64,000 bases of DNA from Bilabrum cf. latius (GCA_965178125.1 OZ237742.1:372001-436000), one strand, 5' to 3'. Positions 1 through 64,000 are shown, counted from the stretch's first letter. Notes: generated from the sequence alone by a model not told the origin. Numbers and translations: made by a program.

Positions 1-1213
1 CGCACGTGAAGTAGTCTCCCGCGTCAATAGACAGCGGGCTAAGGTTCGACTCGGATGGGTCCGCAGGCATCGCGTAGTCAATTTCTGCTGCCATACTTGC
101 ATCGGGGGCGGGGTTCAGGTCACCGCGGCCAAGCTGGCCCTTGGAGTTGTCCGTGCCAAAGCACTTGGAGCCGCCGCCGGACGACAGCACGCATGTGTGC
201 GCTAGTCCCGATGTCACACGCAGTGCATCCGCGCCGTGGATGCACGACCTTGTGTGTGAGCGCTTTCCAGCCTCGCTGCTACTGCTGCCTGGCAGTGCGA
301 GCGGCACGGATTCTACCACTGTCCAATTCTGCTTCGGATCGGATGGCTAGAAATTCCTAAGAGTCGCAACTCTTACATGAAAGTGAAGCAAGGGTGGAAT
401 CTACCCATTATCAGCAACAATGTCATTACTACCCACGACCGGGTTGGCACTAGCCGCAGCATGCAGCAGGCTTGACGGAATTGCCACTTCCTGCGCCTGG
501 TTTGGCTGCGATTCGACGAGCATGGCCCTGCCGCATTCTGGGGCTGCATTCCAGCCAAAGTGCACCGATCTAGCAATCGACGAGCTATTTGTAGTACGGG
601 TTGAGTTGGACTACTGTTCACCCGGCGAATTCGAAACCAGAGCCCAGCTTCGCACTGTCGGGCGTGACAGAAAGTTGGCTGAGCTGCACTATGAGAAACA
701 TGATTGCGTACCTGTTTGCACCTAAACGAGAAGCACAGCCCCCCACAACTACTGCAGGAGATTCCTATGACAATCGACCGCCGAGCAGCGACCGCTCGCA
801 TCGTGGAGTTCGCCACCAGCCGTTTGGGTGGCATTGAGCTGCAGAGCCCCGCTTCGGCCAGGACCGCCAACTGATACGCCAATCCATATTTCACTGCATT
901 GATGCGGCAACTTTGCCGCTCTGCTGTGTGATTCGTTGGCAGCATATACATGGGGCACACGGTGGTTCTCGTTTTGATCGAATCGCTGCTACGAATTGCT
1001 CTGCCAACGGACCCGAATCTCGTCGAACCAAGGGATGGCCGAGGCATTGAGTTGACTGAAATCTTTGCATTCAGATATTGTTCCCGGCTCCGCCCGTGAA
1101 CACCACGGCAAGTCCCCGAGAGGCCCAGTAGCGCACTACGCGTAGTTTGCCAATACACCTAGAGCAACCACTACGAGGGCTATGTTTGGGCGCCTCGGTG
1201 TGATCAAACTCAT
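1..1213 (-). CDS. Secreted/surface RCC1-like (beta-propeller) repeat protein, 5' part; runs off the window's left edge
   Basis: ATG at 1213. Signal-peptide-like MSLITPRRPNIALVVVALGVLANYA. Frame open to base 1 except 8 TAGs (1136, 989, 749, 722, 689, 611, 401, 347). RCC1-type motifs VTSGLAHTCVLSSGGGSKCFGTDNSKGQLGRG and SIDAGDYFTC. Confidence 0.75.
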
Positions 1214-1685
1214 TGCCACCAAAACGTTCGGGACTCAGCTTCGAACAATGGGAGCATCTATCCAGCACTACCGCAGGGTGGCGTAGAAAGATGTAGATAC
1301 GCCGTGGCACCATGCGTGTGCGCGGCTGCCGGAACATGGTCGAACATGGTCGCAAGCAAGGGCTGACACAGACCAGCATTCAACAAGCACGGCAGCGGAT
1401 TTCGCCTCTTCAAACTGTCAAACGCACAGCTGCACTTTACAAACCAAATCGGCGAGCCACGGGAGATTCTTCATCCGCCGGCCGGTGGCAAGAGCCGGTT
1501 GGCACGTCCATGATCCGCTCTCAACCAATACCTCCTGCAACCCTCCGATGGTCTTAGCATAGAATTTTGTATATACTACACCAAGTCAGCCATATTCCGA
1601 GGCATGAGAGGCAAGAAAATCCACAAATCATCACACTACCGGCACCTAGCTTCGACTCACATCCATTCCGTGGCACAGCCTTAAG

Positions 1686-4464
1686 ATGGCAACTGCTGCT
1701 AGCATGGCTTTACGGAGCGTTTCAAGATCAGTGCTATGCACTAGGCTGTTCAGGGCTCTATCGGCAACGTCAGCACTGGGAGTCCCCGAAACTGGGCGGT
1801 GGCGTCGCATGCAGCAGAGCCACGGCGTTCGACTGGCGTCAACTTTTGTTTCCTAGCACTACGAACTTCCTAATAGGGCGGTTCAGTCATACCTCGACGC
1901 CGCTGGCCTGTCGTTCCGGATTAGTGGCAAGCACGCTGTCGTTCGCGAGTGCCCATTGTGTGGGAAGCCATCCAAAGGCCGAGCAGATAACATGTACAAG
2001 CTGTACGTTTCAACAGACACTGGAGTATTTTTTTGCCACCGATGTGGGTCGAAGGGGTCGTGGTTTGATTTCAAGAGAAGGCTAGGAGGGCGCTCGAAAG
2101 ACAGCAGCAATCCAGACAGTAAGCAACAACAATCTCTTGCACCATTCGGCGTGGCTGGTGCGGCGTGGCAAGGCGCAGCGTAGTTGCAGCCACACAGAGA
2201 CGGCAATTCGGCTTCCAAGTCTGTCGACTCGTCCTCCCCTATCTTGGACCTGTCCGACGTGATTGCCTCTCAAGAACAACTCGCTGCCAGCCTGGACGTT
2301 ACAGCGGCTCCTGGCGACGACAGCAAAGTCGGACGATTCGCGCGCGTTAGCACCTGGCTAACAACTCAACGAGGTATCTCTCCCGCCATCCTCCAGGCGT
2401 ACTGCGTCGGCGGCGCCGAATGGGGGAGCGGCAGAGCATCTGCTCAGCCCAAGGCGAGCACGTCCGACGGCGGGCGCAGGGAGCAGTTCGCGGTCTTTCC
2501 GCTGCTCTCTCGCGCAGATCAAGTGGAAAGTGCCCGCAAGCTGGCGGGAGACGCGGAAGGTGCGGGCTTGGGTGGCTCAAGCGCGATGTCCGAAGCCAAG
2601 CGAGGAGGTGCTCATGGTCAACAGGCCTCCTCGGCGAATGGCCTGGTGCTTCACCGGTGCAAGCTGCGCTCGGTGAGCGACAAGTCAAAGCAGATGCTGC
2701 TACCAAAGGGAGGCAGCTGGGGCCTATTCGGCCTGCACGCTGTTCCCCGAGGCGCCCGCTCCATCGTGCTGACAGAGGGGGAGCTGGACGCCATGTCCGT
2801 CATGTAGGCCACGGGCGTGCCAGCCGTCTCGCTTCCCAACGGGTGCAGATCCCTGCCACTGGAAATCATGCCCTTGCTGGAGCCCTTTGAGACCATATTC
2901 CTGTGGCTGGACGACGACCAGAGCGGGATAGAGGGGGCTGCCAAGATGGCGGGCAAGCTGGGCAGGGGCCGCTGCAGGATCGTGCGGACGGCAGACGGGC
3001 TCGTCCGCGATGGCGGCAGCGCAGGGACGTCCGCGCAGGCGGAGCCCGCACGACCCAAAGACGCCAACGACGCCCTTCGTCTACCCCCTGGGGCGTACAG
3101 CTTCACGCAGGCCCTGCAGCGATCGGAGCCTATGCCTCACAAGGAGATCCTCCGGTTCTCTGACCTGCGTCACGCCATCCAGCACGAGCTCCGGAACCCA
3201 GACCTCGTGTCGGGCACCCCATGGCGGGTGCTGCCAGGCCTGCAGAAGCTCTTGAAGGGTCACAGGAGCGGGGAGCTGACCGTGCTGACCGGCCCCACAG
3301 GCGCTGGCAAGACGACCTTGCTCTCCTAGCTGTCCCTCGATCTAGCGGCGCAAGGGGTGCCCACCCTGTGGGGCTCCTTCGAGGTCAAGAACGCGCGCCT
3401 TGCCAAGAAGATGCTGCAGCAGTACATGGGAGCCGCAGTGGTGGACACGGCCAACCCTCAGGCCCTGGATGCAGCCGCCGATGCCTTCGAGCAGCTGCCC
3501 CTGTACTTCTTGCGCTTCTTTGGTGGCAGTCCAGTGGAGGACGTGCTGGACGCGATGGACTACGCGGTGTACGCGCACGATGTCAGCCACATCGTGCTGG
3601 ACAACCTGCAGTTCATGATGGCGGGCGCCTCGGGGGGCGTGTCGGCTGGCAAGCGGGGCCGCGGGGGAGCGGGAAGGGGAGGCGGGGGCGGGGGCGCGTT
3701 CGAGCGCTTCGAGGCGCAGGAGGCGGCGCTGGACCACTTCCGGCGGTTTGCCTCTCAGCGAGACGTCCACGTCACACTCGTCATCCATCCCAGGAAGGAA
3801 CCCGAGGACGCCCCGCTGACCCTTTCTTCCGTGTTCGGGACTGCAAAGGCCACCCAGGAGGCGGACAACGTGCTCATCCTGCAGAGGGCAGGGGACAAGA
3901 AGCGACTGGACGTCCGTAAGAACAGGCACGACGGCTCCCTCGGTGGGGTCGACCTGTCCTTCGACGCCGGCACGCAGATGATGGTGGAGCCGGGGAGCAG
4001 CGAGTCGGCCTTGCCCATCGCGATGATGGGGGAGGCCGGGGCCGGGGAGGGGGCGGGAACACCAGGCAGGGCGCGCGGGGGCGGGGCAGGGGGGCCCTTC
4101 GCGCGGGCGGGAGCTCTTGATTTCCTGCACGCCGGGGGGGCCCCTCCCGCCGCCTTGGATGCGGTGGAGGAGCCCGATGGGCTCGAAGGAGAAGGAGGGG
4201 GCGCTGCAGCCCTCTCGGTCGGCGTGGGGGCGGCTGTGCGTGAGACAGAGGACACGGACCTGCTGCGGTCTCTCGGGTTGGGCGGTGGGGCCGTCGTCCC
4301 CTCTCCGGCTGGGGTTCATGGGGCTGGTGGTGACCTTAATGCAGAGAACGGAAACGGGAAGGGGCCAAATACAATCGTATCGGGTTCAACATCAACAACA
4401 CCAGACCAACGACGAGGTCCAGATGCAGGCCGCGTACATGCCACGCCGCACCGGTCTGTGAATC

Positions 4465-4502
<38 letters not shown>

Positions 4503-4907
4503 TCCAGCTCAGGAAGGGTGGGCCACACTCCCGTGGTGTCTGCGGCGGGCTGGGCAACACACGCAGCCATGGGCCACGCGGGGTCATCCTTCTCGGGGGC
4601 CCCTGGACCTCCAGCCGAGGACGTGCCGGAAGTGGACGCCTCTGATGACCATGCCGCCGCAGCAGCTGCTGCCCTGTCAGAGGGCGACTCGCACGGGCTC
4701 GACCAGGACCACGATGGCACGTCAGTGAGAGGAGCGCTCGATGCAGAGCAAGCGGCGGCAGCGGACGCCGGGATCGCCATGGCGCTGGGCAGCATGCCTG
4801 CAGCGAATGCCCACTCGACTGATGAAGCAACCGCCGGCAGCCCACCAGCCGGGGAGGGTGTCCCAAAGCCGAGCAGCTGGCCGGAGGAGGACATCCTGCT
4901 GGGCTGA
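1686..4907 (+). CDS. TWNK: Twinkle mitochondrial primase-helicase (T7 gp4-like), ~1073 aa
   Basis: Basic/Ser-rich presequence, Zn finger CPLC...CHRC, TOPRIM (TEGELDAMS, WLDDD), KDAND, Walker A GPTGAGKTT, WGSFE, LDNLQFM, VIHPRKE, KATQEADN, KNRHDG. One frame with 4 TAGs (1854, 2181, 2805, 3327); ends TGA. Confidence 0.95.
4465..4512 (+). repeat. (AGC)n microsatellite encoding poly-Ser in the Twinkle C-terminal tail
   Basis: Direct run of agc triplets in frame. Confidence 0.85.
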
Positions 4908-5121
4908 GCACGCTCGACGGGGCACGCGTGGTCCACGCGCACATACTTCCATGCATAGTAAATGCACAGATATGTTGTAGTTCAGCTTAACACGTGAAGC
5001 ACCGCTTGACCCTGACACTCGTGTGCGTGGCATGCACAACCTAGGGTGATATTTCTGCCTCCTACACTGGACGTCACGTGCCGTATGCACTACCTATCAT
5101 ATGAATTCATTAATAATATCG

Positions 5122-5412
5122 TCATTCTCTTCCTCCTTCATCGGGGCGGGGGTGGTCCAGCTACAGAGCTGCTGCCTTGGCTTCTTCCTTTCGCATAATC
5201 GCGTAGAATTCAGTCGGATGCAGCGCGGCCAATGCCTCAAGTGCCTCAACCGCCAGCTGTGCATCCTGTTCGCTGCTAATGTGGCTCCCTACTTTGAACT
5301 CAGCCGCTGCTGCCTTGAAGGCCGTCCTGACATTGTTCTCCATGGTGCCACGGACGGCAGTCGAAGGGAATTGTCTCACAGCTCGCATAGCCCGGCGATA
5401 CAGCCTGCGCAT
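5122..5412 (-). CDS. LYR-motif (Complex1_LYR family) small mitochondrial protein, ~96 aa
   Basis: MRRLYRRAMRAVRQFP...NVRTAFK fits the LYR...F pattern. TAG at 5161 read through to TGA at 5122. In-frame TAA just upstream of the ATG. Confidence 0.7.
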
Positions 5413-5969
5413 CGCACCTTAGTACTGCAAGTAGAGGTAGAGATGAAGAGGGGCATCGTTGCGAGTGGTTTGATTGGCAGCTTATCGTGCTAGCTGGTTG
5501 TACCTGCCGCTCGCCTGGGCGTCAGAGTATTTAGAGATGATTGATCTCATTCTGGCTAGGCCAGTCAGAAATAGGCTCGTCTATCATCTTAATTATCTTC
5601 ATTCGCGTGGCTATACTAGTGCTCAGGTCTCAAACTTATCGGCACCGAGCCCGAAGGCTCTTTTGCTCTTAGGCTCGTTTTTTTCATCATCGCACCGCAT
5701 TAATCACAAGCAAAACCTAAATTGAAGCAATATGCCTACTGTCTCACTCATGGGATGGTGCAGAACATTAATATCAGTACATTCAAATGCAGACCTACGT
5801 CCACCTAGAGGCAGTATATGGCTGCGCTGCCTGCTGTGGTGCTGCGGTGAGGCATCTGCAACTGTTCCGATCGGAGCAGAACGAGTTGCGACCAGCTGCA
5901 CGGCGTGCTGGCAAGGACGCCGCGATCATCTGAATCCAGTCGATATGAGCGCATATTGTCGCTGTTGAG

Positions 5970-8900
5970 ATGAAAAAGAAGAAGCCGCGAGCAGCAAGCG
6001 CTAGATTAGCCCGGCGGGGCAAGGATCACCAAAGCCGACCCCGAACCGTTGGAGCCACCAAGCGAGCCCAGCAGGCTGCAGTTGATTCGATGGACAAGCT
6101 TAAGAGAGCGAGGGAGTACCTTGAAATGACCTAGTTGATGAATTAGCTCGACAGGACGCGAGAGACTGTTGCCACGCTCTGCACTGCGACCAGAGATCGG
6201 CAGAAGCACGCTCTGAACAGCAGTGGAGCTTTGAACAGCCAATGGCTGGCAGAGCGCGAGCAGCACAGAAAGCAATCGATGGCTAGAATACGCCAACGCA
6301 GGCGCTCCTCGCTTGGTCTGCAGAGCGTGGCAAGCGCAGGCGAAGGTGGCGACGGGTAGCGAAGGGGTCAGCAAGCTGGCAGCGACGAGTTCGTGGTTCC
6401 AACCCTGCAGGTGTCGCCGGATACAAAGGCAGCAGCCCAGGCAGCTCAAATAATCGGCAATTTCCGCCAACCTACTCCCGCCGTGGCGACGATGAGGCCT
6501 TTCAGCGCCGGAAGGATGAGCACACCGAGTTCGTCTGCCACTCCAAGGCTCGGCCAGTAGGTCGGGCGCGTGTCGCCCACTGGCTCTCCCGTGGAGATGA
6601 ACCTCGCACCCGGTCTTGGATCTGGAACCAAGCCGGTGCATGTGCCCCCGCTTCCCTCGGGCAAGTTCTCGGCCCTGACCGGCGGTCTGGCCATTGCCAC
6701 TGGCAGGATGCCCACGGGGGGCAGGTCGCCTGGCACGGCGAGGGCCCGACCAATGGGAAGCAAGGGCATGCTCACTGCGCGCAGCGGAAGGTTCGGAACT
6801 ACCACGGCGAATCGTGTTGGAGCTGCCCTTTCCGGCTTGCGACGCCCAACAGGTGCAGGTGCAGGTGCAGGTGCAGGTGCAGGTGCAGGTGCAGGTGCAG
6901 GTGCAAGCGCCCGCAGGCTGCCACCCATGATTATGCGTTCGTCTACCGCCGGACCAACTCTGGAACAATCCCGTGGGGAGGAGATCCCGGCAGCAGTGCC
7001 GGGAGGCATTTCATCTGCCTCTACTTCCGTCAGCAGTGGCAGGGGGCAGCTGCAGAAAGCCGCTGCGGCCGCTGGCGAGGTGCCACGACCACGGGACAGG
7101 CACAGTTCCAGCTCGAGCTCATCGGTTTCAGAGGCAGCTGGGGGCCCTTCGAGGTCTCACCAGTGGCAAGCTCACAGGCCCATCCCTGTGATCACCCGAT
7201 CGGACAGTCCAGAGAAGTAGGAAGGGCACGTTGGTATGGACCAGGACGACGTCGCTTTGCTGGAGTTGACTGGGCAGGGGACAGCCATCACAGGCAGCGC
7301 TGCGGGCGCTGGCCTGGGCGGCGCATTGGTGGATACATTTGACGGCACGCCGGCGCCACCCACGCTCTCTTCTCCCGGTAGACCCGTCCCCACAACCGAC
7401 GAGGCGTTCCTCGCGGCTGGGAGCGAGAGTCAGACAGCGGGCGCTCCGGCGGTTCCAATGGCTGGCAGGCCGCGGGCAGTGAGCAACGCATCAAACGTCA
7501 GCTTCTTGGACAACACGGCGAGGCTTGGGGGGGCCAGCTTTGCGCTTGGAGAGGAGTTCGGGGACAGCGGCGAAGACGATCTTCATGGCGAGTTGGTTGG
7601 AAGAGGCGCCACCACCGGCCGCCTCACGGCTAGGGGCAGCGGCGGCAGGAGTGGCCCGTGGGCCACCTCGGCCCGCGGGACAGCATCAGCGAGGGGTCCG
7701 CGCGGGGAGCCGCTGGGCGGCCTCACTGCTGCCGCTCTCAGGGAGGAGCTGCAGGGTAACATGAAGAGAGCCGGGCTGCTGGCGGCGACGAGGGTCGCGC
7801 AGCAGCGGGCCAGGCGCGAAGAGGCCATCGAGACGATGAAGAAGCAGGCCAAGGAGGCCAAGGAGGCCGAAAGGGGCAGGATATTATCGGGAAAGAAGAA
7901 GAAGCGGGGCGACGACTCGGCGAATCAAGCGATGCGCAACCTATCGGATCGCTCCAAGGAGGCAGCTGTGGCACGGGAAGACGAAAGGCTGCGCAAAGAG
8001 GCCGTGGAGCAGGCCATGGCCAGCACAGAGCAGCGCCTGCAGCGAGATGACAGCGGAATGATCGTGGGGCTTGCAGCACTGCGCGAGGATACCCCCGAGA
8101 TCTCCCTGCAATCGCTTCTGCTCGCTGCGGCAGGCAGCAAGCGCGGTGGGCCAGCTTCGCCCTCGCTGTCGCAGCCTGATGTGGGCAGCAAGTCCTCCTT
8201 GCACGCAGTGTCCAGAGGCGGCCCTTCCGAGTCTCCCGTGTCCTCCTCTGCTTCCTTCCGCACTGCTGGTGCATCCAGTCCATCGGCGAGGCGACATGGA
8301 TCTAGCCGGATGGCAAGCAGGCACCACAGGACCAGGCCAAGCACGGCTGGCCCCACTCGCAGGCTTGGCCGGGGGAGCTCCACCGCAAGACTGAAGGCAA
8401 GTATACCGTCTGAAGCTGAGGCAGCGAGCAGCATTGGCGCGGCAGTGTTAGCATCCGAAGCGGCCTCAAAAGCGCGGCCCCGGTCAGCGATTCCCTCAAG
8501 CAGGATCCAGCCGCGCCCGGTGAAGATGGCATGGGAGCACGACAGCTGGCAAGAGCTCAAGCAGGTGGAGCCAGCGCACTTCACAGCCGCGCTGGCAAAC
8601 GAAAAATCTACCGCAAACCGGCATGCGTTCGAACAGCAGCAGCGGGCGGCCAAAGAGACCACGGGGGAGGATCTGGTGCACAGCGCTTTGGCCAGAGAAC
8701 ATGGGCAGCAGCAGCAGCAGCAGGATCAGGAGGTGGAGCTAGAGGGCACCGTGCACTCTCTAGCGATCAACCTCCGCAACACGTCTACCGCTGGCACGAA
8801 CCAGCAAGCTCAGCCTCGAGGCGCAGGCCGCGCTGTGAGGGTGGTCGATCGCGTCGCAGCGAGGAACGCGATCGCGCGTGCAAGGCACATGAAGGACAAG

Positions 8901-11900
8901 GTAACTCTTGCCCAGTCCAGGGTACCAAGGCATGCCGCCCCGCGGCTGCCCCCACGGGGCTCCAAGTAGACTGGAGCCTCAGGTGACAAAGTCAAAGTAG
9001 TAGTTTCAAGCAAGGAGAGGGCGCTGGCTGCCTCCAGGCGACCCCGCAGCGCCATCGTCCGGTGGACCCCAGCCAACTCGGCGCAGGCTCAGCGGCTGTT
9101 TGCAGAAGCGACTAAAAGAAGTCATGCTATTGGTGGGGTTGTTCTAGAAGCAAGCAGCCAGGAAGGAGCCACACGCAGCACGGCACCGGCAGAACAAGGC
9201 AAGCTAGAAGGCAGCGGCGACGACAGCACGGTCAAGCTGAAGGCCATCGAATTCGACCCCAAGCGATCGAGGTTGTCGCTACAGAGCATGTTCCAAACGA
9301 AGCTTCCTGATCTAGCACCGGCACCGGTCGGCGGAAGCGCCCAGCGTCGCGTCGAGTGGGTACTTGAAGCGGTCGACAAGGACCACGGCATACTGAGGCA
9401 GCTGCGCAAGCGTGCCCATGCTACGAGGGCGCGGCTAAAGGAACGCAAGGACAAGCAAGATAGGCGCAAGCAGGCCGCCCTCGATAAACAGAGAGCAAAG
9501 CGAAGGGACTGGCTCGAAAGCAGGTTGCCGATCGCCGCGAGTCACAGCGTGCCACTGGGATTTGATGCGACAGCGGGGAGCGCGGGCGAGGCCTTTTCCA
9601 TGATTGGTCCTGAGGGCGAGTCGACTCACCTGCACGCGGATGTGCACGGTGCTACAGCTGAGGCTAGTAGCTTCGTTGGTTCTGGGGGAGGACTGCGAGG
9701 TCGGAGGCCGCGGTCGGCTGCAGCTGGCATTCGCAGTCGCGGGTCCGCAGGCTCTCTGCACAGCCTCGGCGGCGGCATTGGTGGGAGTCTGTCAGCCCTG
9801 CCGCGCGTAGGAGGGATGCAATCCGCGCATGACTGGCAGGCCATGCCATCGACCCACTCGCAGAGCGGTATTGCGCTGCCTGCGTCTGGATCCATGGCAT
9901 CGCTGCGGCCTGTATCGGCCGTGCGACGGACACGGGACGGGACGGGGGTCGTGGAGACGCCTGCTGTGATGCACCAGTCTCTGGGAGTGGTCAGCCTGGA
10001 GTCGCTGCAGAGGGCGTGCGAGGGGTGGGTCCAGGGAACAGGCAGCCGTGCGCAGCTAGGGCTCGGTGGTGGCACCGCCGCCAGCTCAAGGGCGGGGTCG
10101 CCCTCCAGGCACAGCTTGCGGTCGACCGCGGGTGGATCCGCAGAGGCAGAGGGAGCTGCGGTGGAAGACTCGGAGTCCAAACGGGCACGAATGATGCTGG
10201 CTGCAGTGGTGCGCGAAGCAAGGCAGGGAGATGCCAAGGAGCGGCATATGCAGGCGCAGGCGGAGCTGTACCACCGCAAGCTTGAGGTCAACTCGAGACC
10301 CACATACTACGCCACCGTGCGCATGCAGAGGGAACTGACCCTCTCCTGGATGACGCTGGCCGCGCTGCTGTGCCGCTTTGGGAAGATGGCTCGGTACGTG
10401 CGGCAGGGGCGGCTGCTGAGGCAAGAGACAGCGCTGGGGAAGTGGGCAGCAACGACGATGCAGCGGATCTGGCGGGGGATCAAGGCTCGAAGGTGGATCC
10501 AGGACCTCAAGCTGGTGAAGCCGATCATCTCCAAGGCCGTTTGGCGATGGAGGATCCGTCGCTCCGTTAGGATGAAGAGCAATAGCATAGATACGGTGCG
10601 GCGATTCCTGCAGGACTTCGTGTGCGGAGCAGGCCAGGGCGGCGTGGCGTGGATCACGCAGATCCGACGGTTTCGGGCCATGGTGGCCAACGGACAGCGC
10701 TTGGTTCGCGGGTTTGTCCACATCACCCGGGCCCGCATGGACGCCTTAAAGAAGCTGGTCGCTAAGCTGGCCCGGCTTGAGGCCAAGGCTCGCGTGTACC
10801 GGCGCCTGGCCACTAGAGCCAAGGTAGAGCTGGAGGCCCTCCGGTCCATCGCGGCCGTGGACGAGCGCAAGGGGAAGGGTAAAAAGGGGAAAGGTGGCGC
10901 CAAGGGGGCGAAGCGCGGTCGCGGGGCGGGACCACTGATTGCAGCCAGTGCGGCCGGACCCGCGGCGACTTCGTCGGGAGCCCGTGGTCGACGCAGCAGC
11001 GTTGTAGGAGTCACCGGCGAGGGTCGCAGGTGTGGTGGACGCCGCGGCAGCATCGTGACCCACGAGCAGCCGGCAGATCTGTCATCCACAGAGACGAGGG
11101 AGGTAGGAGGAGGGGGCACAGGTGATACCGCCGGTGGGCTTGGGACGGGCTCGCGCCTCGGTGAAGCACGCTCGGGTCCTGCTCGCCGCGGATCCGTGGA
11201 TCTGGGCAGTCTCCAGCGCCAGACCAAGCGGCTGAACAGGGTGGAAAAGGGTGGCAGGCGGTCCTCCATCGTGGGGGCTGCGGCAGCCGTGCCTCAGCTG
11301 TCGATCGGAGGGCTGGCCAGGGCGCAGCAGCGGCTAGCACGGGATGGCGTGGAGATTCGTGTGACTGGCCGCAATAGCGGTCGGCGCTCTGCTCGAGCTA
11401 GGGGAGCAGCTGCCACTACCGGGCGCGCAGTGGCCGGCAGAAGGCGGGGCAGGCGAGGTAGCATCCTTGCACCTGATCCAGCAGTGCTGGCCGAGCGCCT
11501 GCGTCAGGCGTCGGCCGATGATCACTCCCTTGGCGGGCTCGGTTAGTCGGTCGGGCTCAGCGACCCTGCGCTAGTCGACAGCATGGACCAGTCGGTGGAG
11601 GCGGCGCTGATGGTGCTGCGGTCTGCCGAAGAGAGCCTAGCGGCGGAAGCCAGGGCATTCACGGAAGAGGCCAAGAAGGAGAAGAGAGGGAAGAAGGGCA
11701 GATCCGGCGGGAGCGGTGGGGGTGGGGGCGGCGGCAGCGCAGGCTGGCAGGGCTCCCTACGGACCAGTCGGGCGGGCCGGCAGGACGCCAGGGCCCGGCG
11801 GCGGCAGTCCATCACCGAGGTGTAGGAGCACTTGGAGTCGGCGCAGTTTCTGCTGACCACGAGTCCTGTGCTCATGGAGCTGGGCTCCTCGGAGTTCATC

Positions 11901-13193
11901 GTGTTCGGGCGGCTGTCCGAGGAGCAGGTGCAGGGTGTGTTGGCCGATTTCTTGCGTGAGCGACGAGCGGCAGTTAAGAAAGACAGGCAGGAATGGATGG
12001 AGGACGCAATGTAGAGCGTGAAGGAAGTCGCCACTGCGAGGATATGCCCCTTGCCGGATGCAGCCAGGATCGTGTTTCCGCAGCTGCAGCCGAACGGGCC
12101 AGACCTCGAGACTGGCGAAGCAGCGCACACTGACTCTGACAGTGGTTCCGATTCCGAGGACGAGGATGTGCGGCCGATCCAGGGGTAGAGCGAGCTGGCC
12201 AAGTGGGCAGCGATGATGCAGACGCAGGGCGAGGAGAGGCATGTCAACAAGCACGCGCTGCATGAGGCCGCAGCAACAGCTGCCGACGATGACCAGGCCC
12301 AGTCGGACAGCTCTCCCTCGCACATGTCCTCTGTGGTCGCGCACCTGCACAGCCGCGTGATGCATGCCACGAAACACAAGGACAAGGCCTCCATGATGCA
12401 ATTCATGGAGCACTTAGAACCCGGGACCAGCGCCAGGGTTGCGATGGACTCGGGCGCTCAGTTCATGAAGGCCAGCGCATACCTCAAGGCACTGACTGGG
12501 AGGTAGAGGCAGGGGCTGGGGCTCAAGCAGCACGTAATGAAGCTGTTTCCATCTTTTCGTGCGGGATATGCCGCTGCTCAGGGCGGTGGTCCCACGAAGG
12601 GCAGCTCCCTAACTCGCATGCCGAGCATGGTCCCCGGCGCGCAGAGGGTGGTGGTCCAGCCCGCTGCTGGCAGGCGCGCGGGAGGAAGCGTCGTGTCCTT
12701 TGGTAAGGAGGGTGGGAGCCCGATGAGATAGGCCAGGGTGTCGTTCTTTGGCGGGGCGGGGTCCGTGGCGACCGGGCGATCGGGGCTCGGCTTCGGGGAG
12801 TCCGTTGTGTCGTCTGCCTCGAGCGGGGATGGGGCGAGCGCCAGCAGTGCGACTAGCGGCGGTGCTGCCAAGCTGGCCATGCGGGCGTTCAGGAGCGGAA
12901 GTTTCCGGCATGGTAGCAAGCGGCGGCTGATGGCAGCACTGGACAAGGCCGAAGGGGCCGAGGTCCGCGAGATGCTCGAACGGGTGTGCCCCGTGGGGCT
13001 GGCGGGCATGTACAGCCTCACTGCGAACGTGCAGCAGCTGCGGGCCATTGCCTTGCAAGTCCTGCAAGAGTCCGAGGCAGCGATGAAGCAGTCCAGGTCG
13101 AGGTGGGACCGCGTGGGTATCGTGTCCAGGAAGCCAGGCGGGTCGGGAGCATCGAGCAGCGGCGGAGTCATGGCCGCCGTGCCGTTTGCGTGA
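5970..13193 (+). CDS. Very large (~2407 aa) low-complexity/coiled-coil protein with an IQ-like motif, function unknown
   Basis: Eight same-frame ORF pieces plus the 5' region join across 12 TAGs (6132, 6144, 6357, 6558, 7218, 8967, 11544, 11823, 12012, 12186, 12504, 12729). No TAA/TGA until TGA at 13191. IQ-like ATTMQRIWRGIKARRW. Start codon uncertain. Confidence 0.8.
6851..6906 (+). repeat. (GCAGGT)n hexamer encoding a Gly-Ala repeat
   Basis: About 9 tandem copies, in frame within the large ORF. Confidence 0.85.
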
Positions 13194-13353
13194 CTTCACC
13201 TCTTAAAGACTTAAAATGTGTCTCAATCCAAAACAAAGCAATGGAATCCTCTACAATCACAAATTTAAGATGCAAATCTCTACATGCATGGCTACGAAGT
13301 GCACACAGAATTAACCAAAGCCCCAGCCACCGCCTTGCTGACCGGTCCTCTTC

Positions 13354-15110
13354 TCACGAGGCGACTGCCCTCGCCTCCACCTGCAGCCAGTCGAAGTCCC
13401 AAGTGTTCGGCATTCCCTCGTGAGGGATACCCGCATACTCGGGCAGGAAAGAAAAGGGCTTCTGCACCTGGTGCGTCGGCCCCGAGATGGCTCTGACTGG
13501 CAAGGTGGGATCGTCCAGCATGCCCGCCCTGTCGATGAGCTTCGCGTCGATGCCTCCAAATGCGTAGGGATGTCCAGTAATGTTGCCCGGGAGGTCGCAC
13601 CGCGCAGAGATGGCGTTGCAGGGCTTGTCGAGCGCGAGGGGGTCCGTGGTGTAGTTGTTCTGGTTCATGACCCGGCTGGCAGACAGCAGGTCAGAGATGC
13701 CTCTCTGGTCCCTGCCAAACATGCGGGCCCGCACGTCGGTAGTGTAGTTGAAGCCCGTGTTGTTGTAGCCAGAGTAATTGAAGATTTCCGGGAATTTCGG
13801 GATGTTAATGCTGTACAAGTAGGTGGTTGCCCTGAGGTCGGCCGTCGCATCCCTTGCGACGACCAAGCCAGGCATCTGCTCGAGCATCCAGGCGGTGCCG
13901 TCAGGCAGCTCCGCCGATGGTGACCCGGCACTCGCTGACCTTGGTAGTTGCTTGTAGTCCGTGACGATCCATTGGTTGTTGTGCGTGCCCGAGTTGTGCT
14001 TGGAGAAGAGGTCCGTCCACTGCTGGCTGCTGCTGCTGGCCCTGTTTGCGACCTGCACCCTGGCCCAGCACGGCACGCTGGCGGGTGTCAGTTTCTGGTA
14101 CGTGTCCTTGTTGAACACGGTCAATGATGTCTCGATCACGGTGAGGCCGGATCCCACTGCATAGAAATCGTCCTTGGAGTGTAGGTCGGCCGGCCTCGAG
14201 CTGAAGGAGACCCTGGAGCCAGGGTACTGCGCTGTTCCCTGGACCTGCTTCCCCCCGCTGAAATCGTACGTCTTGTATACTCGGAGCATGAACTGGTAGT
14301 CGTTGAAGGTGGTGTGGCCAGTGACGATGTCTCGCGCGGCGGGCACGTGCTTGACCAGGCCGCTGCAGTGCTGGCCCCGGTGAGCGAAAGCTCCGCTGCG
14401 GCTAGACTCCCACTCCGCCGTCTGATCGGATGGATACGCTCGTAAAAGGTCCTCTAGGTCACCAGCGTTGCTCAGCTGGTAGAACTCGTCCCAGCGCAGC
14501 TACTCATTTTCAGCGGCGGCTTGCTAGTAGCCGAGATACATGCCCTGCAACTGTGCCAAACTGACGTTCACATTCTGCCAATACGCATCACTAGGGTTCT
14601 CTTCGACCTGCGGCATGGAATAAAGCCTTTGTCAACCTGGAATCAGTACGCAGTCTATCGGTCTACCAGTTGTTCAAGACGCGTGAGCTCGACCGTGGGC
14701 ATGCGTCGTTGGGGTCGATGGCTCACCTGTCGTAACATCCAGCCCCACTGGTCCCGGACGAAATCAAGAGCTTTCGGAGGGGGCAGCGTTGAATTCTTGT
14801 AGAATGTCGCAGCAAAGTTCTTGAATGCCGCAAAGATGTGCGTCTGCGTTAGGATGCCCTCAGCAAAGCCCATCCCGAACGCAGCATCGCTAAGCAGCGC
14901 AGTCCCTTTGGCATCCCCGTGGAAGAATGTCCAACCAGTCGTTTCCAGGGAATCTGTAAAGTTGGCGCATGCTACGGCGGCTTCGTTTTTGCAACCATCA
15001 ACCAGGCTCCACCCGGGCGCACCTCCGGTTCTCTGGACCGACACCACTTTAGATACCGATGCAAATGCAGCACTTAACGAACATATAGTCACCACCAAGG
15101 CGACCCGCAT
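13354..15110 (-). CDS. Phospholipase B-like (PLBD/Ntn-hydrolase) lysosomal protein; exons 15110-14727 and 14607-13354
   Basis: Signal peptide MRVALVVTICSLSAAFA, LETTGW, GFAEGILT, nucleophile HCSGLVK, GHTTF, SKDDFY, NSGTHNNQW, AISARCDL, GGIDAK. Intron 14608-14726 (GTGAGC...CGCAG). TAGs at 14524 and 14500; ends TGA. Confidence 0.92.
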
Positions 15111-15234
15111 GCTTAAAACTAAGCAAGCGGAATTTTGATACCTTGCGATCAGGTGCTTGCAGTTGCACGCAAGGCTGCGATCGTTCCGGTAGCGGAACCT
15201 CAATCTGGCGCGGCGCCAATGCTCCTCGCCCGGC

Positions 15235-17634
15235 ATGAGCTCACAACAAGCACACCAACAGTACCAAGCAGGCCTATTCCAGATGTCATCGAAAGAGGAC
15301 ATCAAGAAGATCATCAAGAGCTTAGCACGGCAGGGGAACTTTGATGAGATCGAGTCTCGATTCGGCGCGACAAAGAGAGCAAAGGCGATGGCATGGGCAG
15401 CCAAGAAGGATTCTGCCTAGAAATCCAAGAGAACTGCAGCAGCAGCAGCAGATGCAACGCCAGAAAAGAAGGATTCATCTTCTTCCAGCTCTAGTGCGCA
15501 AGCTGGATCAAGCTCATCTGCGGCTTCGACGTACGAGGGAGGGGCAGCTGCAGGCAAGCCGAGCATGAAAGCAGTTGCTCGCAAGCTGAAATTCGATGCT
15601 GAGGAGTCGCCTGGGAAGACAGCACCCTCTGAAAACTCAAAATCATCCAAACCATAGATGAAGATCGCAAGGAAGCTTAAGAAGAGCAAGCACAAGGTCC
15701 CCAAGAGCGGCAGGAAGCGTCCCCTCAGCGCGTACATGCTGTTCACTCAAGCTGTCAGAGGCCGGGTGAAGAGCGAACACCCAGAGGCCAGCATCACTGA
15801 CCTTGCAAAGCTGATGGGAGAAGAATGGAGATCAATGGGAGAGGCAGACAAGGCTGGTTACCAGAGCAAAGCCAAGGAGCTCAAGGACGCGTACGACGCA
15901 GCAGTCGCGGCTGATGCTGGGCCTGGAGCCTCTTCAGCGCTCGCAGGCAAGCGGAAGAGAGAAAACGAGAAGGGAGTGTCATCAACTAAGAAGAGGAAGA
16001 AGGTTTCGGTGGCATCAGAGAGCGCAGCGAGCGTGGAGCTGGTGAAGGTGCATCCCAACGGGCTCCGCGAGATGTCGGACGGCCGGATTCTCGACGACGA
16101 AGGTGAGCTCCACTTCGCGAGCGAAGTTGACGCCAAGCCCCGGATCGAGACTACTCCAGACTTGACAAAGTTTGACATGGAGGCGGGAGTGAAAGCGGTG
16201 CTTGTGCTTCCTGCCGTGGAGGAGTTCCTGGAGGCTGCCAAGGTCGTGGCCAAGGAGGACACGCTAGCCTGCGTGTCTGCTGCAGAGGTGGAGAGCTTCC
16301 CCTCCCTGGCGTCCAACGGAATGTTGGATGCAACTTGCACCGCTATCAAGGACTGCGACGATGGTAGCTGGAAGCAGGCAACCTTTGAGTTCGCCTCGAG
16401 CGGCGCAGAGGCCGAGGCGAGCGCGGGCCAAGCAGCCTCCGGAGCCGGGAGCCACACCACCAAGACCATCACGCTGCCGTGGCTGAGCGCATAGGACGAC
16501 TCCATGAGCTTTGTTCCCTACGTCCTAACACAGGCAGCCTTCGAGGACTCTGTGAAGGAGGACGTGCGCCCGGGCAGCCAGATCTCGGCCGACTTCATCG
16601 AGGCAAGCAGCGGTAGTGAAGAGAAGTGGGTCATGTACGAGGGACGAGTGTACCACGTGGGCAGCTGCTCTGACGGAGTCTGCAAAAAGTACAAGAACTG
16701 CCCCTACAAGTCCCTGTCGGTCGTGTGGTACTACCAGAGCATCTCGAAGGACAGCTGGGTGCTGGACGAGCAGCAGCTCGACAACCTCATGTCCCCCTGG
16801 GACGTTCGGCTGTCGAGCGAATTCGTCCGCAGGCCCAACGTGCACGCCTACGCGGACGTACCCATTCCCACTTTGGGTGCTGCTGACCAAGTCATCGCCT
16901 ACATGCGGCGGTGCGAGTTCGGGCAGTACTTCTGGGACGACCCAACGAAGGACGACGACGACTACGCGGCGAGGATCAAGCACCCCATGTGCCTTCGCAC
17001 GATGATCCGGAAGCACAGGAAGGGCGAGTACGACGGATCCAAGATCTCCAAGCTGTGGGAGGACCTGCTGCTGGTAGTGAAGAACACGAGGAAGTACTAT
17101 GACGGCAACCGGGTCGAGTACCGCATGGCGGACATGCTGTATCGTGAGGTACGGAGCATCAAGAAGGCCTTCAAGCCGGGGTAGGGCTCCATCAAGGCAG
17201 CCAAGGCTGCTGTGCCCAGAGTGAACCCGTGGGTCAAGGTGGGGTCGGAAGGCGGCAAGCCGCGGCGCAGGGCGGCCAGCGGCTACGGCAGCGACGAGGA
17301 CGCGCCGCGCCGCCGCAGGTCCAAGAAAATCAAGGAGGCGGCGGAAGCGCCTCCCACCGTCCTGAGGAGCAAGCGCGGCTCAGCCGCACAAGCAGCCCTG
17401 CGAATGCGGGCCAAGGCGCTGCAGGACCAGGGCCTGACCGAGGAAGAGGCATCGGCATCGACCAGCCTGAAGGCTGCCGAGGAAGTCGAGCCAGCGCCGA
17501 GCCAGGCCGCAGCTGCCTCATCCTCATCGTCCTCCGCAGCGGCTGCGAGCTCACAGCCTGATGGCTCGGTAGCAATGGACGACGGTGACTCTGAGGCAGG
17601 CAGCCTCTCATCCTCTGCTCCGATGGAGGACTGA
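15235..17634 (+). CDS. Chromatin protein with an HMG box, a PHIP/BRWD-like ancillary region and a bromodomain, ~799 aa
   Basis: HMG box KRPLSAYMLF...LAKLMGEEWRSM...KAGY; PYKSLSVVWY...MSPWDV; bromodomain DYAARIKHPMCLRTM...LWEDLLLVVKNTRKYY. Joined across 4 TAGs (15418, 15655, 16492, 17182); ends TGA. Start could be 15283. Confidence 0.85.
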
Positions 17635-17988
17635 AGCAGTCGGCCGGTACACCTACCTGGGAACTGCAGCTTGCTCACATACTGACTGCAATGAACCTAT
17701 CGTGCAATTTTGAACTTAACCATTGAAGAATCGTGTCTCAGCAACACAACTAACACAGAAATCAGATAGACGTTCTGCGCAGAGCGGCAGGCCTCGGCGG
17801 GGGGATGCAGCTGGCCCAATGCGAGTGCAAATGGGCCGGCCAACCTGATCGACGAATCGAAGCAGGCTGGGGCAATCCCCGCGAGGCGAGCCGCATCGGG
17901 CGAAACGAAACCCACGCACACTGAGCAATTGCGCGAGCATGGGCACGGGAGATGGAACGCTGCAGGGCACGCGCGGCGAGGGGGCCTC

Positions 17989-19803
17989 TTAGCTGGTGCT
18001 GGGCTCTGCTCCCTAGGCGGCGGCAGCAGCTCCGGAGGGCTCGCGGCGCTTGTAGTGTACCACAGTTTGCTCCTTTTTCGGCGGCACCACAAGGCTCTCG
18101 TAGCACGCTTCCGGGAGCTTGTCTGAGGTGTAGGACATCTCGAACTGCCTGAGCACCGTGCTGATGATGGTCTTGACCTGGAGCTCTCCGAACTTCATGC
18201 CGCGGCACTTGTGCGTGCCGTGCCCGAAACCGATGTAGCTCAGCTTGAAGCGCTTGTCATTTTGCTCCTCGCGCGGGGCCATGAATCGCTCGGGCTCGAA
18301 TGACAGTGGCCTCTTGAAGGGCGAGTACTTGCCCTCTGGCAGCCTCTGCCCCGCCGCAGGGCACGCCACCATGATGTCTCCCTTGGGGATCACGTACTTG
18401 GTGCCCAGCACCTCCACGTCGATGTCCGCCAGGGCCTTGCGCATGAGGAAGATCAGCGGCGGGTGCAGGCGGGTCGTCTCCAGCACGCACGCGTTCAAGT
18501 AGGTCATCTGGTCGAGCTTGGCCGTGGTAAGGTCTCCGGACAGGTCCTCGCCCAGCAGCCGCCTCTGCTCCTCCATGACCTTGGCCAGGATCTCGGGGTT
18601 GTACAGGATATTGATCAGCGCCCAGGTGGTGGTCACAGAGCTCGTGTGCTGCCCCGCGAAGAGCAGCGCGGTCATGAGGCCGGTGATCTCCTCAGGCGTG
18701 TACGACACGCCGCCCCTGTACCTCGCGTCGATGAACTTGTCCAGCACGTCCCCGTGCTTCTCGCCGGAGCTCCTGCGCTTGTTGATCACCTTGGAGAAGA
18801 GCTTGATCATGCCCTGCCTCGCCCTGTCCCGCTTGGCATGCGCGGCGGTGGGCGCAGTGGGCCAGAAGAAGGACAGGGGGGTGATGCCTGCGTCGATTTC
18901 GGTGAAGAGCTTGGCCACCTGGGAGTGCATCTGGGTGTGGATCTCCTTGCCCATGAGGCACCTGCTCGCCGTCAGGATGATCAGATCAGCGACGGAGGTC
19001 AGGAACTCCACGTTGCCCTCCTTGGCGGCCCACCTCTCCTTGAAGAACTTCTGGGCCTCGTCCACGATCTGGGGCACGTACGACTCCAGGGAGCGGGTGG
19101 ACAGCACGTCTGCCATGAGGTTCATCTGCTGCTCGCGCACCGGCAGAGGGGCATCGTACACCACGTTCGGGCCGAATACCGGGGTCATGAAGCTGTACCT
19201 GCGGATACCAAGCGAAGCGGCAGGCACTCATGAGAGCAGGTTTGGCGCAACCACGGATCCAAGCAACGGCATTCACCGGGTGCAATTCCGGCAAACCATA
19301 CAAAGAAGTAATACAGAGCTGCAATGAAGCCCTCACACGCTATTCTGATCGACGCGGTCGTCCTTCTCGTTGAAAAACGGTCCGTGGGCGGTGGGTCCAA
19401 CCATGAAAGTCATATTCTGGCCAAAGACCTTGATGGTGAACAGGCTCTTGCACTCCTTGAATCCATCGACTACACAACCAACTGGATCTCCCGCGAACTT
19501 GGCGAAAGAGGAGATAAGCGGAATGCTACCAGGCCGATGGACTGGCGGCGCTCCTGCCGGTCTAGGGGCGTACTCCAGGTACAACACAACAAGCAGGCTG
19601 CGAACGTGGGGACATAGACGTTAGCATACCATACAGAAACTATTGCGGGACGAATGAACATAGAGTGGCCAAGCTTTGGAGGAGACACGGTGGCGATTGC
19701 CGGCACGAACAACTCACAGGATCCCGGCTGCTGCGGTACAAGCAGCGGCCCAGAGAGGCATTACCTGCTCGATCTGGGCTAAAACATCATTCAATTGGTC
19801 CAT
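17989..19803 (-). CDS. CYP51: Sterol 14-alpha-demethylase; exons 19803-19718, 19597-19337, 19198-17989
   Basis: N-terminal TM anchor, YSFMTPVFGPNVVYD, ALLFAGQHTSSVT, ETTRLHPPL, PERF, FGHGTHKCRG. Introns 19598-19717 and 19199-19336 (GTGAG...GCAG) restore the frame. TAG at 18013, then TAA at 17989. Confidence 0.95.
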
Positions 19804-19955
19804 GCTGGCCGACAAAGCAGATCAATGCCTGGCTTCGAGAAAACCGGGCCCTTTTCTCCCAAACTGCCGCATGGACATAATGCGCGGCGCCGAGGAACTC
19901 GCCGTTTGCGGAACCCACAAGCAGAGCTGGATTTTGGACACTCTTGCAGCTTGCC

Positions 19956-21784
19956 ATGGAGGTAAACACCGCTTTGGATGCCATCCAAGGCATCATGTAG
20001 CATCCAGTCTACAGCTGGATTGCGGTAGTTGTTTTGTTTGTAGCCGTGTTTGTGACCGCGACGATCATCAGGGATGCCGTCAACTCTTCAAAGATTGATT
20101 GTGACGGTCCTCCGGGCTATCCTATCGTCGGGCACATACCGTACTTGCTGTCGGAGCCTTGGGTGTAGTTCTTTAGGTTCTACCAGAAGTATGGCGGTGT
20201 TTTCAAAGTGTGAGGCCCGTACGAAGCACCGCCGCAACCAAAGACTCGTCGTCGATCCGCACTCCATCGCTGCCTGCGGTACCAAGGGCATTGACAACCA
20301 GCCATATTTTGCGTCCCCGCAGATTTGTATGGGGAAATCCGTTCGTTGTGGTCTCTGACCCCAAGCTGTTCAAGCTCATTTTTGGCGCGGCGACCTTCAA
20401 GCGGTTCGCCAAGGACCAGTGGTCGTATGCTTTCTTCAAGCCCATCCTGGGCCGAGGACTGGTCACGTCGCATGGCAAGGCCTGGCGCAAGCGAAAGACA
20501 GCCATCTCGCCGCACCTCGCTCCGGTGCAGATGAACGAGATGATGCCGGTGTTCAACTCGGCCGCCGGCCGGCTCTGCCACGCGTGGCGGCAGGGCACCA
20601 AGCGCGCCGAGCTGGACCACACCTTCCGCAAGGTCACTCTCGAGGTCATCTCCGAGATCACGCTCGGGTGGTCCCCGGAGAAGGCCGCCGTGTTCCCCAC
20701 GCTGTTCTCCAACATCATCGACGAGCTGAACCAGCGCATGTTCCAGCCGTGGCGGGCCTACATGCCCCTGGAGTGGACCCACCAGAAGAGGCTCAGAGAC
20801 CTCAACGAGCTCGTGGAGCAGATCATCCAGGGCAGGAAGGACGAGTATACCAAGGCAGGCTACGCCAAGGCGCTCGTCACACGGCAGAAGGCCGGCGAGA
20901 ACACCGCGGAGGTTGCCGACTTGCACCCCCCGCTGAACGGCCGCAAGAGCGCCGACATTCTGGACGCACTCCTGCACGCGGACTTCAACATGCCCAGGGA
21001 ACAAGTCAGCGACGAGCTGAAGACGATGCTGCTGGCGGGCCACGAGACGAGCAGCATGATGCTCACCTGGGCGCTCTTCTTGCTCATCAAGAATCCCAAG
21101 GAGATGGCCAAGGCCAGGGCCGCCGTGGACGCAGTGTGCCAGGATAAAGAGAGGTTCGGGGCGGAGGGGGCGCCCTGCGGGGGTGAGATCCCGTTCGTGC
21201 GCGATGACGTGTCCCGCATGGCCTTCCTCAACTGGGCTCTGCAGGAGGGGATGAGGGTGTACGTGCCTGTGCCCACGCTAGCGCGCATCACCACGCAGGA
21301 GGAAGATTTCAACGGACACAAGATCCCTGCCAACACTCAGATCCTCCTCTCGGTGCTATCTACACACAGGGACCCCAAGATTTGGGGCCCTAGCGTGATG
21401 GACTTCCGGCCGGAGCGAATGGCACCGGAGAAGCAGCAGCCCGAGGAGCTCAAGATCCAGCCAGAGTTCCGCAGGCTGAGAGAGTACTGCTTCCTGCCGT
21501 TCAGTGTGGGGCCCCGGGACTGCATCGGTCGTCACCTCGCCGTGCACGAGGGTGTGGTGATCCTGGCGCACCTGCTGCACAACTTCGACTTCGAGCTGGC
21601 CGAGGAGCAGACCTCCGACGTGAGCATGGACTGCTACATCATCCCGGTGAGGCCAGAGGGAGGCATTTACATCAAGGTATTGCCAAGGAAGCGCGCGGCC
21701 CAGCAGGGGGAGGCGGCTGCCAAGGCGGCTGATGCCAGCGGGGTGCAACGCGGCGGGGCAGCAGCAGCCGCCGCTAGCTTGTGA
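19956..21784 (+). CDS. Cytochrome P450 (CYP4/CYP97-clan-like, reminiscent of algal CYP745); exons 19956-20209 and 20323-21784
   Basis: gccATGg start, TM anchor, GPPGYPIVGHIP hinge, LLAGHETSS, EGMR, PER, PFSVGPRDCIG. Intron 20210-20322 (GTGAGG...CGCAG). TAGs at 19998 and 20166; ends TGA. Subfamily is tentative. Confidence 0.92.
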
Positions 21785-22319
21785 GCGCCGGCGGTTAGCG
21801 ACCGGAAGAGGGGCCAACTACATACTGTGCTGTACTATGGTATGCCTATGGTATGGTCGAGTGTTTGCCCTCTGGTGGGTAAAGTGTGAGTTTGCGTGAA
21901 GCCTGCGAGGTGCCCTCGTGTTGAGATCTCGCCTACGTGCCGGAGTGATGCATGGCTGTTGCTAAGCTGTTTCGGCACCCGGTCCGCCTGGGCCCTTGCC
22001 CCGTGCTCGCCCGCCTGCCACCACAATGCGCCCCTCGCCCCCCGCCCGGCATTCCGGCGCTGGTTGGTTGAGGCGTGCAGGTGCAGGAGGGCAGCACAAT
22101 GGCTGGACTGTCTGTGATGACGAATTGAATGAACCATATGGTTCTATAGAGATCTGCTGAATCTAAATGCAACTGCATTGGGATACGAACAGCAAATGCG
22201 CGCAGCTCGTCCACCTTGGCCGACGACGCGGCGCGCACCATAGCCGAATCGCTGTCGGTGATCTATCACAGTGCACCGCATGCCTCGGGCACTAAGCTGA
22301 CAGCTATGCACAGATCGCA

Positions 22320-23156
22320 TCAGTTGTGATACTCCACGGAGACAGAGGCGGGGTCGGTCCCCCCTTGCTGCGCGGGGTGCCCCCGGCTGCCGGCTTGCTT
22401 GTCGAGCAGTCCCTGGGACTCGTTGGCCCCGACTACCTTGAGCTTAGGGGCGGGCTGCACGCTGGTGGGGACCAGGTACAGCCGAGCGATGGTCAGGAGG
22501 ATAATGAGCACCACCAGGACGATCACGGCGGCCTCGGTGCCTTTGGCTGTCTCGCCCCACCACATTTTGGCGCCTATGGCTACGTTGATCGTTCCGAAAA
22601 GCCAGGCGAACTGGCCGAAATATCCGTGCAGCCACGCTCCGGGGAGCACATCACCATCTGCCTGGCCAGTGCTCTTGATGGCGAGCTTGGCTAGCCCGAA
22701 CATGGACACGGCGAAGCTGGCAGCAATTGCGGTCCACCCAATGATGACATGCGCCCTGGCTACCGTCTCCTTCTCCGTGCCCGCCATTACCTCCGTCAGC
22801 TTCAGCGAAAAAGGGTCCGCGGCATACTAGTAGTGATCAGCCACAATGGCACCAATACCAGATGCAGCCATAATCACGGCGCAAATATGCAAGAGCCCGT
22901 GGATGGCTCTCCGGTCGCCTCGAGTTTTCAGGAAGCCGCAGCCGATAAAATCAGCCTTGTACGCGGAAACCCCGTTAGTCATGAAAAGTCCGAATGCAGC
23001 TGTTAGCATGATCGGGTGCCATGCCCCTGGCGTGTTGTAGTCTGGCTTTTCTGCCACTTTGTTTGTCACCACGATGAATAGCACGATGGAGAGAGCTATG
23101 ATCAAGCTCGTGACCGCAGTGCTCACTACCTACTGTGTGAAACTAAGGGCTGGCAT
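22320..23156 (-). CDS. Cytochrome b561-family transmembrane reductase, ~278 aa
   Basis: Six hydrophobic segments with heme His motifs WHPIML, IHGLLH, AHVIIG, LHGYFG. TAGs at 23130 and 22827, the second splitting the domain between His ligands; ends TGA. Confidence 0.85.
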
Positions 23157-23492
23157 ATCAAGTGGATGTTTTGCGCAGGTCTACCTAACTTTCAGGCTTG
23201 TCTTCTAAGCAGCTGCACGATTGGTTTGCGTGCCACGTCACGACGATGGGAACCCCGTCATCATCAGTGTGACGATCATCACGGCACGCAGACCATGCAC
23301 GCCCCACAAGAGCCTACGACTTGAGCGCTTACCGGCATACTTGCAACACATCATGTACACAAGAATTTAACGTGCAGATACAGCTGCGCACGATGCGCCG
23401 CAACTTGACGCCATGCCATTCCAGTGGGGGGAAGTACCCCCACCCCCATCGCATGGTGGAGAGATCTCAAACGCCGTCAGCGCGCTGTGCCC

Positions 23493-25184
23493 TCACCCCC
23501 TTCCCGCTCCCTCTTGGCTGTTAACCGCTACGTCACTTAGGACCTAGCGAGTCTCCCTACCCAACTCCCCTTGTCTCGAACTGCCCTGCCCGCCACCTGG
23601 GGTCCCCTGCCCCTGCCCCTGCCGCTGCCCATACACGAGGGCCGCAAACCCCGCAAACGACGCGGCGAACACGCCGGCGAGCATCCACACCTGCACCGGC
23701 GTGCCCCTCGTACCACCGTTTCGGAGCAAAGGGGCAGGCACCTGCAGCAAAAAGCCCACTGCGCTCCCCACGTTGTTCAGGAACTGAAACACGGCAAACA
23801 CGTCCACGGACACGGCCCCGCCCTCGACCCCCTCGGGTCCATCCGACTTCCTCACAGTGGTATCGCCGCCCTCTCCACTCGCCACGCGCTGTTCCCCACC
23901 GGCACCCCCATCTTCCTTGGGGAACACGTCTCCGATCACCGCGAGGCACTGCGTGTAGAGACCCGAGTCGCCCAGCCCGAAGCACAGCGCGGCTGCGAAC
24001 AGACCCAGCGCCGTCTCGCCCAGCACGGGGCCAAGGCTGTGCGCCGTGCGGGTCACCTCTCCGGACTCGGAGTCGAATTCCACCTCCGCCCTCGCGACCA
24101 TAACGAGCACCAGCCCAGTGCAGTACAGCCCGGACGCAAGGCCCACCACGAACAGCCTCCCGATCCGATCCGAGAGCCACCCGAAGATGAGCCCGCCCAG
24201 CACCTCCCCCACACCCACCACCGTGGCGGTCAGCGGCACGTCGTGCTTGGAGATCACCTGCGGAAACTCCCCGGACCAAAAAGCCAGCTCCCAGCCGGTT
24301 AGGAAGAACAGGGGTGCGAGCAGCCGTACCCTCCAGTCCGAAACGGCGGTGCTCGTCGCCCTCGCGATGCCCCGCCACACGATCAGCCAGAAACCGTCCG
24401 AGCCATCCCGAGACAGAGCCGAGGATGGACCCGCCCCCGACGGTGCAGTGCCGTCGTCGCCTGCTGGGACCAGCGTATCTCTGTCTCCATCTCCAGTGCC
24501 ACTGCCAGTGCCAGTGCCATTGCCAGTGCTGGCCAGCAGGGGCGCGCTGGCACTGGCCTCGTCCTGGGGGATCGACGGGGTGGCACCGGGGGGACCTGCC
24601 TCGGACTTCGCATCGTCGCTGTCTGGCCGCAAGAAAGCAACCAAGAGCGTCCCGGCAGCTCCGAACGCCGTAAACATGACGAAGAGAGACGAAGATGCCT
24701 TTAGGTGGGGCAGCACGGAGTAGGTTAGCAGTGGACCCAGGACTCCGTTCACCTGGAACACAGACCAGAACACCCCGTTTGCTACACCAAGCGATATTGT
24801 ACCTCTCGCTGCATCCGCTATTTTCTGACCAACCGCCACCCACAGTACCCCGCTGCCGCTGCCGATCACGACTGATGCCGCCACAACGACCCAGTAGTTT
24901 ATCTTGATGAGGCTGGCCTCGAAGACGACGTAAGTAGCAAGCCCAACAACAATAGACCATTTGAGACCAATTCTGTCGGCAATACCAGGCGACAGCCACA
25001 CGCCGATGGCAACCGTAGCGTACAGAATCCCGAGTGAGACGCTACCGAGGTTGCCGGGCAAAAAAGAAGTGGCCAGGCTCTAGATTGTATTGTACGCTGA
25101 AAATGCGACAAGAAACGACACACTGATCAATGAAATATCGTACCATGACCCCGATTGCCCAGAAAGACACCCATCTCGGGCCAT
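23493..25184 (-). CDS. UNC93-like MFS membrane protein, ~563 aa
   Basis: SFLVAFSAYNTI*SLATS...GSVSLGILY, GSGVLWVAVG, ANGVFWSVFQ, LFFLTGWELAFWSGEFP, GWLSDRIGR. TAGs at 25080 and 23544; TGA at 23493. Confidence 0.88.
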
Positions 25185-25408
25185 ATTATGCGAATTCTGC
25201 GATCACTTCTAGTAAAACTACCCCCTGGGATGATGGGTGGAGGTGGGCAACCACCGCCACTTAGTGTAGTAAACCAATGTAACCTAGAATGAGCCCCTTT
25301 GCTCGATTTTGCGAGTCACCGAACGTTCGTTTTGCGGTGGTAGCGAGGTTCGGCAGTGAATTGGAACTTGCCCAGCGCATACCGTCCGATTGTTTGGTAC
25401 ACAGCGGC

Positions 25409-28400
25409 ATGTCTGCGTCCGGGGGAGGCGTATCGAATAGTACAAGATTGAAAGGCTCCTACGATTCGATCGAGGCGTACTGCAAAGACAGGGGAGGGTC
25501 ACGCCCGCTCAAACGAATTCTGATCGCCAACAATGGGATTGCCGCCGTCAAAGCCATTCGTTCCATCAGGCGCTGGGCGTACGACACGTTCGGAAATGAG
25601 CGAGAGGTAAGTTATTCATCCATTGGGGTGGTTGTTTGGGCGGCGTCTAGCCAGACTAGCTGCACTTGCCTGCCTGCATCTTGAGGCACCAGAAACGAGG
25701 CAGCACGATCCTGCTCTCTGCTCGATTCCCTTTTGCAGGTCCACTTCACTGTAATGGCCACCCCAGAAGATTTGCGAGCAAATGCGGAGTACATCCGCAT
25801 GGCTGACGGCTTTGAGGAGGTTCCGGGTGGCTCCAACAACAACAACTACGCCAACGTGAGACGCATCGTGGAGCTCGCCGAGAAGTGCGACGCCGACGCC
25901 GTCTGGGCGGGCTGGGGCCACGCCAGCGAGAACCCGGCGCTTCCCAACGCACTGGCGCGCACCAAGAAGCAGATTGTGTTCATCGGCCCGCCGGCCGGCC
26001 CCATGCACGCGCTCGGCGACAAGATCGGCTCGACGCTCATCGCCCAGAGCGCAAAGGTGCCCACCATCGCCTGGAACGGAGACGGGCTCACGGTGGACTA
26101 CAAAAAAGAGGGAATCCCCGACGCCGTGTTTGACCGCGCGAACGTCAAGACCGTGGAGCAGGCCGTGGAGGCCGGGGAGCGGGTGGGCTTCCCGCTCATG
26201 ATCAAGGCCAGCGAAGGTGGGGGCGGCAAGGGCATCAGGAAGGTAGCGAGCCCGGAGGCACTCCCCCAGGCCTTCCGCGCCGTGCAGGGAGAGGTGCCCG
26301 GCAGCCCCATCTTTTTGATGCGCCTGGCCTCGCACGCCAGGCACCTGGAGGTCCAGCTGCTCGCTGACTCGTTCGGGGGCGCCATCGCCCTCTCCGGTAG
26401 GGACTGCTCGGTGCAGAGGAGGCACCAGAAGATCGTCGAGGAGGGGCCACCGGTGGCCGCCCCGCTGTCCGTGTGGCGGCAGATGGAGCTGGCGGCGGTG
26501 CGGCTGGCGAAAGAGGTGGGATACGTCAACGCGGGCACAGTCGAGTACCTCTTCATGGAGGACCAGGCGAAGGAGTACGAGAGGAAGAGGACGGCTGGAG
26601 AGAACTTGGAGGGCGTGCCTCTGCCCTTTGCGTTCCTCGAGCTGAACCCGCGGCTGCAGGTGGAGCACCCCGTGACTGAGATGATCACGGGGGTGAACCT
26701 GCCCGCCTCTCAGCTGCAGGTTGCGATGGGCATCAAGCTAGACATGATCCCGGACGTGAGGCGGTACTACAACGCAAAGGAGCCCTTCGGGAGCGAGCCC
26801 ATCGACCTGGACAACACCGAGTCCAGTCCACCGAGCGGCCACGTCATTGCGGCCCGCATCACCGCCGAGAACCCCGACAGCGGGTTCCAGCCCACGTCCG
26901 GCCGGGTCACTGAGATCAACTTCAGGTCGACCCCCGACGTGTGGGGCTACTTTAGCGTGGACTCGAGCGGGCTGGTGCACGAGTTCGCCGACTCGCAGAT
27001 CGGCCACCTGTTCGGCTGGGGCACGACCCGGGAGGAGGCCCGCCGCCGCATGGTGGTTGCGCTCAAGGAGCTGTCCATCCGGGGCGACATCCGCACCACG
27101 GTAGAGTACCTCGTGTCCATGATGGAGACGGGCGATTTTGTGGGGAACAAGATCGACACGGAGTGGCTGGACCGCCGCATCGAATCCAAGGTGAGGGGCG
27201 GCAAGCCAGACCCGGTCCTCGTGTCCGTGGTGGGGGCCGCCTGCCAGTCCTTCAGGGCCTTCCAGGCGAGGAAGAACGATTACGTGGACTGCTGCGAGAG
27301 GGGGCAGCCCCCTCCCTCGCAGCTGCTGGCCGTGGACGAGGCCGTGGACCTGATCTACGAAGGGGTCAAGTACTCGTTCCGGTGCTGCCGGGCGGGGCCG
27401 CACACTGTCGCGGTGCACTGCAACGGCCAGCTGGTCGAGGTGAGGGTCCGCAACCTGAGCGACAAAGGGATGCTGGTGCAGATCGGGGAGCGCAGCCATC
27501 TCGTGTACCTCTGGGACGAGAAGACCGGGCTGCGGCTGTCTGTTGACGGCAAGACGTGCGTGTTCGACGTGGAGTACGACCCTTCGCAGCTGACCTCCAG
27601 CGTGAGCGGCAAGGTAGCGCGCTTCCTGCTGGAGGACGGGGCGCACGTGCGGGCGGGACAGGTCTACGTGGAGGTGGAGGTCATGAAGATGTACCTGCCG
27701 CTGGTGGCCCCCGAGAGCGGGACCCTGAGGGTGTGCGCCACCGAGGGCGCGGTGATCGAGCCCGGGGACCTGCTGGCCACCATGGAGCTGGACGACCCCT
27801 CCCGCGTGTCCAAGGCGGACCCTTTCGACGGGGCCATTCGGAGCGTCCTAGAGAGGCCGCACCCGTTCCAGGGCCCCGTGCCTTCGTCGCCGGGCAAGCA
27901 GTCGACCGAGCGCGACCCCGCAGGGGCTGCTGGCCGTGCTGGCGGCCCCTCAAGCGGCGTGTCACCCGCGATGCAGTGGTCGGCCGTGGCCGGCCGCAAG
28001 GCCCACGTTGTGCTGCGCGAGGCCATGACCACGCTCACGGCCCTGATGGACGGGGACGACGTCCCGAGCGAGGCTCTAGGAACCGCTCTCTACGACAGGG
28101 ACGCGGCCTGCTGCAACCCGCACACCCCCCAGCTGGAGCTGGAGGAAGCGCTGTCGACACTCTCGGGAAGGCTGCCTCCCGCCGTGGACCAGGCGCTCCA
28201 GCGGCTCCTCGAGCTGCACAGGGACCGCGTGCAGGAGCACATCGGTCACGCGGTGGACGCGATCGACGGCAAGCTGACCGAGGCGGCCGTGAACGCGGTG
28301 AGCAAGGCCGTGCACGGTCTCGGCAGCAGCGCCGCCGCCAGCAGCGAGCAGAAGAAGCAGAGCGAGGAGGAGGCGGCCCTCATGGAAATCTCGAGGCGGG

Positions 28401-31400
28401 CCTCGGGGTCCCACCTCAGGTCGCCCATCGAGCTCAACATGCGCTCGGTGCACCTGGTGCTGGAGGAGGCCGTCAGGAGCCTCTCCACCAAAGAGGCCGC
28501 CGCCTTTGACCTCAGCGTGGCGCCCATCCGGGAGCTCGTTCGCAGGTACTGGTACGGCGTGCATGGGCGCAACCGCAGCCAGCTGTGCGAGCTGCTGCAG
28601 CGGTATCTCGCGGTGGAGCAGCTATTCGGCCGCGGGTCGGCCTCGAGTCGAAGGGAAGACGAGGTGGTGCTCAACCTGAGGCAGGCCGTGGCGGACTCCT
28701 CGGCCCTGCCACCGCTGATCCAGCGCTTCTACGGAGAGGGCTACGGCGTCATCTTCGAGGTGGCACGGTCGCACGCACGGGTGGAGCAGCGCAACGTGCT
28801 TGTGATCGAGGTGCTCAAGCGGCTGCAGGAGGACAGCGAGAAGGAGAAGCAGCTCAACAACGCGCCAGACACGGGTGTGGACTCGATCACGGGCAGCGGC
28901 GGCCAGCTCGCCACCAGGGCCACGCCGCCGGCACCCCTGGCTGCCCGACCCCCCAGCGGGGCAGACTCCCGGGACCGACCCCACAGGGGGTCGGGGTTCG
29001 TGGACGAGCTGCTCGGCCTCACCACTGGCACCACGCCCGATGTTCTGGCCATGGAGTCGCACGGGCAGTCTGACACGGGACCGCTGGCCATCGGCGCCCC
29101 CCTCGATGCCGGCGAGGAAGACACAACCGGCGAGGCCACTTCAGGCATGTTCGGGGTCAGCTCAACCACCGCGAGCATGCTGCAGGACCAGATGCGCAGG
29201 ATCTCTGTCGCCAGCCCGCAGGAGGGCGGGCCCTCTCCGGTGCCGGGGACTCCCGCAGGGAACAGCCTGCCCCTGCCCGACGGTGTGGAGCCGCTGCACG
29301 CCGTCAGCAACAGCGTGCTCCACAGCCTCGCCGAGCTCCACGGCGCGTCGTACGCCGCCGTGGCCCTCGAAGCCCGCTCCCTGCTCGTCGTGAGGCAGCA
29401 GCCCTCCGTCACGCAGAAGCTCCGCGCCATCGAGGCGGCTCTGCTGGGCATCCGAGGCTCCGCGCAAGGCCCGGCCGACGCGCAGTCCTCGGTCCCAGCC
29501 GCGGCCGCCCTACGGGAGGCCCTGGTGCAGACGGAGCAGCCGATCGAGGACGTGCTCATGTGGTTCTTCGGGCACGAAGAGTCCAAGCTGCGGTGCAGCG
29601 CGGTGGAGACGTACATCCGCAGGCTGTACCGGTCCTACGTGGTCTCTGGAGTCTCGGTCAGGGACAAGGAGGGCACGGGCGCGGCGGCCCCTCTGCAGGT
29701 GACGTGGCAGTTCTTCGCCGATCCCAGCGTGGACGCGGATGCCGCGGCGGCGGCCGCTGCGACCAGCGGCGGCAGTTCGCACGGCTCCGGCTCCGGCTCC
29801 GGGTCCGGGTCCGCCTTCCACCCCGTGGACGGGGAGAAGGGCCTGCCCCGCGCGGGCGCGCTGATTCCCTCGTTTGACTCGGTTGATGACCTGCAGCGCA
29901 TGCAGCAGGCCAAGAAGCACGAGGCCGCAGGTGCGGGGCTGGCGTTCCGCGGCGGGGGCCAGCCCCGCACCCTGGCGCCGGTGCCCGAGCAAAGTGACAT
30001 AGCGCCCGGGATGCGGAGGCACGGGCTGCTGGCGGTCTTCACCGACGTGGCACACGTCAGGGCGTCGCTGCAGGGTGTCGTCAAGGGCCTGGCAGGACGC
30101 ACCGGCGGAGCGCTCGCCTCGGCGGTGCCCGGCAGCCCCGCCGATGCAGGGGAGGAGGTCGACGAGGAGAACGAGAACGCCGTGAACGTGGTGCACATCG
30201 CCGTCCTGGCGCCCCCGAGCTACGAAGACCTGGAGGTTGTCAGGGAACAAGGGGAGGGGCGCGCGAGGGCCGGCACAGAGCAGAGCTCCGTGATCAGCGC
30301 CTCGCTGCTGCAGCGGCAGCAGTCGGGTTCCTCGGTGATGGGCCCCGGTGGCCTGACGGAGGCCCAGACGGTCGAGCTGCTGACGCGCATCTCGGAGCAC
30401 TGCAGGGACGACTTCGCCGCGGCGGGGGTGCGGCGGGTCACGTTCATGGTGGACCAGCTGGTGCACCTCCAGGGCACGTCGCAGGGCACTCCTACCCAGG
30501 ACGCGCTGATGGTCACCGTGCAGGCAGTGGCGGACGAGGCCCAGCGCTTCAAGGACAGGCAGACCAAGGAGCAGGGAGAGGGGTCGAGCGCCAGCGGCTC
30601 CGGGGCCGGTGACGCCGAGGACGACTCGGCCACCACGCCCATGGGCGAGTCAGTCCGCATCGCGCTGCCCGGATCCATCGTCCCGCTGTGCCCCGACCCA
30701 GCCGTGGCCCGGGCGCGCGCGGTGGCCGGCAGCGAGGACTCGGCCACCATCGCGGCCGGGGAACAGCCCCCGGGCACCCCAGCCTCGGCTATGCCCCTGG
30801 CTCGCCGGTCCAGCGTGCTCACTCAGGAGGCGGGCTCTGCCGCCGCGACCGCGCCTCTCGACGCGCGCGAGGCGCTGCTGCGGCTCGTCTTCGGGAGGCG
30901 CTCCATCGTGACGGCGCCAGGGTTCCCCGCGGTGTTCACGCTGCGGTCCCGCAAGAAGTTCCGCGAGGACTCGATCGTGCGGCACATCGAGCCGCCCATG
31001 AGCGGGTTCCTGGAGCTCTCCCGCATGGAGAACTTTAGGATCCGCATCATCCACACGCCCAACCGGTCCGTGCACGTGTACGAGGCCGTGGCACACAGGG
31101 ACGAGCAGCGGGCCAAGGCAGCGCTCAAGGCCGGCAAGCGGGCCCCGAGGCCAAGGAAAAGGTACTTTGTCCGTGGGATCGTGCGGCACACCGAGCGACT
31201 CTCTTCGGCAGAATCGGCTGCCTCCATGTTCCCCGGTCCGGAGCGCGTGTTCGTGGAGGCGCTGAATGCGCTGGCCATCTCCATCGGCGAGAGGGCGCTG
31301 GAGGACACGAGCAATCCGGTGGGGAACAACCACATCTTCTTGAACGTGGTGCCGGTCGCAAACATCACGCCCGACTTTGTCCAAGTGGTCATCCAGAAGC

Positions 31401-34400
31401 TGGCGCGCCTCTACGCCAAGAAGCTGAGGCACCTTCGCGTGTCCACGGTCGAGTTCAAGATCACGCTCCGGGGCCAGCACGGCGGCCCCTGCACGGCCGT
31501 GCGCATCATCGCCAGCAACCCAACGGGCTACGTGCTGCGCGTCGACCAGTACGCCGAGGTGAGCGACCCATCCAGCGGGCAGGGCGCATCGAGGTTCCGC
31601 CTCATTGGCTCCACGCGGTCCGGTGCTTCTCGGCCGGGGCAGGGCGCGCCCGCCCAGGGTCAGGGTTCCGGTGCCGCGGGGGCCGACGGGAATCTCCTGG
31701 GTCTCGGAGCACCTGGGACTGGCATGCTGGCGGCGGTGGGCGCCGTCCCATCCACGTCCTCGCCGCTCGCCCGCGCCCTCCCGCCGGGAGCCGCATCCCG
31801 TTCAGCCGTCGGCGCACAGGGGTCGTCTGCCGTCAGCACCGCAGAGTACGAGAACTGGGACGGCAAGCTGACCACGGCGCCGTACCCCGACGAGTCGGTC
31901 TTCGAGTCGAAGCGGGCCCTGGCCGCGGCCGCCTCCGAGACGGTGTACTGCTGGGACTTCATCGAGCTGTTCCAGAGGGCACTGGAGGTCAGCTGGGACA
32001 GGTACCAGCGCAGCACGCGCGGCTCGCGGGACCCGCACCCCAGGCCTCGCCAGCTGCTCCAGGTCACGGAGCTCGCGCTCTCTCCCAAGAAGCCCGTCGT
32101 GCCCGGGGCCTTTGCCGGCGGAGGCGTGCCGCCCCGCCAGTCGTCCTCCTCGATCGGGCGCACGGACTCGTACTATTCGGACGTGTCCTCCAGCGAGATG
32201 GGGCAGGGCGGGTCGGGAGGCATGCCTCTGGCGCAGCAGCAGCAGCAGCGGCTTCTGGAGAGCGACGGGCTCGCGCACCGCCGTTCGTTTGGTGCCGGCG
32301 GGGACCAATCGTCCGACACGACCAGCGAGCCCTCGGAGAACAAGGGCGAGTGGACCTCGGTGGGCCGCCGGAGGCGCCGATCCGTGGAGGAAGCAGGTAG
32401 CGGCGGCGGCAGCGAGGCTGGGACGCCCGACCAGCCGACGCAGCAGCAACCGGCGGCACCTGTCTCCTTCCCGCCGGGCGCGACGTTTGAGGAGCAGTTC
32501 GACCTGGTGGAGCGGGACCCTCTCCCGGGGCAGAACCGCATCGGGATGGTGGCATGGCGGCTGCGCATGTACACGCCAGAGTACCCCGAGCGGACGGGCG
32601 GCCGCGAGATCGTGGTGATTGCGAACGACATCACGGTGCGGGCAGGCAGCTTCGGTACCAAGGAGGACGCGCTCTTCGACCTGGCGAGCAAGCGGGCCAG
32701 GGAGCTCGGCCTGCCGCGCATCTACATGGCCGCCAACTCGGGGGCCAGGATCGGGCTGGCGGAAGAGGTCAAGCGACGCTTCCGCGTGGCCTGGAACGAC
32801 CCCACTGACCCTGCCAAGGGCTTCAAGTACCTGTACCTGACGGAGGCGGACCACGCCGAGCTAGCCGCAAAGGGCAGCGTGCGCTCCCGCAAGGTGGTGG
32901 ACCCTAGCACGGGCACGGTGCATCACGAGCTGCTCGACATCATCGGTAGCGAGCCGGACATTGGCGTGGAGAACCTAAGGGGCTCCGCTACGATTGCGGG
33001 GGAGACCTCGCGGGCCTACAAGGACGTCTTCACGCTGACCTACGTGACGGGCCGCAGCGTGGGCATCGGCGCGTACCTCGTGCGCCTGGGCCAGCGCACG
33101 ATCCAGAAGGCGGGCGCGGCACCCATCATCCTGACGGGCTTCCACGCTCTCAACAAGCTCATCGGGCGCCGCGTGTACACGTCCAACCAGCAGCTGGGCG
33201 GGCCCCGCATCATGCACACTAACGGAGTGTCCCACCTGGTGGTGGAGACAGATCTCCAGGGCGTGGCCGCCATCCTGAGGTGGCTCGCATACGTGCCTGC
33301 GAGGGCCGGGGGCGCGCTCCCCGACTCTGGCTCGAGCGCTGCGCTGGACCCCGTGGACAGGGACGTGCAGTATCGCCCGCCCGCGGACGGTCCGTTCGAC
33401 CCGCGACACCTCCTTGTGGGGGCTGCGGGCACGGCGGCCCAGGCGGCGGGGGCTGACGAGCAGGAGGCGGGATCCGGGGCGGGAGAGGAGCCCGTGCTGA
33501 CCATGAGCAGCTCCGGCAGCCTCCGCGCCGAGGGGGCAGCCGATGCTGCGGCCGCCGCCGACTCCGCTGCCGGAGGAAGCCCGCCCCACCTTGGCGGTCT
33601 CTTCGACGACGGCTCGTTCATGGAAACCCTCCAGCAGTGGGCCCGATCCGTGGTGGTGGGCCGTGCCCGGCTGGGCGGCATCCCGGTGGGCGTGATCGTG
33701 GCGGAGACGAGATCGGTGGCCTCTGTAATTCCCGCAGACCCAGCCGCCCCGGAGTCCTAGGAGCAGAGGCTGCAGCAGGCAGGCAACGTGTGGTTCCCCG
33801 ACTCTGCCTACAAGACGTCCCAGGCCATCCGTGACTTCAACGGCGAGGGCCTGCCCCTGGTGATCCTGGCAAACTGGAGGGGCTTCTCCGGCGGCCAGCG
33901 GGACATGTTCCACGAGGTGCTCAAGTTCGGGTCGTACATCGTGGACGCGCTCGTGGACTACCAGCAGCCCGTGATCGTGTACATCCCCCCGAGGAGCGAG
34001 CTTCGCGGGGGTGCCTGGGTTGTCGTGGACCCCACCATCAACCCTGACGTCATGGAGATGTACGCCGCCGAGGACGCCCGCGGCGGGATCCTCGAGCCCT
34101 CGGGTGCGGTGGCCATCAAGTTCAGGGAGAGGGACGTGAGAGCCGCGGTGAGGCGGTGCGATGGGCCCCTCCAGGCCATCCAGGCGCAGGCCAAGGCGGC
34201 CAAGGAGGCCGGGGACGAGACCCTTGCCTCTCAGCTGGCCTCCAGGGCGGGACTCAGGGAACAGCAGGTGCTGCAGTCGTACGCCCCGGTAGCTCACCTG
34301 TTTGCCGACCTGCACGACAGGCCCGGCCGCATGCGCGCCGCCGGCACCATCCGGAAAGTTGTTCCCTGGAAGCAGGCTCGCCGGGTGCTCTACTGGAGGC

Positions 34401-34789
34401 TGCGGCGGCGCATGGTGGAGATGGCAGTGTGCGCGAGGCTGAGGCGGGCTGCGCCGCAGCTGTCGGGCACCCAGGCGCGCGAGATGCTACGGGGGTGGTT
34501 CGAAGAGAGTGCACTGCACGGTGGGGCTGCGTCGTCGTGGGAGGAGGACGCAGCCGTGCTGCGGTGGATCCAGGCGAACTCTTCCCTGATCGCCTCGAGG
34601 GAACAGCGCCTCACGCGGGAGGCGCGGGTGGAGAAGGTGTACGCCGTGGGGCTGGAGGACCCCGAGGCGGCGGTGGCTGGCGTCATCGCGATGCTGGGGA
34701 GGGTCTCTCCCGAGCAGAGGGACGCGGCGCTCAGGGCGCTGAGGCGGGAGGTGCTGCTGGGAGGGGCTGGGGCTGGGGGGCTTGCCTGA
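25409..34789 (+). CDS. ACC1: Multidomain eukaryotic acetyl-CoA carboxylase, ~3082 aa; exons 25409-25606 and 25739-34789
   Basis: [41 protein letters not shown], biotin site [41 protein letters not shown]. Intron 25607-25738 (GTAAG...TGCAG). A single TAG at 33758 inside the CT domain; ends TGA. Confidence 0.97.
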
Positions 34790-35172
34790 GTATATGTATG
34801 TTTTTTGTGCATACTTGTTTTTGTGATGATGTGTGCGGGAGGCCGGTGTTCGGCCGAGGGATGGGCTGCTGCTGCAGCCTGCGCTTGCAGCGCGCTGGCT
34901 ACATGTCGCGGGGGATCGCGGGGTGCGGTGCGCTGTATTCGCGTGTGTCATGGGCGTGGCAGGTTGCGACCTGCAGCCATGCCTGGACGGCTCGCCTGCT
35001 AGGCGACTGCCGTCCGTGTGTTTTGCTGTGAGATTCGTTTTGTTCTTCATTACAATCAATGGGATGGGCTCGCCCGATCGAAAGGCCATCCAATCGCTTC
35101 GATAGTCTACCAAACACCAGAGGGCCACCGCCGAGCCCAACACACATGAGGTGCAGTGCTCGCCGATGGCGC

Positions 35173-37665
35173 ATTGACCCGGGCCGTGCTGGGTGGGTGG
35201 CTCTCTGCAGCTGGCACCCCACGGGCATGCGCAGGCACTCGCAGCCCCGGCAGGGTGAATAAAGAAAAAGCCAGCCTCAGATCGAAAAAGAGAGGGAGAG
35301 TCAAAAGTTCTCACCGGGATTGACCCGGGCCGTGCTGGGTGGGTGGCTCTCTGCAGCTGGCACCCCACGGGCATGCGCAGGCACTCGCAGCCCCCCGGCA
35401 GGGTGAATAAAGAAAAAGCCAGCCTCAGATCGAAAAAGAGGGGGAGAGTCAAAAGTTCTCACCGGGATTGACCCGGGCCGTGCTGGGTGGGTGGCTCTCT
35501 GCAGCTGGCACCCCACGGGCATGCGCAGGCATTCGCAGCCCCGGCAGGGTGAAAAAAGAAAAAGCCAGCCTCAGATCGAAAAAGAGGGGGAGAGTCAAAA
35601 GTTCTCACCGGGATTGATCCGGGCCGTGCTGGGTGGGTGGCTCTCTGCAGCTGGCGCCCCACGGGCATGCGCAGGCACTCGCAGCCCCGGCAGGGTGAAT
35701 AAAGAAAAAGCCAGCCTCAGATCGAAAAAGAGAGGGAGAGTCAAAAGTTCTCACCGGGATTGACCCGGGCCGTGCTGGGTGGGTGGCTCTCTGCAGCTGG
35801 CACCCCACGAGCATGCGCAGGCACTCGCAGCCCCGGCAGGGTGAAAAAAGAAAAAGCCAGCCTCAGATCGAAAAAGAGGGGGAGAGTCAAAAGTTCTCAC
35901 CGGGATTGACCCGGGCCGTGCTGGGTGGGTGGCTCTCTGCAGCTGGCACCCCACGGGCATGCGCAGGCACTCGCAGCCCCCCGGCAGGGTGAATAAAGAA
36001 AAAGCCAGCCTCAGATCGAAAAAGAGGGGGAGAGTCAAAAGTTCTCACCGGGATTGATCCGGGCCGTGCTGGGTGGGTGGCTCTCTGCAGCTGGCACCCC
36101 ACGGGCATGCGCAGGCACTCGCAGCCCCGGCAGGGTGAATAAAGAAAAAGCCAGCCTCAGATCGAAAAAGAGGGGGAGAGTCAAAAGTTCTCACCGGGAT
36201 TGATCCGGGCCGTGCTGGGTGGGTGGCTCTCTGCAGCTGGCACCCCACGGGCATGCGCAGGCACTCGCAGCCCCCCGGCAGGGTGAATAAAGAAAAAGCC
36301 AGCCTCAGATCGAAAAAGAGGGGGAGAGTCAAAAGTTCTCACCGGGATTGACCCGGGCCGTGCTGGGTGGGTGGCTCTCTGCAGCTGGCACCCCACGGGC
36401 ATGCGCAGGCATTCGCAGCCCCGGCAGGGTGAAAAAAGAAAAAGCCAGCCTCAGATCGAAAAAGAGGGGGAGAGTCAAAAGTTCTCACCGGGATTGATCC
36501 GGGCCGTGCTGGGTGGGTGGCTCTCTGCAGCTGGCGCCCCACGGGCATGCGCAGGCACTCGCAGCCCCGGCAGGGTGAATAAAGAAAAAGCCAGCCTCAG
36601 ATCGAAAAAGAGAGGGAGAGTCAAAAGTTCTCACCGGGATTGACCCGGGCCGTGCTGGGTGGGTGGCTCTCTGCAGCTGGCACCCCACGAGCATGCGCAG
36701 GCACTCGCAGCCCCGGCAGGGTGAAAAAAGAAAAAGCCAGCCTCAGATCGAAAAAGAGGGGGAGAGTCAAAAGTTCTCACCGGGATTGACCCGGGCCGTG
36801 CTGGGTGGGTGGCTCTCTGCAGCTGGCACCCCACGGGCATGCGCAGGCACTCGCAGCCCCCCGGCAGGGTGAATAAAGAAAAAGCCAGCCTCAGATCGAA
36901 AAAGAGGGGGAGAGTCAAAAGTTCTCACCAGGATTGACCCGGGCCGTGCTGGGTGGGTGGCTCTCTGCAGCTGGCACCCCACGGGCATGCGCAGGCACTC
37001 GCAGCCCCGGCAGGGTGAATAAAGAAAAAGCCAGCCTCAGATCGAAAAAGAGGGGGAGAGTCAAAAGTTCTCACCGGGATTGATCCGGGCCGTGCTGGGT
37101 GGGTGGCTCTCTGCAGCTGGCGCCCCACGGGCATGCGCAGGCACTCGCAGCCCCGGCAGGGTGAAAAAAGAAAAAGCCAGCCTCAGATCGAAAAAGAGGG
37201 GGAGAGTCAAAAGTTCTCACCGGGATTGACCCGGGCCGTGCTGGGTGGGTGGCTCTCTGCAGCTGGCACCCCACGGGCATGCGCAGGCATTCGCAGCCCC
37301 GGCAGGGTGAAAAAAGAAAAAGCCAGCCTCAGATCGAAAAAGAGGGGGAGAGTCAAAAGTTCTCACCGGGATTGATCCGGGCCGTGCTGGGTGGGTGGCT
37401 CTCTGCAGCTGGCACCCCACGGGCATGCGCAGGCACTCGCAGCCCCCCGGCAGGGTGAATAAAGAAAAAGCCAGCCTCAGATCGAAAAAGAGGGGGAGAG
37501 TCAAAAGTTCTCACCGGGATTGATCCGGGCCGTGCTGGGTGGGTGGCTCTCTGCAGCTGGCGCCCCACGGGCATGCGCAGGCACTCGCAGCCCCGGCAGG
37601 GTGAATAAAGAAAAAGCCAGCCTCAGATCGAAAAAGAGGGGGAGAGTCAAAAGTTCTCACCGGGA
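35173..37665. repeat. Tandem array of 17 units of 146/148 bp, each carrying a degenerate tRNA 3' half
   Basis: GTTCTCACC recurs at 35307, 35455, 35601, 35747, 35893, 36041, 36187, 36335, 36481, 36627, 36773, 36921, 37067, 37213, 37359, 37507 and 37653. Units differ by only a few substitutions or a 2-nt indel. Confidence 0.97.
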
Positions 37666-37722
37666 ATTGAACCCGGGCCTGATCAACCGGAACGATCTGT
37701 CCTTCCACTAGACTATGAGAAC
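37652..37722 (-). tRNA. tRNA-Arg (anticodon CCG)
   Basis: Cloverleaf GTTCTCA-TA-GTCT-AGTGGAA-GGAC-A-GATCG-TTCCGGT-TGATC-AGGC-CCGGG-TTCAATT-CCCGG-TGAGAAC-T, with all four stems pairing. Has A20, A/B boxes and a following TTTT Pol III terminator. Confidence 0.9.
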
Positions 37723-37818
37723 ACCTAGCCTGAGAACCAAAAGTAGGTATACAGCCTACAGTGACTTACCATTGGGCAAGTATTTTCCATGTGCATTCAG
37801 CGTCACAGTGATTTCGTG

Positions 37819-38926
37819 ATGCTTGCTTTGTTCTTCATAATTGTTTGCTTTACAGTTTCGATAGCATCGCATTCTTCTCCGGGTCCATTCGATTTCGATG
37901 CCTGGGCTCTCCGTTGGGGCAAGCAATACGCAAGTGTTGAGGAGCGTGCGCACCGCTCGACGGTTTTCCAGACGAACGCTGCAGAGATCGACATGCACAA
38001 TGCAAAGAACCTTTCTTGGCGCATGGTATATAACGACTTTACAGATCTGACGGAAGCTGAATTCCGTGCGCGCTTCACGGGATTTAGGCGCGTGGCGCGA
38101 GCTGCAAGTAATTCCACCGATGGACTCGCGCCATCTAGGCCTGATTTCAAGTTGCCTTCGTCTGTTGATTGGTGTGCGAAAGATGAGAAGCAAAAATAGT
38201 TTTATGGATCTCCCGTGCAGTCCTCACTGCATGCATCCCATGGCACTCTAACGCTCCAAGCGAGTCAAGAACCAGAGGTCGTGCGGGTCCTGCTGGGCCT
38301 TTAGCACCACTGGTGCTTTGGAGGGACTCGAGTTCATCAAGACAGGAAAGCTGCCCAGCCTTAGCGAGGAGCAGCTAGTGAGCTGCGACAAGACGTCCGG
38401 TGGGTGTAAGGGCGGCATGCCGAGCAACGCCATGGAGTACGTCTCTGGCAGGGGCTCTGCAGGGATCACGGATGAGCAGCACTACCCCTACGAGCACTAT
38501 GGAAGCACGTGCAAATGTGGCAACTCCACAGCTCACGGCCAGGACCCCAAGTGCCCCATGGCAGCCACCATCACGGGACACCAGTCGCTGCAGGCGATCG
38601 GCAACGAGCAGGTGCTCCTGGCTGCCATCGCGAAGCAGCCCGTGTCCGTGGTAGTCAACGGGGGCAGCAAGGCGTTCCGGTCGTACCACGACGGCGTGCT
38701 GCAGTCCACCGACTGCGGGATCACGGCCGACCACGCAGTGCTGGCCGTGGGGTACGGGTCCATGGTGCCGCCACACGGGAACGAGTCCGTGCCTTACATA
38801 AAGATCAAGAACTCGTGGGGAGCCAACTGGGGCGACCACGGGTACATTTATCTGGGCAGCGGCCCGCAGTACCAGCCTATGGGCCAGTGCGGTGTGCAGC
38901 AGATCCCCGTGGTGCCGATCAAGTGA
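37819..38926 (+). CDS. Papain-family (C1A, cathepsin L-like) cysteine protease; junction near 38180-38260 unresolved, possibly a pseudogene
   Basis: Signal peptide, I29 prodomain (EERAHRSTVFQTN, NDFTDLTEAEF), LPSSVDW. Then, in another frame, VKNQRSCGSCWAFS, LSEEQLVSC, DHAVLAVGYG, KNSWG; ends TGA. Confidence 0.8.
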
Positions 38927-38970
38927 GCTGTGGAGCAGCCCATCGGTCGTACCATTCCCGGGGCCTAGAG

Positions 38971-39178
38971 GCAAGGAGTGCTCTCTCCCCAGCGGGGCAA
39001 CGAGTGCTCTCTCCCCAGCGGGGCAACGAGTGCTCTCTCCCCAGCGGGGCAACGAGTGCTCTTTCCCCAGCGGGGCAACGAGTGCTCTCTCCCCAGCGGG
39101 GCAACGAGTGCTCTCTCCCCAGCGGGGCAAGGAGTGCTCTCTCCCCAGCGGGGCAACGAGTGCTCTCTCCCCAGCGGG
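38971..39178. repeat. 26-bp minisatellite, 8 copies (GCAACGAGTGCTCTCTCCCCAGCGGG)
   Basis: Head-to-tail near-identical units without spacers, between two convergent gene ends. Confidence 0.95.
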
Positions 39179-39357
39179 AGCACGTCTGAGCGATGTGGAG
39201 GAGACTTTGCGGTTTAGAAGGGGCGGGAGGGGTGATTTGGAGTATACATCGTCGAAACATGCACGACAGTGATTGCTCGCGTGTTAACACATGCATGTAT
39301 AGCAGTTCAAGCAGCGACAGCAATCGCATCGCAGCACGGGCTCCGTTCGATCTCCAT

Positions 39358-42300
39358 TCAGATCGCACCCGCACTGGCCGCGGCATACGTGGCAAAGTGC
39401 CGTCTGCCCACCGCCCCAGCTCCCCCCTGCCCGGGTCGGCCAGCCTGCTGCGCCTTCTTGGCACCCAGATCCTCCGCATTCCTCAGCGGATTGCTCGCCA
39501 TGATGCTACCGGCGCCGCCGCCCCCGTACATGCCAGCGAACATGCTCTGCGCGCCACCACCGGAGGCTCCGCCAGAACCGGCTCTCTGGTTCGCGATCTT
39601 GTCCCACTTGCCCGCGCTGCTCTTCTTGCGGTACACGAGCATGTAGTACGCACCGCCTGCCACGAGCCCCACCGCCACGAGAGACCCGATGACGGCTCCC
39701 GCCACTGCGCCGCCGTTGGCGCCGCCGCCGCCGCCGTCCCCGTCCACCCCCACGTCGTCGTCCTCGCCACCGGGGCTCCCAACGCTGGCCGTGGTGCTCT
39801 CCTCCTCCAGCTCCTCGCCCTCCAGCTGCACCGCCCCCGAGTCCACCTCCACTCGGCTCCCCAGCGCGGGCACGGCAGCCACGAGGTCGTCCTGCAGCCC
39901 GTTCCCTCCAGCGGCAGGAGAGCCCTGCACGTACCCGATCGCTCGGGCCTGGGCCTCCCCCGCGCTCGTGCCGACAGCGAACCTGATCTCGGCGTCCACC
40001 TCAATGCCGACAGCGCCTGAATTCGAATCGTCGAGATGCCGGCCGGTCACGCGGCGCAGGCGCCGGCCCTGGCTTGCTGCATCCGCCACAGCCCGCACCC
40101 CCGTGATCGTCACTGCCTCCGCACCCGTCACACTGCGAAGGCTCTCGGTGAACGGCTCGAGCATGACTGCAAGGAACTGCGCCTTGCTGACCCCGGTGAT
40201 CTTGATCCCGGTCAGAGCCACGTACACGCCGGCAGGCCTGGACGCCGCTGCGCACGTGAGGGTCTCCTCCGCACAGACTAGGCCGGTTGCGCAGCTGGCT
40301 TCGGAGGTGCAGGCCAGCCCGGCCTCGCACCCGCTGCACTCGGCCGTCCCGCAGTCGATATCCGTTTCGTCCCCGCCCTGGATCCCGTCGCTGCAGACGG
40401 GCAGGGTGGGGGCCCCACCCGAGCCCGCGAGCTGGCACACGCCTGCTCCGTTGGCGACGAAACCGGGGTCGCAAACGCACTCAAACTCTCCCATCGTCTC
40501 TTCGCTGCCGATGCACAGCCCCCTTCCGCACGGTGACGCGGCGCATGCGCCCACCTGCCGCACCAGCTCGCACGTGTCGCCGTAGAATCGGAGAGGGTCG
40601 GCGCACCCGCACACGAAGCCGTCCTGCTGCGACACGCACTGTCCGCCATTCTTGCACGGATTAGGGCTGCACGGACCGCCGGTCGGCTCTGGTAGCATCG
40701 ATGGAATGGGAGACGTAGTGGCTGGCGCCGCCGAGACCTGGGGCGAAGGAGTAGCCGCTGCCGGTGAAGGGGTAGCCGCTGTCGGTGTAGGGGCTGGGGT
40801 CGAGGTTGGAGATGCGGATCCCGAGGTGGGTGACGAGCTGGGCGTGGGGCTTCCGGACGGTGACGAGCTGGGCGTGGGGCTTCCGGACGGTGACGAGCTG
40901 GACGTGGGGCTCGTAGTTGGAGTGGCCGCTGGGGTCGAGGTGGTAGAGGGCGACGCTCCGGGAGACAGGGACGCTGTCGGGCTGGCCGAGGTGGTCGAGT
41001 TTGCCGAGGCAGACGGCGAGACCGATGGAGAGGTGGACGTAGACGGCGACGGTTCTGGCGAGCTGGAGGTTGACGGAGATGGCGTGGTGGACGGGCTAGT
41101 CGACGGCGTGGGAGAGGGGGATGGCACGGGAGCAACCCAGTTGGGGTATCCCGGCTCCACGCACGGCGGCTCCCCTTGGCCGCCACAGCCCCTCTCCAGT
41201 CGAGCCCAGGCGGAGCCAGCCCGTGGCAGCCCGGCGGAGAACCAGTCGAGGCAGCTGTGTCTCACAGCATGCGCGGACAGCTGCAGCTGGGGTGACTGCC
41301 AATACAGGTCGAGCTGCTGCTAGCTCCTCGATGCGTCCAGTCGGGGCTGCAGCCCGAGGCAGCCATACATGCTGGCCGGCTGGAGATGGGTCTGCCCGCT
41401 CGATCCAATTTCGGCGCGCACCAGCGCCACGGATCCATTCCGATCCTGCGTCTGCAGCGATGAAACCACGGCGACTTCGGTCCGGGGCCGAGCTGCATCC
41501 AGCTGCAGGCGAGAGCTCTGCACCGCGGCATTCATCCAAGCGGGCGCTTTCCCGTGGGACTGGTCGTATTGGAACGCGCCAGTGAATCCGGTCAGCACTG
41601 GCAGGCTGGCCTCTGCCCACTCGGGCGTGGATTGGAGGCACCCCGTGCTTGCAGCATCGCGGTACGTCAACGCGGCAGCAACAGCTGTGTGGGCTCTGTC
41701 CCAGCCAGCCAGTCGCTCGCATGAGCGGCGCAGCCACGCTCGGCTGGCGTTGTGCGGCGCAGCAGCAGCTCTGGCAGCGGTGGGCACGCGGAGGTGGATG
41801 GACACGGGCCCCGTGGCGGGACCCGGCTCGTGCACGCCCCGGTCCATGACCATGCACTCCACACGGGCTTGCGAGTCCATGGACTGGTCGGACCCGGCGT
41901 AGGATTGATCCAGGCTGCCTCCGGCTGCATCCTGCACCAGAAGCAGGGCGGAGCCGCTGGCTGCATGCACAGCCGATTCGAGCACGTTGTACGTCACCGG
42001 GAGCTGGGACACTGCCCTTGCGAACTGCATCTGCAAGCGGTCGAGCTGAAGGCACGTGGTACTCGCACGTCCAAACCTCGCCGCGGCAGGATGGTGGTGC
42101 GCAGTGCGCTCCACGTGGAAGGTGCCCTCGAGCGCCCTGCCGCTGGATAGACCCGCACCCCATGCCTCATGCACCGGCAGCCCGCAGGCCGAGTGGCCCG
42201 CCGTCGGGCCGTGATCGCTGCCGTTGTGCATGTGATGGATCCGGTATGTAGCGTCGGGCCGCGGCATGGATCCCTGCCCTGAAAGCTTGTCCCACAGCAA

Positions 42301-45300
42301 ATCGCACGCAGACCTGGCGGCCAGCACGTGACGGGCGCCCGCAGGAACACCGTCAAGGCCATGAACTTCCATCGAGTCAGGCATCGTGCCGTCGCTCGCG
42401 TGGTTCACCGCCACGCATGACCAGGGGCTGGGACCAAGACCAAGCGGCTCATCTGTTCCCTCGCGGCCACTGGTTTCCCTGTGCAGCAGCAACATGGTTC
42501 GCGTGGACCCAGTGGCTGTCGCTGCCGCTGCCACGGCGGCCTTAGCTTCGTCGATTGAGACTGTGTCTCGCGTGATGCATGCTGCAGTCGGTGCTCCGGA
42601 CGTCGCGTTGGCTTGCACGCTGTACGAGCCCAGCAAGCTGTCTGTGACCGCTTTCCACTCCAGGCTGGAAGTGTGGGCCGCTGCAGAGTGGCTGCTGCAC
42701 GCTTCCACCGACGTGTTCGCCAGCGTGGCCCGCATCATGTCGGGCTGCATCTGCCACAGATTGGGGCTGCCAGCCAGCGCGCTGCACTCGCGAACTGCGC
42801 CCTCAAGCGCGTCAACCTCGGGCATCCGCGTGACTGCAACGCGCACTGCGCTTCCTGTCACTGGGAGGATCGCCAGGCACCCGAACGGGCGGTCTTGCTC
42901 TTGCACGGCCTAGACAACCGCAAGGTGCGCCCCGTGCACACGGGTGGAATAGGCAGTAGCAAGGATCGTCATGTTGGTGGATCCGGTGCTGGCGAGCTGC
43001 ACAGCCACCCACGCTTGACCTGCACTCTACATCCGCGCCGAGCCTGGCTCGATGCACACCCCGCCCACCCCAGAGGCCGTACCAACATCGTACTGCCCCT
43101 GCATTCCCTTGATCCACCCATGGCTGGAAACGTGCTCCCAATCGCCTCCGAACGGGTCCGAGGAACAGTCCGTGCGGATGAGGTGCTTCATGGCGGCGAC
43201 CTTGTGCTGCTCGGTGACCTGCTGGGCCATAGCTGCAGTGCATCGAGCCCGAGCCGAGGCAACCGAATCAAACGAGGCCTCTCCCGAGCTTGACTGGATG
43301 CCGTACGCCACGGTTGTCCCGTTGCTTGCACCTGAGAACAGCATGGCCCAGCACTGGATGCTGTCGTCGGGGTGGTGCACCACGGCCAGTCGCACGGCCG
43401 GGTGAGCCGTGCGTGCTGCCCACAGAACAGCAATGTTTGCGGCGGCAGATCTGTTTGCTTCAGTGTCATGCAGCGCTACGGGAAGGTGGATAGCGCTGCT
43501 ATCCACACATGCCGAGCTGGGGTCACTTGCACCACCCGCGCCTGCAGACATGCTCAACCGCGTCAGGCCTCTTGCCCACTCTGGGAATGCGCTCGACGTT
43601 GCGTTCACAAGCCCACCTGAGGTGCAAGTGGACGCGTTGCCCGCTCTGTGCAGCGTGATTGGTTGCGTGTCGGACAGAGCAAAGTACTGGCTGCTCTCGC
43701 CGTCGAGGTGGTCGCTGCACTTGGTCCGGGCCGCGGCTGCCGTGCCTTCGGCCACGTCGTCGAACTCGAACAGCAGCACCTTGTCGGGACCCCGAGCCAG
43801 CGCGATGCACCTGAAGACCGATGAGGCCACCTCTAAGCTGCCAGTTGGTCGCGCATCATGACGCAGGATAAGCCCAACGTGGTCTCGCTGGCCCGTAGCA
43901 ATCGTGGCAGAGACATCTGCACCGATGGGCTCGGCGCCCACATCCAGCGACACGTACCCTTCGCCGGCGACGCATGCCCTGCTGCCTACCACAGAGTGCG
44001 TTGCGTCTCCAGCATCGTGGCTTGGGTGCATCACGGTGTAGTCTCCAGCCATTGCCTCGAGCAGCGCCAAGTCGGGATCTGTTGGCTGACGGGTGACGGT
44101 AGTTCGAACGCAGTTCCCGGGCACGGTTCTGCGGTACGGCATTGACTGGAACCCAGACGGCAAGCCAGCCTTCATGATTCGTTCGCAGTCGCTCTGAGCC
44201 ACTGCTAGCCCAAGGGTTCCTCGGATGCTCGGGAACTGCAACATCCCGGTGGAGCTGTCGGTCTCGGAGCCCGCGCGCATTGCAATGCAGCCAAAAGCGC
44301 TGCTTCCTTCTCTCTGCTCGATGAGCACAGCCGTGGTGGTGCCAGGAAGCATCGCACTCGACACAATCTCTCCGTTCTCGTACCCGCTTCCTTGCATCCA
44401 TTGCGTTGCATTCTGCTGCAAGCATAGTCCCCAGACACCCGTCTGCGACTGGTCGTTTTCCCCTTCGTAGGCGTAGCTGGCGGCAAATTCGCTGCCGAGC
44501 CCGGTCAATGCGTGGCCCCACGAAGCGTCTCCCACGCGCGGGCACACGCTTGTGCCAGGCACTCCTTCGGTCTGATTCATTTGCACCACCATCGATGTGA
44601 CGAGCGAGGTGCTGCCGTTGCCGAACCGCATCCACTCGGCGCACTCAGAGAGTGCCACGAGGGACTGCTCTACGCCGCGGGGCACGCCGCTGAGCGCCGC
44701 GACAGAGACGTTCATGGTGCCGGTCAGCGGCCGGGCGTCTCCATCGACGTGCAGGCAGGCCCAGCCGGCCGAGCCCAGGCTGCCGTCACCATCGTCTTCC
44801 ACTAGCACAGCCGCAACTCGCTCCGGATTGCTCGGATTGGGCCAGGCAGTTCCGGTGATGGTACCCACCGCTTGGTCTCCGGCTGCGCCGAGCACGACCG
44901 TGTCCCTGTACTTGCATAATCCGTAGGTTCCAGCCTCGTGTGCAGCCCGCACCCACCCTCCCTCCATGATGGAGCTGTCCAGGGTCGTGGTGAGGCCGGC
45001 CAGGGCAGCCAATGCCTCTGGTTCGGGCGCAGGGCATTCGATGCTGCTGCCGGCCGCAGGCTCTACGAGCACGTTGACGTCTTCCAGTTGATCCCAATTT
45101 GAGGCAGACAGCAGCGTCTCGGCCTCTTGCACTGCGTTGTCTAGTGTGGTCTGCGTGCCAGCCTGCTTCCGCCAACGAACGACTGCAGCGCCTTCATCTT
45201 TAGGAATAGACCGCTCCATCACGTGGATCGTGTACTCTCCGGAGGATCCAGCCGTGTCCGTTGTAATCACAACGGTGGCATTCTTGTCGCCAACGTATTT

Positions 45301-48300
45301 TCCATTGGCTTGCACGCTGAACGACTCGAGCGAGAGCGAGTGCCGCTCCAGCACGGCTCTGCCCTGCGGCCCAATGCAGACGGCTCTGTCAATCTGCTGC
45401 TGCGATCGACCGTCCTGGTTCGTGAACACTACATGCTGCATGCCATCGACTCCGTCCGACCACTCGATCCCGGTGCTGCAGCTCTGCACGGCCTTCAGGC
45501 TGGCATACTTGGACATGCTGGAAGGCCCGTATAGGTTGCTGGCGCAGTCGTCCGCCGCCTGCTGCATGGTTGATCTGTTTGATCCCAGTGCTGAAATAGT
45601 CATTGGAGCACTATCGTTCTGTTGCAGCTGAAATGCGACGCAGGCGAACTTGCCGGATCCTGCCGTTCCCCACGGCAGCTCGATAGCGGCCACCACTGCA
45701 TTCGGGTCGACGGTGGTGGAAATCACTCCGTATTGGGATGGAATCCGAACGCTGGGTAGCCTAGCGCTAAATACAACGTGGCTCTCGCTGCGTGTGTCGA
45801 CGCATGTGTAAACGCTGTCGATCTCGCTCCCTGGCAGTGCCGTGAAGGCACCTCGAAATTTAGCAGGGAGAGTGCCGTTCTCGCGAGGCATCCACGAGCT
45901 GGCAGGGCCGCACGAAGCATCCTACACGCGAGAAAACGCTGCAGTTGGCATGGTGGTACCCTCTGCCAGGAATGGAGCGGCACCGCCGCAGGCACTCTCG
46001 GCAGCTGCCATCTCACCGAACGTTTGCAGGCCCTCCATAGCATTGGAGTTCACGATGGCGTCCATCCCGCCAGTGTCAGAGTTGTTTCTCAAGAACACAC
46101 ATGCGTACTACTGCACTCGACTGTACCCATTTGACTCGAGCTCATTCGTTGCATACACCGCAGCGACAGTATGGCTCACTTCCCCGCTCGGCAGCGATGG
46201 CAGTTGTGCCCACTTCTGTAGCTTCCACCCGATTGGTGCACGGTTATAGTCTAGGGAAAGATACGCAGCCTCCACGCAGGCGCTCTCTGTACTTTTCAGA
46301 GGGCTCTTGGAGCTTTGAGTGTGGTACAGCGCGTTAGCGATTGGGAGCGTGCTTGTGTTCGTCGACCATGTCATGTTGTGCTCTCTAGCGCAAGGCAGGC
46401 CTGCCCCTGCTGCGGTGCTTGCCATGAACGAACCGCGCGAATGAAAGTGTGAAGATTCGGGGCCCTGCATCATTGCAGCTGCGCACCGGAATTGAGCGCT
46501 TGCCGCCGAAGAACGTGTCCCTGACACTCGGAGCAGCCGGCCCCTAGTGCTTGACATGTCATCAAACTCGAACACGGTGCAAGTCGAATGCCCGCCCTGG
46601 AACGATACGCTGTCATGGATCACACCCACAGCTCGTCGATCGTTGGTGCGAAGTTCTGCGCTTGAGATCACGAATTCGTTGTACAGGCCATCGGACCGCA
46701 GCCTCTAGAGGACCTGGCCGTCAATGCAGAACCGATCGTCCAGTGACTCGCCGCCCTAGCTGCCCGCCGATACCTGCAGTGAGCCGTTCACCGACCCCGT
46801 CCTCGTGCTGTTGCTAGCCCAATGCACGGAATGAGAGGAAATGCCGCAGGTCCAGTCGCTGTCTTGCATATCCTGCTCGGTCTGCACCACTGACAGGGGA
46901 GGTGGACCAGACGCCTCCCCGACCACCAGTGCCTCGCAGTGCGCTTTTGCGGCCCGTCCGTACGCCATCTCAGGAGGCATTAAAATTGACCAGGTCTTGA
47001 GAGAGTAGTCGCCCACGGTTGCTGATTGCCGATCAAAGTATATGCACGCCCAGCTTGTGTTGCCGAAATCGCTGTGATTCGATTCGACGCTGTGGTTCGC
47101 TTGGTGCACGAGAGCGACCGTGCTTTCGCCGGAGTCGTCCGAGAAAGAAACAGATGCAACGACTGTTCCTAGGCTCATAGAGTTGTTCGATGCCACTAAG
47201 ATTGCCCTGCCGGCCACGCACATTGTTTTGCTCGCAGAACCATCTTCGAAGGCAAGTTGCATAGCGCTGGGCCACCCGGCGTCCCACTGCTGCTCGACCA
47301 GATCGCCGCTTGGCACCGGCTCTGACACAACGGAGCAGGCTGCGGTTGCATTGCCAGTTGCACCTGCATGAGTAGCCATGTCGTAGCGCAGCTGAAACTT
47401 GACGGGGGCGCGGTCCAAGTGCCCGTTCTTGATCGCGTCGGAGCACTTGCCCGCCTGGAAGTCGATCCCAGCAGTGCTGCCTGCGACCAGCTCCACCACG
47501 TCCACATGCATCGGCTCGCTCGTGTCATGGTGAGAGCTGCCACCTCTCCGGAGTGCATAGCAGGCGATGGCGCTGTCTTCCAGACTGTGGGCCAGGAATG
47601 CGGTTGCGTTGCCGTGTATCTGCACCGTGGCGTGCACGAGGAGGCTGGTCTGGTTCACGGTTGGCTAGCCCATTTCGATGCGACCTGGCGCTTTTCCCTC
47701 AGCTTCAATACACGCGTACCCAAAGGACCGCAAAGATGCGACGCCTTCGTACTGTTCGAGTCCGTGCGAGCCCATTTGCCATGGCAGCGACCGCGCCCCT
47801 TGGATCAGCTCTGCAGGATCGCATGCACTCGCAGTCGAGTCCGCTTCAAGCCGCGCAATCACGGTTATGTTGCTAGAATTTGGGTCGCGCGCGTGATCGA
47901 TACAGGTTTCAACCGCATCTTGGAACGAATTTGTCTGGTTGACCTTGAACCGGCGGATCTCGCGCAAGACTGCAACGACCTGATTGCTTCGCTCCAGTTC
48001 CACGCAGGCATACGCCTCCTCACCCTCGGATGGCATGCGCTTCCCGTGGTCTGCGCTGTCACTTGAGTGCGATTTTGTAACTTGTGCTACCGCCACAACT
48101 GCACCAAATGCATCCCATGCGCTTGAGCTCCTCCTAGCCGTGGCGTTGTGTACGTAGTACGAGGTCTGCTCGAACACGGTGGCAACGGCGACAGTACGGT
48201 TGCGAACGCATGCTTGAGCACCCTTATCCGACGAAGAGCCTACATATCCTCCAATGAATGCCTTGAGGGCATTCTACGCTGTTTCGGTGGCCATGCAAGG

Positions 48301-48774
48301 TCCGGTGTGACCACCGCTGCCTGGGCTCCCTGCAGCTGCCGAACGAAAGAGGGTGAAGCGCATTTTGGGATCGGCTCCCAAGTCTTGCCCGCACATCAAA
48401 AGCGCTGATGTAACGTTATGTTGATCAAGTGGCGCAGCCACTTGGATTTCGAGTGATCCAGACCCTGCTGCGGTGATGTGGACGCAGCGGAGCTACGTTT
48501 TGCTGCTGAAAGCCTCCGTCTCGGACGCCACAATTGCCGCTCCTTGCACCTATTTCATTGCAGTAGACGCCTCGATCGCATAGTGGATGCCTTCAAAAGG
48601 CAGCTGCACATTGATCATTGCCGCATCAATGCATGCTCTTGTCGAGCCGCCCTCTTCTAGAGCATAACCGCCGTACAATGCATTGATCCCGTCTCCAACT
48701 ATGGACCAAGATAAAGCAGGATGTGCTAAGCACAGAATCCCAGCGACGTAGCACAGGTTTGACGTAAGCCTCAT
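39358..48774 (-). CDS. Giant type I membrane protein (~3138 aa): signal peptide, ~16 Cys-patterned modules, Ser/Pro/Thr stalk, EGF-like domains, TM, short tail
   Basis: Seven same-frame ORFs join across 11 TAGs (48550, 48493, 48274, 47665, 46756, 46705, 46108, 45922, 43027, 42910, 41320) with no TAA/TGA. Signal MRLTSNLCYVAGILCLAHPALS, EGF CSPNPCKNGGQC, TM AVAGAVIGSLVAVGLVAGGAYYMLVY-RKK; ends TGA. Confidence 0.88.
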
Positions 48775-49466
48775 CTAGATTGCTTCGGGGAGTCGAAGTG
48801 TGCTCGCTGCTCCTCAGATGTCACGCGCCGTAATTTCACCCTCAAGAAGTTTCTAGAAACCCCGTCAAGCGATTGAATGTAAGCAAAAATATGCAAGTGC
48901 CACAAGTGGGGTTCGATTGGCTCAATTTTGTGCCGCGAATACACAAGAACACTGCGGCACCCAAAAAATCTGAGTTCCGAGTTGAGCAAATAAAATCATT
49001 CGCAACAATTCAATCCCGCTCACGTCGAAAAGTTGTGCAAAGGTCTGATTTCTTTCGGAGTTGAAGAATAGTGTGCGCTAGTCTTGTAATTTTTGTACAG
49101 GTCGCTGCAGTGCTGAGTTCAAGCATGGGCAAATGCACGTGACGGGCTTTTAGGGACGCAGTGCTTGCGCGAATCGTCAAGTTGTGCGGCGTATCGGAGG
49201 TGAAGGAGCAGAGTCGAACACGAGGAGAAGGTTGGTGAGATGGATACGAAGGAGGAAATGGGAGGCACGACAAGTCAGACGAGGCGCTACAGCCGCTGGC
49301 GACTGCCTGTTGAGTGCAGTGCCAAGAAAGCAAGGGGGTATTCGTCACAGCTGCCATGACCCGAAGGGACGGTGGGGAGGATGCCGTGGGCTCACTCACT
49401 CGCCAGCAGCGACCCAGAACCAGGCCCCCATCCAGAAGCCGCTCACCAATGTCGGAGCTTGGCGGG

Positions 49467-49592
49467 GTGGCAGGTGGCAGGTGGCAGGTGGCAGGTGGCA
49501 GGTGGCAGGTGGCAGGTGGCAGGTGGCAGGTGGCAGGTGGCAGGTGGCAGGTGGCAGGTGGCAGGTGGCAGGTGGCAGGTGGCAGGTGGCAG
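49467..49592. repeat. Perfect (GTGGCAG)18 heptamer microsatellite, intergenic
   Basis: 126 bp of uninterrupted 7-mer. Confidence 0.95.
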
Positions 49593-50406
49593 GAGGCGGG
49601 GGCGGAGACATACACAGACAGCGGCCCCACAGGCGGCCCCACACAGCCATTTCCGATGCCAAAAGTGCAGCCCAAGGGTAGGCCCCTGTACTATCGAGCT
49701 TTTCAGTAGGATCCACAACAATCGAATCCACGCAAATGCCATGCGGGCCGATAAGCACCGGGGACTTATACACTCACCCTCGGTCGCGGCGACAGCAGCC
49801 AGGAACGGGTGAGTCAAGCGCGCGCTCTCCAGGTCCCAGCCACACCGAGCACCCTACACCCCGCAATGCTGCCGTATTCCACCGCTGCAGGCGCGGGGGA
49901 ACCCAGTCCATCCGCGGCCTCCACCGCCACCCGAACAGCTTGGCGAGTACACTGCAGCGCGCCGCAAGCCATTCGTGTGATCAGCGCTCTTGACTATTGC
50001 AGCACAACACTACATTTAGTTAGATGCGTTGGAATCCTCCGCGGATCGTTTCCATTCACCCTTAGCCTTGGGGCTGCTGCTCGTGCGACCACTGTCAGAG
50101 TGTGCCACCGTGTGACAGTGTGCCACAGCGCTTCGGTGCGACCCTGCCAGTGGTTCCATCAACCCAGCCAGCCTGCCATCGCAGGCTAAGTGATAGCTAA
50201 GGAATCTACTTGCATATCTCTCTCCATTTCAATAACATGGGCATACAATAATGCCTCAAGAGAGACCCGGTTTTTCCGTGGCAGTCAAGAAGACAATAAT
50301 TGCATGTTCAACAGGGTTTTGTCGATCCTCAATTGTCAACGACGCCGCCAGCATCGAGGCATTTTGCGGTCAGGAGGTCATCTGTGTGACCCTCCGGGCG
50401 AATACA

Positions 50407-53400
50407 ATGAAAGCGTTGTCTGCGATTTGTCTACTCGCTCACGCGACTTACGCTCTGAGCGCCGTCGATGAGAGCAATGAGGATGTTCTGCTGCTTGCGA
50501 GCGGTGCACGAGGCTTTCGAAGACTTGAGTGAGAATTCGGTCTCCCTGGATCGATTTTCTTGGATTCCCTGGGGCATACTCCTATGCATCTAATTTCTTT
50601 AGCCATTGCAGGCATACAATGACGACTGTGAACGCGCTCGGCTCTGTATCCACCACGAGCGTGAGAGCTTAGCTATCGAGCCGCGTTGTTCACCTCGAAA
50701 TCGAGCCATCCGTCGTCGGTGTGGTGTGCAGCGCGGGTAATTTGGGCTCAATCGGCCTAACTATCAACTCAACTAGCCCCATGCACGGTCTGGGCCAAGC
50801 TGGTGGCGCCGGTGGCGACGCCTCCTTCCTGGTGGGTGGAAATTCCCTGGGGTGTAACATGCACTTGGCGCAGGACGGCTACGACTTCGAGAGACATTTT
50901 CCCGACCAAGCCACGGGTCTTGGGCACCATGAAGAGGTGCGGGCTGTTCGGGCCGAGCCAACACGTGGATTCACGCTGGAGGCTGGCGAGGTGCAACGAG
51001 TGTGCTCGGCTTGGATTCCAGAGGCCGCCGGCTCGGGGCATGGCAGCCAAGGCAACCCGCAACCTGATTACGACCCCACGCTGCTGCTCAATGAAGCTAA
51101 GACAGCAGGGCCGTCTGATCCATCGAGTCACGGATCTCGTCTTCTCCGCAGCAGCGCGAACTCCGCTGCCGGCTGCGTATCAACCCCCGAGGGATCCACG
51201 GTCGGCCAGGCCATTGCGCATGCTGTCAGCCGGTGGAAGTCTGAAGGGCTGTATCCTGCGAAGTGCATGCCAACTATGCGCCCTGATGGCAGCGAAGCGG
51301 GCGCAAAGCGCGCATGTCCCCTGTTCGTCGTCATGGATGTCTCGCCTGTCCCGTTCTACCACCTCTTCGACGACCTGTCCTTCAGGTACTCCCGAACGGC
51401 TTCAACGGCAGAAAAGCTGTACCATGCGCATGCCACGCAGCACGCCGAGCACGTCCGAGCACTCCGTCAGGATCCGGCGACGAGCGCAGAGCAGCTGGAA
51501 GAGGTGCGTACGCTAAGGCAATTCCTTCGCCACCGCCTCCACCGCGTAGCTGACGACCATGGGAACGCAAACGGCACGTCTTCCAAGATTACCGACATGC
51601 AGGAGCTCCTTCGACTCATCGACGAGCACAACTTGCTTGGCGATTCGGGAAGCCAAGCAACGGCTCGAACGAGCGGTAGGCGGCAGCTGTGGTGGGGTGA
51701 TGACGGCGGTGACGACAACATCTTCTCGAGTGTGGTTTCCACCGTCTCGAGCGCCGCGAGTTCGGTTTATTCGGCTGCCAGTAGCGCTGTGAGCAGCGCA
51801 GTCTCAGCTGTCAGCTAGATCTTGAGCGTCGACTTCGAAGAGAGCCGGAGGCTGATGATCTCGAGCTGGAACTACGAAGACGGAGAAGTGGGCTCGAAAT
51901 CCATCTACCTTGACAGCTATAAGCTGACGTACTGGTGAGACCCCGGTTAGAGAGGCCAAGTCCTACTACTGCTCTTGATCTGCTCGTACAGATGTCATCG
52001 ACACCGCTCAATCCGCCACTGCATTTCCCTCTTGCTTCCCCTTGGTACTCGCAGCAAGGACTGCTACTATGCCATGTACGCCGACGTAGAGGTGGCCCTG
52101 GATGCCAGCGTCAGCGGAGTAAGGTATGCCAAGGTGGAGCTGTCCGGTACGGCGGCCTTCAACTTTGACGTGCGTGTTACTCCGACGAGCGGGACACGGT
52201 CGTTCCCAGAGAGGCGCTACCCCTTCTACCCCTACTCTTCCGATTCCAACTCCAAAAGGCACGCGCACATGACGTCGTTCCGGTTTGTAGTGCTTGGAGT
52301 CCCGATTTCTGTCGATTTTGGGTTGCAGCTGAGCGCGGGCATCTCGGGCAGCGTGTCTGGCACTGTCAAGGGCAACGGACCTGCCGTCAGCGCGTATCGT
52401 ACCATCACGATGGGCGCCGAATACAGGAGCGGAAGCTGGCGCACGCTCCAAGGCGGCTCAATGAGCCTTAGCACGCGAGCTCCAGCGCTGGATCTGTCAG
52501 GTCGGGCCACTGTGATCGCCAACGTGCAGCTGTCCATGCAGGCCAACATGTACGGCGTTTGGCCCCTCAGAGCCATCGTCATCCCAACGGCGGAGGCATA
52601 TCTAGGCGTCGGGTTCAGCACCGGTAGCCAGCAGTGCAGTAGCTTCTAGGCAGCTATTGCCATCTACTTGAAGTGTATGTACCGCATCGAGGTGGACAAG
52701 CTGGGCGTCACCGTTGCGGGCGTGTTCCTGGGTCTTCCGGCGCGGTATTTCTCTGGCACGCTGAGAGCCGAGTACAAGCTCACAGGATCCGGACTGTCTG
52801 GTTGCGTGTCACTGTCCGATTTGGGACGCGGTGTGAGCCGCAGAAGGCTGCTGCCGGCCCCCGGCGATCTCGACAACCCATACATTGCCACTGAGGACCA
52901 GGAGCTGCTCACCGACCCCGGTGAAGGGAGGCGTCTGGCTCTCTCCGATGGGGCAGAGGAACAGCTTTTCTGGCTGGCTACTAGACTAGCCGCGGCATCT
53001 GACCATTCGGGTCTTGACAGCAGCACGTTTGAGTCTATTGCAATAGACCGCGGCCTTCTTACAGCCAATTCCCCTGCTCTCTCAACCATGGGTGCCTACG
53101 ATGGCGCTGGGCGGCAATTGAGCTCTGGGACATGCAACTTCATCGGCTCGCCTTCTGTAGATGGGCTTCGTGCCGAATCAGAGGGTGTCAACATCACGTT
53201 TGCAGTTGTCACGAATGGGACCGGCTGCGGACAAGTGTCTCAAGTCTTGGTGTCGGCATGGCGAGACGATGGCATCATCATCGACACGCAGATTCTGTCT
53301 GACAATGGGTCCTTTGCGTTCACTCAGACTACGGTCTTGGTTCCCAAGAGCGCCTTAGACTTTGCAGGGTCTGATGTGTACTTCGCTGTATCGGTCAGCG

Positions 53401-56400
53401 TAGCCGGTGCAGCCAGCACATCGAGCTCCTCCGCTTACTCGAACACGATTTCGGAGCCTCAGGCCTGGATCGACGGCAGTGGGCAGAATGGAACGTCCGG
53501 CTCGCCGTCTGACGATGACAATTCCGGCTACGGCGGAGTCGGGGGTGGCGACGATGATACCTTTCTGGGCGGTCTGTTCGACGACGACGATGCAGATGAT
53601 GGCGTCGGTTTCAGCATCGGCTCTGGGCTAAGCTACAGGTTTGAAATCGTGGGCCGGAGCAGCTGCTCCAGCACGTGTGGGCAAGGAGTTACATTGCAAG
53701 AGATCGCGTGTGTCGGTGAAAATGCCACCACCGGCCAGACGATGCAGCTGCCGCTTGACAACTGTGAACAAGAGCTTGGGGCATCTGCGCGCCCGCAAGA
53801 TACTCTTCCCTGCAATATTCCATGCAAGGGGCTCTCTGTCGATGGACACTTCGACCGTATTCTTCGCTTGCCGCCGTTTGCCGCCACAGTGTCGGGGTAT
53901 GCAGACATCTGGCTTACATCAGGTACGCGCAACCGCTTCTTCATTCACACCAAGCTGGATAGCCAGGACGACGGGCTCTACATCATGAGCAAACCCACCG
54001 ACGACGTCTCCCTGGCGAGCGTGGAGTCGATGGCAGTAGCTCCAAGAGAGGAATCCTGCCCCAGTCGAATCTTCGGCAGCAAGCAGCAGCCGCGACTCCC
54101 GCACGTGGCTGGATACCTTGCAGCAGACAAGATCTCGTCGAACGTGCTAGCCGGCACTCACGTGATATCAGAAGTCCGAATCTCCAACTAGCGATGCAGC
54201 CCCGACCCCAGTGCGTGGGACGATGGGATTCCTTCCGATGATTCCGGGGCATCCACTGATGACAACTACGGCGATGATGATGCCCCAGAGCCGTGCACTG
54301 CTAGTGTGGACGTGACGCAGGTCCCATACCTGGCTGCAGCATTCGGCACCTTGCGCTGGCTGCGGTTCCCTGTTGGGACGTCGTTCAATGAGAGTGCAGG
54401 CCATGAATGGATCCGCACCGTAGGCTCGAACTTCAACGGGAATGTACCACCGAACAGCAGTCTCCCTACTCCAGAGTGTCCGGACCTGCACTTCAATGAT
54501 GAACGGCAAGACCGCGAGAATTGTATCAAGAATGGAGGCACTGCGTTTGACAAGCCCATGGGTCTCCCGACTTTTGCCCTCTGCCGTGGTGCCAGCCCAG
54601 GCTCTGACAAGTGGTTCGTCGCGATCGAAGGGCTGAGCCCGGACTCACCCAACGCCTCGTATAGCGGTGACTAGTCTACTCCGTGGCCGGGTCACGCCTG
54701 GGAGGACGAGTACGTGACAGGACAGAGCCTCGAGTCGTCTGCGCTGCGCCACATGCTTGTGAGACCGACGACTGGTGCCATTGGCTTTGCAATAGAAGTT
54801 ACTACATCCCAGGTGTCGACCGGCCGGGACGCCGGCGAGGTGGTCCCCGTCGTTCGGGCCAACACGCTCAACTCCAGCGCGGACCATCATGGGTGGATCA
54901 TGCGGCCAGAGGAGTCATCGAAGTGGACGTCTGCCCCCGCGGTACAGCTAAGATCTGGCCAGCACACGACAAGCCTGATCGTGTCTGGGGAGGACTTTGA
55001 CGACCGCGAGAACTACGCGGTGGCACTCGTTGGCACCAACTCTAGAGCCAACGACTCCTCTGTTCTGGAGGTGCACGTTGCCCCCATCATCGACTTGCAC
55101 ATGGGTGAGCGTCAGACGCACTCGCTCCCAACTGAGGGGACCACCTACTTCCGCGTCCGCCTGCCAGGGCCAACTGCAACAGCGCACATCGTGCTCGAGT
55201 CCCTTGTCGGAGATGCAGATATCTTCATCAAGCCCGGGAGCATGTTTGGCAAGCGGATGAGCTGGTCTACCCTGCCTCAATTTCCATCGAATGATGCCGA
55301 TCGCCCCACGTGGTCGTCATACGAGTACTACTCGGTGGAGGAGGTGACAGTATCGCATCTGCACCCTCGCTTCGATCAGACGATATATCTCGCGGTGACT
55401 TCGTGGGAATTGCCCGCGGAATTCCGCATCTCTGTGACACCTACTACGCCAATGGATCCTGGAGTAGTGTACACGGATGCGCTCGAGCCGACTGAGACTG
55501 CCTATTTCGTTGGCTCGGACAGCATCGGAGAGCTCGTTGACGTGGACGCGCAGGACATGTCATTCGATGCCAGGGTGCTGGTTGACAGGGAGCAGCCCGC
55601 GGGGGTGTCCTTGTTCGCTGGTTCAATCGACAGCTACTTTCCCATCGTGCGCAAGGATTACGCCGCGGTCACGGCCAGGGATGTCAGGCCAGGGACGTCG
55701 GCAGAGGTGATTGCCGACTACTCCCCCTCTGGTGCCGTCTCTCGTCAGATGCTCATCGGTGTGCAGGCATCCTACCACGACAGAACGGAAGTTCCAAAGC
55801 CCCTTCCCTTCGACCCCGTGAGCTCATCAGATTTCATTGCCACCCGACGGCGTCTCGAGGAGTCGCCACGCCGTGCTAGCGAAGAGCTGGACGCAATCGT
55901 GGACAGAGCTTTGGCTCGGAAGAGCACAGAGGAGCTGTCAAGCCTGTGCAACGCCAAGGCTTCAGCCACAATTCGCCGCAATGGAGCGTTGGGGCTGTCT
56001 GACAATCGCATCGCAATGTGCGATGAGTTTGCAAGGAGCGCAAGCCAGCATGATCCAGTTGAAAACAGATTCAGTGCCGAGCGCCAGGCTATCCTTGCGG
56101 CGATCGCCCCGGAGTCCGCAAGGGTCCCGCAAACCTCAACTTCATCAGGCGAGGGTGAGCAGGCCCGTCGCAACATGGATGCAACGCGGAAGGAGGCGCC
56201 CGAATCTGACCTTGATACCGGTATGGGCGATGAAACTGTCCGGTTGGCGCTCGCAGCCGCGGAGTCTGGCCTGGTGCCCGAAGAGTACCCCTGGACAGGC
56301 ACTGCAGGAGAGCTTGCGTCCAGCTCGTCGAACCCGATGCCCGTGTACTCGTTGGTGGGTGCAGATGGGTTGCACACCGCATGGTCCAACGAGACGTGCG

Positions 56401-59400
56401 CCGAGTACGGCTCAATTGAGGCCACGCGGGAGTGCGCGCAGCAGCTGGTGAACGGTATTGATGATGGCAAGCAGTCTCCCAGAAGCAACAGGTACTTATC
56501 GGATGGCGGTTCTACGCACTAGATCAGTCTGCAACAGTTTGATCAAGGCACGCAAGAGTGGAGGATGCTGTCTCAGTGCGAGGCTACCCCGGGTATTACC
56601 GTTGCATCGGCCTGCGCCACGGCTGAGGGCAGCTCTGGCAACTCCCTCGAATTCCTTCGCGTGCAAGTTCCTGCGAACACGCTACTATACTTCAGCGTTG
56701 TTGCGAAAGAATCAACGGAGCGGAGCGTGGACGCTGCGTACACGATGAGGTCCAGAACCAGCTCGCTGCCAGGTCCAGGTGCAGGCGAGTTCGAGGACAG
56801 CGCCGTGTCAGCGGGCCGCACCTTCGAGATGGTCAACTGCAGGTACAACGGCGAGGTGGGCTACGTGAGCGTGTAGGGCAACAACGATGCGAGCTCCCCT
56901 ACAATGTTCGAATTGACCGTTGCCGCTGAGGATGCAACTAGGCTCGGTCTGTGCCCAAAGATGGAGTGGCGTGCAGGGCCATGGGGCGACTGGTCACACG
57001 TCTGCAACTCGGCAACTCGCGTTCGTGATGCGCAGTGCGTTCGCTCAGACACCGGATAGCAAGTGGACTCGAGCTTCTGCTAGAGCTCCCTGCTCCCAGA
57101 CCTCGAAGAAACGCGAGACTTTGGCAAGTGCGTGTGGACAGCCTATCCGTGGTCCCAGTGCTCCAAACGATGTGAAGGGGGCACCCAATGGCGCATCGTG
57201 GACTGCCGCAACAGGGATGGGAAAGGCGAAAAGGTTCTCGACCGCGAGTGCACTGACATGCCCGCAACTCAGCGGCCTTGCAACACCGAGTCGTGCCCAG
57301 ACCTTGCATGGATCACCGACGAGTGGTCTCCTTGCTCACGAGAGTGTGGCGGTGGTATCCGAAGGAGGGACGTGTACTGCTATGACTATCGCACCGAGGA
57401 GCCGTACACTACCGCAAGGGGCAGGGTGGCCTGTGAACAGAAGCTCGGACTACCGCCATCCGTCGAGGAGGCATGCAACATGGAAGTGTGCAGCCAGACG
57501 CAGTTCAGTCTCGTGCAGATGGACGTGAGGCAGCTGCAGAATGGTATCCCTAGGACAGAGCCACTCGTGCCCGCAGAGAGTGTGAGCTACTACATGTGGG
57601 AGAGAACTGCTCAGGCCAAGGGAGTGTGCGTGCAGGTGAGGCAGCAGGACGTGGTCACAACCACGAGCGTGTGTTCCGTGCGTGAGCAGCAGGATGCTGC
57701 TGCATGCGTGCGGCAGTTCCAGTCTTGCCAAGAGGACTTCACTGGATCAACTGACGACATGATTGTTAACAACGCAAGTCACTACTCTGATTGTGCCCAG
57801 GTGGCAGCCGAGTGCGTCGCGTCGATCGGATGCGGGCTCCGGGATCCCTTGATGGAGAGCGTCCTGTACCGCATGGACTCGGTTCTCAGTAAAGACACTG
57901 GCTCTGGCTTTCAGGTTGCTCTCGAGGCTGGGTCGATGGCTCCGAACGAGCCTGGTTAGGTTGAGCTCTTCATGAGCCCAGTGTCAGACTCCATGGCAGA
58001 CGGCATCCGAGAGGGCGCTGGCACGCTTGGCGATGCCATCGTGCAGCCCGCTGCTTCCAAGGGCTCGCTCGCGTACAAGCTGCAGCAGGAGATCGGCACC
58101 GGGTTCCAGCCGCCGACCAGTTTGGCCAGCGCCCGCTGGTACTTCCAGCCGGCCTTCCGCACTGGCACCCAGACGCTGTGGGCTTGGGACGACATTGACC
58201 CGATGTCCAAGGCCACGGAGCGGTTCTTGATCGGTGTCAAGGCTAAAGACAAGGCGCGTGCTGCCCACGTGACCGCGACCGGCCTGCAGGCTTTCCCTGT
58301 GGCACTCAGTGGCAGCCTCGCCGAGGGTCCTGTCACAGTGCAGCAGATCCGGACTGGCGGCCTCAAGCTGGTGATCACACTGTCGTGCGACCTCTTCCTC
58401 ACGCCTCAGGAGCTACTGAACCAGGTGCGGCTAACCAACCCCAACGCGACCATTGCAGACATCCTGTCAGCGGGTGACGCGAAAGCAGCCGGCGTCGATG
58501 AATCGAGCGCGGTGGCGCCGAGCCCCAACCTCATCCTGGTGGGCATGACCTCGCTGCAGAGCTCGGCCAAGGGCTGGAACAGAGCTGCCAAACTGCCGCT
58601 GCTTCGCAACCAAGATGGTGAAATGGCCCGAATCTCGATGGGTGGACAAGCCCTCGAGCTCACGCTACCAGCCGTGGAAGGGTATGACCCTGCAGGAGAC
58701 GAAACGATCCAGGTGTCGATCCCCGCCGCCATGCTAAGGAGTGGGAGGGCCACCACCGTGCCTGTGAGCGAGGGTGCCATCCAGGTGCTTGCGGACAGGG
58801 CTGACTGCATCGTGAGCGAGTGGGGTCCCTGGTCTGAGTGCGACAAGATCTGCAGGCCTGGCAGGCAGTTCCGGCAGCGCAGCGTGTCGAGTCTGCCGAG
58901 AGGAGACGGATCCACCTGTCCTGCAACGCTGGAGGAGCGAGACTGCAACACGTGCGATCCCTGTTCCGGCGTTGAGTGTCAGAACGGCGGGTTCTGTGTG
59001 TTTGGCCAGTGCATGTGCCCACCTGGCTACAGTGGCACCGACTGCAGTGCCCCGCCGCCGTTCTTGTAGGCGTTCTGGAGAGCTGGAGATTGGGGCAAGT
59101 GCAGCACGGCATGCGGGGGTGGTCTGCAGCCGCGCACTGTGCAGTGCGTGTACCCTGACATGGGCAATGGCGGTCAGCTCGAAGTGGCCCCCTCTGACGA
59201 CGTGCAGGGTGCCGTGAACCAGTACCAGCGGTGGGTAGATGACGGCAGCCGGGGCGACCGTCCGGAGTATGACCCCACGACCATGTGCGATGCCGCCGTG
59301 ATGCCGATTGTCGAGCGCGAATGCAACGTGCAGGCCTGCTCGGAAGCTGTCGTTGACTTCAGCATCGAGATGGATCCGCCGGGTGCCACTGCATCGGGAC

Positions 59401-60749
59401 CAGACAGTGCCGCGAGGCGGCTCTTTTTCTGGGATGATGACGACGACAGCGACGATTTCCTGTCTTCTGCTGTGTCGCAGGTCTCGTCCGAGATGGTGGA
59501 CTCTGTTCTGGCTGGCGTGCACTCGGAGGTGGTCAGTGCTCTGGGACTAGACCCGCTGCAGGTCATTCCAGAGAGCGTGCAGGACTGGTTCATGGACGAG
59601 ATCGGTCTCGGCGGGCGGCGGGTGCTCCGTCGGAACCGCGCCACGTTCAACGCGAGGGTGCAGTCGCGGCAGGCTGCCTCTGTCATCAAGGGCAAAGATG
59701 GATCTGCTGCCGAGAAACTGGGGCTCTCCGGCAAGGTGGGTGGCATGGTGAACTCGCGTTTCAGCCGGCGCGTGCTCTAGCAGTCAAGTGGTAGTGAGGG
59801 GGACGCTGTCAATGCCATTGATGAGTTTGTCCGACAAGCGGGCGACCCGGAGTCCACTCTCCGAACGCGCGGCACGTTCCTTCCTGGCATGAGCGGGAAC
59901 ATTTCGTTCGCGATCAGATCGGGCGTATCGGGCGAGGTGGAACGCGTGGTTGTGGTGCCAGTGCAGCCTGCAGTCCAGCGGCTAGATGATGCTGGCAGCG
60001 ATGGCGGGTCGACTGACGGAGGATCCACTGACGGAGGATCCACTGACGGAGGATCCACTGACGGAGGATCCACTGACGGAGGATCCACTGACGGCGGGTC
60101 GATTGACGGCGGGTCGACTGACGGAGGATACACTGACGGAGGATCCACTGACGGAGGATCCACTGACGGAGGATCCACTGACGGCGGGTCGATTGACGGC
60201 GGGTCGACTGACGGAGGATCCACCAATGACACCATTGGTGACAGCAATAGCGGCAGCCTGGATCAAGACAGCCCAGGCGACAACAACGAGTCCGGAGACC
60301 CTGGCACTGGGCTTACCATCGCAGTCGGCGCGGCCGTGGTGTGCGGTGTGGCCGCACTGGCCCTGGGTGCCCTCTTCTTCATGCAGAGCCGGCAGATGGG
60401 ACCCTTTGCACCGCGCCGAGCGGTGCAGAACAACCCGATGGAGTTCGGGTACAGGTCCAAGGGCCACGGGCTCGGTGGCCCGCAGGTCGGTGCAGGGGGC
60501 ATGCCGACCGCACCCAACTTGAAGGGCCTGTCGCACGGGCCTGGCGCATCCACGGCTCCGTCCATCGCGGCCCCTGACGGTCGTATGCAGCAGATTCGAG
60601 ACGCTAATCAGAGGGGCATCCAGCCCGCCCTCCGTGACGATGGGCACGCGTCTGTGAACCCGCTGGCGATGGCTCACTCGCCTGCTCTCGCTCGCCAAGC
60701 GGCCAGCGATGAGTCGGAACACTCTGGCTCGAATGCAAGCGCCGTCTGA
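50407..60749 (+). CDS. Giant type I membrane adhesin-like protein (~3379 aa) with thrombospondin type-1 repeats, EGF, (DGGST)n and TM; exons 50407-50528, 50612-51934, 52055-60749
   Basis: Signal MKALSAICLLAHATYALS. Introns 50529-50611 and 51935-52054 (GTGAGA...GCAG). TSP1 motifs WSQCSKRCEGG, WSPCSRECGGG, WGPWSECDKIC, WGKCSTACGGG; EGF CQNGGFCVFGQCMCPPGYSGTDC; TM IAVGAAVVCGVAALALGALFFM. 12 TAGs (50670, 51816, 52647, 54189, 54672, 56520, 56874, 57057, 57081, 57957, 59067, 59778); ends TGA. Confidence 0.88.
60000..60224 (+). repeat. 15-bp coding repeat, (DGGST)15 juxtamembrane spacer
   Basis: GACGGAGGATCCACT-type units. The DGGSI variant recurs after 6 units (90 bp). Confidence 0.92.
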
Positions 60750-60958
60750 ATTCGCCCTTTTGCATTGGGCGTCTTTGTGCAGTGCTTTACTCTCAAAACT
60801 TGCATGTTTGCTTCGCTTTCTCTTACCACCGCGTATGCACCTCAGGCCACACTGTGCCCGGTCACCCTTGCCGTCCGTCATCAAAACGGTTTCGCCAGTG
60901 GACTCGTCACACCTCGTACCACCGCGGAAGTTCCTCGAAAAGGCACAATTTCCTCGAA

Positions 60959-63900
60959 ATGCCTGGAAAATCAGGAGGTTATGGAGCAGTTGGTGATCCT
61001 CGATTATAGTATAGAGTGAAAGAATAGCTTGATATTTTCCAGAAGGCAAAAGGTCCGTTCCTTCCTTCTCCAGATACAATGATTGATATGCTGCGGCAGG
61101 AGTACCCGGACTACAAGAACAGAAAAATCCCTCGCAAGGTCGTTGATAAAGCACTTGGGCATGCATCTAGATAGGTATCCGGAGAGCCTTCAAGGAAGCT
61201 ACCTGCTCAGCCAAGACGCGTCAAAGCCTCCAACTTTGATAGAGATGCAACTGCTGGTATGCAGGAGCCAGAGGATATTGCAAACCCACCTGACAAGCCG
61301 AATGGGGGGAAAGCCAAGCCATACAACCCCATGCCCGGTGCACCACGACCGAAAGCCGCTGACGACGCAGGACAGGCCGGAAACAGGGCACTTGCCGATG
61401 GTACCTCTCGCCGCAAGCGTAAGGCAAGTCAGTTGCTGCGAAAGGGGGGTAAGCGACGACGAAAATCGGGCCAGAATAGTAAGGGTGGCGCAGAGTACTC
61501 GTCATCTAGCTCTAGTGACGATGATAGCGATGCAGAAGGGGGAAATCAAGGTGACAGCGGAACGTCCAGCTTCAAGGAGGTTTTGGGGGCCTCGGAGCGG
61601 CCAGCAACGCGGTACTCTGACCTTGGCGGCATCGAAGGCGTGCTGTATGCAGTCCGAGAATTGATTGAGTATCCCTTGACTCACCCCGAGGTGTACGCTC
61701 ACATCGGGGTCGATCCCCCGAGGGGCGTGCTGCTCCACGGACCGCCCGGATGTGGCAAGACCTTGCTGGCGCACGCAATCGCGGGTGAGCTGGGCGTGTC
61801 GTTCTTCCGCGTGTCGGCTCCTGAGATCACCTCCGGTGTGGTGGGGGCAGCTGAGAAGAAGATTCGGTCCATATTCGAGTCGGCGAGGCAGGCCGCCCCC
61901 TCGCTCGTGTTCATTGACGAGATCGATGCGATCGCGCCCAAGCTGGAGGCAGGCTCCAGGGGCATGGAGCGAAGGGTCGTGGCCCAGCTGCTCACTGCCA
62001 TTGATAGGCTGGGAGATCCTGAGCCGGACGCAGGCGAGGTCGGAGGAGTCCAAGAGGAGAAGGGAGCGCAAGCTACTGGGAGTGTCTAGGCTGGCACACC
62101 AGCGAGCGGGGCTGGGGCCGGTGCAGCGGCAATGCAAGACGGTGACGATGCAGTAGATACCGCAACAGGTATAGAACCCAGTACGGCAGACGCGCCTAGA
62201 CTCAGACCGGCCGTGGTGGTACTGGGAGCCACATCCAAGCCGGAGAACATCGACCCGGGTCTCAGGCGATCGGGCAGATTCGACAGAGAGGTTGGGCTGG
62301 GCATTCCAGACGAGAAGGCGCGGGCGCACATCCTGCGGCGACTCACGCGAGGGATGAAGCTATCTGAAGAAATCAATGTTGAAGACATTGCTAGGCGGTC
62401 GCCTGGATACGTTGGAGCTGACCTCGCTGCGCTGACCAAGGAGGCCGCAGTGTGCGCGGTGCACCGCGTGTTCGGAAAGGTAGTGGCGGGATCTGGACTG
62501 GGCTCGGCGGCTGCGATCAAGCCTCCAGTGGCTAGCAGTTTGCCAGGCATCGCTGCATCTGGCATGTCTTCGGCGCTGTCCGCATCTGCTGCGGCCACAT
62601 CCTCTTCGACCTCGTCTTCCTCCTCGTCCAGCGCTGCAGCGGGCACGACTTCAAGTCAGCGCACGGAGGAGAGCTTCTCCAAGTTCGAGAGGGAGAGCAA
62701 ATACTTACGTGAGATGGGCCCGCTCGGCCATGGGCTGCTGGACGAGCTCAAGGTTACGATATCCGATTTCGAAGAGGCACTCAAGAAGGTGCAGCCGTCG
62801 GCCACACGGGAAGGCTTCGCCACGGTGCCCAAGGTGACGTGGGACGATGTTGGCGCCCTGCAGAACATCCGAGACGAGCTGCGTCTGTCGATCTTAGAGC
62901 CGATTAGGAACCCAGAGGCCTATCAGGACCTCGGCATGCTGGCATCGGCTGGCCTTCTGTTGTTTGGCCCCCCCGGGTGCGGCAAGACTCTGCTGGCCAA
63001 GGCGATCGCGAATTAGAGCGGGGCCAACTTCATTTCCGTCAAGGGCCCCGAGCTGCTTGATAAATACGTGGGAGAATCCGAGCGCGCGGTGCGGCAGGTT
63101 TTCTCCAGGGCCAACGCGTCGGCGCCATGCGTCGTTTTCTTTGACGAGATTGACGCGTTGGCGCCCCGCCGCGGTGGCTCTGGCTCCGGGAATGCCGTGA
63201 CTGATCGGGTTGTAAACTAGCTGCTCACCGAGCTGGATGGCATGGACGTACGACGAGACGTCTTCATCATCGCTGCAACCAACCGACCCGACATCATCGA
63301 CAAGGCCATGCTTCGGCCGGGGCGCCTGGACAAGTTGTTGTACGTGCCTCTGCCCACTGCCAGCGACAGGGCGGCCATCCTGGAGACTCACACCCGCAAG
63401 GTTCCGATGGGCACCGACGTGGACGTGCACAAGCTCGCTCACGATCCTCGCTGCGAAGGATTCTCAGGTGCAGACCTTGCGGGCCTGGTGCGCGAGTCGG
63501 CCATGGAATCTCTTAGAGAGCGGTTGGGTATGGAGCCGAGGGCGGTCGCAGAGAAGAGGATGGCGTCTGCTCCTCGAGGAGTTGGAACAGGTGCGATTGC
63601 AGCGCCAGCGACTGCCGTAGCTTCTACATCCTCGTCGTCTGGTGCTTCAACCGTTGATGTACCAGCCACGCCAGGGGGGACCAAAGCATCCGTCTGTGCC
63701 CGGCACTTCGACGCTGCGTTCGACAAGGTAAGGCCGTCGGTGTCTCGAGCGGACCAGCGGATGTACGAGAGGATCAGGGCCTCCGTGCACGGCCTGAGCG
63801 GGGCAAAGGGCAAGGCTGCGCGAGTGGCAGAAGCAGCCGCGGCCGTAATCAAGGCCTAGAGCAAGGCTGGTCCGGGGGACTCTGGGTCTGAGGCGAGCGC

Positions 63901-63988
63901 TGGCGCATCAGGCAGTGCAGCTGACAAGACTGGAGTCAGTGGCTCGTCCGCAGCACCAGTTGGTGCCGGGCCGATGGACGCTGACTGA
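60959..63988 (+). CDS. NVL: NVL/Rix7-type double AAA+ ATPase (60S ribosome biogenesis), ~1009 aa
   Basis: N-terminal DPRL...[13 protein letters not shown]1 [16 protein letters not shown]2 [55 protein letters not shown]. 7 TAGs (61007, 61025, 61172, 62087, 63014, 63218, 63857); TGA at 63986. Confidence 0.93.
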
Positions 63989-64000
63989 TCTGGGGACGCA

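Follow-up and report, generated by a model that had tools for sequence, protein, structure and literature searches.

Introduction

Changes of the nuclear genetic code are rare, and the reassignment of UAR codons is usually linked to AT-rich genomes. Codes in which UAG and UAA carry different meanings are rarer still, with at least a handful of cases given in one survey (PMC11687900). This survey and a second source (PMC11687900, PMC5304391) describe nuclear codes with UAG alone read as glutamine in the fornicate Iotanema spirale, the ciliate Protocruzia tuzeti and two phyllopharyngean ciliate lineages. The reading of both UAR codons as glutamine (the pattern of NCBI table 6) is described for many ciliates, Dasycladales/Cladophorales, Hexamita, Streblomastix and Amoeboaphelidium protococcarum, and these codes arose independently in unrelated protists. 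UAG may also encode other residues while UAA is kept as a stop: PMC11687900 gives leucine for the rhizarian exLh and for one phyllopharyngean lineage, and serine for Scotinosphaera. Ambiguous codes, in which a codon serves both as stop and as sense, are reported for Condylostoma, Parduczia, karyorelicts and, with UAA, Blastocrithidia.

We analysed one 64-kb stretch of DNA, referred to here as the window, on which an earlier note had proposed that UAG is a sense codon, most likely glutamine. The data support the reading that the window belongs to the nuclear genome of a eukaryote with introns and a GC-rich base composition, whose UAG codon has passed from stop to glutamine while UGA, in most genes, and UAA still terminate; we assign this reading a probability of about 0.87.

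Results

Genes of the window are interrupted in frame by TAG

The gene models of the window are collected in Table 1. The earlier note had reported 14 genes on both strands interrupted by TAG and by no other stop codon, and this is confirmed: over 16,918 codons the 14 models contain 60 in-frame TAG, 0 TAA and 0 TGA. Its manual count of about 69 TAG in about 17,900 codons would fit a count over whole stop-to-stop frames; the 60 TAG are those within our conservative models.

Table 1 Features of the window, with in-frame TAG codons, terminators and Pfam matches.
Feature	Coordinates	Strand	TAG codons and end	Pfam match
Twinkle-like primase-helicase	1686..4904	+	TAG 1854, 2181, 2805, 3327; ends TGA	Toprim_2, AAA_25, DnaB_C
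LYR-motif protein exon	5125..5418	-	TAG 5163	Complex1_LYR
Low-complexity ORF, 2407 codons	5970..13190	+	12 in-frame TAGs; ends TGA	no Pfam family matched
Phospholipase B-like, last exon	13357..14605	-	TAG 14526, 14502	Phospholip_B, E 3e-127
Phospholipase B-like intron (upstream exon from 14725)	14606-14724	-		
HMG-box and bromodomain protein	15235..17631	+	4 in-frame TAGs; ends TGA	HMG_box, Bromodomain
CYP51-like sterol demethylase, last exon	17989..19196	-	TAG 18015; TAA end 17989-17991	p450
CYP51-like introns (joints in transcript contigs)	19197-19334, 19598-19717	-		
Second cytochrome P450	20105..21781	+	1 TAG (20174); ends TGA	p450, E 5e-67
Cytochrome b561-like	22323..23237	-	4 TAGs in frame; 22829 in domain match	Cytochrom_B561, residues 73-225
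UNC93/MFS transporter	23496..25184	-	TAG 25082-25080, 23546-23544	UNC-93, MFS_1
Acetyl-CoA carboxylase (ACC) main exon, 3034 codons	25685..34786	+	1 TAG (33758); ends TGA	Carboxyl_trans, ACC_central, CPSase_L_D2 and others
Papain-family protease exon	38252..38923	+	0 TAG; ends TGA	Peptidase_C1
Surface-type protein, EGF domain and Ser/Thr/Pro-rich stalk, 3138 codons	39361..48774	-	11 TAGs; ends TGA	
Thrombospondin type-1 repeat protein, main exon 52055-60746	50529..60746	+	10 TAGs, counted from 52071	TSP1_ADAMTS, TSP_1
NVL/Rix7-type double AAA ATPase	60959..63985	+	7 TAGs; 63014, 63218 in D2; ends TGA	AAA x2

When TAG is read through, eight frames of 831 to 3151 codons appear, each bounded by TGA and each without TAA. 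In Twinkle, NVL/Rix7, acetyl-CoA carboxylase, phospholipase B, UNC93 and cytochrome b561, the TAGs include codons within Pfam-matched domains, and homology continues across them. The TAG coordinates cited in the earlier note (2805, 25082-25080 on the minus strand and 63218) are correct, and the TAGs that it placed in the ACC carboxyltransferase and after the Twinkle Walker A motif are at 33758 and 3327. The b561 codon at 22829, placed by that note between the heme ligands, is inside the Pfam b561 match. Of the TAGs that it placed in both halves of NVL, those in D2 are at 63014 and 63218, and the "D1" codon at 62087 sits in an insert absent from all 120 homologues.

The first exon of ACC lies somewhere within 25283-25681. 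The thrombospondin repeat gene likely has an upstream exon that ends at 51934, followed by a putative 120-nt GT..AG intron at 51935-52054; the sole in-frame TGA, between two TSP1 frames, falls inside this candidate intron. A frame at 2-1234 on the minus strand (8 TAGs in 411 codons), with a borderline RCC1 match only, was kept out of the counts. Two other TAG-containing frames, at 19790-22492 on the minus strand (11 TAGs) and at 17849-19324 on the plus strand (7 TAGs), were dropped as non-coding, having no Pfam family and lying opposite a P450 gene.

UGA and UAA still terminate

From off-frame rates in the same DNA, 277 TGA, 34 TAA and 84 TAG are expected in frame. The absence of the first two against these expectations means that TGA and TAA are fully excluded from the frames, and that TAG is not. 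Terminators are TGA in 13 of the 14 gene models and TAA in the remaining one. UAA also closes the UNC93 frame of a related metagenome contig, L001, and the sample of such ends is small. If TAA were used at the CAA:CAG ratio, 13.6 would be expected in frame where none is seen (chance about 1e-6), which rules out for the window a table 6 code with TAA also read as glutamine. Because TAA is no sense codon in the window, the code is of the UAG-only type, with the pattern of NCBI table 15.

TAG makes up about 8% of the glutamine codons (60/741) and is used sparingly in ACC, the most conserved gene, with a single TAG in 3034 codons. The earlier note had also given weight to about 10 TAGs directly beside CAG or CAA codons; we find 7 of the 60, against 4.8 expected, which is no more than chance and carries no weight.

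A tRNA search within the window found only Arg(CCG) and no CUA-anticodon tRNA gene. A tRNA-Gly(ACC) proposed by ARAGORN at 29733-29820 was rejected: it falls within the coding frame of ACC and has no support from Rfam.

TAG columns show a preference for glutamine

The residue was evaluated over 11 TAG columns with at least 50% occupancy, drawn from 15 TAGs in four aligned genes. The log-likelihood was +7.3 for Q, −3.8 for E and −8.4 or lower for the others (S being the best of these), which puts Q ahead of E by about 11 nats, or by 9.7 to 12.7 nats when the pseudocount and the occupancy cut-off are varied; leucine and serine are 26.6 and 15.7 nats below glutamine. The mean homologue fractions in TAG columns are 0.37 for Q and 0.14 for E, compared with 0.27 and 0.11 in the CAG/CAA columns of the window (n = 79) and 0.04 and 0.46 in its GAG/GAA columns (n = 102). 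By these alignments, the TAG columns resemble the glutamine columns of the window and differ from its glutamate columns. TAG is a sense codon, and glutamine, as the earlier note had proposed, is clearly its best residue assignment.

Several of the TAGs stand at positions where homologues have glutamine. Three sites that the note had cited as fitting glutamine do so: NVL RVVN-X-LLTE at 63218 (Q in 118/120 homologues, E in 0/120), Twinkle AMSVM-X-ATG at 2805 (Q in 124/150) and UNC93 AYNTI-X-SL at 25080 (Q in 3/3 and E in 0/3, the search having returned only 3 homologues). Twinkle 3327 behaves likewise, with Q in 118/150, and E occupies the two Twinkle columns in 9/150 and 19/150 homologues. The fit does not extend to all of the cited sites, and not all TAG columns agree equally with glutamine, because the NVL 63014 column (E 115, Q 4, A 1; n = 120) and the ACC site are dominated by E. 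The ACC TAG aligns with E in 5/5 of the ACC chains shown, which, all being vertebrate, amount to effectively one observation; adding this column would lower the lead of Q by about 2.8 nats by our arithmetic. The phospholipase B columns are variable and add little to the choice of residue.

TAG is kept in spliced transcripts

Contigs of three runs from two studies (X5, X6 and X7) skip four GT..AG introns of the window that the DNA run X1 keeps. Their transcript status is inferred from these splice joints, since none of the runs that contain the window is recorded as RNA and X5 is labelled "probably DNA". The phospholipase B joint 14605>14725 (GT..AG, minus strand) is found in X5, X6 and X7 and not in X1, and the LYR intron at 5425-5747 is skipped by the joint 5424>5748 in X6 and X7. 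The introns seen in this way are 119-323 nt long. Together with a G+C content of 61%, they bear out the description of the window as nuclear, intron-bearing and unlike an AT-rich ciliate. DNA and transcript data apparently exist for the window organism.

The comparison was made on contigs, not on raw reads. Among the pieces listed, those of X5 cover at least 19 of the 24 TAGs present in 1-20000, with every letter identical to the window; the TAGs at 3327, 15418, 15655, 16492 and 17182 are outside the transcript pieces listed. Four of the 19 covered TAGs sit on contigs bearing a splice joint of their own. An RNA contig over 1676-2882 of Twinkle and transcript contigs over 5950-6843 and 6917-13220 of the low-complexity ORF show 0 differences to the window, and the sole difference in any run, among the pieces listed, is C>T at 9938 in X6. 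The earlier note had named CAG in the transcripts, removal of the TAGs by splicing, and TAG columns without a preference or with a residue other than glutamine as observations that would speak against its reading. The columns clearly prefer glutamine, as described above. The contigs carry TAG, not CAG, and TAG is retained in the spliced ones, so that it is present in frame in expressed, conserved genes and in spliced mRNA.

The trait is also present in a related organism

L001 has the same UNC93-ACC arrangement as the window and carries three in-frame TAGs of its own; between the two, ACC identity is 93.7% for the protein and 80.8% for the DNA. At two conserved glutamine sites of UNC93 the codons are exchanged: the window TAG at 25082-25080 is CAG in L001, and a window CAG is TAG in L001. 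Of the three L001 TAGs, two stand opposite window codons for other residues than glutamine, namely CTG (Leu) and GAG (Glu).

Placement of the organism

The best named matches for NVL and Twinkle are oomycetes; those named for Twinkle include Phytophthora and Balamuthia, and those for phospholipase B include Pigoraptor, choanoflagellates and Symbiodinium. Judged from protein similarity, the named matches point to no consistent lineage. An NVL tree made by a quick method from 34 rows (33 hand-picked from 120 matches for their names or high score, and one cluster member) places the window in a 7-row clade (SH-aLRT 99) apart from the oomycete and ochrophyte clade, on a long branch (1.25) and with an open backbone. 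The 61% G+C, the long ORFs with few introns and the oomycete best named matches of NVL and Twinkle indicate that the organism is, by what is visible, neither a ciliate nor a metamonad. Amoeboaphelidium, a UAG-reading parasite of algae, is unsupported as a candidate: it is described as having a UAR-to-glutamine code, and the best named NVL and Twinkle matches are not opisthokont.

Discussion

The window agrees with Iotanema, Protocruzia and the phyllopharyngeans of table 15 in reading UAG as glutamine with UAA and UGA as terminators, and a common mechanism is predicted. UAG would be decoded by a tRNA-Gln carrying a CUA anticodon, which differs from the normal CUG by one base and cannot pair with UAA; eRF1 would have lost or weakened its recognition of UAG and kept that of UAA and UGA. 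In contrast to those organisms, that of the window appears to be neither ciliate nor metamonad, and its main terminator is UGA, whereas UAA is described as the dominant terminator of exLh and Iotanema (PMC5304391). The table 6 codes share the glutamine reading of UAG and differ in the treatment of UAA, which the window excludes from its frames and uses to end one gene, as does L001. As in exLh and Scotinosphaera, UAG and UAA no longer share one meaning; the residue is glutamine and not leucine or serine. The ambiguous codes of Condylostoma and others likewise have a standard stop codon within coding sequence, but the window retains two dedicated terminators and a dual use of UAG is only weakly hinted at.

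Such a dual use, of the kind seen in context-dependent codes, with UAG read as glutamine inside genes but still acting as a stop close to the 3′ ends of some mRNAs, is unlikely. A TAG lies within the last 20 codons in three of the 14 genes, against 1.0 expected, at 8 codons from the terminator in CYP51 (the TAG at 18015, ahead of TAA), 13 in LYR and 17 in UNC93, and the matches to solved CYP51 chains in the PDB stop a few residues past YKRR, near the TAG of the window. However, this excess is weak (Poisson P = 0.08), it is expected just as much if translation now passes former UAG terminators and ends at the following TGA or TAA, and the contigs compared here do not make transcript ends visible. 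All 14 genes have a TGA or TAA terminator downstream, and none needs TAG as its end. If former UAG terminators do still act at some gene ends, the reassignment would be young or transitional.

That UAG encodes glutamate or another residue than glutamine is very improbable: the E-dominant columns of NVL and ACC and the L001 TAG opposite a window GAG would agree with glutamate, but E is absent from the NVL 63218 and UNC93 columns, is in the minority at both Twinkle sites and trails Q under every setting, all other residues being further behind, and TAG and CAG replace each other in both directions between the window and L001. We regard as improbable that a near-cognate tRNA-Gln(CUG) reads UAG, with a release factor no longer binding it and no dedicated suppressor tRNA. 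Nothing direct speaks for it; the window holds no CUA-anticodon tRNA gene and TAG is a minor codon, yet 64 kb with a single tRNA gene is uninformative on the tRNA set, and tRNA-Gln(CUA) genes are documented in other lineages with UAG as glutamine (PMC5304391). An artefact of assembly or base calling, editing that turns UAG into CAG in the RNA, TAGs in unrecognised introns or pseudogenes can hardly account for the pattern, and we found no point in favour of any of them. Letter by letter, the X1 DNA contigs match the transcript contigs from two other studies; among the contig pieces listed, TAG sites show neither A/G nor T/C differences, the TAGs persist through splicing, and L001 has the same pattern; decay into pseudogenes is ruled out because TGA and TAA are totally excluded from the same frames.

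The reassignment of UAG alone to glutamine, with genes ending in TGA or TAA, is a rare, already known type of code change, here in an apparently new lineage. A literature search, which had the supplementary tables of code surveys and subscription journals outside its range, returned no published account of the code of this lineage. We consider the chances to be about even that it represents an independent, so far unreported origin of the UAG-only glutamine code, in a GC-rich, non-ciliate clade of at least two members (the window organism and that of L001) that departs from the link between UAR reassignment and AT-richness and has UGA as main terminator. Ideas on reassignment, such as those on the mutation of tRNA anticodons, the specificity of eRF1 and the role of base composition, are put to the test by every further case of independent origin, and a GC-rich genome that frees UAG while keeping UAA and UGA is an unusual setting.

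On the practical side, standard gene callers truncate the proteins of the window organism, and the annotation and phylogenomics of the lineage require the right translation table. The phospholipase B relative P0121, 97% identical, starts only past the TAGs, and the protein of the UNC93 relative, P0374, is cut off right at its own TAG.

UAG is read as a sense codon

The 14 conservative gene models of the window (16,918 codons) contain 60 in-frame TAGs, no TAA and no TGA, and end with TGA in 13 cases and with TAA in one (CYP51). In the two alternative reading frames of this DNA, TGA, TAG and TAA occur at 16.4, 5.0 and 2.0 per thousand codons, and about 277 TGA, 84 TAG and 34 TAA are expected in unconstrained frames. 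TGA and TAA are wholly excluded from the coding frames, whereas TAG reaches about 70% of its background rate, a pattern that marks it as a sense codon rather than a product of decay. The earlier note, which had counted about 69 TAGs in about 17,900 codons, agrees with our count over whole stop-to-stop frames, and all its TAG coordinates were correct; the placement of TAGs beside CAG/CAA that it had pointed out is at chance level (7 of 60 observed, 4.8 expected). TAG density varies strongly by gene, from 1 in 3034 codons in ACC and 0 in 224 in the protease exon to 7 in 1009 in NVL and 4 in 305 in cytochrome b561; this uneven use may mean that genes under constraint or with high expression avoid the codon.

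TAG is retained in transcripts

The stretch was continuous, with no joints, in the DNA sequencing run X1. The contigs of three further runs (X5, X6 and X7, from two studies) skipped four segments that begin with GT and end with AG on the strand of the gene, and the limits of the contigs track gene limits; the contigs are therefore products of spliced transcripts, the library type itself being only guessed. TAG is kept in RNA: the X5 pieces listed span at least 19 of the 24 TAGs of positions 1-20000 with zero differing letters, and four TAGs share a contig with a splice joint. The listings for all runs show a single difference, in X6, where position 9938 is C>T. Because these contigs are identical to the window at the TAGs, RNA editing, unrecognised introns and errors of assembly are excluded at the covered sites, all of them within positions 1-20000; 36 of the 60 TAGs lie past 20000.

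In all four runs, many contigs break off or are falsely joined at short stretches rich in CAG/GCA (8699-8739, 15432-15458 and others; for example, 8704-8731 linked to 15432-15438). Such stretches are coding repeats of low complexity common to many genes, not rearrangements.

Glutamine as the most probable residue at UAG

Homologues were aligned to the window proteins NVL (120), Twinkle (150), phospholipase B (103) and UNC93 (3), which together have 15 TAGs, 11 of them at alignment columns where at least half of the homologues have a residue. Five of these columns are given in the table and the other six are variable. The column-likelihood score was +7.3 nats for Q, −3.8 for E and −8.4 for S, every other residue scoring lower, and Q exceeded E by 9.7 to 12.7 nats with alternative settings. 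In the calibration, the mean Q fraction in homologues was 0.37 for TAG columns, 0.27 for the Gln codons of the window and 0.04 for its Glu codons. A structure-database search showed five vertebrate ACC chains, all with E opposite the lone ACC TAG; this column trims the lead of Q slightly, and Q is still ahead.

A relative shares the trait

On the metagenome contig L001 (4854 bases, G+C 59.8%), UNC93 and the first part of ACC lie divergently as in the window, with 93.7% protein and 80.8% DNA identity for ACC and 70% identity for UNC93. The UNC93 product of L001, P0374, is the closest UNC93 homologue and its end coincides with a Gln conserved in the window and two other homologues; with TAG open, homology runs about 80 residues further, to a TAA. 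The UNC93 TAG of the window corresponds to CAG in L001 and that of L001 to CAG in the window, and the two TAGs of the L001 ACC frame lie opposite CTG and GAG. The use of TAG as sense is thus a property of a clade; TAG and CAG interchange at conserved Gln sites, and TAA closes a frame in L001 too.

The divergent gene pair, including a short first ACC exon, is kept between window 23496-25700 and L001 1-4854. Public gene calls of close relatives are shortened by the standard code: P0374 halts at its TAG, and the call for the phospholipase B homologue P0121 (97% identical) begins past both TAGs.

Code class and termination

The gene models use 126 CAA and 555 CAG; at this bias 13.6 TAA would be expected as Gln codons in the 14 models and none was seen. 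As in-frame TAA is absent and TAA terminates both the window CYP51 and the L001 UNC93, the code is UAG-only, not the common UAR-to-Gln class. By analogy with other lineages described in PMC5304391, UAG would be decoded by a tRNA-Gln(CUA), and eRF1 would be changed. TAG occurs within the last 20 codons of three genes (1.0 expected, P = 0.08); these may be remnants of UAGs that once ended the genes and are read through today, or a hint of residual stop function.

The codes given in PMC11687900 include UAG-only to Gln (Iotanema spirale, Protocruzia tuzeti and two phyllopharyngean ciliate lineages), UAG-only to Leu (one rhizarian and one phyllopharyngean lineage) and UAG to Ser (Scotinosphaera); Amoeboaphelidium is UAR-to-Gln in its published description. 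The non-canonical nuclear code of the window is real, well supported and of a kind already known, and its host lineage is probably new. A full-text literature search did not find the code reported for a stramenopile, labyrinthulomycete or GC-rich protist, most subscription journals and supplements lying outside its scope, so that an earlier report is possible. The sequencing runs are dated 2025.

Affinity of the organism

The organism is not ciliate-like, in line with the earlier note. The best named matches were oomycetes, brown algae and diatoms for NVL (about 63-73% identity to the query in the best local alignment), Phytophthora and then Balamuthia for Twinkle, and Pigoraptor, choanoflagellates and Symbiodinium for phospholipase B. 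The NVL tree, whose backbone is unresolved and in which the window branch is long, groups the window with six environmental or transcriptome sequences, separate from an oomycete and ochrophyte clade.

Gene content, introns and repeats

Under the standard code the large genes of the window (G+C 61%) are fragmented. Opening TAG yields eight frames, 831 to 3151 codons long and on both strands, all TGA-bounded and without TAA. The majority of the TAG-open frames were assigned by Pfam; a 2407-codon low-complexity frame matched no family in this search.

Features of the window and the evidence for them
Feature	Position	Evidence or description
Twinkle-type primase-helicase		Pfam
Phospholipase B-like enzyme		Pfam
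HMG-box/bromodomain protein		Pfam
CYP51-like P450		Pfam
Second P450		Pfam
Cytochrome b561		Pfam
UNC93/MFS transporter		Pfam
Acetyl-CoA carboxylase (ACC), multidomain	25685-34786	Pfam
Papain-family protease		Pfam
Giant surface protein with EGF		Pfam
Thrombospondin-repeat protein		Pfam
NVL/Rix7 double AAA ATPase		Pfam
LYR protein, small		Pfam
TAG, Twinkle	2805	Q 124 (n=150)
TAG, Twinkle	3327	Q 118, E 19 (n=150)
TAG, UNC93	25082	Q 3 (n=3)
TAG, NVL	63014	E 115, Q 4, A 1 (n=120)
TAG, NVL	63218	Q 118, T 2 (n=120)
Skipped intron, LYR gene	5425-5747	contig joints
Skipped intron, phospholipase B	14606-14724	contig joints
Skipped introns, CYP51	19197-19334, 19598-19717	contig joints
Putative intron, thrombospondin-repeat gene	51935-52054	GGTGAG donor, CAG acceptor 120 nt downstream
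tRNA-Arg(CCG)	37652-37722	sole tRNA in the window
Tandem array	35173-37679	146-bp unit repeated about 17 times, copies 97% alike; higher-order periods 294 and 440 bp
Tandem repeat	38970-39178	26-bp unit, 8 copies
Tandem repeat	49466-49597	GGTGGCA heptamer, 19 copies
Tandem repeat	60012-60223	15-bp unit, 14 copies

In the thrombospondin-repeat gene, frames 50529-51935 and 51939-60746 share phase and are separated by a single TGA, which falls in the donor of the putative 120-nt intron. Because of the shared phase, the donor and acceptor, and a length like that of the RNA-confirmed introns, the start of the gene probably lies about 1.4 kb farther upstream. An 88-nt tRNA-Gly(ACC) called by ARAGORN within the ACC coding frame (29733-29820) was without Rfam support and is probably a false positive.

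Lying in the interval from ACC to the protease gene, the 146-bp array adjoins the tRNA-Arg(CCG) gene and overlaps it by 28 bp. The 26-bp repeat lies downstream of the protease gene, and the 15-bp unit encodes a GGSTD repeat of the thrombospondin-repeat protein.
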